From an uncultured virus (IMG/VR IMGVR_UViG_3300012920_000027) (Duplodnaviria; Heunggongvirae; Uroviricota; Caudoviricetes): a stretch of DNA of 64,000 nucleotides. Below, piece by piece: positions 1 through 64,000 of this stretch. Below the pieces are notes generated by a model, which made no database searches, had not been told where the DNA came from, and was given only the letters and a program-made list of their open reading frames with translations. Both the position numbers and the translations under genes were made by a program. Numbering within the stretch: position 1 is the first letter of the stretch; the number at the start of each line of letters is the position of its first letter. The stretch lies in IMG/VR virus record IMGVR_UViG_3300012920_000027. One strand, written 5' to 3'.

Positions 1-1494
1 ACGGCCACGGCCACGACTGCGACGGTTCTTTGCAGCCCTGCGGGAACTACTGCGTTGTTGTGTTGTGCCCGAGGATGGACGAATCGTAGCGAGAATGGTG
101 CCCTTCGGCACGAGGTCCTCGAAGCCTTTGTCCATGCGAGCGTGGACCAGCAAGCGGACAGTACGGTTGGCTTCGGAGATGCCACCTGCAGTAGCAGTCT
201 TGTTGATTGATCCGTTCTTTGGCTCGGCCTTGCTGTTGAGGGCTGCAAAGAAGTACACCCAATCCGTTGAAATCAGTGAACCTTTCTTGTTTGTGAACAG
301 CCTTGAGCCAGGAGTTCCTCCTGCTGCATCTGCATTCCCAATCGTACCGTTGGCTGCGATTTTGGGTGCTGGACCGGACATCCGATCTCGAATGGATGCA
401 ATACCAGGCCAACCGCCATCAGGCCCTACCGATTTGTCGATGGATACCAAGAGCTGTGTGTTGGGGCCCTTGATTGCGAAGTTTTTCGAGTCCTTGAGGA
501 CAGGTGTTCCAGCGTGGATAACGAACATGTCGGTCAAGCCTAGTTGGAACAGATCGGGCGCCAACCCGTATTCCAGTTGAAGTTTCTCAAGACCCATGCG
601 AGCTGTTGCGTAGTCGCCACGCTTGTAGGCGGAAACCGCTTCCTTTGCTTCGTTGAATGCGTCAATCAAGTTTGCTCCGAAGGTGCCATCGGTAAGCATT
701 TTGCGGACCTTGCCCTGAGTTCCGTGCATCATAGCGAGACGGAAGCGTTCGATGTTCCCCTGCTCGACGATCCGTTGCATAACCTGAAGCGTATCGTGTT
801 CCATTGGGTTGAGTGCGACGAAGTCTTGGAAGAGAGCATCGTACATTTGACGGTTCTCAATGAAGAGTTGGTTCAGCGTGTAGTGCGTGTAGGTGCGCTG
901 AGGCAGCATGTTGAGAAGCTCAATGTGAAGTCCGGTGAGATCGTGAATTGAGACGCCAGCTGGCAAAGACAGTTTCTTGGTCTTGCCCTTCGGAATCAGT
1001 TTCCCGTCTTTGTCGTGCGTGTTGATGATTTTCTGCCATTCGGTTGAGACTGAGCGACCCTTGCGGAGTTGCTGCCCTTCAACCTTCTTTGAACCACCAA
1101 TGCACCAGTAGAGGAGTTCTCCCATTTTGAGTGCTTCATCCTTAGGGAATCCGTCTGGAGTGTTGTTGAGGTAGGCCTCGTGGTTGATGTCGTTGCCGCC
1201 CCAGTCCACGAAAAACAGAGCCAAGCTCGTTCGAGCTTGCTCAGGAATCGACTTAACCGATGCGTAGCCCTTCGCCTTCGCAGTTGTAGCCGACCGACGA
1301 ATGTGGGCAAGCATGTGGCTGAGTTGGAATGCGTGAGTCTCCCCGTAGGGGTTGGATTTGACGCCCGACATTTTGGTCATGATTTGGTGCGTGGGAGTTG
1401 TGAACGGAGTGGTGGGGATGGTTTGCTCCAATTCGTTAGGCAGAGATCCTGCCTTTCCACGCTTTGCACGCTTCCTCGTTGCTTGTCGAGCCAT
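1..1494 (-). CDS. Large hypothetical protein, runs off the left edge; Arg/Lys-rich ends
   Basis: Not in the ORF track. Manually translated open frame MARQATRKRAKRGKAG...RRAAKNRRSRGRGR; GAGGTGA RBS upstream of ATG 1494. Confidence 0.85.
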   Translation of the reverse strand, partial: MARQATRKRAKRGKAGSLPNELEQTIPTTPFTTPTHQIMTKMSGVKSNPYGETHAFQLSHMLAHIRRSATTAKAKGYASVKSIPEQARTSLALFFVDWGGNDINHEAYLNNTPDGFPKDEALKMGELLYWCIGGSKKVEGQQLRKGRSVSTEWQKIINTHDKDGKLIPKGKTKKLSLPAGVSIHDLTGLHIELLNMLPQRTYTHYTLNQLFIENRQMYDALFQDFVALNPMEHDTLQVMQRIVEQGNIERFRLAMMHGTQGKVRKMLTDGTFGANLIDAFNEAKEAVSAYKRGDYATARMGLEKLQLEYGLAPDLFQLGLTDMFVIHAGTPVLKDSKNFAIKGPNTQLLVSIDKSVGPDGGWPGIASIRDRMSGPAPKIAANGTIGNADAAGGTPGSRLFTNKKGSLISTDWVYFFAALNSKAEPKNGSINKTATAGGISEANRTVRLLVHARMDKGFEDLVPKGTILATIRPSSGTTQQRSSSRRAAKNRRSRGRGR

Positions 1495-1503
1495 TCAATC
1501 ACC

Positions 1504-2934
1504 TCAAACCGATGGAGTTCCTGATGAACCTGAAGGTCTACGGCGTCGAGAGCCTTGATTCTTTTTCTTCTGCGCTTTGTGAACACCTGCGTCTAAGAGG
1601 TCCTTGCTTCGTTGAGTCTTTTCCGTTGTCGCTGCCTGAAACATTTTCACTGCAGCATAACCACCGACTACGAGAACCATCAAATCTACGGCCATCGGCG
1701 TTTTCACCGTCAAGTCTTCTCCCACGGTCACCGTCGCGCCGAGTCCACCGAGCCCCGCCATCCGTTGATCAGCCATCTTCTTCGAGACGGCGTTGTGGCG
1801 TGAACCCGACATAGCCCAGTACCCTTCCTTCGAAGCCGTACGAGGATCGCTTTGGCGATGGGATGGGAGGAACGAGGTATCAACCTCGAGGGCGAGCGTC
1901 TTTTGCATCGGTGGATGGAGCTGACTGTTCAAAGCACCAACCCAAGGCCAACCCGACGGACCCTCCGTGAGGGAATAAGCCCGAGGGTCAGAGCTGATCA
2001 TGTTCGGTACACCCTTACCGACAACCTGGGCAACATGGGACTTGCCCGTGAATCGCCAATCGTTGGTTCGGAACCCATCACCCTTCTCGCTGTTGTTCGT
2101 AGCTCCAAGCGCACGAGAAATAGCCGTGCCCTGCAAGGAGTCGTTGGCGATTTGTTGGAGGACATTCGATGCGGCTGCAACCGTTCGGTCCATCTGCTCG
2201 AAGATGTCGGGAAGATTGCCCGAGAAAGAAGGAACTGCGTCCAGTTGCTGTTCAAACAGAGAATTGCGTCGACCGATGAGCGACAACACTTCATCGTACT
2301 CGCCCTGGGTCAGTTTCCCTGCGGTCAGTGCGGATTCTGCCTGGGCAAGCATGATGGAACGGGCCGTTTCACGCTCACCGATTTGCTTCTTGGCGAAGGT
2401 CTTCTCGGCAGATGCGCGGAAGTTCACAATGGTCGCTTCGATGTTTGCAAGTGCGTGACCTGATTCTTCAGCAGCCTGTTGCTTTCCTGAGATGGTACCG
2501 TATGCGGGGATGGATTTGATTGCTTTGTCCTTCATTCGGTTGAGTTTGCCGATCTGGAATTGAGACAAGTTGCTGATGATGAAACCGTATTGGGACATCA
2601 ATGTGTTGAATCCTGAAGCAAAGGCTTCTCGAACCTCCATGAAGTTCACCTCGCCGCTTGCTCCTGCTTGGGTTTGACCCAACAGGTACAGTTCTTGTTG
2701 AGAGTTGGATTCCAAGCTCATTTGCACCATGATGTCCTCGATTTCACGGCGAACATCAAGCCAAGTGGTCTCCCTGGTCAATGAATCAGAATCCTGTGCA
2801 TTCTTCGCCCAAGCTTCCATCAATCCCTTGATTGGTGCAAAACGATCGGTCGTCACGAAACGGTCAACGCCCATTCTTCGTGCGAGGTTTGAGACCTCGA
2901 TTTCTTTGGGCTCCAGCAAGTTCGCTTCCGCCAT
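1504..2934 (-). CDS. Hypothetical protein with C-terminal membrane anchor (putative virion protein)
   Basis: Long ORF; likely start MAEANLL at 2934 (TTTGAAGT 30 nt upstream); hydrophobic stretch AVDLMVLVVGGYAAV followed by a basic tail. Confidence 0.75.
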   Translation of the reverse strand: MAEANLLEPKEIEVSNLARRMGVDRFVTTDRFAPIKGLMEAWAKNAQDSDSLTRETTWLDVRREIEDIMVQMSLESNSQQELYLLGQTQAGASGEVNFMEVREAFASGFNTLMSQYGFIISNLSQFQIGKLNRMKDKAIKSIPAYGTISGKQQAAEESGHALANIEATIVNFRASAEKTFAKKQIGERETARSIMLAQAESALTAGKLTQGEYDEVLSLIGRRNSLFEQQLDAVPSFSGNLPDIFEQMDRTVAAASNVLQQIANDSLQGTAISRALGATNNSEKGDGFRTNDWRFTGKSHVAQVVGKGVPNMISSDPRAYSLTEGPSGWPWVGALNSQLHPPMQKTLALEVDTSFLPSHRQSDPRTASKEGYWAMSGSRHNAVSKKMADQRMAGLGGLGATVTVGEDLTVKTPMAVDLMVLVVGGYAAVKMFQAATTEKTQRSKDLLDAGVHKAQKKKNQGSRRRRPSGSSGTPSV

Positions 2935-2956
2935 GGCTGATGCATCCATGATGCAC

Positions 2957-2964
2957 ACTTCAAA
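2957..2964 (-). promoter_or_regulatory. Putative archaeal TATA-like box
   Basis: TTTGAAGT begins 30 nt upstream of ATG 2934, in an intergenic gap. Confidence 0.35.
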
Positions 2965-2997
2965 TCGACCCGTCACACCGTTACGGTTTGATGGTGC

Positions 2998-3939
2998 TCA
3001 CCGTGCAATTCCTCGTCCTAACGAAACAGCCGCAGACCCAAGAGCTGAAGCAAATGTCCCAACGATAGGAGTCCATAACGGTGCTGAAACAACTGCAAGG
3101 ATCACCGAGCCAATCAGCGGTGTCGCCAGAACTGCGTCGCCGTAGAAGCGATACCCAGGCAAACCGCCAACTTTGTCCATCTTTTGACCGATTGCGGCTT
3201 CGACGATCGGCTTCGTTCCCAACCAATCGCTTTCAAGCGGTACCTCTGCAAATTCCGCAGCAGTCATGCGCGCCCCGTCTGTTGTTTGCCATGGCCACAT
3301 GAAGGTCGGAGTGAACTTTGAGAATGGTCCGTATATCGGACCATCTGAATGGCTTGCATCCGAATCGATTCTACCGACTTTCATCCAATCGAGTGGGTTT
3401 TGCCCTTGGATGAAGGGTGATGAGGGGTCGGCCTCCTCCTCCAGACCCAGCGCCGCCCTGGCGAGATTTTCACGGTAGTCGAGTGAAGGAGTGCCTTCCA
3501 TGAATGTGAACAGGTTTTGACGCTCGAGCATCTCGTTGGTTCCCTTGACCAAGCTGATGTGTTGTGGGTATCTGTAGTTCGGGTTGTACCCATCCGGGCG
3601 CGACATTCGTCCGTGTTGAACTCCGACCGAATCGGAAGCTCCACCGAAGACTGCTTCTACCATATCGGCCAACGAGTAATTCTTAACCGCGTCATACGCA
3701 TCCTGCGCTTCAAAAACAAGCACAGCGTTGATTTTATCGTCGAGGCTCCCGATGACAGGGAATTCGATGTCCTCAATCACATCTCCAATGTCTGTACGAA
3801 CTGCTGATTCGAGCGCATCTGTGACTGGGTCATAGGTCGTTTCTTTTGCTGCTCGGAACACATCAACAGTCGCACCTCCAACGCTCTTCAGTGCGTTTCC
3901 CGCTGCCCTGCCGGTGCTGATGAGAAGTGCTGGATTCAT
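2998..3939 (-). CDS. Hypothetical membrane-anchored protein
   Basis: 313-aa ORF, GAGGTG RBS, hydrophobic C-terminus. Confidence 0.8.
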   Translation of the reverse strand: MNPALLISTGRAAGNALKSVGGATVDVFRAAKETTYDPVTDALESAVRTDIGDVIEDIEFPVIGSLDDKINAVLVFEAQDAYDAVKNYSLADMVEAVFGGASDSVGVQHGRMSRPDGYNPNYRYPQHISLVKGTNEMLERQNLFTFMEGTPSLDYRENLARAALGLEEEADPSSPFIQGQNPLDWMKVGRIDSDASHSDGPIYGPFSKFTPTFMWPWQTTDGARMTAAEFAEVPLESDWLGTKPIVEAAIGQKMDKVGGLPGYRFYGDAVLATPLIGSVILAVVSAPLWTPIVGTFASALGSAAVSLGRGIAR

Positions 3940-3948
3940 GTGGACACC

Positions 3949-4647
3949 TCAATCCTTCAGAGGCTCCACGATTCCTTCATCAATGACTTCTGTGACCGTT
4001 TCTGCTGCGGCAGGGATCACCTTGCTCAATGTCTTGGCCAAAACGACTGTGCCGACTGCGATCATCAGCCATCCTGCCGGACCTTGAACCATGTTGATGC
4101 CGACTCGCTTGTACCACTTGTCTGCTTTGTGCGCTTGCACCCGTCCACCTTTTTCCGTTTGGAAGAGGTTGAATGCAGAGGGAATCGTGTCGCCAGCACC
4201 CGTGGCTACAAAGACTGAAGGTGAGGCGATTTCTGCGGCTTTTGATGTGAGGCTGATGTCTGCGTCACGAATGTACCCTTTGTACAGGGAGATCGCCTCT
4301 TCGTTCCGTCCAGATTCCATACGCCCTTCCCACCATGGCTGGACGACCAAAGCATCACGGTTGATGTCGGCGTTTGGATCAATACCGTAGAATCGGGTGT
4401 TCTCGTCTTCTGTTGGATTATCCAGCAGCACAACACCGTCGTCAAGTGGATCAAGAGTGTAGTCTGACCAGGACCGAGGTTTTGGCATTGCAGCCACGCG
4501 AGCTTCAAACGCTTCGGCTGATTCACCCTCACGAATGACGGCATCAGAACGCGCCCTCTTGCGAGCGTGGCGTTCTTCCAACCATTCAATCATGGTCATC
4601 GAATACTGGGGACTGTAGGTGAATCCACCAAGACCTGGGCGACTCAT
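3949..4647 (-). CDS. Hypothetical membrane-anchored protein
   Basis: 232-aa ORF overlapping upstream stop (ATGA), GAGGTG RBS, C-terminal TM segment WLMIAVGTVVLA. Confidence 0.8.
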   Translation of the reverse strand: MSRPGLGGFTYSPQYSMTMIEWLEERHARKRARSDAVIREGESAEAFEARVAAMPKPRSWSDYTLDPLDDGVVLLDNPTEDENTRFYGIDPNADINRDALVVQPWWEGRMESGRNEEAISLYKGYIRDADISLTSKAAEIASPSVFVATGAGDTIPSAFNLFQTEKGGRVQAHKADKWYKRVGINMVQGPAGWLMIAVGTVVLAKTLSKVIPAAAETVTEVIDEGIVEPLKD

Positions 4648-7600
4648 TGGTAGTACACCTCCTCATCTTCATCCTGCTGAATCGGAAGGAACAGCACCTC
4701 ATCATCGGCCTCGTTTTCGAGTTTTACCTTCGTACCTGCGGTAAAGATACCTCCTCGACCAGGAAGTGAAGTGATTGGGCCAAGAGAACCGCCTCCGACA
4801 AGATCGATGAGTTGTTCGGCTTGGCCTCCGCCTTTGATGTCGTCTTCGCTCAAGACTGGAGAAGTGCTCATCCCTCCGCCATCGTTCCGAATGACAGGAG
4901 CAAAGAACCAGTCCTCTGTTGCGGTCCAGAAGTCCTGGTGGTTTGATCCAGTTGGCGCGCCACCCGCATCGATGGCTCGCGTGATACGCTCATATGCATC
5001 CTCAGGTGGCATGTAGCCCATGCCTTTGCCGAGGTCTTGCAGGACAAAGAACCTTCCAGACAGAATACCTGCCTCCATGCTTGATTTGACCTTCAAGGTG
5101 ATTCTTCGGTAACTGGCAAGTCTGCCTTGGCTCATCGTTGGGATTGTGAACCGAGTTGAGGGCAAAGAGCTGATCACAGATTGACTGCCCTGAGCGATTG
5201 CGTCGGGTAAGGTCACCACACGCTGTAGTTCGCCTTGCATCGGGTAGAACGCCATCACTTCAATCACGCCAGGGGCATTGTAGCCTGAGGCAAGCTTACC
5301 CATGTCGTATTCATGGGTCAGGGATTGGCTGAATCTTGCTGCCTCGCCAATCGGTCGGATTCCGTACGAAGTGTCGTAGAATGCCCGCTCGATGTAGTAG
5401 CCTTTGTAGGCTACTCGCTCACCAACACGAGGCGTGCTTGGAGCAGGCGTGAGAACCGATGTACCATCTCGTTCTGCTTCGTAACGGCGCTCGTACTCGC
5501 CGATTCGGCTGATGTCCACCGTAGACTCGTCCATCAGCACGATGTTTGCAGTATCGAACAATTTCTCAGTTGTTTTGGTCGATTTACCGCTGATTGGCCA
5601 ACCGTTCGTTTCGCATTCCGGATAGGCAAGAGCAAGTGTGGCGTAGATTGTGTCGGTCACCGGTTCTTTGTCCCGGGGCAAAGGCGGGAACATTGCATTG
5701 AGTTGGTACCCAGACATCCGGATGAATTGACCAGTTCCACGATCAGTCCGAGGAAGCATTTCAGCACCAACAACACCCAAAGGTGTAGTGTCTCGCTCAT
5801 CAATCGTCCGATAGTAGAACCCTCCAGGGATCCGGAACCTTCCAACAGGGAACGACTTTGGCTTGAAAGACTTCCCAATTGGAGCAGTTCCACCGTTCAT
5901 CTCCGTAAGCATTGAGCGTGTCTCAGCGTTAAGTTGGTTGAACGGCATTGAACCCGGCCCGTAGCCTTCTACCAGGGCAGGTGTCCCATCGCCATTGAGG
6001 TCTTGAAGCCGAATCAACTCGTATTCACCAGGACACAGTTCGACATTGAATGAACCGCTGATGGAATCTGATTCGACGAAGATCGGTTCCTTTGCAGCCT
6101 CCCATGTGTTGCTGTCGTCTGGTTGAACCATGAAGCGCATGCCACGCACAGGGCGAGCTCCAATCACGCCTGCCTTGCTTGCGGCTTTGCCAGCATCGCT
6201 CACGAACTCGTTGTACTGCAGGATTTTGTCGTCATATCCGTCACGATCAGTCGGAGGCATTTTGTCTGCGTTTTCCCACATATCGTTCGCTTGCGGTCGC
6301 ATCACACGGAATTGCATGTTCACCTTTTGGTGGGCTGGGATCATGTCTCGAGTAGGCTCTAGCTCCCAGCGCAAACGGAGGTCGCCCGAACCTGCAGGCA
6401 TTTCGACAAGGTGCATCGGAAGAGGCTCCATGTGGACAGGAACGGTGATGTTCAGTCGCGTGTAGGTGCCCTGCTCGATCCGAATGTTCTCCGACCACAA
6501 GATCTGGAGAGGTTTCGCAGACACGATTTTTCCGTCGCGACGAATCGAACGAGAGGCTGGTTTCGAGTACACGCTCAGACGCTTGTTCTCCCAATCTCCA
6601 GCAGTTCTTTCAGGTGTGGTGACTGTGATTTTCACATTCCCTCGAGGCCACGGGAAACGACCGTTTCGCTCCTCGCCAGTCGCCTTGTAGGCATAGAGGA
6701 AGTGGAACAAATCTGAACCGAGTGATTGACCTTGCCAATCACCGCGCCCTGCCGTTTCCATGGAGATGTCGCCTGCCTTCCCCTCTTCGTACAGGGTTTG
6801 ACCTGATCCGAACTGACCTGGATTTGAGCCCATCGCTGTTTGTCGGCGAGCTTCCTCAAAGTTCACAGCACCACGGACGCTTATTCGGTAGGGTAGTTCC
6901 TTCAATTCCCGACCCTTTTGGTCCTCGAACCTGACCGAGATGGCGAAAAGGGGTTCTGTTGGCATCAATGGCACAGGATTGTCTGCAACCCCAGCATCTG
7001 TCATGAATGCTTCAAGTGAAAGGCCAGTTGCTTGCCCTGTTGCTCGCATTTTACGGTAGGTGTCGATGAGAAGGCGATTGCGGCTGATGATTTGTGAAAC
7101 GACTGCTGGGTCAAGGTAACGCGAGATGATGCCAATGTCGCAGTCTTCGAGAGCCCGAATCCTCGCGGTTTGTTCGTATGAAGCGTAGTACATCTTAGCG
7201 AGGGCGAAATCGTCCTTGTTGCCGATCAATGGAATGCCAGATGTGCGGGAGGTATTCAGTTTCAAAGCGAATTTGCTTCCACCATCGGGGGCCTTGCCCT
7301 TCTTCTGCAGTTCAAAGGTCAAGTCCTCTGGCAAATGCGTGTCTGCCATGAGTACTGCATCCAACTCGGCGAATGTCTGGGGCATGTTTGATGCGGAACC
7401 AGACACCAATCGGTTCTTCTCGATGGTCAGTTCTTGGAAAACAGCAAATGCTTCGTCTGATGAAAGGGTGTAGCTCGCCGTGCCCGTCGACGATGGTCGG
7501 GTCTTCGTTGGGAAAAGGCGTTTTTCTGCACTCGTTCCTTGACCTTCGACAATGGCAAAACCAACGCCTTCTGGCACAGGCGATTGAAGCAGCACAACAT

Positions 7601-7703
7601 CAGAATTCGGAATCGTGCCCACCACGGTCCAATCAGGTGCCCATGAATCTGAAGTCGCAGCGCCAAGTCCATTCTTGTAGGATCCGTATGTGCCCCAAAC
7701 CAT
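4644..7703 (-). CDS. Large hypothetical protein (~1019 aa), putative virion protein
   Basis: Start reassigned to MVWGTYG at 7703: GGAGGTGG RBS and TGATG overlap with the upstream gene. Confidence 0.8.
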   Translation of the reverse strand: MVWGTYGSYKNGLGAATSDSWAPDWTVVGTIPNSDVVLLQSPVPEGVGFAIVEGQGTSAEKRLFPTKTRPSSTGTASYTLSSDEAFAVFQELTIEKNRLVSGSASNMPQTFAELDAVLMADTHLPEDLTFELQKKGKAPDGGSKFALKLNTSRTSGIPLIGNKDDFALAKMYYASYEQTARIRALEDCDIGIISRYLDPAVVSQIISRNRLLIDTYRKMRATGQATGLSLEAFMTDAGVADNPVPLMPTEPLFAISVRFEDQKGRELKELPYRISVRGAVNFEEARRQTAMGSNPGQFGSGQTLYEEGKAGDISMETAGRGDWQGQSLGSDLFHFLYAYKATGEERNGRFPWPRGNVKITVTTPERTAGDWENKRLSVYSKPASRSIRRDGKIVSAKPLQILWSENIRIEQGTYTRLNITVPVHMEPLPMHLVEMPAGSGDLRLRWELEPTRDMIPAHQKVNMQFRVMRPQANDMWENADKMPPTDRDGYDDKILQYNEFVSDAGKAASKAGVIGARPVRGMRFMVQPDDSNTWEAAKEPIFVESDSISGSFNVELCPGEYELIRLQDLNGDGTPALVEGYGPGSMPFNQLNAETRSMLTEMNGGTAPIGKSFKPKSFPVGRFRIPGGFYYRTIDERDTTPLGVVGAEMLPRTDRGTGQFIRMSGYQLNAMFPPLPRDKEPVTDTIYATLALAYPECETNGWPISGKSTKTTEKLFDTANIVLMDESTVDISRIGEYERRYEAERDGTSVLTPAPSTPRVGERVAYKGYYIERAFYDTSYGIRPIGEAARFSQSLTHEYDMGKLASGYNAPGVIEVMAFYPMQGELQRVVTLPDAIAQGSQSVISSLPSTRFTIPTMSQGRLASYRRITLKVKSSMEAGILSGRFFVLQDLGKGMGYMPPEDAYERITRAIDAGGAPTGSNHQDFWTATEDWFFAPVIRNDGGGMSTSPVLSEDDIKGGGQAEQLIDLVGGGSLGPITSLPGRGGIFTAGTKVKLENEADDEVLFLPIQQDEDEEVYYQ

Positions 7704-10027
7704 CAATACCACCTCCCATTTGACCGTGGGTCGCTCATGAAGTTCCTGAAACCTCCGGAAGATCGTGACGATGAAGTCGTTGAGGTTGAAGCTCCAAAGC
7801 CTTGGGCGTACATCAAAGAACGGGTTCCTTGTAGTTGAACGACGACCTTGGAACCAGTAGCGTCGGTCGCGTTTGAGATGATCTTGTACTGGGTTGCAGT
7901 TTGAATCTCTGGCGCCACAAGGTTCAGTCCGCCTTGAGACCAAATCTGAGGCGCTGATTCTTGGCCGTCAACGATGAGAGGTGAGTCAGGTTGCACATAA
8001 AGCGAAGTCAAAGGTTGCAAGAATGCGCTGGGTTGCGATACTGCAGCGTGGTCGGCACCTGGCAACCACAAGGCTGCAGGCACTTGACCTTGTGAGATTC
8101 TTGATGAGATAGGCACTCCTGGGTCAAGGCCCAGCGTAGGGTCGAAGATGTACGGCAAAGAGTCTCCTTGTCCAAAGTTTCGGGGATTGACGCCGGGTAA
8201 CAAGCGCAATGTGTGATGAACAGCTGGAATCATCGGATGCCCTGGCGGTGGATCGGATCCTGGAGGAAGTGGTGGTCCGGAAGGATCAGGGACTTGAACT
8301 GGTGCTGAGATTGTCGCTACATCTCTTTCGACTGCGGTAGATGCGTTGCCTGGTGTGGTTTGTTCGTACACCAAACCTGTGCTATTTGGTTTGAATCGGC
8401 CGGTGTCTTTCGTCAAAGCGTTCAAGTTTGTGTCGTACACTTGCGTCGTCGATGTTTGCCCCGCAGCAGGTAGAATCACAGGATCGCCAATTGCTACTGT
8501 CACAACAGATGCTCCAGCTCCTGTTGTGTCGTACACGGTGCTGGTTCCTGGGACGACCAAGCCACGGGTTTTGTCTACGGGCTGGAGTGAGGCATTGTAG
8601 ACTTGCGCGGCTGGACCAATTCCGTCGGCATCTGCCGTTTCCGGGTGCGTTCGATCATACCCCGAACCGTCTGCGGTCGGCACTTCCTTGCCTGGTAGTT
8701 TTGTGTACTGAGAGTAGTCCGTATCGAACACCTTGTTTGTTTGTCCTGGATAAGCGTCTCCAGCAACATACGAGGCGGCCGCGCCCTGTTCATTGAATCG
8801 ACGGGTTGGGTTTCCGTCCCAAGGAATGTCGGCGCCTGCTACCCATGTGAGTTGGTTCGTGGCAACAGAGGATGTGTACACCTTGTTCCTCACATCACCT
8901 CCAGTTCCTGCACGGGCGCCAGAACCAGGCACAAACACTCCAGGTGCCACCGTAAGTGTACCCAACGCTTCGGAGTAGACTGTGCCGTCATTTGTTCCTG
9001 GTACGCTGACTCCTGCTGCCTTGAGTAGAGGGGTCCCGTCCGTCTTGAAAACATGGGACGAACCAGATCCAACCCAGGGGATTGTGTTTGCTACGACGAA
9101 TTGGAGCGGAGCGGCACTTGGAGAATCATCATGGACATGCGTCGACGCACGACTTCCTTTGACTGGATCACCTGCAGCAGGCACATAGAGCTTGGAACCT
9201 GAAGATTGAGCTGGAGTCACTGAGCTTGGAGTCGGAGGAATCGCCAATTTACCTGCGTACACTCCGTCATCGTACACCATGGACTCGCCAGCTTCGATTG
9301 GATTTGCATCGTAGTAGACCTTTGTAGAACCGGGTACCTTTGTCCCCGTCTCTACCGCTACTTCACTCAAATCATCTGCAAAAACATAGCGCCGTCCATC
9401 TGTGTGTGGCCACTTGTGCGGTACAGGGCGACCTGCTGCTTTTTGGACTGGAGTTGTGCCGTCTTTGCCGAAAATGTACCCGACAAGCCCGGGATAAAGA
9501 CCTCCGGGCAAACCTTGAATCTGATTGAAGGCTTTTCCTCTTGCGATCGCCTCGAACATCGTAGGTTGGGGTGCTCGGTAGTTCGTTGGCTGGAAGTTCA
9601 TGCTGAACTTAGGAACGAACTTCCCTGGTTGAGGCCCAAAGTCGGCAGTCGGACCCCGCTCAGGACCTTTGGGGCCGAATCCGTTGTTGATTGTGAATTG
9701 ATTGGAGAATAACCCAAAAGTAGCCTCAGCACGCTTGAGAACGGCGTCGATGAAAGAACCTGGAATAGCCGTGGACATCCCTTTGTTGTTGAACAAGGGT
9801 TGGTTTAGCGTCAGGCTTCCTGCATCAAGAGCTGTTTGGAGGGATGCTTTGAGTGCTTTCGCTTCACGCAGTTGCCCCATCAGTTGTGATCGCGTCCGAA
9901 ACGGATTTGGTTTTGCCAGTTCGCCTTCCAAGACACGAATTGTACGGTCAAGCCTGTTCAGAACATCACGGGTTGATTCCGTGTCCACGCCGTTTCCAGC
10001 GTTGTTCGAAGGCCTGTTCATCACCAT
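7703..10027 (-). CDS. Repeat-containing Gly/Pro/Thr-rich protein, putative spike or fibre
   Basis: 774 aa with recurring G-x-x-VPG-x(3-5)-VY units. Confidence 0.7.
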   Translation of the reverse strand: MVMNRPSNNAGNGVDTESTRDVLNRLDRTIRVLEGELAKPNPFRTRSQLMGQLREAKALKASLQTALDAGSLTLNQPLFNNKGMSTAIPGSFIDAVLKRAEATFGLFSNQFTINNGFGPKGPERGPTADFGPQPGKFVPKFSMNFQPTNYRAPQPTMFEAIARGKAFNQIQGLPGGLYPGLVGYIFGKDGTTPVQKAAGRPVPHKWPHTDGRRYVFADDLSEVAVETGTKVPGSTKVYYDANPIEAGESMVYDDGVYAGKLAIPPTPSSVTPAQSSGSKLYVPAAGDPVKGSRASTHVHDDSPSAAPLQFVVANTIPWVGSGSSHVFKTDGTPLLKAAGVSVPGTNDGTVYSEALGTLTVAPGVFVPGSGARAGTGGDVRNKVYTSSVATNQLTWVAGADIPWDGNPTRRFNEQGAAASYVAGDAYPGQTNKVFDTDYSQYTKLPGKEVPTADGSGYDRTHPETADADGIGPAAQVYNASLQPVDKTRGLVVPGTSTVYDTTGAGASVVTVAIGDPVILPAAGQTSTTQVYDTNLNALTKDTGRFKPNSTGLVYEQTTPGNASTAVERDVATISAPVQVPDPSGPPLPPGSDPPPGHPMIPAVHHTLRLLPGVNPRNFGQGDSLPYIFDPTLGLDPGVPISSRISQGQVPAALWLPGADHAAVSQPSAFLQPLTSLYVQPDSPLIVDGQESAPQIWSQGGLNLVAPEIQTATQYKIISNATDATGSKVVVQLQGTRSLMYAQGFGASTSTTSSSRSSGGFRNFMSDPRSNGRWY

Positions 10028-10039
10028 TTACTTCACCGA

Positions 10040-11785
10040 TCACAAGTCCAGCAAACTTCGGATACCACCGGGCAAGCCACGGCCCCTGTTGATTGGCTTG
10101 AAGTTCAACTCCTTCTTTTTGCTCTTGTTTTGGGCGTTTTGGTCAGGATTCAACTGGTTGGCGACATTGTTCTTTTGCTGGACCACTTGCGATTGCTGAG
10201 TTGTTTGCTGAACCAGGGTTGTTTGTTGGGATTGATTTGCTGACGATTGGACGACTGGTGCTGCTGAGAGAAATTCGATTTGGGTTTGCATGACGCCCAA
10301 TAGGTACTCGAGATACGCCTTGTCCTGATCGTCCCAGCTCGGGTTCGCCATCGTGTAAAGGAGGGCCTGTTTGATTGCATTGAGGTTCTCAAGACCCGCA
10401 GGCGACATACCGAACACCGTGAACGCGCCCTGCGGGCGGATCATAGAGGCATCATTGTTTGCTGTTGCAGTCCTGAAATCATTGTTGAGGTAAATCTGTC
10501 CTCCCGCTTGAGGATTGAAATACAAATTGCCGTCAATCGTGAACACATCATCCAAAACCGTGGCCATGTCGGGCTTTTGTCGTTGAATCGCTTGTTGGGC
10601 GACCGGTGAGAAGTTTAGAGATCTTGATTGGAATTCAGGCGATAGGCCAGACGAGGGTTGTCCCTGCTGACTCGTTTTGCCACCTCGGCGGATTGATTGC
10701 ATTGCATTCTGTCGCATTTCGATTGCTTCCATCAGTTGTGTGACCTTGTCCTCGTCACCCTGCTCAGTCGCTTGCTTTGCCATCGCCCTCAGCGTTGGAA
10801 GGTCAAGCGTTCCGAATGGCATGTTCAAAGAGGCAACTCTTGGTCGCATGTTGGACGGGTTGTAGTCCTGTCCGATGAAACGCTCACGACCAGGAAGAGG
10901 TGTTGAGTAGATCTGGTCCAAAAGGCCGGACCCAGGTCGGATTGATGAATGAGCTCGTGAACCCAGGCTGTTCAGGATTTTGTTTGCTTCCCTTAGGTCT
11001 GAAGCCATCTCGTACACGGCTTGCATTTCTGTGATTTCACCCTTCACTAAACGAGAAACAATCGCTGCCGCATCGTTGGCATCATACCCCATACCCGTGA
11101 GTTTCGCCCCTGAGGCGATTGCGAGATTGATCAGTTCTTGTCGGGCTTCGATTGGAGACGCACCGTTGGCAACCCGCTCTCGAATCAAGATGTTCACCGA
11201 GGCCGACAGGGCGCGTAGAGCCGCTTGGACCTCAGCGCTTGCTTGTAGGTTGGCCAAGATCGCTTCTGAGGATGCGCCTCTTGTCGAACCAAGGCCTGCG
11301 TTCAAACCGTTGGCATGCCGGATAGCTTGGTTGTAGAATGAATTCGTTGCCTGTGCTTGGTTTGCAACTGGTTGTGATTGTGCTTTGAGTTGCATCATGA
11401 TGTCGTTGCTGTTCCAATACTCGTTCGTTGCTAGGTTGAGCATTCCCTGGCGGACCTTGGACATGTCGTTGCCGACTGTCACTGGGCTTTGGATTGCATC
11501 TGTTGGAGATTGGCGGCCGTGAAGGGGAAGACCCTGCTCGAAAGCAAAGTAACCCACTGGGGCTGCCGAGTTGTTGATGAAGTTCCGTGCAAACCAGTTC
11601 CGAGTGTTTGTTTTTACAGCCGTGTTCTCTGCAACGGGCATCCTCAGGATGTCGTGAAGTCTTTCTCTTTGAGACACATAAATCCCACGAGTGATTTTTC
11701 CCTGTGAGTACCGTCGTTCCAAGCTTGCAAGCGCTTCTCTTGCTGTTGCTGCTTCTTTCCGTGAAATCGTTCTCTGCATGTTCAA
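10040..11785 (-). CDS. Hypothetical Gln/Asn-rich helical protein
   Basis: 581-aa ORF, GGAGGTG RBS, overlaps upstream stop. Confidence 0.8.
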   Translation of the reverse strand: MNMQRTISRKEAATAREALASLERRYSQGKITRGIYVSQRERLHDILRMPVAENTAVKTNTRNWFARNFINNSAAPVGYFAFEQGLPLHGRQSPTDAIQSPVTVGNDMSKVRQGMLNLATNEYWNSNDIMMQLKAQSQPVANQAQATNSFYNQAIRHANGLNAGLGSTRGASSEAILANLQASAEVQAALRALSASVNILIRERVANGASPIEARQELINLAIASGAKLTGMGYDANDAAAIVSRLVKGEITEMQAVYEMASDLREANKILNSLGSRAHSSIRPGSGLLDQIYSTPLPGRERFIGQDYNPSNMRPRVASLNMPFGTLDLPTLRAMAKQATEQGDEDKVTQLMEAIEMRQNAMQSIRRGGKTSQQGQPSSGLSPEFQSRSLNFSPVAQQAIQRQKPDMATVLDDVFTIDGNLYFNPQAGGQIYLNNDFRTATANNDASMIRPQGAFTVFGMSPAGLENLNAIKQALLYTMANPSWDDQDKAYLEYLLGVMQTQIEFLSAAPVVQSSANQSQQTTLVQQTTQQSQVVQQKNNVANQLNPDQNAQNKSKKKELNFKPINRGRGLPGGIRSLLDL

Positions 11786-13434
11786 ACACCTCCTTGGTAT
11801 TGGAACTCAAGTCCTGAGTTCGCAAGATGGTTCACAAGACCCTCGAGTTCATCGAGGGGCCGTGAGAAGTCGAATTTCAGGTTGAAGTTGCCTACAGAGA
11901 AGTTTGCGGACAAACCAGGTCCGGTGTCTTGACGCATTGCTGTCGTGCCCTGTGCGAGAATCTCTTCGATCATGGCCCTGTAAGCAGTCAATCGGTCTGT
12001 TCTGTTCATATCAATCAGCGCCATCACACGAGCGCTTCCAGGTACATACGACTGGGAAGCACCGAGTTTGGCGATCTTTTGAAGCAAATCGTACTCATCA
12101 TCATCGATAGCGTCGCCGATCATGTCCAGAGCGCTAAGGAATGCTTCGTAGTCCCGTATAACCTCAGGGCTCATCACGAATTCTGCCTGCATAGATGTAG
12201 GTGAATTGAGCAACGACCTCTGGGCATCACGCAGGTTTCGGAAGAGGTACAGTTCAACATCCATCTGGACGGCCGTTAGATGCGCTGCGAATACCTTCAC
12301 TACATCTTCGGGGTTGAAGGTGACGGTGTTTTGGGCAACCTTTCGGGCGTTGTCAAGCATCTTCGAGGCTGAATCGGCGTCAAGCGCTTTTGCGTTCAGC
12401 ATCTCTTGGGCATCTTGGATTGCTGCTACGAGCATTTGGTCTTCTTCCATCACACGGTTGCGTTCGTTGAGCACCTGGCTAAGGGACTTCTCCGTGACCC
12501 GGAGGTTTTGCTCGCACATTCGCATGCTTGTTTTCAATGTGGATAGGAGTCTCGTTTGGTCTCCTTCGCTGTGCATCCTCTCAAGTTGCAGACCTAGGTT
12601 TGAGATCCGTTGATGGAGCATCATGTTCCTGTTCGCAAGAGCTTGCGTCTCGTTGCGAAGCGACATCAAGTTCTCGCTTTGGGCTGTGATCGCGGCTGCG
12701 GGAATCCGCCCTTCGATGTTTTGGATCGTGCGGAGCTTGGATTGCATGTTTCGACCGATGTTCTCCTTCTCACGAACCATTGCGTTCATCTCAGCCTTCA
12801 GGCTCCGGTACAGTTCGATGTTCTTCGCCAAGTTGTTGTAAGCGTCTTGAGCATTCTTGCATTCAACCTCTGCCTTCTGGACTGCTTGCGTGAAACCCTT
12901 CACACTTGCATCAAGTTGCATGATTTGGTTTTGGGACGGGCGCTTTCCTTGCAAAGCCATGATTTCTACCTGCAGACGCTGTATGTCTTGAGCAGAGTCT
13001 CGAACTTGTTTGTCGAGGTTTGAAAGTGATGAGCCAGCATTGGACATCTGCCTCGCCGTTTCGAGGATGATCCTGACAGGTTTCTCGAAGGTGAATGCCG
13101 CGAAAGCGAGTCGTCCGCCGTCGGGTGATTCGGGTACAGAACGAATCGTGCCCCCATGGCGCCCGGTGACGGGAATGTTTGAGTTCAAATCAAGCGTTGC
13201 TCCGATGGCCCAAAGTTTGTCTGCCAACAGAACCCTGTAAGGACCGTTCACAAGCTCAATGATTTGATTCAATGCTGCTGCAATGTCGCCCTGGCTTGCA
13301 CGAATCTCTCTCGTAAGCTCACTTGCAATTCGACCGCTGTACCCCGACCAAAAGCCGTAGTACGGGAATCGTCCGCTTGCAGACCCTTCGGGAATTTCGA
13401 TTGTCAAGCCAGTAGCTTCGTCCATTTTTTTCAT
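11782..13434 (-). CDS. Long coiled-coil protein
   Basis: 550 aa with a heptad-rich central region. Confidence 0.8.
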   Translation of the reverse strand: MKKMDEATGLTIEIPEGSASGRFPYYGFWSGYSGRIASELTREIRASQGDIAAALNQIIELVNGPYRVLLADKLWAIGATLDLNSNIPVTGRHGGTIRSVPESPDGGRLAFAAFTFEKPVRIILETARQMSNAGSSLSNLDKQVRDSAQDIQRLQVEIMALQGKRPSQNQIMQLDASVKGFTQAVQKAEVECKNAQDAYNNLAKNIELYRSLKAEMNAMVREKENIGRNMQSKLRTIQNIEGRIPAAAITAQSENLMSLRNETQALANRNMMLHQRISNLGLQLERMHSEGDQTRLLSTLKTSMRMCEQNLRVTEKSLSQVLNERNRVMEEDQMLVAAIQDAQEMLNAKALDADSASKMLDNARKVAQNTVTFNPEDVVKVFAAHLTAVQMDVELYLFRNLRDAQRSLLNSPTSMQAEFVMSPEVIRDYEAFLSALDMIGDAIDDDEYDLLQKIAKLGASQSYVPGSARVMALIDMNRTDRLTAYRAMIEEILAQGTTAMRQDTGPGLSANFSVGNFNLKFDFSRPLDELEGLVNHLANSGLEFQYQGGV

Positions 13435-13554
13435 TCTAGTAGTCCCCCTTCACATTGGCGTGTGCTTGAAGCACGCCCAGGTATGATGCACATAGGATGA
13501 GCGTTGCATAGTCGGACATAGCGACCGTACGCATCATCGACAGCACCTGCACGA

Positions 13555-13953
13555 TCAGTCCTCCAGGTCAGGCATCACATCGTCGCCAGCTGATTCAAAC
13601 GCTCGAGTCGCTAAGGCCTTGGTTCCAGCGTACACGCCATACGCAAGCAGTCCGAAACCAATGCCAATTCCTACTTTTCGAGCTGTCCCCTTCAATTTAC
13701 CTTGTTTTGCTGGGACAGAACCCAGTTGCGATGAGACATGAGGCAGTACTGCACCTGCTGTGAATTGAGGTGGAGCATAATTTGGCGCCACTACAGGGGG
13801 AGCAGGTCCTCCACCGAGGTTTGTTTGTGGCATCTGTGGAGTTGGCATCGGTGCAGGAGTGGGAGCAGGTCGCTGAATGTGCCCCAAACCTGAACCGTCG
13901 GAGCCCATCTTGGGTTTGTCTTCAATCAGCGTCTTGTACAGTCTGGGGTCCAT
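13555..13953 (-). CDS. Small Pro-rich membrane protein
   Basis: 132 aa, AGGTGA RBS, TM segment VGIGIGFGLLAYGVYAG. Confidence 0.75.
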   Translation of the reverse strand: MDPRLYKTLIEDKPKMGSDGSGLGHIQRPAPTPAPMPTPQMPQTNLGGGPAPPVVAPNYAPPQFTAGAVLPHVSSQLGSVPAKQGKLKGTARKVGIGIGFGLLAYGVYAGTKALATRAFESAGDDVMPDLED

Positions 13954-13959
13954 GGTTCA

Positions 13960-14733
13960 TCACCTGAAGGCAGCGGGGATCAATCGCTCTTCCTTCGGGC
14001 GCAAATCGTAGTCCCGAACGATCAATGGAATGTACTGTGTTATTTTCACTGACTGCCCCAAGGCAAGCGGGTGGATCAGTTCAATTGGAAACCAATTGTC
14101 TCCATAAACAGAATTCGGCTGCAAAGTTTTGGTCGCAAGCATCACATGGTTGAATTGTCCTGGAGAGCCTTCATCTGCATCGACGATCATCAACATCGCT
14201 GGGCGCCCCGATGCGGCAATCACGCATGCGGCTGCAAGGGCGATGTCGTCGCAGTCTGCGCCGCTTTCCCCTGCTTGGATGTCTCGGATGACCTTAGCTG
14301 GTGATTGGAAGTATTCGGTGTCGTAAGGATCGTACTGGTATCGGAAGGAACCCCTGTCTCCATGGAGCAGAGGCTCTCCAACGCGCCCCTCTGGCGTGTT
14401 GCTTGTGAATGACCCTTGGAAGTAACGAGCGATTGCTGCAACCTCTCCAAGCTCGTCGTAGTTGCGTACAGGACCGTAGTCCCCGACTCTTCCGTTGAAC
14501 AACCTTCGAGCTAAACGAACAACCTCTGGATCGTCCTTGTACTTTTCACACATTTCTTGCAGAATAGCGATTGTTTGATGGAAGGAATTGTCTGTTGCAG
14601 GATCTCCTGAAAAGGTGTAGCGAAGCTGTTGATTGACGCCCCCCCGCATTGGTTTGGAGTAGTTCGCAGGGATTCCCCAGTTTGCATTCGCCAGGTTTCC
14701 CGGCGCGAACGCTGCTGTCGTGCGACCCGCCAT
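13960..14733 (-). CDS. Transglutaminase-like (papain-fold) Cys-His protein, putative maturation protease
   Basis: Motifs ADCDDIA and FNHV; likely start MAGRTT at 14733 with TTTATG 29 nt upstream. Confidence 0.65.
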   Translation of the reverse strand: MAGRTTAAFAPGNLANANWGIPANYSKPMRGGVNQQLRYTFSGDPATDNSFHQTIAILQEMCEKYKDDPEVVRLARRLFNGRVGDYGPVRNYDELGEVAAIARYFQGSFTSNTPEGRVGEPLLHGDRGSFRYQYDPYDTEYFQSPAKVIRDIQAGESGADCDDIALAAACVIAASGRPAMLMIVDADEGSPGQFNHVMLATKTLQPNSVYGDNWFPIELIHPLALGQSVKITQYIPLIVRDYDLRPKEERLIPAAFR

Positions 14734-14756
14734 GGCTCGTCCATGACTGTCCTGAG

Positions 14757-14763
14757 CATAAAG
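14757..14763 (-). promoter_or_regulatory. Putative archaeal TATA box
   Basis: CTTTATG about 29 nt upstream of ATG 14733. Confidence 0.45.
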
Positions 14764-14785
14764 GGAACCCGTTACACCGTTACGC

Positions 14786-16195
14786 TCATTCTTCCCAATC
14801 AAATAGCGTTCTTTGTCCTTCTCGGACTTCTTCTGCCTGTCCTTGAAGACGCTGTTCGAATCTAACGATGACCCGATTGATTCTTTCCTGTTGTTGTTGT
14901 GCGAATTGGTCGAGCCATTCATTGAAACGCTGTTGCATCCGAACGATTGATTCCTCCATCGTGTACTGAAGTTGTTGTACGATCGTCCCAAGTTGGTTTT
15001 CAAGTTGCCCACTCATGTTGTCCGTAGCTCGAACGGCGTGCTCTTCAATGGCTTCCAAGGAAGTGTCGGTCATCGCACGGAATTGCTCCATCATGTCCGT
15101 CATCCGATTCATCGTGTGATCGATTGCTTGGATTGGTGCTGCTTGGGCGGCTGCTTGCCCTGGAGTTTCACAATCGAGGTGGACAAAACCTTCCTTGAGA
15201 AGATCGTGAGAGCCGTCCGCTGTGATTCCATCGGCTACTTCAAGCATGTTCGGGTTGCTTTTCCTTCGCTCCTCGATGGTTTTCGCAAGTTCCGGGTCGT
15301 GGATGAGAACTCCGTACTCCGGCTTTTGGCGATGGGTCGGGAGGCCGAGAACAAAACCGAGTTGCTTTGTGATTTTTGTGATGATACCCATCACTTCGGA
15401 GCCCACAGGACCTTCGGGGTTGTCCAGAGTCAATGCTTCCTGCACGCTTAGGTTTACCCTCGGTCCAGTGATTCTGACAGTAGGAGACCAATCCTCCCAG
15501 GTTACGCCGATCTCGTTGTTGTCCTCGTCGCAAATTGAACGCCATCTTCGTTTGAAATGAACCTTGAATGTGCCGAGGTCTGTTTCGACTGGCTCCCATT
15601 CCCAATGGCCCCAATTGGATCTGTGTTCCGGTCGGCCCATCAGGGAGAATCCTTGGCGTCGACCTGTCTTTGGTCTCAATCCAAGAGCAGCCCAGGCTTC
15701 AATTGACCTGTTCACAGGCTGTCGGTGTCCACCTCCTCTGTCCGGTTGCAGTTTGACTTGGAAATCAAGGCGATGGAGGTCAATCGTCGGTTGCACCCCG
15801 GCTGGGAGCCTTGTGGCTTCGGCTGGGCGCTCCTGGGCCGGCTCTCCGCTTACCCCCATGTTGGCTGTGAGATGGTTGATTCGTTCTTGTGCGACCTTTG
15901 CTTTTGCACCTGGAATGTACGCTTTGTGAGTGCCCGTGACTGATCCATTCTTGACCTGCTCATAGTGCGCTTCGAGACCTGTGGCTCTTGCAATGAATCT
16001 GTCCCGCAGTAGGCTTTTGATGTGTTTGCTCACAGCTCCTCGACCGACACCCATTGTCTCGGCAATTCTCGATGCGATGAGTCGCTCGTTGATCAGCAGG
16101 TCGTAGACAATCCAACGGGCGTTGCCTCTTCTGGGAACCCTCGGGGAATCCCACCACCTTGTTTCCTTTCGTGTTTCCTTAGCCAACTCATTCAC
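14786..16195 (-). CDS. N-terminal HTH DNA-binding protein with C-terminal coiled coil (possible replication or regulatory protein)
   Basis: ASRIAETMGVGRGAVSKHIKSL HTH pattern; GGAGGTGA RBS; next to the repeat-rich divergent gap. Confidence 0.7.
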   Translation of the reverse strand: MNELAKETRKETRWWDSPRVPRRGNARWIVYDLLINERLIASRIAETMGVGRGAVSKHIKSLLRDRFIARATGLEAHYEQVKNGSVTGTHKAYIPGAKAKVAQERINHLTANMGVSGEPAQERPAEATRLPAGVQPTIDLHRLDFQVKLQPDRGGGHRQPVNRSIEAWAALGLRPKTGRRQGFSLMGRPEHRSNWGHWEWEPVETDLGTFKVHFKRRWRSICDEDNNEIGVTWEDWSPTVRITGPRVNLSVQEALTLDNPEGPVGSEVMGIITKITKQLGFVLGLPTHRQKPEYGVLIHDPELAKTIEERRKSNPNMLEVADGITADGSHDLLKEGFVHLDCETPGQAAAQAAPIQAIDHTMNRMTDMMEQFRAMTDTSLEAIEEHAVRATDNMSGQLENQLGTIVQQLQYTMEESIVRMQQRFNEWLDQFAQQQQERINRVIVRFEQRLQGQAEEVREGQRTLFDWEE

Positions 16196-16250
16196 CTCCT
16201 TTTTCTTGCGCAGGAGTTGGTCGTGGACATACCCCCTCTATGAACTATCC

Positions 16251-16530
16251 CCCTGTTTTTCACCATGTTTCCCCATGTTTCCCCATGGTTCGGACCATGG
16301 TAGATGCATGTAGATCCCCTAGGTCTGTGTTTTGAACCTCGTAAGGTGCGTATTTTTGCACCGATAACACGACTTTGCACACATTTTTTCTTGCAAAAAC
16401 GGAAAAACAGGCCGTTGTTGCCGAGGTACTGAGAACCATGTCCATGATTTTTGCGTGTTTGTGGCTCCTACCTCGTGAGGAAACCTAGGGGGTCGGGGTA
16501 AAAATCACCCGATAACGCGAAAATCGCGTT
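16251..16530. repeat. Repeat-rich divergent intergenic region (candidate origin or regulatory hub)
   Basis: Tandem CCATGTTTCC-like units 16263-16300; direct repeats ACCTCGT(A/G)AGG (16336, 16470) and CCGATAAC(A/G)CGA (16361, 16509); inverted pair GATCCCCTAGGT (16313) / ACCTAGGGGGTC (16483); hairpin AACGCGA-AAA-TCGCGTT at 16514. Confidence 0.6.
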
Positions 16531-16547
16531 TCAAGTAGAACGCATCC

Positions 16548-16554
16548 TTCATAC
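16548..16554 (+). promoter_or_regulatory. Putative TATA-like box
   Basis: TTCATAC 31 nt upstream of ATG 16579. Confidence 0.4.
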
Positions 16555-16578
16555 GGCTGATACGGGGTAGTCCCATTC

Positions 16579-16923
16579 ATGCTGAAGGTCAAGACCCTCA
16601 CCCTCCTCGACGGCACTACCATTGAAGACATCGACATGCTACCAGGGCTCGGCTCTTACTACATCATGAATGCGGATGGTTCCATCAAGGAACTGCCACG
16701 GGAGCGTGTGCAATCCATTGACTACACCGACAAGAGGACTGTTGAGTTGGTCAAGGGGCTAGCTCTGGTTCCGATCGTCGATGATTTGGACACTTTGGAA
16801 GAGATTTACGACGACTACGAGTCCCTTAACGCCTTGATGGCGGAAGTTCACGAGGAGGAAAAACCAACGGCAACTCCTGATACCGATGTGAGCCCGCTTT
16901 CCAAGAATCCATACGGAGAGTGA
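16579..16923 (+). CDS. Hypothetical acidic protein
   Basis: First ORF of a coupled plus-strand operon. Confidence 0.75.
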   Translation: MLKVKTLTLLDGTTIEDIDMLPGLGSYYIMNADGSIKELPRERVQSIDYTDKRTVELVKGLALVPIVDDLDTLEEIYDDYESLNALMAEVHEEEKPTATPDTDVSPLSKNPYGE

Positions 16924-17246
16924 TACCAATGAACTCTGATGTCGATGTCCTGGATGGTGAAACCATCCGTGAAGTCCAACAGGGTGCATTGAGGATCATG
17001 CAGATGCTCTCGAAATTTCTGCAATGGCCATCAAGCAAGCTCTCACTGCTGGATGAAATTCAGGAGGAACTCGACGGCTTGAGGGAACTCCTTGATCACA
17101 CAGTACCTCAAGATGATGATGATTTGCCTGCTTTGGCTCAACCCGCACAGCCGATGAACTTTGAACAGATGGCGGTGGCAACCGCATGGACTGGCGTCAA
17201 AGAGATGATGGATGGATTCTTTGGAGATTCATGGAGGCAAGGATGA
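16920..17246 (+). CDS. Hypothetical protein
   Basis: GTGA overlap with the previous gene. Confidence 0.7.
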   Translation: MIPMNSDVDVLDGETIREVQQGALRIMQMLSKFLQWPSSKLSLLDEIQEELDGLRELLDHTVPQDDDDLPALAQPAQPMNFEQMAVATAWTGVKEMMDGFFGDSWRQG

Positions 17247-18655
17247 TGGCACGATACAACCCCGAAGAACTGAAAGAAATGTTGACCAAGTACTTCACGA
17301 AGGTCTACACGGAACAACACATTGAGCAAGGGTACGATGCACAAGTGGGCCAACCAGTCTGGTACAACCCGGACGGCCATCCCAAGTACGATGTGATCGG
17401 AGGAAGATTGGGGATCAGCGGCGAGAAGGTCAAGATGTCGTTTGAGTCGTGGCTTGCAGCGGGCAACACTCCGCCAGGAGGCGTCAAGCCAGCGCAACAG
17501 CAGAAGCCCTTGGAGCCTTTGCAACTCAGTTCAGGTTCATCACCTTCTGTTACACCTCCAAGCGGAGGCCTCGCTGAAACGGTCAACACATTGAATCAAG
17601 TCGCGAGTCTGAAACAAGCGCAACACAACATTTCACAGATTGACCAAGCAGGGATGTCTGGAGGCAACACCGATCTTGGAGGCGTCGTTGGAGCTCTTGC
17701 TGCAGCCTTGGCAAAGCCACGGGACGATACCTCGTCGATGGCAATGATGATGCAGATGAATCAACAGTCACAACAGATGGCACAATCAGCGAGGAACGCT
17801 AGCGATGAACGCTTTACAGCACTCTTGAACATCATGTTTCAACAACAGGCTCAGAATCAAACCATGATGATGGAAGCAATGAGAGGGGGGGGAACTCGAA
17901 GTCCTCTCGAAGAACGCATCCTCAACAAGTCCGTAGATCAGATGCTTCTTGGGAATCAAAACCCTGAAGACACGATTTTGACGCAACTCGTTCAGTCCGG
18001 ACAACTTCCCGAAATCGGAAAGGGCCTCTTGGATGGAGTTGCCAATGTTCTCGCAGCACGACAGCCACCTTCCACCGAACAGCCCTCGTATCTCGCCCAG
18101 GCACCAGCACAGGCTATGCCGGCACCCGTCCAACCGATGGAACCCCAGCCACAGGTCGTCCCGCAGCAACAGCAAATCGCTCAACCGATCCAGCTCTCTT
18201 TCGAACAGAAGTGTGATGTTGTGATGGAAGGTTTCCATTCCAATCTTCCAGAAACCTACCAGCAAGACCTGGCTTACATTGGTGTTTTGAAGCGTCAGGT
18301 TGAGATTGCCGTTCGTCGAGCTGAGGATTCCAATCCGAACGACATCAGGCAGCAGTTGATTTCTGCAGACAAGGAGATGCACTTGATTGTGAATCTGCGC
18401 TCGATTGCTGTGAACATCCAACGAGTGGCCAAGGGTGAAGTCAATTCTGACATGGCCGCACAAGTCCTTCAGGGGATGCCCCTGTTCAACGACCACTTCC
18501 GTGGTGAAACATACGAATCGCTGATTTCGAAGGTAGACCCGTACGCTGCCGCTGATCCCCCAGGCCAGAAGATGTTCGGATGGGACATTGACTTCCTGAA
18601 GGGTGATGAAGCGGCAACCGTCATTCGGCAAATCCTCGCAACAGCGAATAGGTGA
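17243..18655 (+). CDS. Hypothetical Gln/Met-rich protein
   Basis: Start MMARYNP by ATGA overlap and GGAGG RBS. Confidence 0.8.
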   Translation: MMARYNPEELKEMLTKYFTKVYTEQHIEQGYDAQVGQPVWYNPDGHPKYDVIGGRLGISGEKVKMSFESWLAAGNTPPGGVKPAQQQKPLEPLQLSSGSSPSVTPPSGGLAETVNTLNQVASLKQAQHNISQIDQAGMSGGNTDLGGVVGALAAALAKPRDDTSSMAMMMQMNQQSQQMAQSARNASDERFTALLNIMFQQQAQNQTMMMEAMRGGGTRSPLEERILNKSVDQMLLGNQNPEDTILTQLVQSGQLPEIGKGLLDGVANVLAARQPPSTEQPSYLAQAPAQAMPAPVQPMEPQPQVVPQQQQIAQPIQLSFEQKCDVVMEGFHSNLPETYQQDLAYIGVLKRQVEIAVRRAEDSNPNDIRQQLISADKEMHLIVNLRSIAVNIQRVAKGEVNSDMAAQVLQGMPLFNDHFRGETYESLISKVDPYAAADPPGQKMFGWDIDFLKGDEAATVIRQILATANR

Positions 18656-18660
18656 GAACC

Positions 18661-19143
18661 ATGGCAGACGACAAACAATACTGGACATACGAACTACAGA
18701 AACCAATGCTCGGCAAATTCGCTGGGAAGACCGTCGGGATCCGCCCGTCTTGGGTGCGAAGGTGTCAGCGATACGCTGGCGCTACCGGCTTGAACATCCG
18801 AAGCGTGTACCGCTTCATCAACAACGGTTTGATTGACCGCTCGACTGAGGGTTTCAATGATGAGGGCCTCGACGGAGAGCTTTCTCAAGCGCAGAAGTGG
18901 GTGCTGATGTACCTCTTCCTCCAGGTGGGGGTTCCCGAGTACATCCAAGATCCTGCTGTTGATGAAGAGTTGCCCAATCTGGTCAATGCTGAACCAGAGC
19001 CCGAGAGCAAAGGCGTGGTCGGGCAAGTCACTGGCACAGCAGTCGCCGCTGCCAATGCGGTCACTGCCCCTGTGAAGTCCTTGACCGACATGGTGACTGG
19101 CAAGAAGAACCAGGAGACCAAGGAAGAACAGGATGGCGAGTGA
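18661..19143 (+). CDS. Hypothetical protein
   Basis: AGGTGA RBS before ATG 18661. Confidence 0.75.
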   Translation: MADDKQYWTYELQKPMLGKFAGKTVGIRPSWVRRCQRYAGATGLNIRSVYRFINNGLIDRSTEGFNDEGLDGELSQAQKWVLMYLFLQVGVPEYIQDPAVDEELPNLVNAEPEPESKGVVGQVTGTAVAAANAVTAPVKSLTDMVTGKKNQETKEEQDGE

Positions 19144-19145
19144 GA

Positions 19146-19373
19146 ATGAATCCTTGGGTAGCATCCATCATGACAGGCGCAGCCTGTTACGGAATTACCC
19201 TTGTAGATTCAGCACTTGCTTTGGTCGCTTTGGCCATGCTTCTTGGATGGATGGCAGCCAGTCAGCACTCAGATGGAACTGAAGTCTTGGATGAGCTTGA
19301 TCGCATACGGAAAACACAACTTGTGCAGGTCTACGATGGAGGTGAGGACGATGAAGTTGGTGCGAGCATCTGA
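19146..19373 (+). CDS. Small membrane protein
   Basis: Hydrophobic N-terminal half, in operon. Confidence 0.6.
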   Translation: MNPWVASIMTGAACYGITLVDSALALVALAMLLGWMAASQHSDGTEVLDELDRIRKTQLVQVYDGGEDDEVGASI

Positions 19374-20010
19374 TCAAGAGTGGGAAGCCCAATGGGAAGA
19401 AGAGACCCAAAACCTTGAGGCTTTGGGGACTCCAATCGTCGTCACCGATTCACGAACGCAAATGGACCGGCAAAGGAGGGTATTGATTGGAATCACGGTC
19501 ACTTTGGTCGCAATCATGCCCGTTGTGCAGTTCTACATGCCTAGCGCCAACTCCTACATTCTTTCTGCTGCGATGGCCTTCACAATCGGAACAAATCTCA
19601 CGATTTTCATCATCAGCACGCAGATTGAGGACAAGGCCTCCGAGATGGAGCGTCGTATCGAGAATTTGACTGACGAACTTGATCGTGCTCAAACCGGCCT
19701 AGACAACTTTCATTCTGAACTCTCAAGCGTGAACATCCCTGCAATCGTTGATGGCATCGACAGAGCTCGAAGTGAGATGTCTCCGAGCCTTGAAAGGCTT
19801 CAGGGTGTTTCTTGGGAACAACTCAGTGATTCAATGAACCAAATTTGGGCATTTTGGGATCGCGTCAACAAGGACAAGCTCAACAAATTCATCGCGCCTT
19901 TCATTGATGACGATTTCCAGTTGGTGCCGACGCCAGTTCGCACCTTTGATGAGTTCGACGAATTCCTTCCCGAACTTGAAGACGATGACGAATTCATGCC
20001 GGGGCTGTGA
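19351..20010 (+). CDS. Two-TM membrane protein with coiled coil
   Basis: GGAGGTGA RBS before MKLVRAS; two hydrophobic segments. Confidence 0.75.
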   Translation: MKLVRASDQEWEAQWEEETQNLEALGTPIVVTDSRTQMDRQRRVLIGITVTLVAIMPVVQFYMPSANSYILSAAMAFTIGTNLTIFIISTQIEDKASEMERRIENLTDELDRAQTGLDNFHSELSSVNIPAIVDGIDRARSEMSPSLERLQGVSWEQLSDSMNQIWAFWDRVNKDKLNKFIAPFIDDDFQLVPTPVRTFDEFDEFLPELEDDDEFMPGL

Positions 20011-20189
20011 ACATGACCGATGAAGACGCTAAGGAAAAGTTGGTTCCCGTCCAAACATGCTACATCGTTTGTCGGGACATTCCTGTCGACATCAAGGATC
20101 AGCTCGTCCGAATCAGACGGGCTCGAGGCTGGAGTTCTTGGAAAGACATGGTGTTGGAGATCGTAGCGATGTGGGGTGACCACGAATGA
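20007..20189 (+). CDS. Small ribbon-helix-helix-like DNA-binding protein
   Basis: YIVCRDIPVDIKDQLVRIRRARGWSSWKDMVLEIV fits an Arc/RHH pattern. Confidence 0.5.
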   Translation: MNMTDEDAKEKLVPVQTCYIVCRDIPVDIKDQLVRIRRARGWSSWKDMVLEIVAMWGDHE

Positions 20190-20641
20190 CCTTCACTTTG
20201 AGAGTCCCAGGTACGCCAGTCTCACAACCACGAGCTCGAGCAGCGTCAATCGGTGGCAAAGCACGAATGTACCAACCAAAGACTGCCGCAGACAACAAAG
20301 CGTTGGTGATGAGCTTGGCACAAGAAGCAATTGCAAAACAAGGAGGCCACGACTTGCCCTACAAAGGGCCAGTCGCAGTTCGCATCATAGCTTGCTTCAA
20401 GTGTCCGAAGTCTCATGAGCGAAAGCGCAAACCGAGAGAGGCCAAGTGGAAAGCAAACGGTTCAGACATCGACAACATCGCTAAACATTACATGGATGCT
20501 TTGTGTGCTTCTGGGATCTTTACCCAGGACGATCGTCAGGTTTCTTCCCTGCAAGTCATGAAGATTCAACTCAAGCAAGGTGAATCACCCTACACGCTAT
20601 TCGAAATCAGCCCTTTGGGGGACGAAAGCAATGAGGTCTGA
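20186..20641 (+). CDS. rusA: RusA-family Holliday junction resolvase
   Basis: PGTPVSQPRAR, DIDNIAKHYMDAL and DDRQV motifs. Confidence 0.9.
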   Translation: MTFTLRVPGTPVSQPRARAASIGGKARMYQPKTAADNKALVMSLAQEAIAKQGGHDLPYKGPVAVRIIACFKCPKSHERKRKPREAKWKANGSDIDNIAKHYMDALCASGIFTQDDRQVSSLQVMKIQLKQGESPYTLFEISPLGDESNEV

Positions 20642-21041
20642 TCACATCGAACAGGTCTTGGCTGTCCTCAAGACGATTTACACGGAACTCCCGCAAGAGG
20701 ATAGGGTGAGACGCGCCCTGGCGAATCTTGAGTTGGCCAAAGGTAGGCCAAAGAAGAGGAATACGGAACCGAGAGAAAGGTGGATTGAACAGGCACGAGC
20801 ATTCGCAAGGGACTACATCAGGACAAACGGGGTCGTGAACATTCACATCATCCGTGAACACCTTCCTCTACCCCCTGGCGTTGATGAGAGAGCTACGGGT
20901 GGCGTCCTGAAGCATCCTGATTTCGTGAAAGTACGCGACAAGCCTGTGAAGAAAAACGGCGGACGAATCAAAACGATCGGTGAGTACACGCTTGCCGATG
21001 AAGAGGAAGATGACGACTACGGATTTGTCCGTTTCGATTGA
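20631..21041 (+). CDS. Hypothetical protein, possibly winged-helix
   Basis: Start MRSDHIE at 20631, in operon. Confidence 0.65.
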   Translation: MRSDHIEQVLAVLKTIYTELPQEDRVRRALANLELAKGRPKKRNTEPRERWIEQARAFARDYIRTNGVVNIHIIREHLPLPPGVDERATGGVLKHPDFVKVRDKPVKKNGGRIKTIGEYTLADEEEDDDYGFVRFD

Positions 21042-21079
21042 GCGCAACGCTCAATTCACAAGACCTCTTGCGTTGAACC

Positions 21080-21601
21080 ATGTCGGAGTTCTTGTACCAG
21101 CCAGGCTCCATCCTCCGAAGGAAGCTTTCATTGGGCGGGAAGATGGAGAAGGGGCAATTCTGGCATTATGGGGTCGCCAGTCAGTACATCGACGGAAACG
21201 GGGAGCAAATGATCTTTCAATTCGGCGGTCCTTTTCCTGGGAACAAACCCTACTCGAACAAGGTATCGACTGTCTTGAACAAGTTGTGGCCGACTCAAAA
21301 CGGTTACACGGGAACCCACATCGGGCTCACCCCCTTTTCCTACTTTGCTGAAAGAAAGCCTGTGGAAGTTGAAGCCATTCCAAACGATCCAGTTCCTGTC
21401 CTCAACAGGGCTGAACAGCTGATGAATCACGGTGGCTACAACCCTGCTGTGAACAACTGCGAACACTACGCCAGGTACTGTTTGACTGGCTCTTGGCGAA
21501 GTCTCCAAGCTCGAGGAACGGCCATTCGAGGAGGAGCCATCGTCTCTTTGTTCCTCGCTGCAGGCCTTGTTGCTACGCTACGAAGGGTTCGCCAGGGTTA
21601 G
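21080..21601 (+). CDS. LRAT-like (NlpC/P60 superfamily) acyltransferase or phospholipase
   Basis: WHYGV and YNPAVNNCEHYARYC motifs; C-terminal TM helix. Confidence 0.85.
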   Translation: MSEFLYQPGSILRRKLSLGGKMEKGQFWHYGVASQYIDGNGEQMIFQFGGPFPGNKPYSNKVSTVLNKLWPTQNGYTGTHIGLTPFSYFAERKPVEVEAIPNDPVPVLNRAEQLMNHGGYNPAVNNCEHYARYCLTGSWRSLQARGTAIRGGAIVSLFLAAGLVATLRRVRQG

Positions 21602-21612
21602 GCGTAGCGAAG

Positions 21613-21620
21613 TTCATAAA
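21613..21620 (+). promoter_or_regulatory. Putative archaeal TATA box
   Basis: TTCATAAA 30 nt upstream of ATG 21643. Confidence 0.5.
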
Positions 21621-21642
21621 CCGTAAGCACTCCCGGGATTCT

Positions 21643-22170
21643 ATGCCCCGCAGAATCAGCACACAAATGAAGTTCAACGGCCAAGCCGACATGAACATTG
21701 AGATGAACTCAGACGAAGTAGCAGCATGGAACCGCCTCACCAATCAGGGCAGGCAGAACCTTGTTCAGAACATGTTCAACCACTTGTTGACGAGCAACCG
21801 ACCAGGAATGCTCACCGACACTCTTCTTTCTCAAGCCCAGCCAGTCGGACCGGATCAAATGAGCCAGGACGCTGCTGAGGAGGCGAAGGTCAGTTACACT
21901 CAGGCCTGCCGCCGAATCCTGAGGATGCTGAATCAAGCAGGAGACGAGGGATTCACGGACGAAGAAGGTCAAGAACTCCTTCACATGTCGGGCAACTCCT
22001 ACCGCCCTGCTCGAGTCGCATTGGTGAAGTTGGGCTTCGCAGGCAAGTCTGGCAAGTCCCGCAAGACTCGAAGCGGCCGCAAAGCCAACATCTGGGTTGC
22101 GTTGATGACGCCCGAGCAAGCAGAACTCGAGTGGACTGTTGAAACCACAGACGAGGAGGAATCTCAGTGA
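21643..22170 (+). CDS. Winged-HTH DNA-binding protein
   Basis: GFTDEE...SYRPARVALVKLG...RKTRSGRKANIW; start MPRRIS. Confidence 0.7.
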   Translation: MPRRISTQMKFNGQADMNIEMNSDEVAAWNRLTNQGRQNLVQNMFNHLLTSNRPGMLTDTLLSQAQPVGPDQMSQDAAEEAKVSYTQACRRILRMLNQAGDEGFTDEEGQELLHMSGNSYRPARVALVKLGFAGKSGKSRKTRSGRKANIWVALMTPEQAELEWTVETTDEEESQ

Positions 22171-22685
22171 ACCGACCACGAGCCGCTCTCCCTAAGAGGT
22201 ACTTGACCTCGGAAAACATCCATCCCCTTGCTCTGCCACCTCATCCCTTCGGTCCAGCAGGCGTCGCTGCCGTCTTGGAGTCCTATCGCGTGTCGGAAAA
22301 ATTGAGGGAACTTGGCGAGGCTATTTCGGACGATTATCCCCGCACCCTTGATGAAATCGATGATTGGGAATGTGAGCTTGCTGAGATCATGCTTGAAGAG
22401 GCCTACGCCGTTCTCGGCGGTAAAGGGAAGTTTAGCATCGCTCCAAGGGCTGCTGGTGCGTACATGGTCAAGCAAGAGGAACAGCACGGCAAGTATCGCA
22501 AGACAATCAATGAAGTGGATCCAAAAGCCTACACTTTGCTCGAACGGGTTCTTGAGGGGCTTTTGATTGAAGACACCGTGCATGAACGCTTCCCGGATTG
22601 GCGCCCTTACCACTACGATGGTCCTGATGATTGGGAAGCGACTCTCTCGGGTTGGTTCTACCACACCTGGAGGCCTGCCGAATGA
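22167..22685 (+). CDS. Hypothetical protein
   Basis: GTGA overlap, GAGGAGG RBS. Confidence 0.7.
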   Translation: MNRPRAALPKRYLTSENIHPLALPPHPFGPAGVAAVLESYRVSEKLRELGEAISDDYPRTLDEIDDWECELAEIMLEEAYAVLGGKGKFSIAPRAAGAYMVKQEEQHGKYRKTINEVDPKAYTLLERVLEGLLIEDTVHERFPDWRPYHYDGPDDWEATLSGWFYHTWRPAE

Positions 22686-22804
22686 TTGGGTACATTCTTG
22701 GCTTCGTCGCTGGTGTGATCGCCGTGCGGTTGTGGACGATTTACCGGCTGAACTCCTACAATCCATATGAGGAGGGCATCGAATGATTTACGAATTCGGT
22801 GTAG
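22682..22804 (+). CDS. 40-aa single-TM peptide
   Basis: MIGYILGFVAGVIAVRLW..., ATGA overlap, GGAGG RBS; below the ORF-track cutoff. Confidence 0.55.
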
Positions 22805-22874
22805 CCTTCCTGTTTGCAATCGGCGTCTTTTGTGCTTACGAGTTGCTCGCCCACCTCTTTACGGAGGAGAGTGA

Positions 22875-23543
22875 ATGATTGACGGTTTGCTTTGTGGCGA
22901 GTTCCTTCCGACGAGTGAGGCTGAATTGCAAGTAGGTCAGACGGTGTTTGACGCAAGGACGAACACCGACATGACGATCACCGAAATCAACCGTACTACC
23001 ATCATGGGTCAAGCGAAAGAGCATGCCAATCATGTACTGAGGCCGCTCACGATGTTGAAGAAGTCAAACCTGCATTGGGTCGGGACACATTGGATTCACT
23101 TGCCCCGACCATGGCTTTTGACCGTCGAAGACTGGGACGGGAAGACATTCATTGCGCAATTCCACGACAGCCAAGCAGAGCTGATGGTCGAGGCTTCTAG
23201 TGAGAAGGAAGCAGTCTTGAAGTTTCCCAAGAACGGTACCGTGACGCTCTTTCGTCTCCGTAGAATGTTGATTCGCCTTGATGCCGTGGCACTTGTTTCA
23301 GGCCTGAAGTCTGACTTGGGCGAGAACGGACCGTTCGGCTCAACCCTTGATCTTCTCATGTCTCAGCCTACCCTGAAGGAGACTTTTTCCCCGAAGATCA
23401 AGAACACGCTCATCGACGAGCTTGAGAAGGCGTGGGACAGGGCAGCACCCGAGGGTGTTTGGTGGGCTGTTGGTGGTCAAGGCGAGACTTGGTGTTGTGA
23501 CTGCACCCTTCCTGCACTTCGGTGCTCCTGCGGAGGCGTTTGA
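22875..23543 (+). CDS. Hypothetical protein with C-terminal Cys cluster
   Basis: 222 aa, ends CCDC...CSC. Confidence 0.7.
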   Translation: MIDGLLCGEFLPTSEAELQVGQTVFDARTNTDMTITEINRTTIMGQAKEHANHVLRPLTMLKKSNLHWVGTHWIHLPRPWLLTVEDWDGKTFIAQFHDSQAELMVEASSEKEAVLKFPKNGTVTLFRLRRMLIRLDAVALVSGLKSDLGENGPFGSTLDLLMSQPTLKETFSPKIKNTLIDELEKAWDRAAPEGVWWAVGGQGETWCCDCTLPALRCSCGGV

Positions 23544-23550
23544 TTTGCTG

Positions 23551-23706
23551 ATGCGTCTTGAGGTTCGGTGCTTATGTGGATCATGGGGTCGTTTGACCTG
23601 GACTGGTAAAATCGCTGACGATGGCCGTCAGATCTGCAAATTTGCCTGTTCCTGCGACGACCCTATGCCTGACTTCGATGACCCGTATCGAGACTGGTAC
23701 GCCTAA
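23551..23706 (+). CDS. Small Cys-rich (Zn-binding) protein
   Basis: MRLEVRCLCG...CKFACSC, GGAGG upstream. Confidence 0.5.
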   Translation: MRLEVRCLCGSWGRLTWTGKIADDGRQICKFACSCDDPMPDFDDPYRDWYA

Positions 23707-23744
23707 TCGGTAGGATTAACGCATTTGGCTTCTGTGCTCGTAGC

Positions 23745-24176
23745 ATGGGGAAGTTCATGATTTGGACAGATGGCTCGAGCTACGGGAACCCTGGCCCCTC
23801 TGGCTACGGGTTCAAAATGGACTTCGACGGTAGGACGATTCGTTTGGGTTACGGGCCACTGGGCACCATGACCAACAATGAAGCAGAGTATCTTGCCGTC
23901 AAGAAGGCTCTGGAAGAAGCCACAGTGGTTAGCGACGATCCAAGTGGCGACAAAATCATTCTCAACACCGACAGTCAGTTGCTCGTCCGACACGCGCAGG
24001 GCAAGTACAAGGTACGGAAGACTCCACTTGTCAAAATCATGGAAGACATCAAGCTTCTGCAAAAGGAGTTCCATGAAGTGATCATACGCCACATTGGACG
24101 GAAGAACAACGATGTCGCTGACTTCTTGGCCAACCAAGGTTCTACTCTTTCTCGTGAGCAGGTTTCAAACGACTGA
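23745..24176 (+). CDS. rnhA: Ribonuclease HI
   Basis: TDGSSYGNPG, TNNEAEY, TDSQL and NDVADFLAN acidic catalytic motifs; ATTAAC 30 nt upstream. Confidence 0.92.
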   Translation: MGKFMIWTDGSSYGNPGPSGYGFKMDFDGRTIRLGYGPLGTMTNNEAEYLAVKKALEEATVVSDDPSGDKIILNTDSQLLVRHAQGKYKVRKTPLVKIMEDIKLLQKEFHEVIIRHIGRKNNDVADFLANQGSTLSREQVSND

Positions 24177-24192
24177 ACACGCTCCGAATCTC

Positions 24193-24915
24193 ATGGACGA
24201 TTGGGCAAAACGCTTCATGCCAAACCCTGCGACGGAGGCAAAAGAAGAGGTGCCCTACGAGGACCCTGCGCCTCAGCCACCCATTCCTGCACCTGAACCG
24301 ACACCGACTCCGGTTGAGGAGACTCTGTCTTCCGCCATGCCACACATTCAAGAAATCGTAAGGCAGCAGGCTGTCCTCATGTCTGCCCTGGACATCATTC
24401 GAAACGATCTCAAGCTCAACGACAACAACCACAATCAAACACTTCTGGCTTTGACCGAGGTGATCGCCCAGCTCAATTCAAGGGTTGATGCCCTCCAGGG
24501 AGCCATGATTCGCAAGTTGGGTCAGTTGGAGTTTGCTCTGCAGCAACCTCCACCCGAACCCATGACGAACATCATGGAGGTTGCTCCTGAGCTTGTCGAC
24601 GAAATCCGAACGGAATTGTCCAATGTAGAGAATGCAGAGCCCGACATACCGCCGATTAGGGATGTGAACCCACACGGCTACCATGTAAAGAAACATCCCG
24701 AGGATGTGCTTGGAGGTGTTAAGAGGAGCGAGGAAGATGAAGGACCGACAATCCATGACCTCGTACAAGGCGTGCCTGCTGAAATCCTCGAATCGTATCA
24801 TGCATGGAAGCATGGTGGAGCCTCCAACGGATGGCATGACTTCATGCGTGTCTGCAAGGGACCCAAAGAAGCCAAACGCTTCAAGGAACTCATTGAGGAA
24901 CAGCTTGGCTTGTAG
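24193..24915 (+). CDS. Hypothetical protein with central coiled coil
   Basis: Start MDDWAKR. Confidence 0.7.
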   Translation: MDDWAKRFMPNPATEAKEEVPYEDPAPQPPIPAPEPTPTPVEETLSSAMPHIQEIVRQQAVLMSALDIIRNDLKLNDNNHNQTLLALTEVIAQLNSRVDALQGAMIRKLGQLEFALQQPPPEPMTNIMEVAPELVDEIRTELSNVENAEPDIPPIRDVNPHGYHVKKHPEDVLGGVKRSEEDEGPTIHDLVQGVPAEILESYHAWKHGGASNGWHDFMRVCKGPKEAKRFKELIEEQLGL

Positions 24916-24920
24916 CCACC

Positions 24921-24929
24921 GTTAAACGG
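24921..24929 (+). promoter_or_regulatory. Putative TATA-like box GTTAAACGG
   Basis: 30 nt upstream of ATG 24951; the same 9-mer lies 29 nt upstream of the convergent gene at 27696. Confidence 0.55.
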
Positions 24930-24950
24930 TTGGCCGCCATAGCCCGCACC

Positions 24951-27476
24951 ATGGCGGAAGACCTCGTCCAGTACCACCTGGACACGCTAAGGGAGGCTAG
25001 GGATTCGTCTGCTCACTCCCTCGTCAATGACCGCCAATTGCTGATCGTCGCAGAGATGCTTGGTAGCATCGACCCAACGACTGGCCAACCTCGAGGCAAG
25101 CGCTACCTTCCCAAAGAACTCACATCAAAGCAAGCTAAGGACATCCTTGATGGGATCCAAAAGAACACCAAGGCAGATGCGATTAGCCCAGGAGAGGCGG
25201 TGGGAGTCATCGCTGGTCAATCAATTGGCGAGCCCTTCACACAGGCCATCATGCGAACTTTCCACTATGCCGGTGTCGCATCCACCATATCGCCCGAACA
25301 AAGCCTCACAGATGCTGTTGGACACCACGAAAACCACAACCACTCCATTTGCCTTGCTTTGAGGGGCGATCATGGCATGGACTTCCGTATGGCCCAGAGA
25401 GTCAACAACAAGCTTCAACGCTTCATGCTTGGCAAGTTTGTCGAAGTCACCATCGAACATGCAAATTCGGACAAAGTGGCTCGCTTGGCTGCCCTCGAGA
25501 ATTTGATTCATGAATTTGAAGGGGACCGTTACCAAACCTCTGAGCGGTACAGCGAGATGCTCGAGGAAATGGTCACTGTCTACGGTGATCCCACCCTTGA
25601 GTTTGGGGCATTGCTTGACGAAGCGCAGGTTCTTCGTCAAGAACTCAGGGATGAAGCGTCTGTGTTGAGTGATTCTCGAACCCTTCGCTTTTCATTCAAA
25701 TCGGATGAGATGGCGGTTGATTTGAACACCAATAGGTTGCGTGAACTTGAGCACGGTTGGACTGAGGAAGAGTTCGGTTCAATCGCGTCATGGTCCGAAG
25801 GTATGCCCATGCCAAAGCTCAAGCCAGAGATGGACATGTCCAATTTGCGTTCAATCCTCACAAGGATCATGATGACGACCAGAGGGAAGTACAAGAGCGT
25901 CACAGGTATGCCTGGATTTTACGAATCTGTTCGTTTCTTTGATGCAGATAACGGAGATCTGCTCGTGCGCTATCCACAAATCACCTACACACATCTCGTC
26001 GACCTCGCAGAACTTCTGCCTACGCTGCAGATTTGTGCCGGTTGTTACAGCGCATTGAAGGCATTCAAGCTTGAGCCGAATCGAGACATTGGCGGGAAAG
26101 TTGGGAAGGTCACAGGCGATCTCACACAAGATTTGGATTTCGACATCACGAAGGTCGAGAAATACTTGCGAGAGATTCTCGACGACCCGACATCGAAGAC
26201 AGACATCAAGCAGAACCCTCCCGCAGAAAACCCGACTATCTACAAGAAGCGATTCACACTCCAAGAGGTGAGCTACGATCGGTGCTGCCAAGAATGCGGA
26301 GGCGGTTGGTGGAACATAAGCACGGCTTTGCTTCAAGTCGGTGGTTCCGACTACACCGAAGATTGGGCCACGGCAATCAAGACGCCTGAACAGCACGACT
26401 ACGCCATCATGACGGACACTCATTTGCAGTTCATGGGCGACGACCCCACGAACCCAGAGTCGTGGGACGCTTCAGAGCGAATGGCTCAAATCATGGTTCA
26501 ATGGCCCTACAGTCGCCCGGGCGCTGTTTCGGACATGCCGATGGTGTACAATCACTCCGGTTTGATTCCATTGACGCCTGATCGTGGGGAATACTTCATC
26601 ATCGCACGCTATGACAAACCTGAACTTCTCAAAGAGACGAAGTGGAGCCAGTCAAAGAGGTCCAACAAACCCCCTGGACACTTCGCAAACGCCAAGACGA
26701 TGCCGGAGGTGGATTTCTACCGTAGTTCAACAAATGATGTTCACCAGACTCATGCGAACCTCGGAATAGAGGCTGCTCGGACCGTGCTCCTTCAGAATCT
26801 CTACGCAACCCTGTCCGGTGGGAAGAGGCTTGCAGGTTCTGACTCGCACATTGACCTTGCTCACTATGCCCTTCTCGCTGATACGATGACGCACGGACCG
26901 TCAATCATTGGAGCTCCAACTGGAACCGCCAGTCGCAAAGGTGCCGCAGCCACCAAGGGCGGAGGAAATGCAGTTCTCGCGGTGGCTTACGAGCAGGAAG
27001 TCAAGGTCATTTTCGATGCCGCCGCAAGAAACATTCGTGACCCTCTTGAGTCGCCCAAAAGCGCTCAAATCGCTGGTGTACCACCACGGATGGGCTCTGG
27101 CATGATAACGGAAACGGGCCGTTTCTCTGAAACCATGAGTTTGGACTTGGAGAACGCTAAGAGGGTCGTGCGAATGATGGCTGATGAATTGCAACACATC
27201 TCCGTGAACCTGGGTTATGCGTACTTCACTACGGAGGATCAACTGGGCGTGCTTCAGTTGGACCTACCCGATCAAGGAATACCGATGCCTGAGGTCACCC
27301 GTAGGCAACTTCAGAGCAGGAAGGACGAACTCATGCAAGATCCAATGTTCAACGATGCGCTTGAGGCGTACCAAGGAGCTCTTGCTGACCTTCAGGACAT
27401 TTTGATGGAAACCTTCGATGAGAAGGGGAGACCCTCCAAGGGATCAACTCACTTCAAAGCAAGCCGCGCTTTGTGA
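24951..27476 (+). CDS. rpoA2: Divergent archaeal DNA-directed RNA polymerase subunit A'' (Rpo1C/RpoA2) with large insertions
   Basis: PGEAVGVIAGQSIGEPFTQAIMRTFHYAGVA trigger loop; TNDV...LGIEAAR; HYALLADTMT; AYEQEVKVIFDAA...DPL...IAGVPPRMGSG. Confidence 0.9.
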   Translation: MAEDLVQYHLDTLREARDSSAHSLVNDRQLLIVAEMLGSIDPTTGQPRGKRYLPKELTSKQAKDILDGIQKNTKADAISPGEAVGVIAGQSIGEPFTQAIMRTFHYAGVASTISPEQSLTDAVGHHENHNHSICLALRGDHGMDFRMAQRVNNKLQRFMLGKFVEVTIEHANSDKVARLAALENLIHEFEGDRYQTSERYSEMLEEMVTVYGDPTLEFGALLDEAQVLRQELRDEASVLSDSRTLRFSFKSDEMAVDLNTNRLRELEHGWTEEEFGSIASWSEGMPMPKLKPEMDMSNLRSILTRIMMTTRGKYKSVTGMPGFYESVRFFDADNGDLLVRYPQITYTHLVDLAELLPTLQICAGCYSALKAFKLEPNRDIGGKVGKVTGDLTQDLDFDITKVEKYLREILDDPTSKTDIKQNPPAENPTIYKKRFTLQEVSYDRCCQECGGGWWNISTALLQVGGSDYTEDWATAIKTPEQHDYAIMTDTHLQFMGDDPTNPESWDASERMAQIMVQWPYSRPGAVSDMPMVYNHSGLIPLTPDRGEYFIIARYDKPELLKETKWSQSKRSNKPPGHFANAKTMPEVDFYRSSTNDVHQTHANLGIEAARTVLLQNLYATLSGGKRLAGSDSHIDLAHYALLADTMTHGPSIIGAPTGTASRKGAAATKGGGNAVLAVAYEQEVKVIFDAAARNIRDPLESPKSAQIAGVPPRMGSGMITETGRFSETMSLDLENAKRVVRMMADELQHISVNLGYAYFTTEDQLGVLQLDLPDQGIPMPEVTRRQLQSRKDELMQDPMFNDALEAYQGALADLQDILMETFDEKGRPSKGSTHFKASRAL

Positions 27477-27696
27477 GCTTCTTGACTGAATGTGCGGCTT
27501 TGGCCTTTGCCTTGGATTTCTTAGGAAGAGCCTTCTTCTCCGCATTCTTGCGAGGTTTTTCCACGGTCTTCGGACCTTCCTCTCCCTCGACATTTCGTGG
27601 GACTTCGTACTCTCCAGCCTTGAATTTAGCCCAGAGTTCTGAGATTTCGGATTGTGCCCTGCCAGCGTGGGCTTTACGGAATGCATTCCAGCGCAT
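27454..27696 (-). CDS. Small Lys-rich basic protein, probably nucleic-acid binding
   Basis: 80 aa with a Lys-rich tail and its own GTTAAACGG box. Confidence 0.65.
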   Translation of the reverse strand: MRWNAFRKAHAGRAQSEISELWAKFKAGEYEVPRNVEGEEGPKTVEKPRKNAEKKALPKKSKAKAKAAHSVKKLTKRGLL

Positions 27697-27716
27697 GTAC
27701 CGTACACAGGGTTCAG

Positions 27717-27725
27717 CCGTTTAAC
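27717..27725 (-). promoter_or_regulatory. Putative TATA-like box GTTAAACGG
   Basis: 29 nt upstream of ATG 27696; matches 24921-24929. Confidence 0.55.
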
Positions 27726-27939
27726 CGCATTGCAAGATGGAGGTGGCAAAAATGGGGACGCGCCCTGGCGGGCGCTGCAAGTTGGTTTTGGCCGCAAAGC
27801 GGCCCCCCGAGGCAGGTTGCTTCGGGGGGTGAGCGGTCTTTTCATCTGTCTTGATTGCGCAGTCACGGCACCGATCTCCATTCTTCGAGAAATGGAGCAT
27901 TTTGTTCCGTCCGCAGATCACACAAGTACCTCTTGGCAT
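27721..27939 (-). CDS. Small Zn-finger protein (array)
   Basis: Motif-linked ATG; CVIC...CRDC; the 3' part overlaps the hairpins. Confidence 0.6.
   Translation of the reverse strand: MPRGTCVICGRNKMLHFSKNGDRCRDCAIKTDEKTAHPPKQPASGGRFAAKTNLQRPPGRVPIFATSILQCG
27748..27830 (-). ncRNA. Three-hairpin element at the distal end of the array (small RNA or terminator)
   Basis: Follows an ATG-less ACCGCTC; stems CCCCCCGA/TCGGGGGG, GGCCGC/GCGGCC and GCGCCC/GGGCGC, then TTTTT. Confidence 0.5.
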
Positions 27940-27945
27940 GAGCGG

Positions 27946-28089
27946 TCATTCGTCTTCATCACCATCAAGCTCGCGTAGGTACGCGCCTATGTTGCTGATG
28001 TTGGTGATGAGTTGCCAATCCTCAGCTCCACGGCTGATGATTTTTGCATGTTCGATGAGTTCTTCGACTACTTGTTTTCGAGTCTTCAT
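27946..28089 (-). CDS. Hypothetical 47-aa protein (array)
   Basis: Motif ATG to motif TGA, in frame; MKTRKQVVEELIEH... Confidence 0.7.
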   Translation of the reverse strand: MKTRKQVVEELIEHAKIISRGAEDWQLITNISNIGAYLRELDGDEDE

Positions 28090-28096
28090 GAGCGGT

Positions 28097-28387
28097 TCAT
28101 TCAACGATGCGGTAGGTCATTTTCAATCGACCTTCCCATGTTGTGATGGTGAATTCGTTCCCATTGAAAGAGAGTTCCTTTGCTTTCGGTATGTCCAACC
28201 AAGACACTGTGCCGTCCTCTGGACTTTGGAGAGCCCAAGATTTCGTCTGCACCTTCACAATTGTTCTCACACCTGAAGGGTGAGGCGGGCAACTCACTTC
28301 AACGCCGTTATCGATGTTGATGTGTTTTGTCTTTTCGATTTGCGTACCTACTTGGATTGTTCGTTTCAAATCTGCAAGTGTTTTCAT
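28097..28387 (-). CDS. Hypothetical protein (array)
   Basis: Motif-linked ATG. Confidence 0.75.
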   Translation of the reverse strand: MKTLADLKRTIQVGTQIEKTKHINIDNGVEVSCPPHPSGVRTIVKVQTKSWALQSPEDGTVSWLDIPKAKELSFNGNEFTITTWEGRLKMTYRIVE

Positions 28388-28508
28388 GAGCGGATTCGTC
28401 CTCCTTGCAGGCTCCTTTCCAGCCACAGCAAGAACAACAGACACACATTGACTCTCCGCCAGGAGAGCTCTCTGCACCACAGGTGCAAGGGAAGGTCTTC
28501 TTCTTCAT
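28308..28508 (-). CDS. Cys-rich hypothetical protein (array)
   Basis: Motif-linked ATG; reads through the next motif. Confidence 0.55.
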   Translation of the reverse strand: MKKKTFPCTCGAESSPGGESMCVCCSCCGWKGACKEDESAHENTCRFETNNPSRYANRKDKTHQHR

Positions 28509-28515
28509 GAGCGGT

Positions 28516-29136
28516 TCATTGTTCGAGCCAGTGGTGTAGGTGATGGTGTTTCCGGAGTTCGTCTTGCGTCCATTCTTCCCAGCATAAGCCGGCACCGATG
28601 GACAACACCTTGACTTCCTGGCCTTCAATCGTAATCGTGGCCATGTCTTCAAGGCTCCTGGACCATTCATCTTCGACCGTTCCATCGTGGGTCTCGACCC
28701 ATCGGAAGGTTCCATCCTCCCAACTTACATCGTATCCGTAGTCTCCCTCTATTGCGTTGAAGTACTCGCATACGGCATCAAGTTGGTCAAGCGGGAAGCT
28801 GGGCGTTGCCCATCCGTTCCATCGGTCAGCGCCATTCTTTTCTGTTCCCAGGAGGTATCCGTAGGCAACAGGTCGATCGCTGAAACCGATGGGGACAAGT
28901 CGATAGCCCCCGAAGTTGGTTTCAATGTAGTCGATGGCTGATGCCCAGATCTTCGTACGGAATACGATGGCTGAATCTCTCAAGCGACAGGCAAAGCCGC
29001 CACCGGCTGGAAACGCCTTGGTGGTGCCTTGTTTGTCTTTCCTCAATTCGCGAGGGATTCGGTCAAAGCTCTCATCCCAATTGACGGCTAGTGTGTCTGT
29101 GCTGTACAGGTTTCCTGTTTTCGTAACAAGGTACAT
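28516..29136 (-). CDS. Hypothetical protein (array)
   Basis: Motif-linked ATG; contains WNGWATPSF. Confidence 0.75.
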   Translation of the reverse strand: MYLVTKTGNLYSTDTLAVNWDESFDRIPRELRKDKQGTTKAFPAGGGFACRLRDSAIVFRTKIWASAIDYIETNFGGYRLVPIGFSDRPVAYGYLLGTEKNGADRWNGWATPSFPLDQLDAVCEYFNAIEGDYGYDVSWEDGTFRWVETHDGTVEDEWSRSLEDMATITIEGQEVKVLSIGAGLCWEEWTQDELRKHHHLHHWLEQ

Positions 29137-29143
29137 GAGCGGT

Positions 29144-29389
29144 TCAAACCTCTGCCACCCAGGGCGGCCAATCTTTGTTCGTGAAGTACAGTTCACGGTC
29201 AAAGTAGCCACATCCGAGTTCCACTTGCATCACATTCGCGTCTCCAACGATTTCTTCAACAGTGATCGTTGCTCCGGATTGCTGTTTCCACTTGGCCCAC
29301 ATTTGTCCCAGTAGGTCAAGGGCGTGTTGTTCTGTTTCCCCGTAGGCTTCGAGTTCGTAGTTTCTGGTTTCAGTCCAGGCTTTCCACAT
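29144..29389 (-). CDS. Hypothetical protein (array)
   Basis: Motif-linked ATG. Confidence 0.75.
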   Translation of the reverse strand: MWKAWTETRNYELEAYGETEQHALDLLGQMWAKWKQQSGATITVEEIVGDANVMQVELGCGYFDRELYFTNKDWPPWVAEV

Positions 29390-29397
29390 GAGCGGTT

Positions 29398-29709
29398 TCA
29401 ACCCCATTCTTCAGGGTTCTTGTAGCCACAAGCCTTCAAGGCCTCTGCCAAGCCTTCTCTCGTGAAGACGAAGTGCCCCAGTCTGGGGGCAGGTTGGCCA
29501 TGGGGGCCATCGTCACCGAAAACCGTCAGTACCATGTCTTTGTACTGAATTGAAGCTGTTTCGCCAGACATTCCAGCGAATTCCCAGTAATAAGTGTCGC
29601 CCCAATAGTACTTGTTGGGAAACATTGGTAAGATCAGTTGGCTAACAATTGCTTTCAAGCATGAGTCATCTTGATGTTCTATCATCGAGTATGCTGTTTT
29701 CTCTGTCAT
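29398..29709 (-). CDS. Hypothetical protein (array)
   Basis: Motif-linked ATG. Confidence 0.75.
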   Translation of the reverse strand: MTEKTAYSMIEHQDDSCLKAIVSQLILPMFPNKYYWGDTYYWEFAGMSGETASIQYKDMVLTVFGDDGPHGQPAPRLGHFVFTREGLAEALKACGYKNPEEWG

Positions 29710-29716
29710 GAGCGGT

Positions 29717-30844
29717 TCAGGCGATCACCGGAGGTTCGTGGTGGAAGTTGAGGAATTCTTCTGCCGGCGACGATCCTGTTCGAGTCTCGTAGGCCTTCTG
29801 CAGTATTTTCCTGTTCTGGCTGTGGTGATAGCCAGTACTGTTCCATTGTCCGGTGATGTGCTTGTGCAGGGCATCGGGGTCGTCGGCGAGTTCACCGAGC
29901 GTTTGTGCATCACGGTCGAGCTCCCAGATGTTGTGGAGACCTCGTGCCGAGGTGCCGATGGCCTTGTCTGCGCTGAGGGCAGCAAGCATTTCATCGAAGG
30001 TGTAGCCGTTCGCCTTTCCGAAAGGGTAGGTGTCCTCGTCGTGGATTGACCGGAGGTGGGCTTGAGCCCATTCCTTGTCGGTCGTCGACGACGAACCTAC
30101 TCTGATGAAGCGACCAAGGTCTGCTGCCATCAGCTTGCGGGTCATGGCGTTTAGGCGCCAACTGGTTGCATCAACACATTCAGCGCCCAGCATGGTGGCG
30201 ATCTTAGCGGCGTTCATGCCGCCGGCACCAAGAAGGAAGAATTGCTTGTCTTGGGCAAGGAGTCCTTCACTCGTTTCGATAATCACTTGCCACAAGTCCT
30301 CTTTGCGAACGAGGTCGTGGCTTGAGGCATTCTTCGCTGCCCCGATGCGCGACATCACTCGTTGGGTGGATTGGGCAAGGTTTGATCCAAAGCCCACCAT
30401 TCCATCGGTGTTGTAGTTGGTCAAGTGGTCGAGAGCTTCCGTCGCATTCCGTCCGTGAATCACGGGAATGGTCTGCGGGATGGCTGCACTCATCTCATTG
30501 AACCAGGAGCAACTCGTCTGTTGACGGGTCGCAACCTCCTGGGCGCTGAGGTTCGAGAACCTGGGCACAGGAAAGTCGGCTGCGATGATGATGTCGTCTT
30601 TGTTCACTCCGATGCGGTGGTGGCTCTCAATGAGCTCATTCACATCGAATCCGACGGCTGCTTCAGGGTTCTGAAGAAAGTGGAAGCCACCCGAGTCCTT
30701 TGCGACACGGTTCTTGGTCAGCTTCGTGCTGTACCCATCTTCGAGCTTCTCGTCCACGGTGATCAGGATGGTGTCCGTTTGGTTACGGATGTCCATCGGG
30801 CGTCTGCCAATCAGGCAGGCGGTCTCACTGGTGTAATTGTCCAT
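29717..30844 (-). CDS. tRNA-guanine transglycosylase-fold protein (DpdA-like candidate)
   Basis: KDSGGFHF, AADFP, IPVIHG, VGFGS, FLLGAG and GAECVDATSW in TGT motif order. Confidence 0.75.
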   Translation of the reverse strand: MDNYTSETACLIGRRPMDIRNQTDTILITVDEKLEDGYSTKLTKNRVAKDSGGFHFLQNPEAAVGFDVNELIESHHRIGVNKDDIIIAADFPVPRFSNLSAQEVATRQQTSCSWFNEMSAAIPQTIPVIHGRNATEALDHLTNYNTDGMVGFGSNLAQSTQRVMSRIGAAKNASSHDLVRKEDLWQVIIETSEGLLAQDKQFFLLGAGGMNAAKIATMLGAECVDATSWRLNAMTRKLMAADLGRFIRVGSSSTTDKEWAQAHLRSIHDEDTYPFGKANGYTFDEMLAALSADKAIGTSARGLHNIWELDRDAQTLGELADDPDALHKHITGQWNSTGYHHSQNRKILQKAYETRTGSSPAEEFLNFHHEPPVIA

Positions 30845-30853
30845 GAGCGGTGT

Positions 30854-31099
30854 TCAGCCTTTTCTTTCGAAGTAGGCCTCAGCATCTTTGATGATGCAAT
30901 GGTTACATTGGGGCATGCATTCACAACTGTACTGGCAGTCACATTGGACCAGTCCCTTGTACGGTAAATTGAGGACATGGAGCGTCCAGTCCTTTGCTTC
31001 CCTATCTTCGCCACAATCCACACATCCAAGTTCTTCGCCGATCATCTCGACGGCTTGTTCTATGAATTTCTTCCTTTTGTACATTGGAACTCCTGGCAT
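30854..31099 (-). CDS. Cys-rich hypothetical protein (array)
   Basis: Motif-linked ATG; several CxxC/CxC pairs. Confidence 0.7.
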   Translation of the reverse strand: MPGVPMYKRKKFIEQAVEMIGEELGCVDCGEDREAKDWTLHVLNLPYKGLVQCDCQYSCECMPQCNHCIIKDAEAYFERKG

Positions 31100-31106
31100 G
31101 AGCGGT

Positions 31107-31382
31107 TCATTGAGGCATAACCAGATACCAATCGCACCCGACCACATGTGCCATACTGAACAGATGCCCGTAGCCCGGCTCACGCCAGTCTTTCGGGTGT
31201 TCTGGATCGTTGGCCAACATGCGGTACCAGGCATCAAATCGCGCCCAGCTTGATTGGGTGATTCTTGGCAGATCGTCATGCGGGTATTCCGTTTCAAGCT
31301 TGCACGCTGAATTGACGGTCAAGCCGGCTGCTCCCATTCTCGCCTTGATGGCGATGTAGAGGTCTTCTTTGGTAGGTAGCAT
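31107..31382 (-). CDS. Hypothetical protein (array)
   Basis: Motif-linked ATG. Confidence 0.75.
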   Translation of the reverse strand: MLPTKEDLYIAIKARMGAAGLTVNSACKLETEYPHDDLPRITQSSWARFDAWYRMLANDPEHPKDWREPGYGHLFSMAHVVGCDWYLVMPQ

Positions 31383-31389
31383 GAGCGGT

Positions 31390-31695
31390 TCAGTCGTCGA
31401 GGAGACTTGTCTCGAACTCGACGCGACACCATGCCTCCATGATGTACTGGAGGGTCTGGATGATTTCCTTTTCAGTCATTTCCTTGAAGACGATTTTCGT
31501 CGGGGACTCTTTGTACGGCCCCCAAGGGCCACCAAGGGTCACCTGTTCGATGTCTTCATTCATCCAAGGTCCAGACTGATATGTGGCTTCTTCACCATTT
31601 TCCTCAGCAATCCATCGTAGTGGCGATGGGTCGCCGAGGTTGCTGTTCGGCACAATGCTGAAGGTGTACTTTTTTTGTTCAACAAAAACGGTCAT
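31390..31695 (-). CDS. Hypothetical protein (array)
   Basis: Motif-linked ATG. Confidence 0.75.
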   Translation of the reverse strand: MTVFVEQKKYTFSIVPNSNLGDPSPLRWIAEENGEEATYQSGPWMNEDIEQVTLGGPWGPYKESPTKIVFKEMTEKEIIQTLQYIMEAWCRVEFETSLLDD

Positions 31696-31713
31696 GAGCG
31701 GTTTGGCGTCAGG

Positions 31714-32277
31714 TCATCGCTTGGGCAGGTGGTCGGGGTAGTAGTTCACCCAATTGAAAAGTTGGAATAACAACGATTCCTCAAGGCGAGCCCTTACGAT
31801 TGGTTTGTCGTGAAAAATTGGAATGAACTCCATCCCCAGTTCGTACACCTTATCTGTTGTCCACTTTTGGGACTTCCAAAACGGTAGAGACGCTGCACAT
31901 GATCGTGAGCCATTGGGGCGCATGAATTCGTAACCGACGGTCAGCATTCCGTTTGAATAGTACGAGCCCCAAACTCTGAGGCTGTGCTTGCCTTGTTTGA
32001 GTTCAAAAATCTGGAGCTCTTCCTCTTTCGCAAAAATGCCACTACCGATTATGTCCGTACCTTGCTCCATCTCATATGCTTTGATGGCATCTGTCCAGGC
32101 ATCTTGGATCAATCTCCTTCCTTGGCTGTCCCCTTTGTAGGGGACGCCCAAGTATTCGTGGAACTCTGCGCATGTTTCCTGGCGAAGCCAGCTTTGGATT
32201 GCTGCTTCTTGGAGTTCAGCTGTGTTTTCTACGGGTATTTTCGGCTTTGGCCACCCGTTTGCTTCGTGCCATTCCAT
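31714..32277 (-). CDS. Hypothetical protein (array)
   Basis: Motif-linked ATG. Confidence 0.75.
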   Translation of the reverse strand: MEWHEANGWPKPKIPVENTAELQEAAIQSWLRQETCAEFHEYLGVPYKGDSQGRRLIQDAWTDAIKAYEMEQGTDIIGSGIFAKEEELQIFELKQGKHSLRVWGSYYSNGMLTVGYEFMRPNGSRSCAASLPFWKSQKWTTDKVYELGMEFIPIFHDKPIVRARLEESLLFQLFNWVNYYPDHLPKR

Positions 32278-32284
32278 GAGCGGT

Positions 32285-32596
32285 TCATTCGCACAATGGG
32301 CAATCCATTGGTGCGCACGGATCATCAGGATGTTCGGGGCAATACCACCACAATCCAAAGTCTCCGTCTTCAAAGGCGAAGGCTGTGTTGTCCGGTATCT
32401 CCAGGTTTTCGTTGAGCCAAGCAATCGCTTCGTCCGCCATTTCAGGTAGATGGTCTTCATTGATTCCGTTGCCTGGGCCCCAGTCTTCAACCTTGTAACC
32501 TACTTCTTCAGCAAATTCCAGCACCCGTAGCATGTTGTACTCGGCACCGTAAGCTCCATCGAAGTGGCATCCCACATTTTCCAGTGTGAATTTCAT
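32285..32596 (-). CDS. Hypothetical acidic protein (array)
   Basis: Motif-linked ATG. Confidence 0.75.
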   Translation of the reverse strand: MKFTLENVGCHFDGAYGAEYNMLRVLEFAEEVGYKVEDWGPGNGINEDHLPEMADEAIAWLNENLEIPDNTAFAFEDGDFGLWWYCPEHPDDPCAPMDCPLCE

Positions 32597-32603
32597 GAGC
32601 GGT

Positions 32604-32843
32604 TCATTCGTCAGTGACTCGACCCATCAGGGAGTCAAAGTTCCATCCGCAAATGGTTGCGAATACCCTGTTGATCTGGCGTCTTGTGCGGGGCGTGTAA
32701 TCATCCCACTCAAGAGCGAGATTATTGATTGCCCTCACAGCGTCTGGATCCTTTTCGTCCAGGACCGCTTCGACGAATTCATTCCATAGGCCGGTCCACC
32801 AAACATCATTGTCGATGGTTTCAATCAGCTTCTGTCGTTCCAT
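32604..32843 (-). CDS. Hypothetical protein (array)
   Basis: Motif-linked ATG. Confidence 0.75.
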   Translation of the reverse strand: MERQKLIETIDNDVWWTGLWNEFVEAVLDEKDPDAVRAINNLALEWDDYTPRTRRQINRVFATICGWNFDSLMGRVTDE

Positions 32844-32850
32844 GAGCGGT

Positions 32851-33129
32851 TCAATCGGCAAATTGCTCGATTGTCGGGAATTCCCAAGTGCCATCATCGA
32901 TCCATTCGTTGGCCACGATGAGGAAGTCATCGTAGGTACGACCTTGGTCAAATAGATCACCGAACTGATTGATTAGCTTCCATGCGTGCATGATATTGAG
33001 CTTCAGTTCTTCCCACTCACCTTTCGTCGAGTAGCACGCTTCAAACGCTGCTTGGATTGTTTCAGCAATGAGTGTTCTCGCTTCATGAAGCGAGTTCTCG
33101 TGCAGTCTTCCGTTCTTCAGGATGGTCAT
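32851..33129 (-). CDS. Hypothetical protein (array)
   Basis: Motif-linked ATG. Confidence 0.75.
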   Translation of the reverse strand: MTILKNGRLHENSLHEARTLIAETIQAAFEACYSTKGEWEELKLNIMHAWKLINQFGDLFDQGRTYDDFLIVANEWIDDGTWEFPTIEQFAD

Positions 33130-33136
33130 GAGCGGT

Positions 33137-33403
33137 TCAGCTGTGATACCACAGTCGTATTCGGATGTGATCTTCATCAGAGTCAAACGGGACGAGGAAG
33201 ATTCGGGTAATGTCGACCTTCTTTCTCACTCGAGTCTTTCCCTTCGCAGGGTAAATCTCAGATTTACCTTCGATGATGTCCTCGACGATCCACTTCTTGT
33301 AGCGCTTGGGCATATGTAGCAAGTTGTCGCCGAGGATGTCCTTGACCGTCTTTGCGGTCAACACATCACCGATGTTCATGTCGATTGGTTCAATGCGGGG
33401 CAT
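33137..33403 (-). CDS. Hypothetical protein (array)
   Basis: Motif-linked ATG. Confidence 0.7.
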   Translation of the reverse strand: MPRIEPIDMNIGDVLTAKTVKDILGDNLLHMPKRYKKWIVEDIIEGKSEIYPAKGKTRVRKKVDITRIFLVPFDSDEDHIRIRLWYHS

Positions 33404-33429
33404 GAGCGGTGCTAACGGGTGCAGTCGTT

Positions 33430-34200
33430 TCAGTAGTTCCCAAAGAGCCACATGACGGCCTTCTTTTTCTTGCCAAGGTTGTTCCTGGTGACCTTTGGGC
33501 AGTAGTAGCCTTCATCGTTAGTCCAGTCTTCGTAGAACATTGGCTCAGGCGCATCTTTGCATGTGCAACCTGGACCGTCAATGTCCATGAACTCCATCCA
33601 TGGTTTGTTGAAGGTAAAATCCTCCTTGGCCAATTCAACGAGCTCTTCGTACATGTACTCCATCAATGCGCCACTGTCTGCCATCGCCCATTGACGGGCG
33701 ATTTCAATCCAGGGCTCCCAAGAGCCGAGGTCCTCGTAGTACTCCTTGATCAATTCAGGCCAGCCCGATTCATCGGGCGCAAGTCCTCTTGACCATTGGT
33801 AGCGGATCACTCCGGCCATTGCGTCGATAGCGTCTTCCATGAGGTTGTTCGCTTTCTCCATGATGTATCGTTCGGTCACCTCGGGTGATTTCCAATCTTC
33901 ATTCCACAGTACGATGTTGCTGTGATGGGTTTGTCCATCACACCAAGGGCACTTGCAGGTAAGGTTGAATTCGAGGCCGTGGGGTCCGTCGTTGTCGGCA
34001 TCCCATTCAGATTGACTGAACGAGTGTACAGAGAGTTGGGAGACTGGGAGTCGTAGATCGTACTCGTTGTGAGCACATTCCGGGCCAACCCCGAGGTAAA
34101 TCGAGATTGGATCGGTCAGCTTGCGACTGCAAACCCGACATTTCGTAGGTTCGTGTTCGGACAACAGAAAGTTGTCCACCAAAGCGTCGAGTAGCTCCAT
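33430..34200 (-). CDS. DUF6011-like Zn-finger protein (array)
   Basis: CRVCSRKLTDPISIYLGVGPEC; motif-linked ATG. Confidence 0.7.
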   Translation of the reverse strand: MELLDALVDNFLLSEHEPTKCRVCSRKLTDPISIYLGVGPECAHNEYDLRLPVSQLSVHSFSQSEWDADNDGPHGLEFNLTCKCPWCDGQTHHSNIVLWNEDWKSPEVTERYIMEKANNLMEDAIDAMAGVIRYQWSRGLAPDESGWPELIKEYYEDLGSWEPWIEIARQWAMADSGALMEYMYEELVELAKEDFTFNKPWMEFMDIDGPGCTCKDAPEPMFYEDWTNDEGYYCPKVTRNNLGKKKKAVMWLFGNY

Positions 34201-34207
34201 GAGCGGT

Positions 34208-34420
34208 TCATTCGTAGTTGAAGGAATCAAGGTACCTATCTTGAATGATCGTAGAGACCTCAGTCACGGCTTCCTCAATTTTCTTCGCGCCGAGTGTGCT
34301 GTATTCTCCCCAGGTCAGGCGCATTGACTTGTCTTGTCGCCATGTTTCACACAGCAAATCTGCTGCCATTTGCCAGCAATACTTCACTAGATTCCGGTAG
34401 ATTTTCTCATCAGGGGTCAT
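34208..34420 (-). CDS. Hypothetical protein (array)
   Basis: Motif-linked ATG. Confidence 0.75.
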   Translation of the reverse strand: MTPDEKIYRNLVKYCWQMAADLLCETWRQDKSMRLTWGEYSTLGAKKIEEAVTEVSTIIQDRYLDSFNYE

Positions 34421-34427
34421 GAGCGGT

Positions 34428-34730
34428 TCATTCATCGGTCAGTTCCGTCGGTAAGACGCGCCCTTCAAGGGGCTCGACCATGATTCTGAAACCCCTGCGC
34501 TTGATGGTTGCATTCCATTGCAGTTCGGGGTTCAAGAGGTGCGGTGCCTTCTTTCCAAGGGTCACCTCGATAGCTCGGTAGGCGATTTCCCTGATCGTAG
34601 CTTCATTCAGACTTTCCTTGCCGTCGACCATGTCTCTGCATGTGTCCCAGATGTAGGAATGAATCTTCCTGAATAGGTCCCGGGCTTGGCGGTCGTTCAG
34701 TCTCATCGGATTGGTGATGTCGATGTCCAT
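34428..34730 (-). CDS. Hypothetical protein (array)
   Basis: Motif-linked ATG. Confidence 0.75.
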   Translation of the reverse strand: MDIDITNPMRLNDRQARDLFRKIHSYIWDTCRDMVDGKESLNEATIREIAYRAIEVTLGKKAPHLLNPELQWNATIKRRGFRIMVEPLEGRVLPTELTDE

Positions 34731-34737
34731 GAGCGGT

Positions 34738-35151
34738 TCAACCGTGGGCTTCACGGCATTCTTGGTAGTTGAATGTAGGCCTGTAGATGCAGTTTGGATT
34801 CAAGTGATGGACAGTCTTGATGCCATCATCATCTGTTGTGATGAGGCCGAGAGTCCATTTGCCATTGCTGAGGAGCTTCGTGTGGTGGGCGCTGTCGAAA
34901 TGCTTGTAGAAATCAGCATACGACAAGTGCATGTGGGATTTGTACTTGCCCACAATCTTTTGGCATTCGCCTTCCTCAAGGTCTTCAGTCAAATCCAAAC
35001 CTCGTTGATCAAGCCACCGTAGTAGCGATGAGCGATAGCGAAAAGCCGTGTGGCTTGTGGCACCGTCGGTCACGGTGAACTTGTAGCCAATCAGCTTTTG
35101 TCTCTCTTCATCCAAATGGCAGACTCGGAGGCTTGCGAATTCTCGTTGCAT
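34738..35151 (-). CDS. Hypothetical protein (array)
   Basis: Motif-linked ATG. Confidence 0.75.
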   Translation of the reverse strand: MQREFASLRVCHLDEERQKLIGYKFTVTDGATSHTAFRYRSSLLRWLDQRGLDLTEDLEEGECQKIVGKYKSHMHLSYADFYKHFDSAHHTKLLSNGKWTLGLITTDDDGIKTVHHLNPNCIYRPTFNYQECREAHG

Positions 35152-35158
35152 GAGCGGT

Positions 35159-35410
35159 TCAGAGTTTCCACGGGTCGAGTTTGTACCCGTCCTTTCCGAC
35201 GCTTGAATAATGAACATCAGCGTTTGATCCCCAGTATGAAGGCTTGTCGTCAATGACGATCTTCTTTCTGACTGGGTATTCAGGCTGGTTTTCTCGGTAG
35301 AGTTGCATTGTTGCATTCGCTGATTCAGCACATGGTTCAGAGCAAACGGTTTCCCAACCGTGCCGAGCTCCAGTGTAGATTTGAATCTCGTAATAGCGTT
35401 CTCGTGGCAT
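35159..35410 (-). CDS. Hypothetical protein (array)
   Basis: Motif-linked ATG. Confidence 0.75.
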   Translation of the reverse strand: MPRERYYEIQIYTGARHGWETVCSEPCAESANATMQLYRENQPEYPVRKKIVIDDKPSYWGSNADVHYSSVGKDGYKLDPWKL

Positions 35411-35416
35411 GAGCGG

Positions 35417-35509
35417 TCAGTCCTCGAGGACCAAGACGATTTCGTAAATCTCACCGTCCTCATCACAGTAGGCCACTACGGGCGTTGCTTCTCCGTGTCG
35501 TGTTTGCAT
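35417..35509 (-). CDS. 30-aa micro-protein (array)
   Basis: MQTRHGEATPVVAYCDEDGEIYEIVLVLED; motif ATG to motif TGA. Confidence 0.65.
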   Translation of the reverse strand: MQTRHGEATPVVAYCDEDGEIYEIVLVLED

Positions 35510-35516
35510 GAGCGGT

Positions 35517-35711
35517 TCAGCATGAATGGAAGGTCTTGCCGTTGTCGTCGAGCCAATCAATTTCAACTCGCACGGATAGCAGGGTTCCTTCCGCAAGGTG
35601 GCTGACTCTTTCTTCGATCCAAGCGAGGAACTCTTCCTTCGTAATCAAGTCTGTTCCGTCGCCAAACGATAGTCGCGTGCGGCGGCGACGGGGTTCTGTG
35701 TCTGTGGGCAT
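35517..35711 (-). CDS. Hypothetical protein (array)
   Basis: Motif-linked ATG. Confidence 0.7.
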   Translation of the reverse strand: MPTDTEPRRRRTRLSFGDGTDLITKEEFLAWIEERVSHLAEGTLLSVRVEIDWLDDNGKTFHSC

Positions 35712-35718
35712 GAGCGGT

Positions 35719-36156
35719 TCATTCTTCTTCGAGCCTGTCGGCCCAGTACCACGCCAGGAAGTTCTCCGATTGCGTGGCCCATTCTACGACGAATTGAGCA
35801 AATGGCCCCATCATACGGTGTAGGCGATAGTCGCCACGGCCGTAGGCCGGGTAGAATACTTGTTCTCCGAAGTGATGCACGATTTCAGGCGGTAGGCGGC
35901 GGTAAGCTCGCGCGAACCTGATTTTCGCTGCGCGGATCACATTGGTACCTCGAATTCCATTCGGAATCATTCCGAGAAGCTCAACGAGGTAACGCTCTTG
36001 GATTCCTTCCCCTGGGAGCATGTACGGTTCGAGATGGGGTTCTTCAAGTGAATTCATGGCGATTGCTGTCATGAGCGCAAGCGCATCGTGGTGCGCTGCA
36101 TTCTGCCTCCAATCCGCCGTGAGGTCATCCATCATGTTGTAGATGTCTTGTCGCAT
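35719..36156 (-). CDS. Hypothetical protein (array)
   Basis: Motif-linked ATG. Confidence 0.75.
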   Translation of the reverse strand: MRQDIYNMMDDLTADWRQNAAHHDALALMTAIAMNSLEEPHLEPYMLPGEGIQERYLVELLGMIPNGIRGTNVIRAAKIRFARAYRRLPPEIVHHFGEQVFYPAYGRGDYRLHRMMGPFAQFVVEWATQSENFLAWYWADRLEEE

Positions 36157-36163
36157 GAGCGGT

Positions 36164-37108
36164 TCAGACTGGTCCTGTGGAGTCGCCATACGCTCCTGCT
36201 GGAGCCTTCCATGGTTGCGAGCCTTTGAACCCAACCTTCAGGTGGAAGTCGCCAAACACGGAATCGTATGGTGTCCCGTCCTCGATGAGTTCAGGGATTG
36301 ATCTGTTTCGTTTGATCGTTGTTCCGAACTCTCGTTCGTACTTGATGATTTCATCCACCATCCAAGGGTACAAGGAATGGGCGCTTGCCCATTGGTCTGC
36401 GTTTCCAAAGATGCAGGTGAAGCATGAAAGCCTCCCCCAGCCACGGTAGTAGGCAGGATGAGGCACAATGTTCCACCGTTCAAGTGAATCCCATACCATC
36501 TTCTCCGTCCATTCAAGGATCGGTCGATGATGGTCCACGATTCGCCCCTTCTTTTCGGAATGACAGCGATGTCGTTCCAACATGGCGTATGTTTTCCGAT
36601 TGGGGCTTTCTTGACCTCGTTCTCCGGTGATCACGAGGGTTCGGCTATCGTTGAATCGTTCCTGGTTGTTGATGGCGATGCTCATCACATCGATCTTAAG
36701 TGCTGCGCTGCACCACCTGGTCCGGAGACTGGCTGAGACTTGAGGGAACTTCATCCGAGTCCCAAGGGGGCCACTCTTGCCGCCAGCAGAACCGACCGAT
36801 CCATCGGGGTTCTGCCATCTGACGGGAGCTGTCCTTTGGTTGTCTCGGAGCATCTCACGCTTGAAACCTCCTTCACGCCAGCTGAAGTACAGCGGGACGC
36901 CAAAGTGTTCAGCGAATCGGATGCAGTAAGGCTCAGTTTCGGGCCAATCCATGAAAGGAGTGCTTCCAGGCTCACCGTCAATGAGGTGGTGCCAAAGCTC
37001 AATCCGTTCACGGTCTGCCCCCTCTTCCAGTAGGTGCAATAAGCAGGCGGTCGAGTCTTTGCCTCCGCTAAAGGCGACAATGATTCGATCGTAACTGTTG
37101 TAGTTCAT
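36164..37108 (-). CDS. PAPS reductase-family (PP-loop) protein
   Basis: VAFSGGKDS, RWCSAALK, GERGQESPNR, RPILEW and HPAY..GWGRLSCFTC motifs. Confidence 0.88.
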   Translation of the reverse strand: MNYNSYDRIIVAFSGGKDSTACLLHLLEEGADRERIELWHHLIDGEPGSTPFMDWPETEPYCIRFAEHFGVPLYFSWREGGFKREMLRDNQRTAPVRWQNPDGSVGSAGGKSGPLGTRMKFPQVSASLRTRWCSAALKIDVMSIAINNQERFNDSRTLVITGERGQESPNRKTYAMLERHRCHSEKKGRIVDHHRPILEWTEKMVWDSLERWNIVPHPAYYRGWGRLSCFTCIFGNADQWASAHSLYPWMVDEIIKYEREFGTTIKRNRSIPELIEDGTPYDSVFGDFHLKVGFKGSQPWKAPAGAYGDSTGPV

Positions 37109-37122
37109 GAGCGGTCTTCAGT

Positions 37123-37281
37123 TCACTTGTTGCGACGCTGAAATCTGTAGTCGTGGGATGTAAATCCCATGGTGTTTTGATGCACATCCTCGCGGGTGTT
37201 GCCGTTCCAGCGCATCTGGTACGGGCTAACAAATCCGTGGCGCTTCCAAGGGCTTCGTCGGGTCAAACCTAGGTTTTTCAT
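37123..37281 (-). CDS. 52-aa basic protein (array)
   Basis: Motif-linked ATG; MKNLGLTRRSPWKRHG... Confidence 0.6.
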   Translation of the reverse strand: MKNLGLTRRSPWKRHGFVSPYQMRWNGNTREDVHQNTMGFTSHDYRFQRRNK

Positions 37282-37289
37282 GAGCGGTA

Positions 37290-37676
37290 TCAGTCCTGCT
37301 GTTGAAATCCAGGAATCTGTGGTTCAATCGGCAGTTCAAGGGTGTATTCTCTGCTCTTGGCGTAGTCGAATGCAAACCGGAAGTCGGTCGTCAATTCGGA
37401 GTATTCGCAAACCCAAAGGACGCCTTCTGAATCGACGATGCTGATTGGGTTACCTTTGTCTTGAAAGGTAATGTCTTCAAGCGTCCAAAAGGGCTTCAAT
37501 GGAGGGCAGGCTCGAGAAAATGAATGCTGGCCAATAAGGCCATCGGGCATTTTCGGGTCTTCTCTTCGTAGCCTGAAGACCAATTGGCCCTGTTTTTGGC
37601 ATTTCAAGAAGGTTTCAGCTGTCTCTTCATCGTAGTCGAATTCTGACCACTTTCCACGGTACTTGTGTCGTGTCAT
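37290..37676 (-). CDS. Hypothetical protein (array)
   Basis: Motif-linked ATG. Confidence 0.75.
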   Translation of the reverse strand: MTRHKYRGKWSEFDYDEETAETFLKCQKQGQLVFRLRREDPKMPDGLIGQHSFSRACPPLKPFWTLEDITFQDKGNPISIVDSEGVLWVCEYSELTTDFRFAFDYAKSREYTLELPIEPQIPGFQQQD

Positions 37677-37683
37677 GAGCGGT

Positions 37684-38190
37684 TTATTCCTTCTTTCTGA
37701 AGGTACGAATTTTGCGGGTTGAGATCCCCACGGATTTTTCCGCAAGTTCCCCCCATTCGGGGCAGGTTGCGCCGTGTTTCAAGTTCATGAGGATGTACGA
37801 ATTGATGTAAGCGAAGTAATTCGTCTGCATCACAAGGTCGTAGAAAGCTTCAGTTCCAGCTTCTTCCACCCAATCCACAATCGGTTGCCATTGTTGTTGA
37901 AGTTTGACTCGATTCTCATCGAGGTATTCCTTGTACATGTCTCTGCCTTTCCATGGACTCGGTCTCCCACAGGGGAGCATGTCTCCATTCTTGGCGGCGG
38001 CTTCTGATTCTTGGATGTCGTTCCATTGCTGGTCAGTGAAACCTGAGGTTTCGTAGTCCAGCCCGTCTGTCCATGTCTTGCCGACAATGATTGCGGCAGC
38101 GGCGTGTCCGATGTGCTTGATTGCACATTCATCACGGTCGCCTGTACGCCAAATCGTGTCCAACAGAGAGGTCATCGTTTCTATGTTCAT
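37684..38190 (-). CDS. Hypothetical protein (array)
   Basis: Motif-linked ATG. Confidence 0.75.
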   Translation of the reverse strand: MNIETMTSLLDTIWRTGDRDECAIKHIGHAAAAIIVGKTWTDGLDYETSGFTDQQWNDIQESEAAAKNGDMLPCGRPSPWKGRDMYKEYLDENRVKLQQQWQPIVDWVEEAGTEAFYDLVMQTNYFAYINSYILMNLKHGATCPEWGELAEKSVGISTRKIRTFRKKE

Positions 38191-38197
38191 GAGCGGG

Positions 38198-38551
38198 TCA
38201 ATCTGCAAGCACCGGTAGCGCTTCCAGTTGGGTCAAAAGCAAGACGATGGCTACTCGCTTACGCTTTACGGAGTTCGAAACGATGTTCGTCCGATCAAAG
38301 CGCCAGTACTTGCCATCTGTGTGCTTGGTGACGATGGTGTTGCTTCCCTTCTTGTAGTACGCGATCCACTCCTCGTTGCCTTGGAGGTATCCTGTGGAGA
38401 GGAGTTTCATTTCAAATTGGAGGGCTGCTTTCGTGCGGTTCGCTGGCGTCGTCATCGGCCATTTCACCCTGAGCACGGCAACTTCTTCGTTGTTCACCGT
38501 GAGCTCCAAGACATCCTGAAGCTCCGTCATCTCTTCAAACACATTCGTCAT
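38198..38551 (-). CDS. Hypothetical protein (array)
   Basis: Motif-linked ATG. Confidence 0.75.
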   Translation of the reverse strand: MTNVFEEMTELQDVLELTVNNEEVAVLRVKWPMTTPANRTKAALQFEMKLLSTGYLQGNEEWIAYYKKGSNTIVTKHTDGKYWRFDRTNIVSNSVKRKRVAIVLLLTQLEALPVLAD

Positions 38552-38590
38552 GAGCGGTGAGATGTGCTTCAGCCATTCAAGGGCTTCGCA

Positions 38591-38920
38591 TCACCATAGG
38601 TGCTTGTTCGAGGAGTTGATGAGGGTCAAGACCTCCCATCGGCTGAACGGTACACCATTGACCTCGTGAACGAAGTCGTCGTCTTCGGGAATCTTGGACA
38701 TGTCGGGGCGAGGCACCGGGATTCGTGCAGAACCAACTCGAGCTGTCGCCAGGTATTGGCTGAAGTACTCGAGAGTGAAATCTTGGCGAATCGATCCAGA
38801 TCGTGCTGACGAGTAGAACAGCTTCGAGTCTGCATCCCTCATTTTGCTCATGAGTTCTGCCCAGGTGTCCTTCTCGTCCCATACGGTGATGTCCATTCCA
38901 TCTTCGCGATTCGGTTGCAT
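38591..38920 (-). CDS. Hypothetical protein (array)
   Basis: Motif-linked ATG. Confidence 0.75.
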   Translation of the reverse strand: MQPNREDGMDITVWDEKDTWAELMSKMRDADSKLFYSSARSGSIRQDFTLEYFSQYLATARVGSARIPVPRPDMSKIPEDDDFVHEVNGVPFSRWEVLTLINSSNKHLW

Positions 38921-38927
38921 GAGCGGT

Positions 38928-39284
38928 TCAAGGCCGGTTCCCCCCGGGACCCTGGCCTTCAGGCCAGCGGTCAGAAATCCACATCATTGGAGTTTCCGGG
39001 AACATTGGCTTCAGTCGGGCATTTTGGAATTCGCGGTAAGCATCTCTGTTGATTGTGAACAGAATGACTCCGTTTTCACCCACTCCAACTATGTCTGAAC
39101 CTTGTGGCCATGGCATGTTTTCTTCCACAGTCACGATTCCCCTCTCTGCCAGTTTGCGTATTGCATTGACTTTCCGTTTCTCAAAGTAGAAAATTGGAGG
39201 CTGGTGACCATCCCTCACTACTTCAGGGTGTAATCGCCAATGGGTCAGAAACCATTGTTCTGTTTTGTTGATTTGTTTGGTCAT
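38928..39284 (-). CDS. Hypothetical protein (array)
   Basis: Motif-linked ATG. Confidence 0.75.
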   Translation of the reverse strand: MTKQINKTEQWFLTHWRLHPEVVRDGHQPPIFYFEKRKVNAIRKLAERGIVTVEENMPWPQGSDIVGVGENGVILFTINRDAYREFQNARLKPMFPETPMMWISDRWPEGQGPGGNRP

Positions 39285-39291
39285 GAGCGGT

Positions 39292-39726
39292 TCACTCCTC
39301 TTCTGAGGAGGACTTTCGAAGAACCCAATGGTAGGTACCATCACGCATCTCGTCTCTGTGGGTCCGGCTGTTTCGCCCGGGTTCACCACAGATTGAGCAT
39401 CGATTCTTGAATTTCGTCGGGATGCCTGCTGTGTCCATGTCCACTTCGGTCATTTGTTCCGTCAGAAGTTCAGGGTGTTCCTCATTCATGATGTCGGCGA
39501 TCTTGTTGATTGCTGCCCATTCTTCGTCGATTGTGAGTTCGCCGTCTTGGTCTGCAAAGACTTCGTCTGCATTGACGGGAGCTTCTCGTTCAGCAATTTT
39601 CGCGTACATCTGGTTTAGGTACTCCACATCAGACATTGCTGGTGGTTCTTCTTGGGTTGCGAGATCAAGGAAACGCTTGATGAGCTCAAGCAATTCACTT
39701 ACCTCTATGTCGATTTTGATCTTCAT
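39292..39726 (-). CDS. Acidic protein with C-terminal zinc-knuckle-like motif (array)
   Basis: Motif-linked ATG; CSICGEPGRNSRTH. Confidence 0.7.
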   Translation of the reverse strand: MKIKIDIEVSELLELIKRFLDLATQEEPPAMSDVEYLNQMYAKIAEREAPVNADEVFADQDGELTIDEEWAAINKIADIMNEEHPELLTEQMTEVDMDTAGIPTKFKNRCSICGEPGRNSRTHRDEMRDGTYHWVLRKSSSEEE

Positions 39727-39743
39727 GAGCGGTTGGACATGTT

Positions 39744-39968
39744 TCAGTCATTTGATGGTGACTCTTCACCTATCTCGAGCATGTAAATGGCCAAAGCCTT
39801 CTGCAGACTCTCCAATAGGGCTGAAGTTCCTGCTGCGACCAGTTGTGCTCGCGTGGCTCCGAACTGTTCCCATATCTGGTCGTCCATAACGAAGCGTATT
39901 CCGTTTGCGAGGTAGCCGTTTTCAGCGTCCTTGAGGTAAATGACTCCTTCAATGCGGTCAATTTGCAT
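39744..39968 (-). CDS. Hypothetical protein (array)
   Basis: Motif-linked ATG. Confidence 0.75.
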   Translation of the reverse strand: MQIDRIEGVIYLKDAENGYLANGIRFVMDDQIWEQFGATRAQLVAAGTSALLESLQKALAIYMLEIGEESPSND

Positions 39969-39975
39969 GAGCGGT

Positions 39976-40476
39976 TCAGACCAAGGTGAACTCAGCCCAT
40001 CCAGAAGCCTGGCAGTACAGGAAATGCTGGATGATAACTGGTCCATCGGTCGAATCAACGGTTTTCTCGAAAACAACTAGGTCACCCATCGACATGCTCG
40101 TGTGGTGGACTTTGTGTTCGTCCATCCAGTCTTGCCCCTTGCGGATGTCCTCTCTCCCGTAATGTGCGTGGAAATTGGTTGCAAGAGGGTTCCTGATGTA
40201 GTTGTTCATGGCGGAGTAGATCGCATCTGCAAAGTTCTCTCGCTTCCTGGACGACCATTCGTCGTCAGGATAACGATGTACATCTCCAAGACCGGACATC
40301 ACAAGGTCTTCGATGACCCAATCTGGCAGTCGTTGGTAGTAGCGGTCGATCTTTTCCTGCGTCATTTCCTCGTCGAGGTCCATGAAGCGGAACGGGTGAC
40401 GGTTGTTTCGTTCGTCTTCATGTTCATGAGACGAAGTGTAGTAGATGGCAAAGCCATCGTAGTATTCGTTGGTCAT
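39976..40476 (-). CDS. Hypothetical protein (array)
   Basis: Motif-linked ATG; HTSMSMGDLVV. Confidence 0.75.
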   Translation of the reverse strand: MTNEYYDGFAIYYTSSHEHEDERNNRHPFRFMDLDEEMTQEKIDRYYQRLPDWVIEDLVMSGLGDVHRYPDDEWSSRKRENFADAIYSAMNNYIRNPLATNFHAHYGREDIRKGQDWMDEHKVHHTSMSMGDLVVFEKTVDSTDGPVIIQHFLYCQASGWAEFTLV

Positions 40477-40483
40477 GAGCGGT

Positions 40484-41029
40484 TCAGGCGTGTTCCCTTT
40501 GAGCTTGCTTCATGGCAAGCCAGGTGAGGAACGCCTTCTTGTTGTCCGGGTCGAGTCGCCAGAAAACAGACCAAAATCTGTCTCCATTGGAAAACCATTG
40601 GGTGTGCAGATCTTCAATCCAGTCGTCTCGGACACCCCCGTATTCCACATAATGGAATGCCTCGAAAGGACAGCGGGCGGCGGGCGCTGGCGTCATGCTG
40701 GTCGGGATAGCATCATCCCAGAAGTGCAGGCAGGTCCCACATCGAACGGGGTCCTTGGCCTTGCTTGCTTCTTCTTCGGTCAATGGTTGAACAGGGTGGT
40801 CTTCAGGAATGTTCGGTCGAACAACGGCATGGTGGCCGTTTGCGTCCCAGTGAGGATCACACATGGCCATGGCGTAGTCCCAGATTTCATCTTCCGGCAT
40901 GCGCACATGGCTCAAGCTGGAACAGAATTCTGCGAAACCGTCTACTCCGTTGAAGTTGTTCCATCCATCAGCGACCAATTCAAAGGCCTTCAGGACAACA
41001 TCGTCGAGCAGTTCAAATGCTTCTTTCAT
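40484..41029 (-). CDS. Hypothetical protein (array)
   Basis: Motif-linked ATG; CGTC...RCPFE. Confidence 0.75.
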   Translation of the reverse strand: MKEAFELLDDVVLKAFELVADGWNNFNGVDGFAEFCSSLSHVRMPEDEIWDYAMAMCDPHWDANGHHAVVRPNIPEDHPVQPLTEEEASKAKDPVRCGTCLHFWDDAIPTSMTPAPAARCPFEAFHYVEYGGVRDDWIEDLHTQWFSNGDRFWSVFWRLDPDNKKAFLTWLAMKQAQREHA

Positions 41030-41044
41030 GAGCGGTCTGATGCA

Positions 41045-41272
41045 TCACAGGTACATCATCTTGGCGAATGCGATGTAAGGCGAGCCACAGATTGAGACGC
41101 GCCCCCAAGGAGGCCTGCAGTTCTCGACGGTGGCGATCACGACGATTTCAGTTCCATCGTCCATGGTCACACAGTAGCCCTTCCTTTCTTCGCAATCGAT
41201 GTAGTCAATCGTCGCACCGTCCAAGAGAGTGACGGTTCGTTCAACGGTTCCAATGCAGGGAGTATCGCACAT
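41045..41272 (-). CDS. Hypothetical protein (array)
   Basis: Motif-linked ATG. Confidence 0.7.
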   Translation of the reverse strand: MCDTPCIGTVERTVTLLDGATIDYIDCEERKGYCVTMDDGTEIVVIATVENCRPPWGRVSICGSPYIAFAKMMYL

Positions 41273-41279
41273 GAGCGGT

Positions 41280-41525
41280 TCAAGCCGGGAGTTCCGGCAA
41301 GACAATCGGGCTTTCATCCATCGCTTGGACCAAGGTCTTCAACAAATTGCGGTGTGCCGTCATGCGTTGTACGATCTCCTTCAAGAATCCAGGACCGTAC
41401 AATTTTTCGATGTTGGCAAGCAGGTTCTTGTCGTTCACCCACTCGCTTTCATGAATCATCTTCAGGTCCGATTCAAGCTTCACGAGGTCTAGTCCAAGGA
41501 CAGGATGTTCGTAGTGTTCTAGCAT
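41280..41525 (-). CDS. Hypothetical protein (array)
   Basis: Motif-linked ATG. Confidence 0.75.
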   Translation of the reverse strand: MLEHYEHPVLGLDLVKLESDLKMIHESEWVNDKNLLANIEKLYGPGFLKEIVQRMTAHRNLLKTLVQAMDESPIVLPELPA

Positions 41526-41533
41526 GAGCGGCG

Positions 41534-41788
41534 TCAAGCCAACAGATCGTCGTTCTTGTTGATGATTTCAATCAGGACGAACTGGTGTTTGTTGAGCATT
41601 GGAGCACCATTGACCAACGGCTCCCAATGAGGCGCCTTCATCAATGGGCGACTCCCTGGGCAGATGTCCGTTGGTTCATTGCTCCAATTCTCAAGTTCGT
41701 TCCGTGTCGTGTAGCCTTCTTCTGGGTAGCTGTGGCGCGAGCCACAGAACTTGCATTGGAAGAGGCCACGGTAGGCTCCTTTCGGCAT
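41534..41788 (-). CDS. Hypothetical Zn-binding protein (array)
   Basis: Motif-linked ATG; CKFC. Confidence 0.7.
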   Translation of the reverse strand: MPKGAYRGLFQCKFCGSRHSYPEEGYTTRNELENWSNEPTDICPGSRPLMKAPHWEPLVNGAPMLNKHQFVLIEIINKNDDLLA

Positions 41789-41795
41789 GAGCGGT

Positions 41796-42152
41796 TCAGT
41801 CGTACCATTTCGCATTGCACCAACCCTGGCATGTTTCGTCGTTGGGGAGGTATTCCCTCTGCTCGTCACTGAATTCCCATTCAGGATAGCCTGGGTTGCC
41901 TGGTATTGCAATCCCCAAACATTCGGGGCAGTACAAGACTGCCGTACGGTAGGCAATGAAACACTTTTTGCACCATGGCCCTTCCCTACAACTGAAAATC
42001 ATTTCTTTCACAGGGCGTGGGAATTCGCATCGATCGCAATCGATGTCCATGTTTTGCTGGTTATCGTAGTCGCAGAGTGAGCAGTTGCACGGATTGTTCT
42101 CCGCACGCTTCTTCTCCCATTCTGCTTCAGCCTCTTCTTGAGTAGTTGGCAT
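41796..42152 (-). CDS. Cys-rich Zn-finger protein (array)
   Basis: Motif-linked ATG; multiple CxxC. Confidence 0.75.
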   Translation of the reverse strand: MPTTQEEAEAEWEKKRAENNPCNCSLCDYDNQQNMDIDCDRCEFPRPVKEMIFSCREGPWCKKCFIAYRTAVLYCPECLGIAIPGNPGYPEWEFSDEQREYLPNDETCQGWCNAKWYD

Positions 42153-42160
42153 GAGCGGTA

Positions 42161-42883
42161 TCAACCCCCGAAGTTTCTGATGTTGTTTCGTTGGAGTTGG
42201 TGTGGGTAGACCCAGTTGTAGAGCCTGAGAAACGAGAACATCACATTCCCGAATGGCTTCTCAGGTTCGTAGATTGATGTCCCCGTAAGACCGAAGTACG
42301 CCTTCACATCCTTGATGCTCCAATTGGCGTTCGGTGCCATATGAGGTCCACCTGGGCGGATTTCACCTGTTTCAGAGTCGTAGCCTGTCCAAAGGGTAAG
42401 GTCACGGAGACTGATGATCAGGTTCCACATCGCGTTTCCCATCGGCTTGCCGTTCACGGTCATGATGGACTCTCCTTTCTGCAAGAGCTCCATCTCCTTC
42501 GTGTACTCTTTCATGAAGGGGCTCACGCGCATTGCGTGAGTCAGCGGTTCCTCATCTTCTCCTTCTCGAGGGTCCTTGCCCCCGTAGTAGTCGTTGATGT
42601 GTTCTTCGGTGAGTTCTCCGTAGAAGTCGTAGGTACGCCAGTTCGGGTAGACGAGCATGCGAATCCATCGGCCGTCGTCGTGCATGTGGGTACTGATGAG
42701 TCCCTTTTGCACGAGTCCAATCAAGATGTACTCCATTTGCTCTTCCGGCATGCCCATCTTCTCGGGAATCTCCGATCCGAAGACATCGCTGAAGTATGGC
42801 TCACCTGGTCCCCAGTTGTACCAGCCAACATTCTTTAGCCAGTCAAGGGTTTTCCTTTCGTTCGGTGTTAGGTAAATGGTCAT
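42161..42883 (-). CDS. Two-part hypothetical protein, N-terminal half wHTH-like (array)
   Basis: Motif-linked ATG; internal degenerate motif at 42541. Confidence 0.7.
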   Translation of the reverse strand: MTIYLTPNERKTLDWLKNVGWYNWGPGEPYFSDVFGSEIPEKMGMPEEQMEYILIGLVQKGLISTHMHDDGRWIRMLVYPNWRTYDFYGELTEEHINDYYGGKDPREGEDEEPLTHAMRVSPFMKEYTKEMELLQKGESIMTVNGKPMGNAMWNLIISLRDLTLWTGYDSETGEIRPGGPHMAPNANWSIKDVKAYFGLTGTSIYEPEKPFGNVMFSFLRLYNWVYPHQLQRNNIRNFGG

Positions 42884-42903
42884 GAGCGGTTGTAGGTATG
42901 TAG

Positions 42904-43281
42904 TCAGTGCCCCCTCCATGTGTAGTGGTCGGGGAAGCGGTCGGCCATGTGTCGCGAATCGTTCCACTTGGACTCGGGGCCTTCGTTGAAGCGGAAAAAT
43001 TCCGCCTCCAATTCAGGGAAGCCCTCGTAGGAGTCGAAGTGCGAGTCCATCGGCTCGCCCGCCCAGCTCCACGCGACGACGGCCTCGGGGATTTCCTGGG
43101 TTGGAACGCCGATTTCAAGGGCGTGTTCGATCAGATCGAAGACCCAGCCATCGCCGTCTTGAGCGTCAACGGCTACCAGGGTGAGGAATTGCTTCAGCGT
43201 GGAGCCGGTCGTCGGCAGCGTCGCGTCGATCCTCAAGTGTGCAACGGTCGTGTTTCCGTCTCTCATACGGTTTTCTGACAT
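42904..43281 (-). CDS. Hypothetical protein (array)
   Basis: Motif-linked ATG. Confidence 0.75.
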   Translation of the reverse strand: MSENRMRDGNTTVAHLRIDATLPTTGSTLKQFLTLVAVDAQDGDGWVFDLIEHALEIGVPTQEIPEAVVAWSWAGEPMDSHFDSYEGFPELEAEFFRFNEGPESKWNDSRHMADRFPDHYTWRGH

Positions 43282-43290
43282 GAGCGGTGT

Positions 43291-43506
43291 TCATTCCTCT
43301 GGAATGATGGCGTTGCCCATCAGATCTCTGCATTCGTGAGCTAAAACCCACCATTCCTCATCATCAAGATCTTTTGGCAATACATCTTCGAGAATACTCT
43401 CGAGGTAATCTTGGGAAAGTTCATACGCCCAACCTAGGATTTGTTCGGCTCCTTTCTCGATCATCTCTTTGTGTTCTTTCAATTGCTGTTCTTTGTCGTT
43501 CGACAT
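43291..43506 (-). CDS. Hypothetical acidic protein (array)
   Basis: Motif-linked ATG. Confidence 0.75.
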   Translation of the reverse strand: MSNDKEQQLKEHKEMIEKGAEQILGWAYELSQDYLESILEDVLPKDLDDEEWWVLAHECRDLMGNAIIPEE

Positions 43507-43521
43507 GAGCGGTTGGGTTGA

Positions 43522-44070
43522 TCATCCGTAGACGACCTTACCCATGACGATGTACTGGAGCAGCACATCGGCGGTGATTGCATCACCACCTTGCTTCATG
43601 AAGTCGTCAAAGTGGCGATGACCGTGTTCTGCGAAGAGATGGATTCCAGCTTCAATGGACCGAGCATTGATCACGCCGAGTTCTTCTCGCTCGTAATCTT
43701 CAATCTCCTCGTTCCACACACCAGATTCGCTGTCGTACACGGTGATTTCCCCGCCAAGAAGCGGGATTTGTTCCATGTACTGGAAGCCCTTCATTTGACT
43801 CAACGCATCGAGTGAGAAGGTGATGCTCGATTTGTAGGGCATCATACCTTTTGCGATTTCGCTGTAGGTCTGAAAGGCTTCAGGTCCTCCGTTTTCGTCG
43901 ATGAACTTCCGAATTTCTTCGTCGGTTACGCGGCGTAGTCCGTTGTAGTTCGTGACCTTCGTACGCGCCCAGTAGCCGCAGTACCCAAAAGCACTGCTCA
44001 GTTCATTTACGATGTCGTATGGTGTGATTTTGACGCTTCGCATCACTTCAACTTCCGTAATAGGGTTCAT
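43522..44070 (-). CDS. Hypothetical phage-type protein (array)
   Basis: Motif-linked ATG; C-terminus DAITADVLLQYIVMGKVVYG. Confidence 0.75.
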   Translation of the reverse strand: MNPITEVEVMRSVKITPYDIVNELSSAFGYCGYWARTKVTNYNGLRRVTDEEIRKFIDENGGPEAFQTYSEIAKGMMPYKSSITFSLDALSQMKGFQYMEQIPLLGGEITVYDSESGVWNEEIEDYEREELGVINARSIEAGIHLFAEHGHRHFDDFMKQGGDAITADVLLQYIVMGKVVYG

Positions 44071-44080
44071 GAGCGGTTCA

Positions 44081-44494
44081 TCAGATGATGAGTTCAGCGA
44101 TTTCGAGAATCTCGACTTCCTTGAATTGGAGATGAGGAAGGTATTTGCTGTTCTGTTCGAGCATTTCATCAGTCTTTGCTTTCAATGCTTGAAGTGATTC
44201 GTCTGCCAAAAGCAGTGCAATTTTCAAAGCCTCAATTTCATCCATGCCGTATTCGGTAAGGTAGTCAACAATCCACAGGACACTACGATTCAGATCGTGG
44301 TTCAATGAGTTGCCGTATACATTTTCGCCATAGGTCTCCATTGCTAGTTCGAAGATTTCTTTTCTGGTCATCAAGGGGGCTGACCCCAACACGGCTGTGC
44401 CGTTCCAGAAGTGGTCGTATGTTTCGTTGGATTCATCGAACAACTTGATCAGTTTGCAGTCATGTTCACTTGGGTACACAATTTTGCCTTGCAT
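44081..44494 (-). CDS. Hypothetical protein (array)
   Basis: Motif-linked ATG. Confidence 0.75.
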   Translation of the reverse strand: MQGKIVYPSEHDCKLIKLFDESNETYDHFWNGTAVLGSAPLMTRKEIFELAMETYGENVYGNSLNHDLNRSVLWIVDYLTEYGMDEIEALKIALLLADESLQALKAKTDEMLEQNSKYLPHLQFKEVEILEIAELII

Positions 44495-44502
44495 GAGCGG
44501 TT

Positions 44503-45438
44503 TCACCGTGTTGTTTCTGTTCCACACTGGTTTGGACAAACATTGCAGTTGGTGACGCAACCGATTGCCCAGGTGTCCTTATCTTTGTACGGATCTCCTG
44601 TGAAGTAAATGGCCCCAGCCGTCTGCTTCCTGCCTTCCTTCTCTGGGTTGGCGTAGGAATGGGCTTTCTCGTACTGGTCGCGGTCTACGAACTCCCATCG
44701 GGGGTCGTTGGCCTCCATTTTCCATGGCGTCTCAAGGATGCGCCATCCATGTCTTTTGGCCTCGTTTGCGAAGTACTCTTGGGCCTCCCACAGGGTCGCG
44801 CCACCTGGCGTGCTTCTGTCCCAAAGGAAGGTGCAGAGACGGATGAAGATGTTCTCCAAATCCGACATCTGGTGTAGCTTGAACAGGGTATCGAGAATGC
44901 GGCGAGAGCGTACGCTCACATCGGGGTGCTCGTCATATCCAGGGATAACGCTCCAATGGACAACGGCACCAGCGATTGCTAGGCGCGTAAGCTCTGCATG
45001 TGTTGGCATCCTCCAGAACTTGGTGATGATGACCGGAGTGAGTCCGGTCCCAGCGATCACTTCTGCGGTATCAACCGTAAGTGGCCAGTCAAAGCTGGGG
45101 TCGCCTTGAACACCGATGCGGACCCATCGTAGATCGGGTCGATTGAACATCAGGTTCATGCAGTCCATACGAAGTGATGCTCGGTCGAGGATTTGGGACA
45201 CCGGAGTGTCGAAATCGATTCGGCCAAAGGTCACCCCCATGGATGTTCGGGCGTAGCACCCCCAGCAACGACCAGCACATCCTTTGACGGTGTCGCAGAT
45301 GTTCGGGTCGGTCTTGGAGTTTCCGTGAATCTTGATGATTTGGGCAGGGTAAGGAGTCAATGGCAGACCTGCATCGGTATGCGTCTTCCTGGTCGCCCTT
45401 GGAATCACGGGTCCAAGTCTTCGTTCTTGCTGTTGCAT
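44503..45438 (-). CDS. Radical SAM superfamily protein (SPL-like)
   Basis: GCAGRCWGCYA (CxxxCxxC), RIGVQGDPS, ITK and C-terminal CVTNCNVCPNQC. Confidence 0.75.
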   Translation of the reverse strand: MQQQERRLGPVIPRATRKTHTDAGLPLTPYPAQIIKIHGNSKTDPNICDTVKGCAGRCWGCYARTSMGVTFGRIDFDTPVSQILDRASLRMDCMNLMFNRPDLRWVRIGVQGDPSFDWPLTVDTAEVIAGTGLTPVIITKFWRMPTHAELTRLAIAGAVVHWSVIPGYDEHPDVSVRSRRILDTLFKLHQMSDLENIFIRLCTFLWDRSTPGGATLWEAQEYFANEAKRHGWRILETPWKMEANDPRWEFVDRDQYEKAHSYANPEKEGRKQTAGAIYFTGDPYKDKDTWAIGCVTNCNVCPNQCGTETTR

Positions 45439-45455
45439 GAGCGGTAGGTTCCAGA

Positions 45456-45653
45456 TCACTCCTTGGGGAGTTCTTGGGTGTGCCTGATTTTCACGCCTCC
45501 GATGTGCATGAAGCCATCGTTGACGAAGTTCTGGGCGTACTCAAACACGGTTGTTGCGTGCCGAGCAAAGTCCCTATCGTTTTCATCACAGGTCATGAGG
45601 TAATCTCGGATGATGAAATCAACCAGCCTGTCGAGGTCCGATAATTCTGTCAT
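45456..45653 (-). CDS. Hypothetical protein (array)
   Basis: Motif-linked ATG. Confidence 0.7.
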   Translation of the reverse strand: MTELSDLDRLVDFIIRDYLMTCDENDRDFARHATTVFEYAQNFVNDGFMHIGGVKIRHTQELPKE

Positions 45654-45660
45654 GAGCGGT

Positions 45661-45906
45661 TCAGTCAGGATCGGTGTCAAGGAATGCTTCGATTTCATCG
45701 TCCTCGCCTCCCAACCCACTAAATGAGGCACCGCACTTGCGACAAGTGATTTCAATGACCCACTGGCCGTCAAACCACGGGTCTTGGGCTTCAAATTCAC
45801 AAGTGTGGGTTGCCACCTTGAGGGTGTACCAGTCTCCTGTAGCGAAAGCCTCTTGATTGTCTATTTTCGCTTGCAGTCGTTCTTTGTCCTCTTGTTTCAG
45901 GCACAT
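45661..45906 (-). CDS. Hypothetical Zn-ribbon protein (array)
   Basis: Motif-linked ATG; HTC...CRKC. Confidence 0.7.
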   Translation of the reverse strand: MCLKQEDKERLQAKIDNQEAFATGDWYTLKVATHTCEFEAQDPWFDGQWVIEITCRKCGASFSGLGGEDDEIEAFLDTDPD

Positions 45907-45912
45907 GAGCGG

Positions 45913-46149
45913 TCAAGCGGCAAGGAGTTCCTCGAGTTCTTTTTCAGCGAGTTCTCGCCAGTCCTCAGTATTGACTACGAACCGGCGTATCGTTACATCG
46001 GGGTAATCCTCAACGGGGAGGATTCGCCATGAACCAGGAGCCCAAAATGCCGCCTGTTCTGCATCCTTCATCGTCTTGATGAGGGAGCCATCAGGTAGCG
46101 TCATGATGACGCGCCTGCCGTTGGTAATGCACAACTTTGGGCGTTTCAT
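45913..46149 (-). CDS. Hypothetical protein (array)
   Basis: Motif-linked ATG. Confidence 0.75.
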   Translation of the reverse strand: MKRPKLCITNGRRVIMTLPDGSLIKTMKDAEQAAFWAPGSWRILPVEDYPDVTIRRFVVNTEDWRELAEKELEELLAA

Positions 46150-46156
46150 GAGCGGT

Positions 46157-46474
46157 TCATACCGATCGTCCTCGAGTGGCCTCGAGCTTGAGGATCAGCT
46201 TGATTGTGTTCCGAAGCGTCTTTTCTGTCGCTTCATTGAGTTCCTGGGATCGCAGAACCTCGTACTTCAGCCGTAGCTTGAACAGTCGGTCTTGCTTCTC
46301 AAGTTCAAGTGGAGTGAAGTTTCCTCCTTCTCGGTTGATGATGAGGGCCTCAATACGCAGCATCTCTTGACGATACTCGTGGTTGAGGGTTTCATACCAG
46401 CTCTTGGCTGCATCTCTCCACGCTCGTCGTAGACGGACAACTTGCCCAGCCCGTTCTCTTGTGCGTTTCAGCAT
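46157..46474 (-). CDS. Hypothetical helical basic protein (array)
   Basis: Motif-linked ATG. Confidence 0.75.
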   Translation of the reverse strand: MLKRTRERAGQVVRLRRAWRDAAKSWYETLNHEYRQEMLRIEALIINREGGNFTPLELEKQDRLFKLRLKYEVLRSQELNEATEKTLRNTIKLILKLEATRGRSV

Positions 46475-46481
46475 GAGCGGT

Positions 46482-46685
46482 TCAGTTGAGCCCCATCACA
46501 AATGTTGCGAACTTGGTCTTGCATTTCTTGTGTACCCAGAGGTTCTTTTGGATGGTCAGGCTTGAGCCAGGATGATTCTTCAGCATCACGGAGGGTTCAC
46601 CCTTCACCATGTTCTTGCCACAGTAGATGCAAATCTGCGAATCAGTCATTGGCTTCTTGATTTTGACTCGTTCCTTGAGCGTCAT
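46482..46685 (-). CDS. Small Zn-finger protein (array)
   Basis: Motif-linked ATG; CIYC...HKKC. Confidence 0.7.
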   Translation of the reverse strand: MTLKERVKIKKPMTDSQICIYCGKNMVKGEPSVMLKNHPGSSLTIQKNLWVHKKCKTKFATFVMGLN

Positions 46686-46692
46686 GAGCGGT

Positions 46693-46854
46693 TCATGGGT
46701 CCATCCAGTGTGGATTAAACGGGTCTGTCGTACCTGGTTCAAATGAGCCATCAAACAGTCTCACTTCAAAGCAATCAAGGCACATCCAGTCAAGGGTAGC
46801 TTCCCCTGTTTCATCGCATCCTTCGCAGATGCACTTTACCTTCTTCTTGGGCAT
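46693..46854 (-). CDS. Small Zn-finger protein (array)
   Basis: Motif-linked ATG; CICEGC...CLDC. Confidence 0.7.
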   Translation of the reverse strand: MPKKKVKCICEGCDETGEATLDWMCLDCFEVRLFDGSFEPGTTDPFNPHWMDP

Positions 46855-46862
46855 GAGCGGTT

Positions 46863-47165
46863 TCAGTAGGCGTCTTCCCAGGCAACAATAGCGTCGCGCC
46901 ATTTGGTGCCATTTGAATTGGAACCCATTCCGTAGGTCTCCTGTGCAATCACACAATCGTAAAGCGTGTTGTAGACCTTACGGATGAAGTTTTCCGCCTC
47001 TTCGGGGTCGATCACATCTCGGATCAAATGGCAGAAAGCCAGGTATCCGCTGTACACGCCCCCGCCTCGACGGGATCTGAGTTCTTCTTGGTGTTCACGA
47101 AGGTGCCCGACCTTTCCTTTCAGGTGCTCGGGACCGTAGTTTTGATTGTACACGATTCGTGCCAT
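46863..47165 (-). CDS. Hypothetical protein (array)
   Basis: Motif-linked ATG. Confidence 0.75.
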   Translation of the reverse strand: MARIVYNQNYGPEHLKGKVGHLREHQEELRSRRGGGVYSGYLAFCHLIRDVIDPEEAENFIRKVYNTLYDCVIAQETYGMGSNSNGTKWRDAIVAWEDAY

Positions 47166-47172
47166 GAGCGGT

Positions 47173-48012
47173 TCAGACATTCAACGCATTAACCGATGCA
47201 GACATCCAGATTGGTTCCTTTGTCCCTGATCGGTGGTTGATGATGAGTTGATGGTCGAGCACGAGAAGGTTGAGTTCACCTTTTCGGCAGGTTGGTTGCA
47301 GGATTTTGTTGACTGCGTAGGTGTCGAATGACGGTGCCTCTGTTTCATCGTCTGTGAGATGATTCAATTCGGCTTCATTCCCGTCGTAGATCACACGAAA
47401 CACTTCACCTGTGATTCCGCCGTTTGAGCAAATCATCACCACCTTTCCATCTTCTTGGATGAACTTGATGCGCGATGTTGTTGCGGAGGCGGTCTTGAGG
47501 TTCTTCATGAAAACCACCGGCTTGTTCACGCTAAAGCTAGAGTCAGCGTACCACAAGTCTTCCACATCCATTTTCCCTCCTGAATTATGCGAGTCGCAGT
47601 CTGAGGGGAGGATTTTGCGGTCGAATGGTTGCTTCAATGGGAACATGTCGTCGTCGATAGGGATCTTGCTGAGTCGGATGGTCGGACCGGTAACAGGTCC
47701 ATCAACCATCGAAGCGCGAAGGTCGACGCCCGCCAGGGCGCCCCAAAGTTTTCGTGTTCGTGTAAAACCGATCCCTTCAGGCGACACGATGATGTCGCTC
47801 ACCGTCTCGTAGGTAAATGGCGTAACCATCTTGCGGAATCGGTCAAACGATGCTCCGTCGATCTTGACCACGAAGTCTACATCCTGGACATGAATTCGTA
47901 CCTCGTCCTCTGGCTCCACCTCCTCGAACAGCTCGTCCATGACGAGCCCAAGTTCCTCTTCAGAGATGCCCAACCGGAGGGCGATGATTGGTCTTGCTTC
48001 AATCCATTGCAT
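47173..48012 (-). CDS. Possible DNA sliding-clamp (PCNA-like) fold protein
   Basis: 279 aa; the pattern FMKNLKTASATTSRIKFIQEDGKVVMIC...FDTYAVNKIL recalls PCNA domain 2. Weak. Confidence 0.4.
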   Translation of the reverse strand: MQWIEARPIIALRLGISEEELGLVMDELFEEVEPEDEVRIHVQDVDFVVKIDGASFDRFRKMVTPFTYETVSDIIVSPEGIGFTRTRKLWGALAGVDLRASMVDGPVTGPTIRLSKIPIDDDMFPLKQPFDRKILPSDCDSHNSGGKMDVEDLWYADSSFSVNKPVVFMKNLKTASATTSRIKFIQEDGKVVMICSNGGITGEVFRVIYDGNEAELNHLTDDETEAPSFDTYAVNKILQPTCRKGELNLLVLDHQLIINHRSGTKEPIWMSASVNALNV

Positions 48013-48018
48013 GAGCGG

Positions 48019-48270
48019 TCAGGCTGTCATTTGTTCGAGCCCTTCTTGGAGATCCATCAGATGGTTCCAGTAGTCAATGAACACCTTTGTCCCCTTGTCG
48101 GAACGACATTGCCACTTGATGGCTTCACCAAGGATTTCGTGTGCCTTTGTGAAATCAATGTCGTGTTCTTCACACAGGTCTTTGAGCATCGAGAATACCT
48201 TCTCGATTGGTCCTTTTGACCCATATTGCTTGAGGTACTTCAGAGTCCCCTTTTCGTCTTTCATAGGCAT
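48019..48270 (-). CDS. Hypothetical protein (array)
   Basis: Motif-linked ATG. Confidence 0.75.
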   Translation of the reverse strand: MPMKDEKGTLKYLKQYGSKGPIEKVFSMLKDLCEEHDIDFTKAHEILGEAIKWQCRSDKGTKVFIDYWNHLMDLQEGLEQMTA

Positions 48271-48497
48271 GAGCGGTCAGCTACTGTGAAGCGCTGCGGG
48301 GAGGTTTTGATGATTTTGAAGCGTTCATCACCTCCGAGGTAGGACTTGACTGCTCCGTGATGGATGTCGGGTCCCTTTGCCTGACGGACCTTATCACACA
48401 GGTCCAAAGCCAACAACGGGCTGTCGGCTTCGCAAAGGACCTCATACGCCTTATCACGGAAGCGGTCTCGTTTCCAGTGTTTGTTGATCCTGGTCAT
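48261..48497 (-). CDS. Small winged-helix-like protein (array)
   Basis: Motif-linked ATG; AYEVLCEADSPLLALDLCDKV...VKSYL. Confidence 0.6.
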   Translation of the reverse strand: MTRINKHWKRDRFRDKAYEVLCEADSPLLALDLCDKVRQAKGPDIHHGAVKSYLGGDERFKIIKTSPQRFTVADRSCL

Positions 48498-49314
48498 GAG
48501 CGGTCACGGTCATCGGAATGACCGTGCGGAAATGGACCTTTCGGGACTTGGTTGTCCTTTGTGTCTTCAACAGAAGCTCCAAAACCCGATCGTACATGTA
48601 GAGGGAACATTCACCCTTTTTCAGTACAGCCTTTCCGAGTTTAGCGAGATTGTCGACAGGCTTGAATGATAATCCTTCAGGTGTGTTTCCTGTTCCGTGG
48701 TTCATCCAAGAATCGTCTTCGGTCAGTTGAACCCGAATGCGGTCCATGTTTCTCCCACTTTTGTCTGTCCAACCACGGGTCATGTAGAGACCCGATTCGT
48801 TCCATTCCATTTCTAGTGGGAGCCCTGACATCAAGCGCAATGCCTTGAATGCCCGGTAGGGGGATTCTGTCAAATGAGTGCATTCAACCAGCTTTCCCTT
48901 TACTTTGTTCAAGACTGAGGCCTTCAGGATGTCTCTCTCACCGTAGGGTTCTAAACCTCCGATGACGGAATCCACTATTCCGGCCTTGACTTTCAGGTTG
49001 GTCTTCTCAACAGCGATATGGACTGTTTTTGCGGAACTATCTCGTAGTTTCTTGCGAAGTGTCCGGACATTCAACATGACGGTATGGGGTACAACATGCC
49101 CCCATTGGTATGCCGCCAGCGGTTTTTCTTGATCGCAGATCACTGCCCATGTAGGGCATGAGGTCACCATGCAAACAGCCATCACTTCGACGCTGTTTTT
49201 CGGCTTGCCTCCTTCAATCCATTCATCAATCGTGAGAAAAATGTAGTCTCCTCCAGCTTGGTTGGCCACCAGGTTGATGGCAAGGAGCAGATCCTGTTTT
49301 TCAATTTCAATCAT
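48454..49314 (-). CDS. Possible DNA sliding-clamp (beta-clamp/PCNA-like) fold protein
   Basis: MIEIEKQDLLLAINLV and VMLNVRTLRKKLRD...VHIAVEKTNLKVKAG recall the DnaN N-domain. Weak. Confidence 0.4.
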   Translation of the reverse strand: MIEIEKQDLLLAINLVANQAGGDYIFLTIDEWIEGGKPKNSVEVMAVCMVTSCPTWAVICDQEKPLAAYQWGHVVPHTVMLNVRTLRKKLRDSSAKTVHIAVEKTNLKVKAGIVDSVIGGLEPYGERDILKASVLNKVKGKLVECTHLTESPYRAFKALRLMSGLPLEMEWNESGLYMTRGWTDKSGRNMDRIRVQLTEDDSWMNHGTGNTPEGLSFKPVDNLAKLGKAVLKKGECSLYMYDRVLELLLKTQRTTKSRKVHFRTVIPMTVTAHDQDQQTLETRPLP

Positions 49315-49322
49315 GAGCGGTT

Positions 49323-50438
49323 TCATTCCATCAGTTCGTCAAGTGCTTGATCGAGGAGAGCTTGCTGCCGACGCTCGATGTGTTGCTTGACGGTGTACCT
49401 GATTGTACCCTTCGCATGTGGCTGGCTCCCATCGTTGGGGTAGCGCAGTTGAATCAATGCGGCCTTGCCGTGCTTGTTGTGGTCAGCACATTGGGGCTTG
49501 TCGCAATATCCAGTTGCATAGGGCTGCCGGTGGTGACCGGCAAAGCAGGTTCCATTGGACTTGACTGGCTCGCCATCGGCGTGCCATTGTGCGTGCTTGT
49601 CCTTGAGGTAGAAGTTTTCCTCGATGGCTAGGGCTTCTTTGAGCCCTTTTCCATCAGCATCAACCAGACGGTCCACTTCCCATTCTTTCACGAATGGACA
49701 CCACATGCACGACGACTTTTGGACTGGGGAACCATCTCCCCGGTAGTCCCATCCAAGGGCGTCAAGCATCTCGAGGCACTCCTTCCGGTCCATACCCAAA
49801 TCCATGAGAGGGTAGCCGTAGGTGTGTCCAAGGATTTGATTGCCCTTGAGGTCGTTCTTTCTGCGGTTTGCTGTGAACCTGTCTGATCGTCCCGACTCCC
49901 CTGCTTCAATGCCAAGGAGCCAGTGTTTGGTGCATACTTCATGGTTCCCGAAGGTTCGGTCGCCCCATTTCTGTTGGACTTGACCTTTGAACCTCATCGA
50001 GCACACATGGCCGCCGCTGCTTCCAGGAATCACAGGAAAGCTTCCGCCATCCATCAGCCATTCAAAAATCGTGTACACCTTCGGCGTCTTCTCGTACTCA
50101 GGCTTCACCTCCTTGTCGAGCTTTTTCCACTCGGTCCAACGAAGTTCCTCGCCTGTTTCGCGATGCTTGTAGATGTTGATCTCGTGACGGACGGTGACGA
50201 GAGGAAGCCCGATTTCTTCGCACCGCTTCTCAGCGTATGCAATGTTCTCGTAGGTCTCTGGCCATTCGGAGCCAGGATCGGAGAACACCGCCGCCACGAT
50301 TGGCGGCAAAGCTTGGTCGAGCTTCTCCCGAGTGATTCCAAGTTGTGCGGCTGCGCGGTCTCGGTCGAGGACCATTGCGAGAAGCGCCGTAGAATCGACG
50401 CCTCCACCGTAGGACAGGATGTTCACTTGTTCAGTCAT
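49323..50438 (-). CDS. PP-loop (adenine nucleotide alpha-hydrolase / PAPS-reductase-like) protein
   Basis: ILSYGGGVDSTA, FSDPGSEWPETY, CSMRFK, YPL and KSSCMWCPF motifs. Confidence 0.8.
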   Translation of the reverse strand: MTEQVNILSYGGGVDSTALLAMVLDRDRAAAQLGITREKLDQALPPIVAAVFSDPGSEWPETYENIAYAEKRCEEIGLPLVTVRHEINIYKHRETGEELRWTEWKKLDKEVKPEYEKTPKVYTIFEWLMDGGSFPVIPGSSGGHVCSMRFKGQVQQKWGDRTFGNHEVCTKHWLLGIEAGESGRSDRFTANRRKNDLKGNQILGHTYGYPLMDLGMDRKECLEMLDALGWDYRGDGSPVQKSSCMWCPFVKEWEVDRLVDADGKGLKEALAIEENFYLKDKHAQWHADGEPVKSNGTCFAGHHRQPYATGYCDKPQCADHNKHGKAALIQLRYPNDGSQPHAKGTIRYTVKQHIERRQQALLDQALDELME

Positions 50439-50444
50439 GAGCGG

Positions 50445-50591
50445 TCACTGCACCTCGATTGTATCGAGGGCCTTTTTGATTTCGTCTCGGAGCTCAAGAT
50501 CAAACGATGACGACTCTGCGTCCATGTAAAGTGTTTCCATGATGATCTCGTAAGCCCAATCGGGCATAACAAGGGTTACTTGCTTGGTCAT
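50445..50591 (-). CDS. 48-aa protein (array)
   Basis: Variant motif ACCACTCATG to motif TGA, in frame. Confidence 0.65.
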   Translation of the reverse strand: MTKQVTLVMPDWAYEIIMETLYMDAESSSFDLELRDEIKKALDTIEVQ

Positions 50592-50601
50592 GAGTGGTTC
50601 A

Positions 50602-50773
50602 CTTTCACTTTCACATCTTAGGGTGTAAGTTGATTGATATACCAGAGCCTCTGATTTCCGTTGCTCTGGTGGACGGCGAGGGTCGGGGTCTGCACTTTTG
50701 CGTGTGTCGACCTCCCCGAGGGAACTCGCCGTCCATCAGGCAACATGCAGATCACCCCTAAGATCGTGTCGGT
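50602..50773 (-). ncRNA. Putative ~170-nt structured ncRNA (long rod with an internal bubble)
   Basis: Follows an ATG-less motif; stems 50615-50623/50756-50764, 50660-50680/50725-50744 and 50681-50685/50708-50712. Confidence 0.6.
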
Positions 50774-50780
50774 GAGCGGT

Positions 50781-51221
50781 TCATTCCTGGTCGAGCCAGG
50801 AAAGGTCGATGGATCGGATGGCTTCGTCGAACTCATCCGACCGTAGAACTTGGTGGCAAAGGTTTGTGTTCCCATGCTTGTGTTCGACTCCTCGACCGCT
50901 GCCCAAAATTGTGGAAACAGCGAGGTAAGCGAGGTTTGCGATGAAGCGTGCGTCGTTGCAAGGGCTTGAAGCGTTGGTAGACCAACCAGCAGCAGCCATG
51001 CGCTTCACAAAGTCGAGGTCGACAAACGATGGTACTTCTTCACCGAAGGCGTTGGAAGTGGCGCAGAGGCGCCAGTACCAGTTCTCCGGGTCACGGCTGA
51101 TGAGTCTGTGTTCGTTGAACACATTGCACATCGAACCAAGAATCCAGCCATTTGTCCATTGCAGTTCTTTTTCTGAGAATCCCTTTGAGATTCCGTTCGT
51201 AATTCCTACTAGTAGAGGCAT
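50781..51221 (-). CDS. Hypothetical protein (array)
   Basis: Motif-linked ATG. Confidence 0.75.
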   Translation of the reverse strand: MPLLVGITNGISKGFSEKELQWTNGWILGSMCNVFNEHRLISRDPENWYWRLCATSNAFGEEVPSFVDLDFVKRMAAAGWSTNASSPCNDARFIANLAYLAVSTILGSGRGVEHKHGNTNLCHQVLRSDEFDEAIRSIDLSWLDQE

Positions 51222-51230
51222 GAGCGGTTT

Positions 51231-51653
51231 CTGCTGCTCCCAAAGTGGCGTGTCCGAAGACGCAGGCCAGGGTAGCGCCAGTTTTGTGACCGGGGCTCGA
51301 TCGTTTCCTCCCGTGGCAATAACCAGGGCTTGAGCTTCTGGACCCAATTGATGCCCCGGGAAACAGAGTGTGCTTGCGCGGCGCGCTGCAGTGACCCCTT
51401 CCAGGCGGGCATGTTCGTCCAACTTGCTATCTCCCAATGGTCTACCACGCCTCGGTTCCACGAACCCAAACGGTATGGCGCACTCTTCCAGTCACTGCCT
51501 AAGACTGCGTGACGGGGAGCGTGCAGAAAGCGGTCACCCTTCTTGTGAGCTTGCGAGGACCTGGATGCAACTGAGATTCTTCACGCTAGACCTTGATCTT
51601 GCGCTACTTCTTCTACGGTGCTGAGGTCTCCCCGTCTTGTCGTCAGGGTGAGT
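51231..51653 (-). ncRNA. Putative ~420-nt structured ncRNA
   Basis: Follows an ATG-less motif; no motif-led ORF; several hairpins including a cUUCGg tetraloop on the minus strand (51252-51261). Confidence 0.5.
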
Positions 51654-51668
51654 GAGCGGTTGAGGGTT

Positions 51669-52319
51669 TCATTCCTCTTGTTCCGAGTTCTTCTCGTTCA
51701 TTGCTTGCATGAACCTCTCGACGAGGGCGCGAGCCCCCCCGGCTTCAAAGTTCGGCGACAAGCAGTTGCGCGTAGGCATATCTTCCCATGTCTGCTCTTG
51801 GCCGGACATGAGGACCGTGCCTTGTACGCAGTCGTAGATGAGATTGCCGGAAACGGCGAAGTCCCCTGCGAAGCTACCGTACTGGCTCCAGATTGGATCG
51901 ACGAGTGCTTCCTCGAATCGGATGCCTCGACGGCGGTGGTAGTCTGGGTGCTTGCCATCCATAGCTTCGGGTTCAGGTTCAATGACTTGGTCGATGCCGT
52001 CGAAAAGATCCTTGTAGCAGAATTCAATGAATGAATCTTGACCGTTATTGATGTACATGGTGATATTTTCTACATCGCCACTGTCGTGGCCGCCGTAGAA
52101 GTGAATATCGAGCTTGGACACACCGATTTCCTGCAGTATCGCAAGGGTCTCACCAGGAGACGGCAACTTGCGCTTGGTGCGGATCTCGGTTTCACCACGG
52201 TAGTTCTCATATTCGTACTCGACGAATCCGAAAAGTTCCTTGGTTGCCACTAGGACTTCCATGATCTTCAAACGGAGGGTATCTCGGATATTGGTGTTGG
52301 CACTTTGTTCTTGTGTCAT
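51669..52319 (-). CDS. DUF6878-like protein (array)
   Basis: Motif-linked ATG; IHFYGGHDSGDVE. Confidence 0.6.
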   Translation of the reverse strand: MTQEQSANTNIRDTLRLKIMEVLVATKELFGFVEYEYENYRGETEIRTKRKLPSPGETLAILQEIGVSKLDIHFYGGHDSGDVENITMYINNGQDSFIEFCYKDLFDGIDQVIEPEPEAMDGKHPDYHRRRGIRFEEALVDPIWSQYGSFAGDFAVSGNLIYDCVQGTVLMSGQEQTWEDMPTRNCLSPNFEAGGARALVERFMQAMNEKNSEQEE

Positions 52320-52326
52320 GAGCGGT

Positions 52327-52722
52327 TCAAAGCATCCTGCACCGAGGGCATGCAACGCCGAAGCGTTCCACGACCGGGCATTCTGCCATCGTTCGTTGTT
52401 CATCTGCATTGAGGTTGCCCCAGCAATGCTCCTCTGCGTATTCCTTGACCTCTTCAGGGGCTTCAAGAGACACGGCGAGGATTGGGGTCCATTCGTACGG
52501 GTCGGGTTGGTCGTCTGGTATCTGGGTGTTATGGAGGCAGAATTGGTTAATTCCTTCTCGGCCAGTCACTACATCGGTAATCCAGTATTCCTCGCCGACC
52601 TCAAGTTCAAGCTCATCTCCTTTGCTGTTGGTGATGATGAACTTACGGCCTTTCAATTGGAAGGCTCTGTCGACGCCAAAAGGCATCTCAATGAAGTCTT
52701 CTTCGAACCAGTATTGTTTCAT
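52327..52722 (-). CDS. Hypothetical protein (array)
   Basis: Motif-linked ATG. Confidence 0.75.
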   Translation of the reverse strand: MKQYWFEEDFIEMPFGVDRAFQLKGRKFIITNSKGDELELEVGEEYWITDVVTGREGINQFCLHNTQIPDDQPDPYEWTPILAVSLEAPEEVKEYAEEHCWGNLNADEQRTMAECPVVERFGVACPRCRML

Positions 52723-52737
52723 GAGCGGTTGTGAGGT

Positions 52738-52941
52738 TCATTCCTCTTCGGCGTAGCGTTCTCCGTGACCTTCCATCACCCACGATCCGATACCGTTTCC
52801 GTTCGAATCGGTGATGAGTCCACCAATAGCTCCATTGCTCACGGATTGCTTGATCTCGTCAAGGATTTGCGTGATTTCAGGTAAAGGTGTCTCGTCAAAC
52901 GCTGCGTTGTCCATCATGAAATGCATTCTGAATTGGGCCAT
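52738..52941 (-). CDS. Hypothetical phage-type protein (array)
   Basis: Motif-linked ATG; DNAAF...DSNGNGIGSW. Confidence 0.75.
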   Translation of the reverse strand: MAQFRMHFMMDNAAFDETPLPEITQILDEIKQSVSNGAIGGLITDSNGNGIGSWVMEGHGERYAEEE

Positions 52942-53138
52942 GAGCGGTCGTAGTGGCGCCACAGTCGTTCGTAGACCGAGTAGATCGGAATGAACACGAT
53001 GGTGCTGTAAATGATGAATGGTCCTACCATCGTCATGTAGTCCATGTCCATGAACCAACACCACGCCAGGGCGAAGGGTTGGAAGACAATGGTCCCGTAG
53101 ACGGGGCGGAAGAAGTCCTTCCAAAAGTGAGGTCGCAT
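52914..53138 (-). CDS. Small membrane protein (array)
   Basis: Motif-linked ATG; two hydrophobic segments. Confidence 0.7.
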   Translation of the reverse strand: MRPHFWKDFFRPVYGTIVFQPFALAWCWFMDMDYMTMVGPFIIYSTIVFIPIYSVYERLWRHYDRSWPNSECIS

Positions 53139-53145
53139 GAGCGGT

Positions 53146-53391
53146 TCATTCTGTGATCAGTTCAAGGTCACGGGGGAAGATGTAGAATTTTGTCCAATTG
53201 TCCCAGACCAAATCCAGTCCGGCGAACAAAAATCCGTGTCTTTCACACTCCTTCTCAGCCTCTTCCAAGGCCTTCTCGATGTTTTCTTTCGTCACATCCG
53301 TAGGAAAAATCAGTTCCTCGGTGTCGCCGTGTTTGTCTTCGTTGTCTCGGTAGAAATGGACAAGCCAGAATTTCGAATCTGTGTTTTCCAT
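53146..53391 (-). CDS. Hypothetical protein (array)
   Basis: Motif-linked ATG. Confidence 0.75.
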   Translation of the reverse strand: MENTDSKFWLVHFYRDNEDKHGDTEELIFPTDVTKENIEKALEEAEKECERHGFLFAGLDLVWDNWTKFYIFPRDLELITE

Positions 53392-53398
53392 GAGCGGT

Positions 53399-53701
53399 TC
53401 AAAACACCATTGGTTTTTGGTGTAGCAAGCAAAAGTGGATTCCCCTCATCACTGCGTCGAAGACGAATTGAGCTTCACGCTCAGTCATCAACCCAGTAGC
53501 CAAGGGGCACTTGTTGTGTTTGGATTTCGTGACGGCCCAAACGCCCCACTCTTGTGAGGGGTCTTGGTCGCCGGGGTAGATCGTGTGAACAAGCACGATG
53601 TCCAAGTTTGCGTCGCAGACATTGGGTTTGGTCACATCCATGATGTCCTTCTCGAGCTTGCAAAAATCTGGTTTCTCTTGACGGATAACCTTGTGTTCCA
53701 T
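53399..53701 (-). CDS. Hypothetical protein (array)
   Basis: Motif-linked ATG. Confidence 0.75.
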   Translation of the reverse strand: MEHKVIRQEKPDFCKLEKDIMDVTKPNVCDANLDIVLVHTIYPGDQDPSQEWGVWAVTKSKHNKCPLATGLMTEREAQFVFDAVMRGIHFCLLHQKPMVF

Positions 53702-53709
53702 GAGCGGTT

Positions 53710-54099
53710 TCAACCCTGGTAGGGTTCGTATTCGTTGGTCGTTGAGTTCCATTGGAAGTACTGCCCATACCCTTGAATGTACCACTGGCCAGAGCCTGGT
53801 GGCATCTCAAAGGGCTCACCCCATCCTGTTGCGCCTTGCTCCATCGGGACCTCGAATTGAGAGGCAACAGGCGTGAGATTGACTTGTCTTCGGCTTGGGA
53901 TAGCCACCAAGACAGGAAGCCAACACCACACCAGCACCGTAAGGTAGCCAGCGTAGAAGGCGGGGGTATGAACGAATTCAGGCAGATCTACATTCGGCAG
54001 ATCGTACTCAAGGTATGTTGCACCTACATAACCGATGGCTCCGAAGAGCAAAATCAGTCCTGTGATGCGGCGGGTTGCCATTGCAACGAGGTTCGTCAT
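53710..54099 (-). CDS. Two-TM membrane protein (array)
   Basis: Motif-linked ATG; two TM segments and a Trp/Tyr-rich C-terminus. Confidence 0.75.
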   Translation of the reverse strand: MTNLVAMATRRITGLILLFGAIGYVGATYLEYDLPNVDLPEFVHTPAFYAGYLTVLVWCWLPVLVAIPSRRQVNLTPVASQFEVPMEQGATGWGEPFEMPPGSGQWYIQGYGQYFQWNSTTNEYEPYQG

Positions 54100-54120
54100 G
54101 AGCGGTTGTAGTGGGTTCAA

Positions 54121-54486
54121 CTAGAAAGGCGTGTCCGTGAGGAACTCTTCCATCATCTCAACCCTCTTCACCTGGTTTGTTCGGGCATCAAGGTCGATGA
54201 TGGTGTTCACTACCTGTGTTCCATCCATCTTTGTGACTGTGCAACGAGACCTTGGCTTGAGGTAAATGCGATACTTGCCGATCGTCCCATCCTCTTCTTG
54301 CCTGTTCTCGTCTACGATTGCGAAGTCTCCCGCCTTGGTAAGGCGACACTCCATTTGCCCATCCTCGGTCATGCGAGTGATGGAAATGTCGGGGCCGCAT
54401 TCTTCCAAGAGGAAAACCTTCAGCGCATCTTCTGATTCATGCCAGTCTTGTTCTTGGCCGTCACTCGTCGTGTACTTCAGGTTCAT
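54121..54486 (-). CDS. Hypothetical protein (array)
   Basis: Motif-linked ATG. Confidence 0.75.
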   Translation of the reverse strand: MNLKYTTSDGQEQDWHESEDALKVFLLEECGPDISITRMTEDGQMECRLTKAGDFAIVDENRQEEDGTIGKYRIYLKPRSRCTVTKMDGTQVVNTIIDLDARTNQVKRVEMMEEFLTDTPF

Positions 54487-54500
54487 GAGCGGTTTCCACC

Positions 54501-54893
54501 TTAAGCGCTACTGCGCACAACGGCGTCTGTGTACCCGATTGAAAGGTCCCAAGCCTCGACATAACGCTCCACCCCTGGAGTCAGCTCCAACATGAGCTGT
54601 GCTGTAAAGGGGTGAAGAAGCAGCCAGTCTTCCAGTTCGGGCAACCATTCCTTGGCTTGCTTCAGAACTGTAATCGGGTCTGTTTCCTCGTTTTCCATCT
54701 CAGGGTCGATGACCGGACAATGGGGTTCGGCCAGTTCCTCAAAGAGCAACTGATTCAGGGCATCGTGTACTTGCTGTTCTTCCTCCCAAAACGAGATTCC
54801 CCGAAGGAATCCTGGTTGTGTTTCGTTGGGCGAGTCGTATGATCCATCATCTCGAATGTAGAGGACATGAATCGTTCCTTTTCCAGCGTTCAT
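54501..54893 (-). CDS. Hypothetical acidic protein (array)
   Basis: Motif-linked ATG. Confidence 0.75.
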   Translation of the reverse strand: MNAGKGTIHVLYIRDDGSYDSPNETQPGFLRGISFWEEEQQVHDALNQLLFEELAEPHCPVIDPEMENEETDPITVLKQAKEWLPELEDWLLLHPFTAQLMLELTPGVERYVEAWDLSIGYTDAVVRSSA

Positions 54894-54900
54894 GAGCGGT

Positions 54901-55146
54901 TTAGCAGGGTTCTCCTGGGTCGAAGTTTCCACCTTCATCAGAATCCATGGCCTTCAGGGTCAATTCAACCCAAGCGGCATCTTTGTCGTCGTAGATCACC
55001 GACGCGCCCTCGTCGAAATGCATGATGCTCTCGACTTCTTGGCCTTCGAGGTTGTAGTTCTCCAAGTGGTAAAACACGACATCAGCCCCCGGTGGGCTCT
55101 TTTGGAGGATTTCAATGAGTTCTCCAACGGTCAATTGCTTTTTCAT
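54901..55146 (-). CDS. Hypothetical phage-type protein (array)
   Basis: Motif-linked ATG; LTVGELIEILQKSPP. Confidence 0.75.
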   Translation of the reverse strand: MKKQLTVGELIEILQKSPPGADVVFYHLENYNLEGQEVESIMHFDEGASVIYDDKDAAWVELTLKAMDSDEGGNFDPGEPC

Positions 55147-55152
55147 GAGCGG

Positions 55153-55239
55153 TCACTCACCAACGAATTCACCGTGGTAAGGCATTTCTGTGTGGTTATG
55201 GTCCGGACGGACCAGTTCAAGGTCGAATTGAGGCGACAT
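55153..55239 (-). CDS. 28-aa micro-protein (array)
   Basis: MSPQFDLELVRPDHNHTEMPYHGEFVGE; motif ATG to motif TGA. Confidence 0.6.
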   Translation of the reverse strand: MSPQFDLELVRPDHNHTEMPYHGEFVGE

Positions 55240-55246
55240 GAGCGGT

Positions 55247-55504
55247 TCACGATTTCTTTTTCGGCTTCTTTCGTCCCCATTTGAGGATTTCAAAGCTTGT
55301 TGCTTCTACGACGAAACCTGATCGTTGGGCAGTTTGGACTTCCAACGATCTGTAGGGTTTGAGTTCTCGAGGCAGTTCAATTGGCCCTGCGTCTCGGAGT
55401 TCCTCCAACAATTCCTCTTTGAGTTCGTCAACCTGTTTTTTCAATTGGTTTTGCTTGTCCATCAAGGTTCTAAGCTCCTTGATTTTGTCGATTTGCGAAA
55501 GCAT
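55247..55504 (-). CDS. Small coiled-coil protein (array)
   Basis: Motif-linked ATG. Confidence 0.75.
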   Translation of the reverse strand: MLSQIDKIKELRTLMDKQNQLKKQVDELKEELLEELRDAGPIELPRELKPYRSLEVQTAQRSGFVVEATSFEILKWGRKKPKKKS

Positions 55505-55519
55505 GAGCGGTTGTTGGAT

Positions 55520-55867
55520 TCACAGGGCATCCACAGACCAACGGTTCACCTTGATTTTCACATCCGGGTAGTAGTGGTCGTGGCATAGCTGTACTTGGTA
55601 GGCAAGCATTCCATCGGGTTCTGAGTCGTAAGCTCCGTATCGGCTAAACAGACCCATCACAATCCTCATGTCGTGCTGTAGCTTTTGGGCGAAGTCCATC
55701 GCGTCCTGTTGCCCAAAGGGCACCCCAGGCTTCTTGGTTGCGCCGTACATGTCCCGTGCCATCAAATTGAACGACATGTTCAGGATCTCTGCGACCTCAT
55801 CACAGTTCATCGTACTTGAGTACAGTTGCCATGATTCAGCGTCCATGTTGCAGGTGTAGTGTTCCAT
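55520..55867 (-). CDS. Hypothetical protein (array)
   Basis: Motif-linked ATG. Confidence 0.75.
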   Translation of the reverse strand: MEHYTCNMDAESWQLYSSTMNCDEVAEILNMSFNLMARDMYGATKKPGVPFGQQDAMDFAQKLQHDMRIVMGLFSRYGAYDSEPDGMLAYQVQLCHDHYYPDVKIKVNRWSVDAL

Positions 55868-55883
55868 GAGCGGTAGTTGACCC

Positions 55884-56108
55884 TCACAAGTCCTTTTCCT
55901 TTACCTCTTGACGAACTGTGATCACAGCCCTTTCTCTGTTCAGCAAGAGACGCAAATCGCTCAAAGAGATTTGCAGGGGGATGTAGGTCATCCCGTCCTG
56001 TGCAGTGTAGGTATCACAGTCCCGAAGGGCGTTCCTGTTCAAGGAAAGCTTGAGGCTGTCTTCGGCAGTCGAGCGTCGGGCGTATCCGGTTAGGATGTTT
56101 TCAGTCAT
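55884..56108 (-). CDS. Small protein resembling a conserved Thermoplasmatota hypothetical (array)
   Basis: Motif-linked ATG; GYARRS...LKLSLN...TYTAQDGMTYIPL...ERAV (resemblance recalled, not verified). Confidence 0.6.
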   Translation of the reverse strand: MTENILTGYARRSTAEDSLKLSLNRNALRDCDTYTAQDGMTYIPLQISLSDLRLLLNRERAVITVRQEVKEKDL

Positions 56109-56122
56109 GAGCGGTTTGACCC

Positions 56123-56383
56123 TCAGTTGGGTCGGTAGCAGTTCGATGGTTCTGTGACCACACGAATGCGGGCGTCAGCCATTGACTCAAGCGTGACGGC
56201 TTCACCGTCAATCTCAATCACGGTGGCAAAATCGCCTGCTTCGAGGGTCTTGTTGCCATTTGAGATTGTTGCGTAGACGGTGACGAAGTCGCCCTCTTCC
56301 AAATCGTAGGTGTTTTGCGTGTAGGTCTGTTCTGCTGCGGATTCCACCAGCTTGCGCAGGTGGGCGTTCACTCGGTTTCCCAT
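56123..56383 (-). CDS. Small SH3/KOW-like protein (array)
   Basis: Motif-linked ATG; LEEGDFV...GDFATVIEI. Confidence 0.65.
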   Translation of the reverse strand: MGNRVNAHLRKLVESAAEQTYTQNTYDLEEGDFVTVYATISNGNKTLEAGDFATVIEIDGEAVTLESMADARIRVVTEPSNCYRPN

Positions 56384-56395
56384 GAGCGGTTGGCT

Positions 56396-56899
56396 TCAAA
56401 AGCCTTCTATGGAGACGATCCATTCAATTTCAGCCTCGGTAAGTGCTGCAAAACCTTCAGGGTCGTCCTTCTCAAAGCGAATCTTGGTTTCTTCGGTGTT
56501 GGGTTCCCATTCGACCTTCTTGCGTGGGTCGTTTTCTGAGAGTTCATCCCATTCTCCATAGGTGAGACCATGGCGATCCACTCGCCAATCAGGTTCACCA
56601 CCGATTTCATCGCCCCACATGTCGTCTTCTCGAAGGTCCCACCAATGGCTTCCCAGCTCGATGGCGACATTCCTCACCGTAAAGCCTCGGCTTTTGATAA
56701 GGAATTCAAGCCATTCTGAGTCCGGGGTCCACTTGCAGGCCCATTCCAAAACCAAGGTGTTTTCATCGGGTCGTTCTACAATCATGTAGTAACCCCGAGG
56801 TTCCTTGTTCAGTTCGTTCTGCAGGGTGGTTATCGCCAGGGCGCTTGTTTCAAGCCCTGTGTGGGTAATCTTCGTGTAATTGTGACACCAGTTTGCCAT
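56396..56899 (-). CDS. Hypothetical protein, YubB/DUF1281-like N-terminus (array)
   Basis: Variant motif ACCTCTCATG; MANWCHN...CKWTP. Confidence 0.6.
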   Translation of the reverse strand: MANWCHNYTKITHTGLETSALAITTLQNELNKEPRGYYMIVERPDENTLVLEWACKWTPDSEWLEFLIKSRGFTVRNVAIELGSHWWDLREDDMWGDEIGGEPDWRVDRHGLTYGEWDELSENDPRKKVEWEPNTEETKIRFEKDDPEGFAALTEAEIEWIVSIEGF

Positions 56900-56906
56900 G
56901 AGAGGT

Positions 56907-56979
56907 GCTCTCCACCACCGATTCATGGTGGGAGTTCAAACCGCATTCCAAATTTGGTCCAGGGCGGCATCTGGAGAGC
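56907..56979 (-). ncRNA. 73-nt tRNA-like element (non-canonical)
   Basis: 8-bp terminal stem GCTCTCCA/TGGAGAGC; a 5-bp stem with 7-nt loop abuts the 3' strand; exactly bounded by two motif copies. Confidence 0.6.
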
Positions 56980-56988
56980 GAGCGGTTT

Positions 56989-57363
56989 TCAGACCAAGCC
57001 GGCTTCTTGCCAGTATTCCCTGATCTTTGCGATTGTTTCCTCGGTGTCCTCCGGGATTGGGAGGTCGAGGACGATTTGCTTCACATGGTCCGGACGACGG
57101 AGCACGATGTCTTCCCAAAACGGGCTTTCGATCAGTACCTCCTTGCTTCCGGTTTGGTGATAGTCGGGGGCCATGCTACGGATTCCCTCTTCGGGATGGA
57201 CGAACCAGGCTTGGATGAAGTAGCCGTACATTGGGCTCTCTGCTCCAAGCAATCCGCCGGTATCAAACCCGTAGCTCAAGGTCCATTCTCCTGTTACTTC
57301 CATGTCGTCGATTGAGCTGTGTGCTGTGCGATCTTCATGGGTGATTCCTTTGAATCGTGACAT
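56989..57363 (-). CDS. Hypothetical protein (array)
   Basis: Motif-linked ATG. Confidence 0.75.
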   Translation of the reverse strand: MSRFKGITHEDRTAHSSIDDMEVTGEWTLSYGFDTGGLLGAESPMYGYFIQAWFVHPEEGIRSMAPDYHQTGSKEVLIESPFWEDIVLRRPDHVKQIVLDLPIPEDTEETIAKIREYWQEAGLV

Positions 57364-57371
57364 GAGCGGTG

Positions 57372-57620
57372 CTATAGGCGGTATCCTTCCTTGTCGTGAA
57401 ATGCATGGAATTCGTATCCAGCTTCGATTTTTTCAACGATTGTGAAAATATCGGTGACTTCAAGGAGCAAGTAGCAATACTTCTTTTGGCGGTCGGACCA
57501 CAATTCGGATGGTCCGTTTCGTTCAGAGTAGATCAATCCTATCGTTCCTGTGCCTTCCGGCCATTTTCCTTTCGGAGGATAGGCCCAAGCTCGATTCCCG
57601 AACTCGAAATCACTTACCAT
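57372..57620 (-). CDS. Hypothetical protein (array)
   Basis: Motif-linked ATG. Confidence 0.75.
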   Translation of the reverse strand: MVSDFEFGNRAWAYPPKGKWPEGTGTIGLIYSERNGPSELWSDRQKKYCYLLLEVTDIFTIVEKIEAGYEFHAFHDKEGYRL

Positions 57621-57628
57621 GAGCGGTA

Positions 57629-58102
57629 TCAGCCTTCGTAATCGTTCTCAAGGAACGAGGCGACGGCCTTCAACCCTTCTTCGATTGAAGGGGCTTCATT
57701 GACTTCAAACAACACAGCATCGTGCAAAAAAGGACGAATCCGCTGCTTTGCTTCATTGGTCAACTGTAACCACAGGTGGTCCGGAATTATGGGCTCTCGT
57801 TGCGCGTAAAGGCCGATGAAGTATTCCATTCCTGTTGGGGTCGCTGTTGGGTGAATCCTGAGATGACCGAACTTGCTGATTTCTTCCATCAGCTTGTTGA
57901 GGTCGGGCAACAGGTTGTCCCAGACGACCTTCTTGACAGTCATGCGAAGGTCTTGGTCTGCATCGAAGATCCATGTTTCGTCTCCATTGTTTTCAATTTC
58001 GGCGTAGTCTGTGAGGTCTTCATCCTCAACCTTCCATTGGTCGTTGAGGGTATCGAAGAAGTGTCCAGCCATAGCGCCGTCATATCCGTACTTGATGTGC
58101 AT
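57629..58102 (-). CDS. Hypothetical protein (array)
   Basis: Motif-linked ATG. Confidence 0.75.
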   Translation of the reverse strand: MHIKYGYDGAMAGHFFDTLNDQWKVEDEDLTDYAEIENNGDETWIFDADQDLRMTVKKVVWDNLLPDLNKLMEEISKFGHLRIHPTATPTGMEYFIGLYAQREPIIPDHLWLQLTNEAKQRIRPFLHDAVLFEVNEAPSIEEGLKAVASFLENDYEG

Positions 58103-58110
58103 GAGCGGTC

Positions 58111-58335
58111 TCAACCGTACTCCCAATACCAGTTCTCTCCTGCGGAGGCGGCTTCGGCAGCACGGATAACAAGGTCGAATTTGCGTTCAAGTTCAATGAT
58201 TCGTTCCTCAAGTTGCTTCAGGAAAGCGAGCCCTTTGTCGCTGTCCCAAGCCTGTTTGAGATCGTGAAGCAATTTCCCTTGCTGAATGAATCGCCACTCG
58301 AGGTCATCGATGGCTTCTTCAGTCGTTTTGTTCAT
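58111..58335 (-). CDS. Small coiled-coil protein (array)
   Basis: Variant motif ACCTCTCATG. Confidence 0.7.
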   Translation of the reverse strand: MNKTTEEAIDDLEWRFIQQGKLLHDLKQAWDSDKGLAFLKQLEERIIELERKFDLVIRAAEAASAGENWYWEYG

Positions 58336-58570
58336 GAGAGGTGTTCCAGACCTGCACCTTGTATCGTCCACCAAGAATGCTGTCCGTGAAGGTGGATTCT
58401 ACCGATTGGATGTGGTCTGGGTTCTTCGAGAGCACATTCGTCAGCGTCTGCATGGTCGTACCATGCCTCGTCGTGTTGTTGATGTGCTCAAAAATAGCGG
58501 TTGTGGAGCTTGCGCCCTCGGAATTGAGGTACTTCACAACCAGGCTCAGGAGTCTCTTTGTTTTGCCCAT
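58319..58570 (-). CDS. DUF3860-like winged-helix protein
   Basis: HINNTTRHGTTMQTLTNVLSK...ILGGRY..W matches my recollection of DUF3860; degenerate tandem motif upstream. Confidence 0.65.
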   Translation of the reverse strand: MGKTKRLLSLVVKYLNSEGASSTTAIFEHINNTTRHGTTMQTLTNVLSKNPDHIQSVESTFTDSILGGRYKVQVWNTSHEQND

Positions 58571-58606
58571 AAACGGGCATAAGCGGGAGCGGTATTTCAA
58601 AACATC

Positions 58607-59506
58607 TCATGACCATTCTGTGATGCGTGAGCCCTTGGGCTTGTTGAATCCAAGATCGTTCTTCAGCCGATCAAAGCCGGCGGTCAGGAACTCCTTGGAC
58701 ATTTCAATCCCAACGGCGAAACGGTCAGTCAGCATTGCTGCCATGCCCAGGCTGAAAGACCCTGCAAATGGGTCAAGCACCGTGTCTCCAGGGTTTGTGG
58801 AGAACTTCAGGAGCTCGATTAGCAGTTCCACGGGTTTCTCGGTTTGATGCACCTTGTTCTTGCCCATCACTCGGGCGTGCGTAAGGACATCGGGAATCGA
58901 GTTGTTGATCCTGCGTCGCTTCCCCTTGGAGAAGAACAGGATGAGTTCGTGGCGTGGTCGTCCGTTGTAGCCAAGGGAGATGACCTTCTTGTCCCAGACC
59001 CATTGAGAGTTGAATGTGAATCCAGCATTCTCAGCGAGTTTGACCTGGTTGTAGATGTAGTCAATCGTGTCTGCCTTGGCGGCGGGCATGAAACAGAAGA
59101 AGTGGCCGTTTGGCTTGAGAACGCGGTGCATTTGCGAGAACAGGTCATGGTCGAGGTCTTTGGTCTCGAAGTCCCATCCCTTGTTCAGATTGCGCTTGCG
59201 TGTCGTTCCTCTTTGCATCTGGTCATTGAGCACAGCGTAGGGTGGATCGGTGATGATGGCGTCAAAGGAATCGTCCTCAAAATCAGCCAACACCTCCCAG
59301 GCATCACCCTCGATGAGGGCACATTGGGAGTCACCAACGGTTGCGATGTAGACACCGCGCCCTACGCGCTTGAAGCATGAATTGATGTTCTCATTGAGCC
59401 TACCTCTGATGGTGGACTCCTTCTCCCCAGGGAACGCCTCGTAGATCTCCGAGAGGTGATGGGCGTTCTTGAGAAGAAAGTCAATCAATCTGTCTTTCAA
59501 AGTCAT
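58607..59506 (-). CDS. N6-adenine/N4-cytosine DNA methyltransferase (beta class) with an N-terminal HTH-like segment
   Basis: ITDPPY, HQTEKPVELL and VLDPFAGS motifs. Confidence 0.92.
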   Translation of the reverse strand: MTLKDRLIDFLLKNAHHLSEIYEAFPGEKESTIRGRLNENINSCFKRVGRGVYIATVGDSQCALIEGDAWEVLADFEDDSFDAIITDPPYAVLNDQMQRGTTRKRNLNKGWDFETKDLDHDLFSQMHRVLKPNGHFFCFMPAAKADTIDYIYNQVKLAENAGFTFNSQWVWDKKVISLGYNGRPRHELILFFSKGKRRRINNSIPDVLTHARVMGKNKVHQTEKPVELLIELLKFSTNPGDTVLDPFAGSFSLGMAAMLTDRFAVGIEMSKEFLTAGFDRLKNDLGFNKPKGSRITEWS

Positions 59507-59514
59507 GAGCGGTT

Positions 59515-59787
59515 TCAGTCAAGGAAAAAATCCCTGAGGTCATTCGGATGCCATCGGGGAAAATTGGGACCAGGATTGAGGACTTTTAGGCATTCAGCAA
59601 TGAGTTCCATAACCCTCTTGTCTCTTGATTCAATCTCCTCAGGCGTCAAATCGTTGTCTTCACGACTTCCCAGTCCGAGAGCCCACCACAAGTAGTACAA
59701 TCCGTGATCGTCGCTGTTTGCTTCCCAGTAACGAACACAAGTCCAAATTGCGTTATGTTGGCTTGGAGTCAGTTCGATTCGTTTCAT
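59515..59787 (-). CDS. Hypothetical protein (array)
   Basis: Motif-linked ATG. Confidence 0.75.
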   Translation of the reverse strand: MKRIELTPSQHNAIWTCVRYWEANSDDHGLYYLWWALGLGSREDNDLTPEEIESRDKRVMELIAECLKVLNPGPNFPRWHPNDLRDFFLD

Positions 59788-59794
59788 GAGCGGT

Positions 59795-60178
59795 TCAATT
59801 GATTGGAGCCGGCTTGAACTCACTTGGACGGGGTTCGTTGTGCTTCCCAGAGCGAGCTTGCCGGATCATCCAGCTTTCGGTTCCGACCAGAGCTGAAACC
59901 CAATCACGAGGCGACGGGATGAACCCGAAGTCTTCGAGAAGGTGTTGTTCTCCGATCCATTGAGTTGGGATGGTCTGTCCGTCGCTGTTGGTCAATGACG
60001 GCCCGAATACCTCAACCATCGTGTTGATGCCCTGGCTGTGGTGCCTGAACATTCGATGGCGGAAGTCATGGATGTGCTCCTTCGGGGCGTCAAACCATTC
60101 GTGGATGGCGAGGTAATCCTCGACTTTTCCTCCGTACTTTTGGACAGAACCCATTGCATGGTGTAGTGCGTGACTCAT
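59795..60178 (-). CDS. DUF6915-like His-rich protein (array)
   Basis: HALHHAMGSVQKYGG..EDY..IHEWFD...HRMFRHHSQG...IGEQHLLEDFG. Confidence 0.75.
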   Translation of the reverse strand: MSHALHHAMGSVQKYGGKVEDYLAIHEWFDAPKEHIHDFRHRMFRHHSQGINTMVEVFGPSLTNSDGQTIPTQWIGEQHLLEDFGFIPSPRDWVSALVGTESWMIRQARSGKHNEPRPSEFKPAPIN

Positions 60179-60194
60179 GAGCGGTAGTGAGGTT

Positions 60195-60632
60195 TCACTG
60201 GTTCTTCCATTGAGATCCCTCGGGTTGCTTATTGGGCTCCCATGTCCCGTATGCGAGACTGTCGTCTCTGAAGTCAATCCAGAACCCTTGGCCAGACGCG
60301 ATGCCATCAAAGATGGAGTCGTCGATCGGCAGGCACTCCACGAAGTCATCGCCACCTACAGCTTCACGACTCTTTTCCCAGCAATCGGGGATTTCATCAG
60401 GATCGTAACCTTGGGCGAAGATGGCTAAGGACCATTTGTTGTCGCGTTCATTCACCAGTTCTTCGGTCGAACCGGACATGATGTAAATGCCTCTGTCCTT
60501 CACAAAGTCAATGTGTGCCGTGTCCTGCATCTCTGGCTGTACGCCATATGGATCAGTCCACTTGGTAGCGTTCTTTGTGTGTTCAAAGATTGTCCTCAAA
60601 TTGTCTGAGGGCACAAAAATCAGTTGGGTCAT
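60195..60632 (-). CDS. DUF3085-like protein (array)
   Basis: VKDRGIYIMS, AQGYDP and VGGDDFVE motifs. Confidence 0.75.
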   Translation of the reverse strand: MTQLIFVPSDNLRTIFEHTKNATKWTDPYGVQPEMQDTAHIDFVKDRGIYIMSGSTEELVNERDNKWSLAIFAQGYDPDEIPDCWEKSREAVGGDDFVECLPIDDSIFDGIASGQGFWIDFRDDSLAYGTWEPNKQPEGSQWKNQ

Positions 60633-60639
60633 GAGCGGT

Positions 60640-60930
60640 TCATGCGTCCTCGTAGACGCAATTGTCCATGTTTCCGGACTGATACTCTTCAATCAGAAGG
60701 AATGTAGCTTCGTACAAAACCGTGTGGTCCATCATTTCCCAACACATTTCATTCATTTGAATGATGTTCTTGGCGAGCTTGTTCGGCAAGCTCTGTGTGA
60801 TTTCCAGCAGTTGATTGTACCATTCGGGGTCTCTTTCTTTGATTGGGTCAACTTCGTAGCCGTTGAAGACAAACTGCCTCGGCTTCTGTGTGAATTCGTT
60901 AGCTGTGTCAAGCCGTTTATTCATGGTCAT
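60640..60930 (-). CDS. Hypothetical protein (array)
   Basis: Motif-linked ATG. Confidence 0.75.
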   Translation of the reverse strand: MTMNKRLDTANEFTQKPRQFVFNGYEVDPIKERDPEWYNQLLEITQSLPNKLAKNIIQMNEMCWEMMDHTVLYEATFLLIEEYQSGNMDNCVYEDA

Positions 60931-60937
60931 GAGCGGT

Positions 60938-61138
60938 TCAGGGCTTTCGTACCTCGGTGACGGCGTGGACGATTTCAATGTCCATCTCCCAGCCACAGTT
61001 GGAGCATGTGTAGGTGTAGGTGGTTGCATCACCACCCTCCTGCTCTAGCGTTCCTTCTGCTTGGCAATGTGGGCATTGTCCGCCCCATAGTTCTCCGGGG
61101 GCGAGAGTGTCTCCTTCTTCGTAAGAATGTCGGGTCAT
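60938..61138 (-). CDS. Small Zn-ribbon protein (array)
   Basis: Motif-linked ATG; CPHC...CSNCG. Confidence 0.75.
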   Translation of the reverse strand: MTRHSYEEGDTLAPGELWGGQCPHCQAEGTLEQEGGDATTYTYTCSNCGWEMDIEIVHAVTEVRKP

Positions 61139-61145
61139 GAGCGGT

Positions 61146-61451
61146 TCATCGGCGTTGGACAAAGTCCATCGTCGATTGCCAATACGAGATGACTCCCTCT
61201 GGCCTCTCGGCCCATTCCTGTTCGGAAGGTGCTTCAATCATGTCGTAGCGCCAGTCCCAGAAAAGTTCGAGGTCAAAGTCCCCACCAAGTTTGGGTGGCC
61301 GTGCGATCTCCCAAAGGTTCACATCCAAGAACCCAGGGATTGTTTTCTCCCAGTATTCCTTCGGACTTAGCGGTGTATCAACCAAGTAAGGTTCGTTTTG
61401 GTCCCCATCTCCTGTCGTTTCAACGATGTAAAATCGCGATTCGGTGTTCAT
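61146..61451 (-). CDS. Hypothetical protein (array)
   Basis: Motif-linked ATG. Confidence 0.75.
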   Translation of the reverse strand: MNTESRFYIVETTGDGDQNEPYLVDTPLSPKEYWEKTIPGFLDVNLWEIARPPKLGGDFDLELFWDWRYDMIEAPSEQEWAERPEGVISYWQSTMDFVQRR

Positions 61452-61459
61452 GAGCGGTC

Positions 61460-62557
61460 TCAGAGACGGCGTCGGACAGCGTCCCTCAGGGCTGTGAGCC
61501 TCTGCAGGTATTCGTCCAAGTCCGAAAGGGTCTCTTCGTAGGCGTCCACGATTTGCTCGATCTTGCGTTCGACCTGCTTCTCCTTCACAAAGATGGAAGT
61601 CATGGTCTTTGGATCGTTGTCGTGGACAACAGGGACTGGCCCCGAGTAGCCGCCTCGCTTGTTCTTGCGTAGAGGCTTGATGGTTCTCCCATCCGTGTCT
61701 ACCATTGGAGGCTCCACAGGGGGTTCCAGTACATGTTCTGTTTCGACCTGGTCCGACCATCGCAAATCAAGCGTTGCGGAGGTGTCGAGTTGTTCGTCCG
61801 TCACAGGTTCGGGCTCTGCCTCTGGCTCAGGCACCACGGGGGGTTCTGGCTCAGGGATTTCAACCGATGGAGATTCCGTTTCAATCACCGGCTCTGGCTC
61901 AAGTTCCACTTCGGGAACAGGCTCAGGCTCTTGCGTTGGTTCTTCCACGGGCTCCGGCTCGGTTTCCGGCTCGGTTTCTGGGTCCTCAGGGTAGAGGATG
62001 TCCAGAGATTTCTTGACGGCTTCAGCCTCTTCAGGGGTAAGGTCCTCTTCGGATTCCTCCCAAAAGTCGTCGGCTTCTTCCTCTTCCTCGTCGTCTTCTT
62101 CCTCAAGGAGGGACGCGAGGTCACCTGGTTCCTCAAGCTCATGTCCGAGTAGCTCTTTCATGGCGAGGATCGGGTCTTGGTCGTTCTGAAGTGCTTGAGT
62201 CGCTATATCCCACAGTTCTTCGCCCCGAAGGCGCTCTTCTGCGGTCAAATCGGCCATGAACTCGGTCACGGTATCGATGAGTTCGGGTTCAGGATCAGTG
62301 TCCTTTTCCGGAGTCTCTGTTCGGTCGTAATAGCTCACGAGGCGTTCGTTGAGGACGCGGGCCATCTCAATCATTCGAGAAGTCCCTGCGGGGAATTCGT
62401 CAAACGCGCCTTCTGCGACAGCGTCTTCAAGCACAATTTTTGCGAGCTTACGCTTCTTGCGAATGCGTCTCTTCAGTTCTTCATCTGCTTCAGCCTCCTC
62501 TCGCGAATTCATTCGTTCAAGGATGCTGTCGATGTCTTGCATCATTTCTGCTTGCAT
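61460..62557 (-). CDS. Highly acidic protein with Pro-Glu repeats and a C-terminal coiled coil (array)
   Basis: Motif-linked ATG; poly-E tract and PEPE repeats. Confidence 0.8.
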   Translation of the reverse strand: MQAEMMQDIDSILERMNSREEAEADEELKRRIRKKRKLAKIVLEDAVAEGAFDEFPAGTSRMIEMARVLNERLVSYYDRTETPEKDTDPEPELIDTVTEFMADLTAEERLRGEELWDIATQALQNDQDPILAMKELLGHELEEPGDLASLLEEEDDEEEEEADDFWEESEEDLTPEEAEAVKKSLDILYPEDPETEPETEPEPVEEPTQEPEPVPEVELEPEPVIETESPSVEIPEPEPPVVPEPEAEPEPVTDEQLDTSATLDLRWSDQVETEHVLEPPVEPPMVDTDGRTIKPLRKNKRGGYSGPVPVVHDNDPKTMTSIFVKEKQVERKIEQIVDAYEETLSDLDEYLQRLTALRDAVRRRL

Positions 62558-62564
62558 GAGCGGT

Positions 62565-62837
62565 TCATAGGTCGTAGAGACCTGATTCACGGATGAGTTT
62601 CGCAGCCTTGCCGGCGTTCGGCCCGATGTAATTCGGGTTCACATCCGTTGATTCAAGTGCAGCGACAATCAATCCGAGGATGATGTTTTGGTGCTTCAGT
62701 AGCGTGAGCTTCTGTCGAGTCAAGGCGATCTCAAGAGGCTTCGTGTCCTCTTGGTTTTCTTGGGATTGCTCGGCTGCTCGATTTGTTTCCTCAAGCACTT
62801 GTTTTGCAGTTTGGATCCATTGTGGTTCAGTTTGCAT
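62565..62837 (-). CDS. Hypothetical protein (array)
   Basis: Motif-linked ATG. Confidence 0.75.
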   Translation of the reverse strand: MQTEPQWIQTAKQVLEETNRAAEQSQENQEDTKPLEIALTRQKLTLLKHQNIILGLIVAALESTDVNPNYIGPNAGKAAKLIRESGLYDL

Positions 62838-62844
62838 GAGCGGT

Positions 62845-63318
62845 TCAGTCGACGCGAATCGCGCCGAGTTCGTCGTCCCAGTAGGAACCAATCACCTTCA
62901 CCTCGATGTCCTCGATTTTGAAGTGCTTCAGGTTCTCCTGGACACAATGGACGCCATAGACGGCCATGTTGATGTTGATTGAGACTCTCCAGAGCTTGTC
63001 CCTGTAAAGGGTGATGTACTCGTAGGACTCGTGAATTGAGTCCTTGACTGGAGGAAAGCGATCTGTGCTGGTGAAAGCAAGAACCTGCCCATCAATCGTG
63101 TGATCTTCCCAAGCATTCCATGTGTTGTACAGGACGAGGAACTTCTCCTCATCAATGTCGTCATGGCTCGAGAATGTCCACGGTATGAGTTCATCGTGTT
63201 CATGTCCTTCCCAGCTCCATTCGCCAGTCTCTGGATCTCCATCGTCACCCAATTCGCCGGTGCGAGGTGGGTAAAATTGGTTCAGCAGTTCAGTTTCCTT
63301 TTCGTTGAATCTGGTCAT
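62845..63318 (-). CDS. Hypothetical protein (array)
   Basis: Motif-linked ATG. Confidence 0.75.
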   Translation of the reverse strand: MTRFNEKETELLNQFYPPRTGELGDDGDPETGEWSWEGHEHDELIPWTFSSHDDIDEEKFLVLYNTWNAWEDHTIDGQVLAFTSTDRFPPVKDSIHESYEYITLYRDKLWRVSININMAVYGVHCVQENLKHFKIEDIEVKVIGSYWDDELGAIRVD

Positions 63319-63327
63319 GAGCGGTAC

Positions 63328-63564
63328 TCAGAATCCGTTCGTGACTCCATAGTCGTGCAGGATTTCGAATATGGCTTTCAAAGCCATGACTTCGACGGAT
63401 TTGATGTTTTTTCGATTCATTCTCTCGAGGGTACCACCACAGGTGATGTCGTACCAAGAAAGAACTCGGAAAAGTTGTCGAGTCAAGGCTGGTCCATCAG
63501 GACCATCCCATGGACCGGTGTTTTCCTCCAACCAATCGTCGAGTTGAGCGTGTAGTGCTTTCAT
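63328..63564 (-). CDS. Hypothetical protein (array)
   Basis: Motif-linked ATG. Confidence 0.75.
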   Translation of the reverse strand: MKALHAQLDDWLEENTGPWDGPDGPALTRQLFRVLSWYDITCGGTLERMNRKNIKSVEVMALKAIFEILHDYGVTNGF

Positions 63565-63578
63565 GAGCGGTTCCTGTA

Positions 63579-64000
63579 TCATTCTGCACACCAGGTTGCG
63601 TCGGCAGGCCATTGATGGTAGATGTAATCTTCATTCAATTCGCCGGAATCAAGGAACTTAGGGCCGTGGTACGATGCCGATGCGTGGTACGCATGGGGCT
63701 CGACATCGACCAGCTCAAGGGTGAGGGCGACGATCAGTTCCTTGAACATTTGATCGGTCATCGTCGTACGCCCACCGATGTGGAGGTTGTCGTCTTCTCC
63801 TTTCCAGTCGTAAATGGTGAATTGCTGACCACGGTAACGGCCCCAGAAGTTCACGGATGACTTGTACCCATCGTAAATCGGGTATTGTCCAGATACCGTG
63901 ATCAATCGGGCCACCGTTTCAGCGAAGGAGTAGGGAAGTGGTTGCCACAACCCTACCCGGCTCGTGCCAGTCATTTCGCCAGCACGCCATTCAATTTCGG
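63579..64000 (-). CDS. Hypothetical phage-type protein, 5' end beyond the window
   Basis: Frame open to the right edge; FTIYDWK...HIGG. Confidence 0.7.
   Translation of the reverse strand, partial: EIEWRAGEMTGTSRVGLWQPLPYSFAETVARLITVSGQYPIYDGYKSSVNFWGRYRGQQFTIYDWKGEDDNLHIGGRTTMTDQMFKELIVALTLELVDVEPHAYHASASYHGPKFLDSGELNEDYIYHQWPADATWCAE

Follow-up and report, generated by a model that had tools for sequence, protein, structure and literature searches.

A stand-alone homologue of archaeal RNA polymerase subunit A'' with an enlarged jaw in a family of marine viruses, a candidate replacement subunit for the host enzyme

The known viral strategies for transcription are to encode a whole RNA polymerase or to place accessory factors on the host enzyme. 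Sigma factors and the T4 proteins AsiA and MotA are phage factors of the second kind, which re-program or block the host RNA polymerase. Separate genes for the C-terminal part of the largest subunit occur in other systems as well: cyanobacterial and plastid beta' is split, with rpoC2 as a separate gene carrying a large insertion, and the yeast linear plasmid pGKL2 encodes a small beta'-C-terminal subunit. RIP/ORF145 of the archaeal virus ATV inhibits the RNA polymerase of its host, according to one report (PMC5123050). Two further sources state that viruses with a multisubunit RNA polymerase carry the whole set of catalytic subunits, with the NADFDG metal loop present (PMC7481178), and that jumbo-phage RNA polymerases are split and divergent with beta' in separate genes (PMC7598289). 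The 'Group D' scaffolds of Philosof et al. 2017 were defined by a B-family DNA polymerase and are said to be without structural genes (PMC5434244). Our literature search found no report of a viral homologue of a core catalytic subunit that is built into the host enzyme, and the locus described here is a candidate for such a case.

The window that we analysed is a 64,000-nt stretch of an uncultured virus (IMG/VR record IMGVR_UViG_3300012920_000027). It represents half of the virus genome and is syntenic with a complete 127.6-kb IMG/VR genome (G001, 127,570 bp), while a second complete genome of 128.8 kb (G007, 128,784 bp) belongs to a distant lineage. Both relatives carry the gene studied here and are complete, with direct terminal repeats and CheckV values of 100%. 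In the window the gene occupies 24951..27476 on the plus strand and encodes 841 aa, with the stop codon at 27474-27476. The longest form of the reading frame, 24930..27476 (+), begins at a TTG and would give 848 aa. This TTG is not conserved among relatives, all of which open with MAEDLVQYHL, so the ATG at 24951 is the likely start. The motifs quoted in a preliminary description of the locus (GEPFTQAIMRTFHYAG, LGIEAAR, HYALLADTMT, CAGC and CCQEC) were all present in the translation. The family is widespread across marine metagenomes, and its members are labelled 'hypothetical protein' wherever the source gives a name.

Profile comparisons identified the product of 24951..27476 as a homologue of subunit A'' (Rpo1C) of archaeal RNA polymerase, in agreement with the preliminary description; its sequence is highly divergent. 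The match to PF04998 (Rpb1 domain 5, Pfam) scored 78.9 bits (E 5.8e-22), above the cut-off of 28.5, and the protein's homologues in G001 and G007 also exceeded this cut-off. The match to TIGR02389 (rpoA2, NCBIfam) had an E-value of 2.7e-32, but at 112.2 bits it stayed below the equivalog cut-off of 420.65. When a profile was built from 13 family sequences, its best matches were solved archaeal Rpo1C chains (E 2.1e-46), with profile positions 46-165 aligned to A'' residues 30-152 and 572-725 to 252-380. Comparison with a cellular A'' profile by hhalign gave a probability of 100 (E 4.4e-40), and 99.9 in a second comparison. The similarity falls into two blocks. The N-terminal block (residues 55-171; 25113..25463, +) contains the trigger loop and corresponds to cellular A'' 30-152 (hhalign 99.9%), and the C-terminal block (residues 545-728; 26583..27134, +), with the motifs GEYFI..., LGIEAAR, HYALLADTM and VLAVAYE..., corresponds to A'' 235-376 (hhalign 100, E 4.4e-40). 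A family-specific tail of 113 aa follows (residues 729-841; 27135..27473, +) and has no counterpart in cellular A''. The protein is much longer than typical archaeal A'', as had been proposed; among the cellular A'' proteins extracted for this analysis most had 357-401 aa, and those of Poseidoniales had 511-520 aa.

The trigger loop was found to be conserved in one half and remodelled in the other. Helix 1 (residues 91-109, SIGEPFTQAIMRTFHYAGV; 25221..25277, +) is conserved throughout the 13-member family, including the catalytic Gln, Arg and His. S91, E94, Q98, R102, F104, H105, Y106, A107 and G108 were invariant in 13/13 sequences, and T103 was retained in 12. Since these ten positions are kept in 12-13 of 13 sequences despite 24-29% identity between clades, the conservation of helix 1 argues for an active-site role of the protein. 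The segment corresponding to helix 2 and its anchor (residues ~110-133; 25278..25349, +) is a divergent replacement that lacks the GLPRxIEIxD motif. The columns G-L-P-R-x-I-E-I-x-D, at least 90% conserved in 30 cellular A'' sequences, were retained in just 0-4 of the 13 viral ones, so the universal GLPR(L/I)xE anchor is missing from the viral family and the earlier observation that the segment after the trigger loop is replaced holds. More widely, 56 of the 99 columns conserved in cellular A'' were present in fewer than 7 of the 13 viral sequences. With these columns mostly lost, the helix-2 anchor among them, compatibility with a host core is not assured.

Between the two blocks lies a family-specific expansion of the jaw (residues 172-544; 25464..26582, +). 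The cellular jaw of ~100 residues corresponds here to ~375-400 residues (about 172-544), which makes it about fourfold larger and agrees with the hundreds of extra residues reported before. The insert makes up ~45% of the protein and belongs to no known family: searched alone it had no match among PDB sequences at E up to 10, and in Pfam the insert and the tail, searched by themselves, yielded just non-significant hints. In the ESM Atlas the insert resembled Rpb1 domain 5/7 clusters at 0.90, which we regard as a lead only. Two Cys pairs lie within the insert, C362-x2-C365 (CAGC; 26034..26045, +), invariant in 13/13 sequences, and C446-x2-C449 (within CCQEC; 26286..26297, +), likewise invariant. 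Together they probably form a four-Cys zinc site. The region of the second pair also gave a Zn-ribbon hint, which was not significant (E 0.31).

We then found no second RNA polymerase subunit beside this one. In 18/18 cellular loci a gene for A' with NADFDGD lies directly upstream of A'', and no A' gene adjoins the A''-like gene in the window, in G001, in G007 or in related loci; the flanks in the window are thus as the preliminary description had them. PF00623 and PF00562 were not detected at E up to 10 in six-frame searches of both complete genomes, each of which contains PF04998, the sole RNA-polymerase family among 147 ORFs of G001 and 84 of G007. The DxDGD metal loop was absent from the long frames of the window, G001, G007 and 119.5 kb of related loci. 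When ORFs of at least 300 aa were clustered, 38/38 clusters reached no more than 7.9% in hhalign against cellular A' or B profiles; in the same survey the A''-like cluster scored 99.9% against A''. The pair of double-psi beta-barrel catalytic subunits that marks a virus-encoded multisubunit RNA polymerase was not found in these searches. Neither an A' (Rpo1N) nor a B (Rpo2) homologue was recovered from 2/2 complete relatives, which bears out the description of a stand-alone, enlarged A''-type subunit in a virus. This absence rests on the two complete relatives, as the window holds half of its own genome, and very divergent catalytic subunits without DxDGD could evade all the searches applied.

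The family was then placed among cellular sequences. The 13 viral sequences formed a single long-branched clade (100/100) outside a nine-row Poseidoniales clade (100/100). Recent capture from Poseidoniales was rejected, because the viral clade is not nested inside the Poseidoniales clade; a sister relation of the two clades was not rejected (p-AU 0.122). The same 12-gene module surrounds the A''-like gene in lineages at 25-50% identity. Taken with the single clade, this module identifies the genes, by phylogeny and gene order, as an old viral family and not a stray host gene. The gene evolves under purifying selection: compared with the closest relative, dN/dS was 0.106 across 562 codons, with values of 0.047 for the N-terminal core and 0.147 for the jaw insert. 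Other searches returned little. A scan of IMG/VR with a single A''-like protein gave no match, a profile search of 90% clusters did not recover the distant clades, and the GenBank phage collection yielded just short trigger-loop matches to cellular-type rpoC or RPB1.

The remaining gene content points to an archaeal host: this virus family has thermosome genes (E 4.9e-107 and 1.6e-101), a PCNA gene, a TFB-like protein and a zinc ribbon of the TFS type whose acidic loop carries SDE. The TFB-like protein had an hhalign probability of 95.5%; searched alone against the PDB it had no match. The viral thermosome shared 38% identity with homologues from Poseidoniales and a similar 35-36% with those from other archaea. 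These head-tail viruses of roughly 128 kb belong to an undescribed marine group that apparently infects archaea. G001 encodes one terminase-nuclease-like and one virion-protein-like ORF, and both G001 and G007 contain many large ORFs without a family (983-2989 aa). No DNA polymerase or primase was detectable in the complete relatives, and no tRNA or Rfam family in the window. A tblastn search of 50,697 GenBank phage records gave no match for the G001 thermosome or for the 469-aa and 375-aa ORFs of the window.

The neighbourhood of the gene was also conserved. Upstream lies a gene for a coiled-coil-like protein of 240 aa with no family assignment (24193..24915, +), which stands beside the A''-like gene in all lineages examined. 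The ESM Atlas gave nothing usable for this neighbour (0.78). A conserved element, TTAAACGGTTGGCC (24922..24936, +), starts 29 nt before the ATG of the A''-like gene; elements of this type also stand before four further genes in the window and before the A''-like gene in both G001 and G007. A convergent basic ORF of 80 aa (27454..27696, -) comes immediately after the A''-like gene and has this type of element upstream as well, and a small convergent ORF, likened to it by position alone, occurs at this place in other lineages. Beyond it an array of ~85 mostly small genes (27831..63571, -) runs towards the A''-like gene, with ACCGCTC directly abutting each ATG. It begins at 27831, 355 nt past the A''-like stop codon, and every lineage with enough flanking DNA shows such an array next to the gene, as the preliminary description had noted for this one. 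We counted 91 copies of ACCGCTC where 7.2 were expected, a number reached in 0 of 100 shuffles. The heptamer is lineage-specific (ACCGCTC, ACTGACC, ATTGAAC and CTACCCA). When IMG/VR was scanned with a 14-nt pattern, TGAACCGCTCATGA, multiple matches per genome were found, among the matches listed, only in G001, and the others were single and at chance level. Shine-Dalgarno-like pairing of the heptamer with rRNA was put aside, as the heptamer varies between lineages and ordinary GGAGGTG-type sites precede other genes of the virus. Instead of being read in DNA, the heptamer might just as well mark a site of RNA processing.

We consider the best available explanation to be that the viral A''-like protein replaces host A'' in the host RNA polymerase, with a probability of roughly one half (about 0.52). 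As the virus encodes no A' or B subunit, the protein could not form a polymerase of its own. The virus would supply an adapted Rpo1C, the subunit that contains the trigger loop and the jaw as well as part of the cleft and clamp, and this subunit would take the position of host A'' while new host RNA polymerase is being assembled. Because A'' is deeply interlocked with its partners in solved cellular enzymes, exchange into the finished enzyme is unlikely and the virus would need continued host synthesis of the other subunits. The hybrid enzyme would combine a normal catalytic trigger-loop helix with a trigger loop that is anchored differently, a zinc-binding jaw of four times the usual size and a C-terminal extension. 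Probably together with the viral TFB-like factor and the TFS-like zinc ribbon it would serve viral transcription, where its use may be a switch between gene classes or tolerance of heavily modified viral DNA. Both the assembly of the viral subunit with the host enzyme and any influence on the choice of promoters are inferred from the sequences.

The preliminary description is partly supported. Its stand-alone, enlarged subunit next to a motif array is borne out and its swap-in idea is the best candidate explanation, but its further proposal that the enlarged jaw reads ACCGCTC|R is unsupported. The heptamer occupies -7..-1 relative to the start codon, whereas in cellular enzymes the jaw touches duplex DNA on the downstream side of the active site. 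The viral TFB-like factor would be a more natural reader of DNA close to the start site, and the A''-like gene lacks the heptamer in front of its own ATG, having instead a different conserved element 25-29 nt upstream. A broader proposal is a private transcription system on host RNA polymerase, in which a swapped-in A'', the viral TFB-like factor and a 7-nt initiator abutting the start codons would yield ~60-90 genes as TATA-less leaderless mRNAs, with heptamers co-evolving with the viral transcription proteins, as phage polymerases do with their promoters. We put this forward tentatively and regard it as possible but doubtful.

Loss of the universal helix-2 anchor and of 56/99 cellular-conserved columns would also suit a dominant-negative decoy, which would bind free host A', B or H, or occupy the position of A'', and leave a crippled enzyme with host transcription shut off. 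The bulky insert and tail could block DNA entry, and RIP/ORF145 provides a precedent for inhibition of host RNA polymerase by an archaeal virus (PMC5123050). Yet a decoy would not need the catalytic residues of helix 1, ten of which persist across clades; a virus without its own polymerase cannot afford to disable all of the host enzyme; and 841 aa would be an expensive inhibitor. We therefore think a decoy unlikely. Still less probable is a module exapted for work outside any RNA polymerase core, for example with the 240-aa neighbour in replication priming, DNA handling or virion assembly. The constant presence of this neighbour, the lack of a detectable DNA polymerase or primase in the complete relatives and the large share of the protein without a known family would fit such a role, but the best-conserved parts (helix 1, LGIEAAR and the C-terminal cleft/clamp block) make sense only beside an active site and the A' clamp.

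That the protein belongs to a complete but unrecognisable viral multisubunit RNA polymerase, with A'/B-like subunits hidden in giant ORFs and the split, very divergent jumbo-phage enzymes as its model, appears very unlikely. The family-less large ORFs of G001 and G007 offer room for such subunits, and jumbo-phage enzymes are split and divergent (PMC7598289). The profile, metal-loop and cluster searches described above speak against it, and the A''-like protein was easily recognised, so that partners of the same age ought to be found as well. The last alternative, that the gene is cellular and its contig mis-assembled or mis-binned, or that it is a pseudogene in decay, has a negligible chance of being correct and was taken as refuted. 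Its one point of support is a partial homologue (P0003) labelled as a Marinimicrobia-bin protein. Against this, the reading frame is intact in at least ten independent contigs that show the same viral neighbours, the relatives are complete with direct terminal repeats, the dN/dS is low and the family is monophyletic; the best 80 matches among GTDB species genomes were all cellular-type A'' genes located behind rpoB-rpoA'.

Among known systems, archaeal A''/Rpo1C (TIGR02389; 8CRO, 4QIW, 2WAQ and 2PMZ) is the best sequence match, with the two conserved blocks in identical order; the viral protein has in common with it the residues of trigger-loop helix 1, the LGIEAAR helix and the cleft/clamp block at the C terminus. 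It differs in the lost GLPRxxE anchor, the ~4x jaw, the four invariant Cys and the 113-aa tail, and its gene is outside the rpoB-A'-A'' operon in which the cellular gene sits (18/18 loci). 'Group D' scaffolds share with G001 and G007 a thermosome, a resolvase and an A''-like gene; unlike them, and compared by description only, neither genome has a match to PF00136 (B-family DNA polymerase) at E up to 10, and G001 has terminase-nuclease-like and virion-protein-like ORFs. Magroviruses (Magrovirales), as published, encode a B-family DNA polymerase within an archaeal replication module that is nearly complete; G001 and G007 gave no PF00136 match and in this differ from that order, and they do have a thermosome. 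Jumbo phages (phiKZ and AR9), the mReC Caudovirales of Weinheimer and Aylward 2020 and giant viruses carry, as here, a homologue of the C-terminal part of the largest subunit, but 2/2 complete genomes in the present group are without the N-terminal part of A'/beta' and without B/beta, and the affinity of the A''-like family is archaeal and not bacterial. In rpoC2 and pGKL2 the C-terminal part is a separate product too, in rpoC2 with a very large lineage-specific insertion, but the partner subunits are encoded in the same genome, unlike in the A''-like virus. With sigma factors, AsiA/MotA and RIP/ORF145 the proposal shares the use of a host core enzyme altered by a viral protein. If the private system exists, this would be the first virus to exchange a catalytic core subunit of a cell's RNA polymerase for its own; with the heptamer-marked arrays and the viral TFB-like gene, the idea lends itself to direct tests in archaeal transcription reconstituted from its components. 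Whereas sigma factors, AsiA/MotA and RIP/ORF145 bind the finished enzyme as accessory factors, viral A'' is homologous to a catalytic subunit of the core and would need to enter the enzyme during assembly. Supplying a single piece of the catalytic core would then be a third viral strategy, and nature's own test of how much remodelling the trigger-loop anchor and the jaw can tolerate.

The A''-like protein is encoded on the plus strand by an open frame at 24930-27476, which gives 848 aa from a TTG or 841 aa from the ATG at 24951; because relatives share the start MAEDLVQYHL, the ATG is the likely start. The preliminary description took the product for an archaeal A'' (Rpo1C) subunit, and the motifs it quoted were all present in the window translation. 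HMM searches agreed with this assignment. The Pfam family RNA_pol_Rpb1_5 was matched at E = 5.8e-22 (78.9 bits versus a cut-off of 28.5). The top NCBIfam model was archaeal rpoA2 (TIGR02389, E = 2.7e-32), with a score below the equivalog cut-off (112 versus 420.65 bits), and bacterial beta' models scored far lower. When a 13-member family profile was compared with the PDB, archaeal Rpo1C chains were on top (E = 2.1e-46), followed by eukaryotic Rpb1 (~1e-32) and bacterial beta' (~1e-15). The profile aligned to A'' in two blocks (46-165 to 30-152 and 572-725 to 252-380), and profile-profile comparison with 18 cellular A'' sequences matched viral 545-720 to cellular 235-376 with probability 100. 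The two-block alignment indicated that a cellular jaw segment of ~100 residues has been swapped for ~375-400 viral residues (172-544), while the tail (729-841) has no counterpart in cellular A''.

We then compared the 13 viral sequences at the 99 alignment positions with 90% or higher conservation among 30 cellular A'' sequences. Of these columns, 26 were retained in 12 or 13 viral sequences and another 17 in 7-11; the other 56 were retained in six or fewer. The kept columns were concentrated in trigger-loop helix 1 (S91, E94, Q98, R102, T103, F104, H105, Y106, A107 and G108), in the LGIEAAR helix and at H638, D644, G664, G670, L676, E681, D697 and L699; all columns of the GLPRxIEIxD stretch after the trigger-loop tip were lost (kept in 0-4 of 13). 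The protein thus retains the catalytic needs of a trigger-loop-bearing subunit, together with the part that engages the A' clamp. Within the insert, C362, C365, C446 and C449 were invariant (13/13) and may form a zinc site. The insert alone had no sequence match in the PDB and no significant match in Pfam; a language-model search placed Rpb1 domain 5/7 clusters nearest to it (0.90), which we treat as a lead only. The A''-like protein is under purifying selection: dN/dS was 0.106 over all 562 codons, 0.047 for the N-terminal core and 0.147 for the insert, measured against the closest relative (L016) only, as synonymous sites were saturated for the remaining relatives.

An exhaustive representative search returned 2101 matches at E ≤0.001, of which 162 reached 1e-10 and 11 reached 1e-30. 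Strong matches were proteins of 824-967 aa or pieces of such. Cluster members are called 'hypothetical protein' where the source gives a name, and their contigs reach 127-131 kb. Of 80 loci kept from a metagenome scan, ten carried long viral-type ORFs (L016-L022, L024, L026 and L028) and L023, L025 and L027 were short fragments; L090 was cellular-type, with an rpoB-rpoA'-rpoA'' operon, and the remaining loci were cellular-type by match length. Among GTDB species genomes, the best 80 of 580 matches were all cellular-type. In a tree of 48 rows and 262 columns, restricted to core blocks, the 13 viral sequences formed a single clade (100/100) whose stem measured 1.56 substitutions per site, on the archaeal-eukaryotic side and outside the nine-row Poseidoniales clade (100/100). 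This placement does not suggest a recent capture from within sampled Poseidoniales. The viral clade paired with two eukaryotic rows (90/73), a pairing flagged as a meeting of long branches. Constraining viruses and Poseidoniales to monophyly cost 9.28 log-likelihood units and was not rejected (p-AU 0.122), so that the origin of the family is old and a sister relation to Poseidoniales is statistically allowed. Two bacterial names also occurred: L115, titled Deltaproteobacteria bacterium, falls within the Poseidoniales clade and has an rpoB-A'-A'' operon of Poseidoniales type, and P0003, named Candidatus Marinimicrobia bacterium, is a partial viral-type A''-like protein from a Marinimicrobia bin. 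Mis-binning would explain both of these contigs.

The window looks viral. It carries RusA (20186-20641), RNase H (23745-24176), two PAPS-reductase-like genes, a DNA methyltransferase and many family-less ORFs; searches of it for tRNAs and Rfam families found none. It is syntenic at ~67-73% nucleotide identity with the IMG/VR genome G001 (127,570 bp, direct terminal repeats, CheckV 100%), of which it spans 111.5-127.5 kb and 1-48 kb, indicating that about half of its own genome lies outside the window. A second complete genome of a distant lineage, G007 (128,784 bp, direct terminal repeats, CheckV 100%), was found via a conserved 489-aa protein and encodes a homologue of 839-844 aa. An IMG/VR scan for [LM]RTFHYAG gave three stretches, and the two that encode relatives were G001 and G007.

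These genomes allowed us to ask whether the A''-like subunit is accompanied by other RNA-polymerase subunits. Six-frame searches of G001 and G007 found PF04998 in both, and neither PF00623 (A' catalytic domain) nor PF00562 (B catalytic domain) at E ≤10; all three families matched in 14 of 14 control genomes. When ORFs were scanned against Pfam, 147 from G001 (90 aa or longer) and 84 from G007 (150 aa or longer, omitting four that cross segment boundaries) revealed no RNA-polymerase family besides PF04998. The metal-binding DxDGD loop was not found in any frame of the window or G007, nor in 119.5 kb of related metagenome loci, and occurred in G001 only within an 85-aa frame; in cells, an A' gene bearing NADFDGD ends directly before A'' in 18 of 18 loci. 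All ORFs of 300 aa or longer in the window and the two complete genomes were grouped into 38 clusters, and against profiles of 16 cellular A' and nine cellular B sequences their top probability was 7.9%, from the zinc ribbon of a TFB-like ORF, as compared with 99.9% for the A''-like cluster against cellular A''. The subunit had been proposed to stand alone, and indeed no Rpo1N or Rpo2 (NADFDGD) was found in the window or its two complete relatives. These negative searches make a hidden viral core enzyme unlikely, though less so one whose catalytic subunits are too divergent to be recognised.

Thermosome, PCNA-like, TFS-type and TFB-like genes point to an archaeal host. The thermosome (group II chaperonin) genes lie on the minus strand at 87010-88551 in G001 (E = 4.9e-107) and 28242-29744 in G007 (E = 1.6e-101); their identities, 38% to Poseidoniales homologues versus 35-36% to other archaea, do not settle the host lineage. 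The PCNA-like gene is at 73740-74525 (-) in G007. A TFIIS/TFS-type zinc ribbon retaining the SDE acidic loop was found at residues ~1329-1363 of a 2464-aa ORF in G001 (88514-95908, -). This giant ORF joins DUF5824, an ATP-dependent DNA ligase and the zinc ribbon, and an adjoining 1611-aa ORF combines guanylate kinase and DUF7831. The TFB-like protein, common to both genomes (G001 58114-59205, which is L005:18114-19202 (+); G007 116130-117080 (+)), matched an alignment of seven archaeal TFBs over 168 columns across both cyclin repeats (hhalign probability 95.5%, E = 1.4e-8), a single sequence being just sub-threshold in Pfam (23.0 versus 23.6 bits). G001 also has terminase-nuclease-like and virion-protein-like ORFs, and the complete genomes further contain a resolvase, a Mom-like protein, glycosyltransferases and many DNA methyltransferases; no primase, major capsid or portal protein was recognisable in them by Pfam. 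Modification genes are dense within the gene array, with two PAPS-reductase/DndC-like genes and an N6/N4 methyltransferase in the window (36164-37108, 49323-50438 and 58607-59506, all -), a Mom-like gene in G001 (15099-15983, -) and several C5 and Dam methyltransferases in G007. This density suggests that the viral DNA is heavily modified.

The module preceding the A''-like gene is common to the lineages at 25-50% identity, in the order ORFs of 489, 163, 264 and 60 aa, RusA, a 153-aa ORF, an LRAT-like gene, ORFs of 225 and 222 aa, RNase H, a 240-aa protein and the A''-like gene. The 240-aa protein, with no detectable family, invariably adjoins the A''-like gene, which is followed by a small convergent ORF. 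In the window this ORF (27454-27696, -) encodes 80 aa whose C-terminal half is rich in lysine, is preceded by an upstream element of its own and may specify a small nucleic-acid-binding protein. The intergenic region from which the structural block and the plus-strand module diverge (16196-16578) is conserved across five relatives, contains direct repeats of CCATGTTTCC and two GATAAC(A/G)CGA-type elements, and may be an origin or regulatory region.

Beside the A''-like gene lies an array of ~40 kb, mostly of small genes, marked by a heptamer. The window has 91 copies of ACCGCTC where 7.2 would be expected, and none of 100 shuffles reached this number. Ninety copies were on the minus strand, 89 within 27831-63571 and one inside the A''-like gene (25542-25548); 84 of the 90 were directly followed by ATG and 40 directly preceded by TGA. 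No composition signal was seen at positions -40 to -8. G001 had 97 minus-strand copies, 87 followed by ATG, those 87 only in 11.4-53 kb. Other lineages had another heptamer at the equivalent position, oriented likewise: ACTGACC in G007 (73,695-113,876; 67 minus and 4 plus, 60 then ATG) and L028 (6 and 0, 5 then ATG), CTACCCA in L024 (8 and 3, 7 then ATG) and ATTGAAC in L026 (7 and 0, 6 then ATG), with ACCGCTC again in L018 (22 and 2, 20 then ATG) and L019 (10 and 0, 9 then ATG). The four heptamers corresponded to four of the five main protein-tree clades, the fifth having no available locus. In G001 and G007 the A''-like gene lies at the downstream end of the array and the divergent TFB-like gene just past its upstream end, in the genome half outside the window. 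Co-occurrence of gene and array was complete among the loci seen, all of which were found via the A''-like gene or its module and share ancestry; it therefore demonstrates that the two are linked in a single virus family but not that they are connected in function.

Heptamer genes had no GGAGGTG-type (Shine-Dalgarno) site. Such sites were found 5-12 nt upstream of the start codon at several structural and plus-strand genes (3949-4647, 10040-11785 and 14786-16195, -; 22875-23543, +), and the A''-like gene start had neither signal, giving at least three gene-start contexts in one virus. Instead, the A''-like ATG in the window, G001 and G007 is preceded at 25-29 nt by an element A[AT]ACG[GA]YTG, which often forms part of TTMAAACGGYTGAAC. 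Window copies are at 16549-16563, 24165-24179 and 24922-24936 (+) and 27710-27724 (-). Counting matches with an ATG at this distance that starts an ORF of 50 aa or more, we found 5 of 10 in the window (gene starts 16579, 24193, 24951, 27696(-) and 33403(-)), 9 of 27 in G001 (including the A''-like gene, its 240-aa neighbour and the thermosome) and 2 of 12 in G007 (including the A''-like gene). The position would suit a TATA-like box of a leaderless mRNA. Genes with the TTMAAACGGYTGAAC-like element are non-array genes and include the first of the plus-strand module and the 80-aa basic ORF; its 3' half (YTGAAC or CTGACC) looks similar to the heptamers found in three lineages. The element upstream of the A''-like gene overlaps with an imperfect inverted repeat, GCCACCGTTAAACGGTTGGC (24913-24950); the 60 nt before the ATG fold at -18.9 kcal/mol (relatives -6 to -14), and the pairing is not conserved in relatives.

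The gene has been inherited vertically in a virus family with TFB-like and TFS-like parts and no catalytic core of its own. Together with the kept catalytic and clamp parts and the selection, this makes assembly into the RNA polymerase of the host, where the viral protein would substitute for the host's own A'', the most economical reading, to which we assign a probability of about 0.5. Such an exchange could switch the enzyme to a viral gene class, allow it to tolerate, in its downstream-DNA channel, viral DNA that is probably heavily modified, or confer resistance to shut-off of the unmodified enzyme. The jaw in solved enzymes lies over downstream duplex DNA. The preliminary description suggested that the enlarged jaw could read ACCGCTC, an idea that found no support, as the heptamer occupies -7 to -1 of the start codon and the jaw is elsewhere. 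That position fits better with reading by the TFB-like protein or at the RNA level, and the heptamer is a candidate minimal initiator for leaderless mRNAs or RNA processing site.

A virus-encoded stand-alone A'' is not described in the available portions of the literature on Poseidoniales viruses (PMC11706807), Satyavativiridae (PMC13108676), mReC (PMC7481178), RIP (PMC5123050) or the brackish magrovirus (PMC10160649). Because no B-family DNA polymerase (PolB) is detectable in G001 or G007, these genomes cannot be equated with group D of Philosof et al. 2017 (PMC5434244); one sentence there is the nearest statement found to a virus-encoded A''.

Follow-up and report, generated by a model that had tools for sequence, protein, structure and literature searches.

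A start-codon motif shared by about ninety genes of a marine virus is a candidate virus-specific initiator

Results and Discussion

Array Organization and the Start-Codon Motif

The DNA examined here comes from a marine virus, probably of archaea; the contig is a virus of about 128 kb with archaeal-type genes, and the stretch analyzed (the window) covers 64,000 nt. Most of the window is taken up by a one-way array of small minus-strand genes that continues past the window end and spans one third of the genome. The features first needed are:

27721..64000, minus strand: the array, with 91 or more units; the motif sites, each an ORF start, are exact in 84 cases and differ at one position in 7
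63562..63571, minus strand: 5′-most exact motif copy in the window
27937..27946, minus strand: 3′-most exact motif copy
29707..29719, minus strand: example of the commonest junction, TGA + ACCGCTC + ATG
36164..37108, minus strand: array gene, PAPS-reductase-like (second copy at 49323-50438)
58607..59506, minus strand: array gene, DNA methyltransferase
24930..27476, plus strand: 848-aa homologue of subunit A'' (Rpo1C) of archaeal RNA polymerase, convergent with the array end

Transcription of the array would run from 64000 to 27721. The units average 391 bp (35625/91), close to the 400 bp estimated in the initial annotation, and an open frame of 28–375 aa (median 100 aa) follows all 91 sites. 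As also proposed there, the genes are mutually unrelated; the two PAPS-reductase-like genes form the sole, weak paralogous pair in a comparison that set aside one motif site nested inside another gene. No known family could be assigned to about 90% of the array genes or to many others in the genome, and the array is probably a hyperplastic store of accessory genes that would be expressed early.

Each unit starts at the motif ACCGCTCATG, of which 84 exact copies lie between 27.9 and 64 kb, all on the minus strand; read on the plus strand these are 84 copies of CATGAGCGGT between 27937 and 63571, with 0 on the other strand. Dinucleotide shuffles (n = 100) gave a mean of 0.15 copies and a maximum of 2, and when one mismatch is allowed there are 91 minus-strand sites versus a single one-mismatch site on the plus strand. 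The exact motif has 0 copies in 1–27.9 kb, so that the roughly 90 same-orientation copies described earlier, and their restriction to the array, are borne out. The strand bias is a consequence of the shared orientation of the array genes. Exact conservation of the signal amounts to 20 bits, and its spacing to the ATG is zero; the 10-mer has no dyad symmetry and is conserved together with the stop codon and nothing further out. At exact sites the ATG is given by the definition of the 10-mer; searching for ACCGCTC on the array strand from 27.7 kb on returns 89 copies, followed by ATG in 84 and by GTG or TTG in 0.

Over the 90 junctions of the 91 units, the distance from stop to ATG is 7 nt in 41, 8 nt in 13 and 6 nt in 6, the first figure matching the approximately 40 junctions of stop, 7-nt motif and ATG counted previously. 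Such stop adjacency is also expected from plain compaction, and the motif is retained even where the upstream stop lies 89–447 nt away or the genes overlap by 10–44 nt. The initial annotation had included TGA in the signal, which we do not uphold, since TGA also ends 22 of 24 non-array ORFs and lower-GC relatives have TAA where the window has TGA before the motif. The scarcity of Shine-Dalgarno (SD) sites was confirmed: SD-like words precede 5 of the 91 array starts, which equals background (5.6%), versus 7 of 25 naive longest-ORF starts in 1–27 kb, and several late genes are preceded by GAGGTG-type sites. The first codons of the array genes are A/T-rich.

Relatives, Lineage Specificity and Candidate Host

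Arrays of 87–91 units led by the 10-mer are present in related genomes with a GC content of 39–52%. ACCGCTCATG is common to the window, to two relatives (G001 and G002:C65) and to many metagenome contigs (GC 0.39–0.52), and G001 has 87 copies on one strand and 0 on the other. The relatives also encode a homologue of the archaeal transcription factor TFB and a thermosome. An assembly artefact, raised earlier as a possible chimera, is ruled out, as the same layout recurs in an IMG/VR genome, a MAG contig, many metagenome contigs and Logan contigs from four runs in four studies. None of the runs listed as containing the sequence is an RNA run. A sister lineage, G033, has the same genome plan at 33% identity for A'' and about 29% for the TFB-like protein, and uses ACTGACCATG instead, with 60 copies on one strand and 0 of ACCGCTCATG; the converse is seen in the window, G001 and G002:C65, which have ACCGCTCATG without ACTGACCATG. 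The signal therefore co-varies with virus lineage.

Host assignment is tentative and draws on the archaeal-type genes and on a single contig that was binned into an archaeal MAG; identity between the viral thermosome and those of the candidate host clade is only 37–40%. That clade shows no enrichment of the motif, with 115 copies versus 87 of the reversed control in 30 related genomes, and the MAG with the 128-kb relative has 2 copies in its other 1.37 Mb, which speaks against a generic host initiation context. The 3′ end of the candidate host 16S rRNA reads GGATCACCTCCT, and we found no SD-type complementarity to the motif: GAGCGGT, AGCGGT and a G.U-tolerant complement of the 7-mer are absent from six full-length 16S rRNAs of the clade, and GAGCGGT and AGCGGT, searched as exact words only, are absent from four partial ones. 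The only 6-nt G.U match in 16S is AGUGGU near 481, the partner of the rRNA's own ACCGCU near 27. No TATA-like rise in A+T at −26 appears in four site sets (84, 87, 119 and 71 sites), nor does a canonical archaeal promoter (TATA near −26 plus BRE), A+T and base frequencies being flat from −80 to −8. Since the motif is neither enriched in the host clade nor complementary to its 16S rRNA, the reader is probably virus-encoded.

Units Without a Motif-Led Gene

ACCGCTC also opens non-coding or leadered stretches within the arrays, five times in the window, six in G001 and eight in G002:C65. Those of the window include the last unit of the array:

50592..50780, minus strand: unit opening with ACCGCTCAC (50774-50780 plus AC), directly after a TGA stop
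51222..51660, minus strand: unit opening with ACCGCTCAC (51654-51660), GC-rich (0.58), about 430 nt to the next ACCGCTCATG
56900..56986, minus strand: short unit opening with ACCGCTCGC, its first ~30 nt kept in G001 (position 44321 there)
58587..58593, minus strand: ACCGCTC then CC, after a stop, within a 271-nt stretch containing a motif-less ORF
27763..27837, minus strand: last array unit, ACCGCTCA then two GC-rich hairpins (MFE −32.8 kcal/mol over 75 nt)

Across its 189 nt the unit at 50592..50780 has no motif-led ORF; the variant ACCACTCATG (50589-50598) marks its end. A T5 run follows the last array unit at ~27752, and the arrays of G001 and G002:C65 close with the same layout, the first stem showing compensatory changes. 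Of the 19 copies of ACCGCTC before such stretches, 15 continue with A and 3 with G, the usual form thus being ACCGCTC followed by A. Transcription start sites commonly follow the YR rule (pyrimidine then purine), and the next-base counts point to C at −1 and a purine at +1 as the invariant core, as at such sites. Because it also precedes non-coding stretches, ACCGCTC would mark the start of an RNA unit and not translation alone. The dedicated unit-delimiting system proposed in the initial annotation is upheld, since coding and non-coding units alike are bounded by the motif, which is specific to the lineage and shows no enrichment in the genomes of the candidate hosts.

In the window, G001 and G033, folds of the 45 nt just upstream of each motif are more stable than those of controls; no such extra stability is seen in G002:C65 (MFE <= −10: window, 39 vs 26 vs 19; G033, 19 vs 6 vs 5; G002:C65, 14 vs 19 vs 6).

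Gain, Loss and Reordering of Whole Units

Array gene order is scrambled between genomes that are otherwise collinear: among successive reciprocal best hits, 11 of 47 are collinear between the window and G001, and 2 of 36 between the window and G002:C65. Strain-level contigs show five clean whole-unit deletions, each with its junction inside the motif and ambiguous over 10–12 nt, along with one insertion:

45436..45650, minus strand: 65-aa gene and one motif copy missing in contigs of runs X2, X3 and X8 (45435>45651, both=10)
57361..57617, minus strand: 82-aa gene unit missing in X3, X4 and X8 (57360>57618, both=10)
59503..59783, minus strand: 90-aa gene unit missing in X2, X3 and X8 (59502>59784, both=12)
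55144..55236, minus strand: mini-unit (28-aa ORF) missing in X4 (55143>55237, both=10)
43277..43501, minus strand: 71-aa gene unit missing in X4 (43276>43502, both=12)
54484..54497, minus strand: motif copy 3 nt from an insertion point, +123 nt in X2, X3 and X8

Contigs of the four runs from four studies also show motif-bounded unit replacements and one long-range joint. The comparison of relatives and strain variants suggested with the initial annotation thus showed that entire units are gained, lost and put in new order, with breakpoints falling in the motif; the motif is the joint at which such changes to whole genes occur.

Viral Homologues of RNA Polymerase A'' and TFB

The A'' homologue that converges on the array matches PF04998 at 4.8e-22 (79 bits versus a cut-off of 28.5, Pfam), its best PDB sequence matches are archaeal Rpo1C (1.6e-20), and its top Foldseek matches are Rpo1C chains. 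The segment R..FHYAG, which we take to be the trigger loop, is invariant in the 13 family members (consensus LRTFHYAG); the window protein has Rpb1 domain 5 including this segment and is a candidate part of the motif reader. An A'' homologue is present in all four genomes examined and a TFB homologue in the three complete ones. In G001 the TFB gene adjoins the 5′ end of the array, a region that lies outside the window:

L126:18114-19205: TFB-like protein of G001

The best Foldseek match of its predicted model is the P. woesei TFB core (1d3u_B, E 4.2e-7, TMt 0.71, 21% identity), and more than 30 TFIIB/Brf chains come next at E <= 1e-3. At 23.0 bits, the match to the Pfam TFIIB repeat falls just under the cut-off of 23.6, and the core (pLDDT 80–90) is predicted to have the two cyclin-like repeats of the family. 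The N-terminal part is modelled at pLDDT < 50; among 11 sequences, three of the cysteines C21, C30, C52 and C55 are invariant and C52 is nearly so, and an invariant GKQRNR stands before the first helix. The G033 protein has CPVG..C / CPVC and SQRNR.

No DxDGD catalytic motif was found in G001 or the window, and no other RNA polymerase domains in 13 large proteins scanned at E <= 1. With only an A'' homologue and no catalytic subunit found, the virus would not be able to transcribe alone. A second conspicuous repeated motif that might serve the viral TFB was not found in non-array intergenic DNA. The link between TFB, A'' and the motif is limited to co-occurrence in four genomes and two motif types. 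Our literature search found no paper on a virus-encoded TFB or RNA polymerase subunit in archaeal viruses.

Proposed Function of the Motif

As the motif is an asymmetric 10-nt word fused to the ATG, we consider expression to be its primary role. Our tentative preference is that ACCGCTC followed by A is a virus-specific initiator-type promoter that yields leaderless mRNAs, recombination between its repeated copies being a side effect. From the sequences we infer that RNA synthesis would begin at the A after ACCGCTC, which is the A of the ATG in ~95% of units, so that each small gene would yield a leaderless mRNA without need of an SD site. The reader of the signal would be a set of transcription proteins encoded by the virus; in the likeliest case the viral TFB homologue would act on host RNA polymerase, into which the viral A'' might be swapped. 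Neither host TBP/TFB at a TATA box nor the ribosome would read it. With the same 10–13 nt at every junction, recombination or replication slippage could then delete, insert or reorder intact genes. Like a poxvirus late promoter, the motif is a short word at the start, overlapping the ATG, of many genes of one class. Several points sit less easily with this proposal. The BRE beside a TATA box, near −30, is what TFB-family factors are known to read, rather than DNA from −7 to +1, and the lack of conservation at −20 to −40 of the motif sites counts against reading by TFB. Furthermore, ninety promoters would give nested read-through transcripts, since most junctions are 6–8 nt and leave no room for terminators. 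The failure to find a catalytic subunit, a link of TFB and A'' to the motif that is limited to co-occurrence, the Pfam TFIIB score below cut-off with a poorly modelled N-terminus, and the tentative host assignment also count against it.

The same tight junctions would suit one long transcript, and a serious if less probable rival is that long precursors from one or a few upstream promoters are cut at ACCGCUC/A by a virus-encoded or virus-guided endoribonuclease, which would free leaderless mRNAs and the interspersed non-coding RNAs, again with recombination as a by-product. MazF cutting to leaderless mRNAs, T4 RegB and the tRNA punctuation of mitochondria are precedents. Besides genes, the motif precedes the non-coding units and the terminal hairpin, a lineage-specific 7-mer suits a virus-encoded reader, and the RNase could hide among the array genes and others of no known family. 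The 5′ end of the G001 array adjoins a region rich in repeats where the main promoter could lie, and in G033 and G001 hairpins ahead of the motifs would shield new 3′ ends. However, no candidate nuclease was identified, nor was there a guide RNA against the motif, whose complement has few copies, at positions that are not conserved. Archaeal polymerase terminates at oligo-T, and the array coding strand holds 15 runs of T5 or longer versus 9 expected, which makes a single 36-kb archaeal transcript unlikely. Under cutting, moreover, no target motif would be apparent for the viral TFB and A'' homologues. Of the options listed in the initial annotation, promoter and RNA cut site both fit, and the promoter is favoured because the virus family encodes these two homologues.

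It is improbable that the motif acts in translation, with ACCGCUC holding terminating or internally loaded ribosomes that restart at the AUG of a polycistronic mRNA without SD pairing. Termination-reinitiation occurs in archaea and bacteria, and a stop 6–8 nt before the ATG at 60 of 90 junctions, the unenriched SD words and the A/T-rich first codons would all agree with it; compaction also predicts the stop adjacency, however, and TGA is the general stop of this genome. Restarting ribosomes would not account for the 19 in-array copies of ACCGCTC that lack ATG and precede non-coding stretches, cases of which occur in each of the three lineage-I genomes, nor for retention of the motif at distant stops or overlaps. 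The missing 16S complement (0 of 6 full-length, G.U allowed; no exact one in 4 partial), the different 7-mer of the sister lineage, and the finding of no viral ribosomal protein or initiation factor by Pfam weaken this option further.

Equally doubtful is that the motif is primarily a DNA crossover site for dedicated, integron-like cassette shuffling, perhaps by a serine recombinase that is conserved in G001, G002:C65 and G033. The deletions, insertion, replacements and long-range joint described above and the nearly random gene order in otherwise collinear genomes speak for it, and this part of the earlier crossover option stands; the integron-like part does not, for want of attC-like structure and a tyrosine integrase. 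The word is short and asymmetric with no flanking conservation, and we know of no serine or tyrosine recombinase site with such an architecture. A crossover site leaves the zero spacing to the ATG and the expression of SD-less genes unexplained, and slippage or microhomology between 10–13-nt direct repeats deletes units without a dedicated enzyme. The recombinase gene lies ~18 kb from the array in G001 and may have a replication or integration role instead.

Some other strand-tied DNA mark (nicking, modification, replication or packaging-related) that happens to sit at gene starts is very unlikely: the strict bias of 84 to 0 in the window and 87 to 0 in G001 is already accounted for by common gene orientation, and although CCGCTC is the recognition word of a type IIS enzyme and a DNA methyltransferase gene lies within the array, neither explains ATG fusion in 84 of 89 copies or confinement to one third of the genome. 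Overall, the earlier interpretation is partly supported, with its translation option weakened; it had recognized neither an archaeal-type virus with transcription factors of its own nor the other 7-mer of a sister lineage.

Comparison with Known Systems

Integron arrays resemble this one in being long, one-way runs of unrelated, mostly promoterless-looking ORFs with gain, loss and reordering of whole units. Unlike integrons, the array has no attI/Pc, and its boundary is 10 nt within the start codon context. The imperfect inverted repeats of attC (~60–140 bp) have no counterpart in junctions of mostly 6–8 nt with zero information outside the 10-mer and stop, and Pfam found no tyrosine integrase IntI in 26 window and 76 non-array G001 ORFs (four border-crossing ones excluded). 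The missing attC-like structure and integrase speak against an integron.

Among endoribonucleases, E. coli MazF cuts at ACA before AUG and T4 RegB at GGAG, and both resemble the cutting alternative in targeting a short RNA word beside the start codon and altering use of the AUG. Their words are 3–4 nt and not confined to one array, whereas no nuclease was identified here.

The promoter-early stem-loops (PeSL) of T4-type phages, reportedly described as regulatory cassettes by Comeau and colleagues in 2014, are a close parallel in gene turnover. According to Arbiol et al. 2010 (PMC2839356), PeSL cassettes flank non-essential ORFan genes in hyperplastic regions, and recombination between copies leads to whole-gene insertion, deletion and replacement between close relatives. 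Whole-gene indels and replacements between close relatives at a repeated element are likewise found here. A PeSL is a composite of a sigma-70-type promoter plus a terminator stem-loop, scattered and read by host polymerase; here, a 7-nt word is fused to the start codon at each of ~90 consecutive genes. It is lineage-specific, accompanied by archaeal-type transcription genes, and has no canonical promoter and at most a weak hairpin tendency. In place of the host-type promoter and terminator of each such PeSL element, our sites have no TATA/BRE, and stable folds are only modestly in excess there.

Alternative TFB paralogues of archaea are promoter-specificity factors, and an extra TFB-family protein could similarly redirect RNA polymerase to a gene class; unlike those paralogues, it would here be virus-encoded and its gene class would be without TATA/BRE. 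Initiator-type viral promoters, such as the poxvirus late TAAATG, baculovirus late TAAG and mimivirus AAAATTGA, also consist of a short virus-specific word at or before many genes, some overlapping the ATG, and are read by virus-encoded transcription proteins. Those viruses have complete RNA polymerases and eukaryotic hosts, while only an A'' subunit and TFB homologues are present here; and unlike in those viruses, the genes of this array lie 7 nt apart in one orientation, and their mRNAs would be truly leaderless.

The start word and the layout of the array

The initial annotation had counted about 90 copies of the start word by hand, and this recurrence was borne out. We found 84 exact copies of CATGAGCGGT on the plus strand of the window (27937-63571) and none on the opposite strand, against a mean of 0.15 in shuffled sequence; allowing one mismatch gave seven more minus-strand sites (91 at up to one mismatch) and a single site on the plus strand. 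The variant words are ACCTCTC (twice), ACAGCTC, ACCACTC, GCCGCTC, CCCGCTC and TCCGCTC, and CTCATG is retained in all seven. In minus-strand reading, ACCGCTC at every site leads directly into an ATG that opens an ORF of 28-375 aa (median 100 aa). The distance from the preceding stop codon to this ATG is exactly 7 nt at 41 of 90 junctions, 8 nt at 13 and 6 nt at 6, with five junctions overlapping and four having gaps of 89-447 nt. Information content reaches 2 bits at all ten motif positions and is about zero elsewhere save at the stop codon. TGA had been proposed as part of the signal, and we reject it as such because it is the general stop of this genome, terminating 22 of 24 ORFs outside the array as well. 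Independent assemblies show the array, which rules out an assembly chimera.

The 91 array products are mutually unrelated, as had been suggested, save for two weakly similar PAPS-reductase-like proteins. Pfam families were matched by 8 of 90 products at E ≤ 0.001 (the curated cut-off being passed by five) and PHROGs by 9 of 88 at 1e-6, and the only named functions are a DNA methyltransferase and the two PAPS-reductase-like proteins. The array genes, about 90% of which have no known family, are likely host-takeover or anti-defence genes. GAGGTG-type sites are visible before genes in 1-27 kb, where Shine-Dalgarno (SD)-like words precede 7 of 25 naive starts; such words precede 5 of 91 array starts, a background level that agrees with the earlier remark that most array starts lack them. 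Two minus-strand ORFs without the motif lie at the end of the array (27444-27881) and inside it (58319-58600), the second having a homologue in the array of the relative G001. The window gave no Rfam match at gathering thresholds and no tRNA with ARAGORN.

A virus family with transcription-type genes

The left 27.9 kb of the window holds large minus-strand genes without Pfam or PHROG matches, presumably structural, and a plus-strand block encoding RusA, RNase H and a homologue of archaeal RNA polymerase subunit A'' (Rpo1C).

Transcription-type and other shared genes of the window and its relatives
Window 24930-27476, plus strand: A''/Rpo1C homologue, 848 aa; PF04998 at 4.8e-22; best PDB sequences archaeal Rpo1C (1.6e-20); top Foldseek matches Rpo1C chains
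G001 L126:18114-19205, plus strand: TFB-like protein, 363 aa; adjoins the array 5' end; TFIIB repeat, sub-threshold
G002:C65 ~71.6-72.8 kb and G033 ~116.1-117.1 kb: TFB-like homologues
G001 L127:12020-12817, minus strand: serine recombinase; Resolvase domain 8e-37; conserved in G002:C65 (61%) and G033 (43%)
G001 L128:7010-8551, minus strand: group II chaperonin, thermosome type; 37-40% identity to thermosomes of the MAG clade
G001 L128:8514-15908, minus strand: 2464-aa protein; DUF5824, ATP-dependent DNA ligase, TFIIS-type zinc ribbon, FGase-like region

The A'' family alignment has R..FHYAG invariant in 13 members (consensus LRTFHYAG), a segment that we take to be the trigger loop, and the family includes a third lineage (P0018-P0024; 25-27% identity, encoded on contigs of up to 130 kb). 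Its roughly 14 protein clusters are all metagenomic, on contigs of 94-136 kb, and the homologue carries large Cys-rich inserts with invariant C369, C372, C453, C456 and GGGWWN. A catalytic DxDGD-type motif (D[FYWLIVM]D[GA]D) is absent from all frames of the window and G001, and no further RNA polymerase domain was found at E ≤ 1 among 13 large proteins. The A'' protein had no match among INPHARED phages and, searched singly, no relative in IMG/VR; an alignment (A1) recovered G001 alone, and a thermosome search of genome contigs confirmed no relative.

G001 (IMGVR_UViG_3300020446_000001) is a genome of 127,570 bp with direct terminal repeats (CheckV 100% complete, GC 0.43), collinear with window 1-27.9 kb at 45-80% amino acid identity, and its other products include glycosyltransferases, a serine recombinase and a group II chaperonin whose nearest counterparts are archaeal thermosomes. 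A third full genome with the same gene set, G002:C65, is a 128,049-bp contig within a 1.5-Mb MAG titled Methanobacteriota archaeon. Modelled from an 11-sequence alignment, the TFB-like protein best matched the P. woesei TFB core in Foldseek (E 4e-7, TMt 0.71), with TFIIB and Brf chains next in rank, and four Cys and GKQRNR are conserved upstream of the core. Searching 5.8 billion clustered proteins yielded only 10 homologues, none of them named. The A''-like family alignment also led to G033 (IMGVR_UViG_3300017746_000001; 128,784 bp, terminal repeats, GC 0.42), a sister-lineage genome that follows the plan of the relatives with identities of 33% for A'', about 29% for the TFB-like protein, 52% for the thermosome and 43% for the serine recombinase. 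The 2464-aa ligase and zinc-ribbon protein is partially conserved in G002:C65 and G033.

We conclude that the window, G001 and G002:C65 represent a family of ~128-kb marine viruses with archaeal-type information genes, whose hosts are probably archaea. A group II chaperonin has been reported for putative marine group II archaeal viruses (PMC5332604). With no more than 37-40% identity to the thermosomes of the MAG clade, the viral protein is uninformative as a link to that host.

The word in relatives, a sister lineage and the candidate host clade

In G001 the word occurs 87 times exactly, confined to a single strand between 11.9 and 54.0 kb, and G002:C65 has 91 copies within 24.7-68.2 kb. Searching for a double-motif pattern revealed more arrays in metagenome contigs with GC of 0.39, 0.41-0.43, 0.47-0.49 and 0.52, in which the 10-mer is identical throughout and the flanks show no conservation. 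Matches in high-GC metagenomes and nearly all of those in bacterial genomes were unrelated tandem coding repeats containing the 10-mer (periods 27-126 nt) and were discarded; loci L259, L264, L284, L288, L295, L311 and L325, among others, are such bacterial false positives. For the 14-mer TGAACCGCTCATGA in IMG/VR, the multi-copy loci among the 123 listed all belong to G001, save one locus with two copies.

G033 has no copy of ACCGCTCATG and instead carries 60 copies of ACTGACCATG on one strand (73.7-113.9 kb), a word absent from the window, G001 and G002:C65. The two words share A1, C2, G4, C7 and ATG. Short hairpins stand before many of the minus-strand ACTGACCATG sites, whose consensus reaches as far as ATGGCA, and the units of G033 are longer (median 145 aa). 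One word kept over a 13-point GC range and another in a sister lineage argue for a reader of the motif encoded by the virus. As for a guide RNA, complements of the motif are few and their positions are not conserved.

A generic host start context, which the initial annotation had entertained, did not stand up: the 10-mer is found twice in the remaining 1.37 Mb of the MAG and 115 times in 30 related genomes, against 87 times for the reversed control word. The 3' end of the 16S rRNA of this clade is GGATCACCTCCT, compatible with the GGAGGTG sites of the late genes. A complement of the 7-mer was found in none of six full-length 16S rRNAs with G.U pairs allowed, and an exact complement in none of four partial ones.

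Plasticity of the array

Everything outside the array is collinear between genomes. Within it, 48 of 91 window genes have reciprocal best hits in G001 (mean identity 56%), with 11 of 47 successive pairs collinear, and 37 have them in G002:C65, with 2 of 36 collinear. Window 44-54 kb is present in part in 24 DNA runs from 13 studies, none on record as RNA, and for strain comparison we aligned Logan contigs of four runs from four studies to window 40001-60000. These contained five clean deletions of exactly one unit, whose junctions are ambiguous over 10-12 nt of the motif.

Rearrangements in Logan contigs relative to the window
45435>45651: one-unit deletion, runs X2, X3 and X8
57360>57618: one-unit deletion, runs X3, X4 and X8
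59502>59784: one-unit deletion, runs X2, X3 and X8
55143>55237: one-unit deletion, run X4
43276>43502: one-unit deletion, run X4
54496: 123-nt insertion, 3 nt from a motif
41802>42130 (351 other letters) and 44081>44493: motif-bounded replacements
55131>40473: long-range joint

At loose ends of the contigs the motif stands beside other genes. Joints at 57737>57795/57806 and 55512>55519 lie inside genes and were set aside as ordinary indels. The expectation that whole units are gained, lost and reordered, with the motif holding the breakpoints, is thus borne out. Whatever else the motif does, every junction carries the same 10-13-nt repeat, and slippage or microhomology between such copies suffices to account for the deletions.

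Non-coding units and the ends of the array

ACCGCTC also occurs without ATG, at five places in the window array, in each case following a stop or close to where a gene finishes.

Copies of ACCGCTC without ATG and non-coding features of the array 5' end
Window 50780, 51660 and 27837: ACCGCTCAC
Window 56986: ACCGCTCGC, unit conserved in G001
Window 58593: ACCGCTCCC
G001 L126 17594-18107 (57.6-58.1 kb): 122-nt tandem repeat, 4.2 copies, 95% matches, between the TFB-like start and the first ACCGCTCA
G001 L126 ~16770-17590, minus strand: ~800 nt, GC-rich, apparently non-coding, directly after the first ACCGCTCA of the array

The four long gaps (89-447 nt, no motif-led ORF, GC up to 0.58) each begin with one of these five copies, and the remaining copy, at 27837, opens terminal hairpins. 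The arrays of G001 and G002:C65 have six and eight such copies, and of the 19 copies in the three genomes, 15 are followed by A and 3 by G. This gives ACCGCTC|purine as the invariant core, which marks the start of units, coding or not. All three arrays end in ACCGCTCA followed by a strong hairpin, with compensatory changes between the window and G001. At its 5' end the G001 array adjoins the divergent TFB-like gene, in the order tandem repeat, first ACCGCTCA, GC-rich stretch and four genes led by the variant ACCACTCATG, which stands behind and between hairpin-rich spacers. This variant has 11 copies on the array strand of G001, 2 in G002:C65 and 1 in the window (50589-50598). For the 122-nt repeat, roles as promoter region, enhancer region or origin are conceivable, and the GC-rich stretch may be a long structured RNA. 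The equivalent region has a 145-nt repeat of 1.8 copies in G033 and none in G002:C65.

What the motif may do

A signal for RNA 5' ends fits a motif found before both coding and non-coding units better than a translation signal does. We found no A+T rise or other signal at -20 to -40, so this is not a canonical archaeal promoter. The reading we rank highest, while holding it tentatively, is that the motif would be a virus-specific initiator-type promoter yielding leaderless mRNAs. It is suggested by the C/purine core, the zero spacing to ATG and the absence of SD words; by the non-coding units and the lineage-specific re-keying of the word; by viral transcription proteins in every genome examined, which have no other conspicuous motif to serve; and by T-runs inside the array, with hairpins before motifs as a partial tendency. 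Against it, most junctions are too short for terminators, and TFB-family factors are known to read a BRE at about -30, not positions -7 to +1. A crude k-mer count of non-array intergenic DNA turned up no comparable second promoter-like motif, only GGGACTAC, which may be a second regulatory word. It has 8 copies against 0.74 expected (12148, 13439, 14008, 14476 and 16567 on the minus strand, 20809 on the plus strand, 40874 and 49743), five of them close to the starts of late genes between 12.1 and 16.6 kb, as with one 5 nt upstream of the ATG at 13434.

An endonucleolytic punctuation site giving the same leaderless mRNAs would explain the tight packing of the array better than a promoter does, but it comes without a candidate nuclease and leaves the viral TFB and A'' without a target, and we consider it rather unlikely. 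A translation (re)initiation signal seems improbable given that the motif also opens non-coding units, that units lie far from or overlap the upstream stop, and that the rRNA offers no complement. A dedicated recombination site would account for the plasticity, yet it leaves the fusion to ATG and the expression of the genes unexplained, and the word is not built like known recombinase sites, making this an improbable reading too.

The initiator-promoter reading can be extended. The virus might supply its own TFB and exchange the A'' subunit of the host RNA polymerase, and the enzyme so altered would begin RNA synthesis at 7-nt initiators that lack a TATA box and are fused to the start codons of ~90 genes, each a self-contained leaderless cassette; the word would be the designed seam of cassette shuffling, turning over anti-host genes at strain level, and sister lineages would have re-keyed word and factor together. 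This fuller scheme is conceivable though doubtful; if it holds, no earlier example is known of an archaeal virus family that redirects transcription by means of a basal factor and a polymerase subunit of its own.

Should the motif set RNA 5' ends, these viruses would be a natural test-bed for TATA-less start-site choice by archaeal-type polymerases, for the making and use of leaderless mRNAs at scale, and for transcription takeover by viruses of uncultured marine archaea. For annotation, the 10-mer locates each accessory gene of this family and its exact start. A minimal seam of 10-13 nt suffices for whole-gene shuffling, which bears on the turnover of viral ORFan stores.

Comparison with known systems

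To our knowledge, archaeal viruses generally encode no RNA polymerase parts, and we found no counter-example in the open-access full text of PMC and bioRxiv, nor any description there of this layout or of a virus-encoded TFB or A'' in archaeal viruses. Among the full-text matches listed for the motif strings, all were primers or barcodes and none concerned a virus array. We regard the motif as a start signal specific to the virus which also serves as the seam for shuffling, with a substantial chance that the underlying machinery is new. Large eukaryotic viruses have short initiator promoters, and these would be the nearest functional analogues of the motif. The nearest described concept to the array is the PeSL regulatory cassette of T4-type phages (PMC2839356), in which ORFan genes are shuffled as promoter and stem-loop elements, present in repeated copies, recombine with one another. 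What sets the array apart from both is that 60-100 genes in succession each have a 7-nt word fused to their start codon, with no canonical promoter and with lineage-specific words, in a virus family that carries TFB and RNA polymerase A'' homologues.
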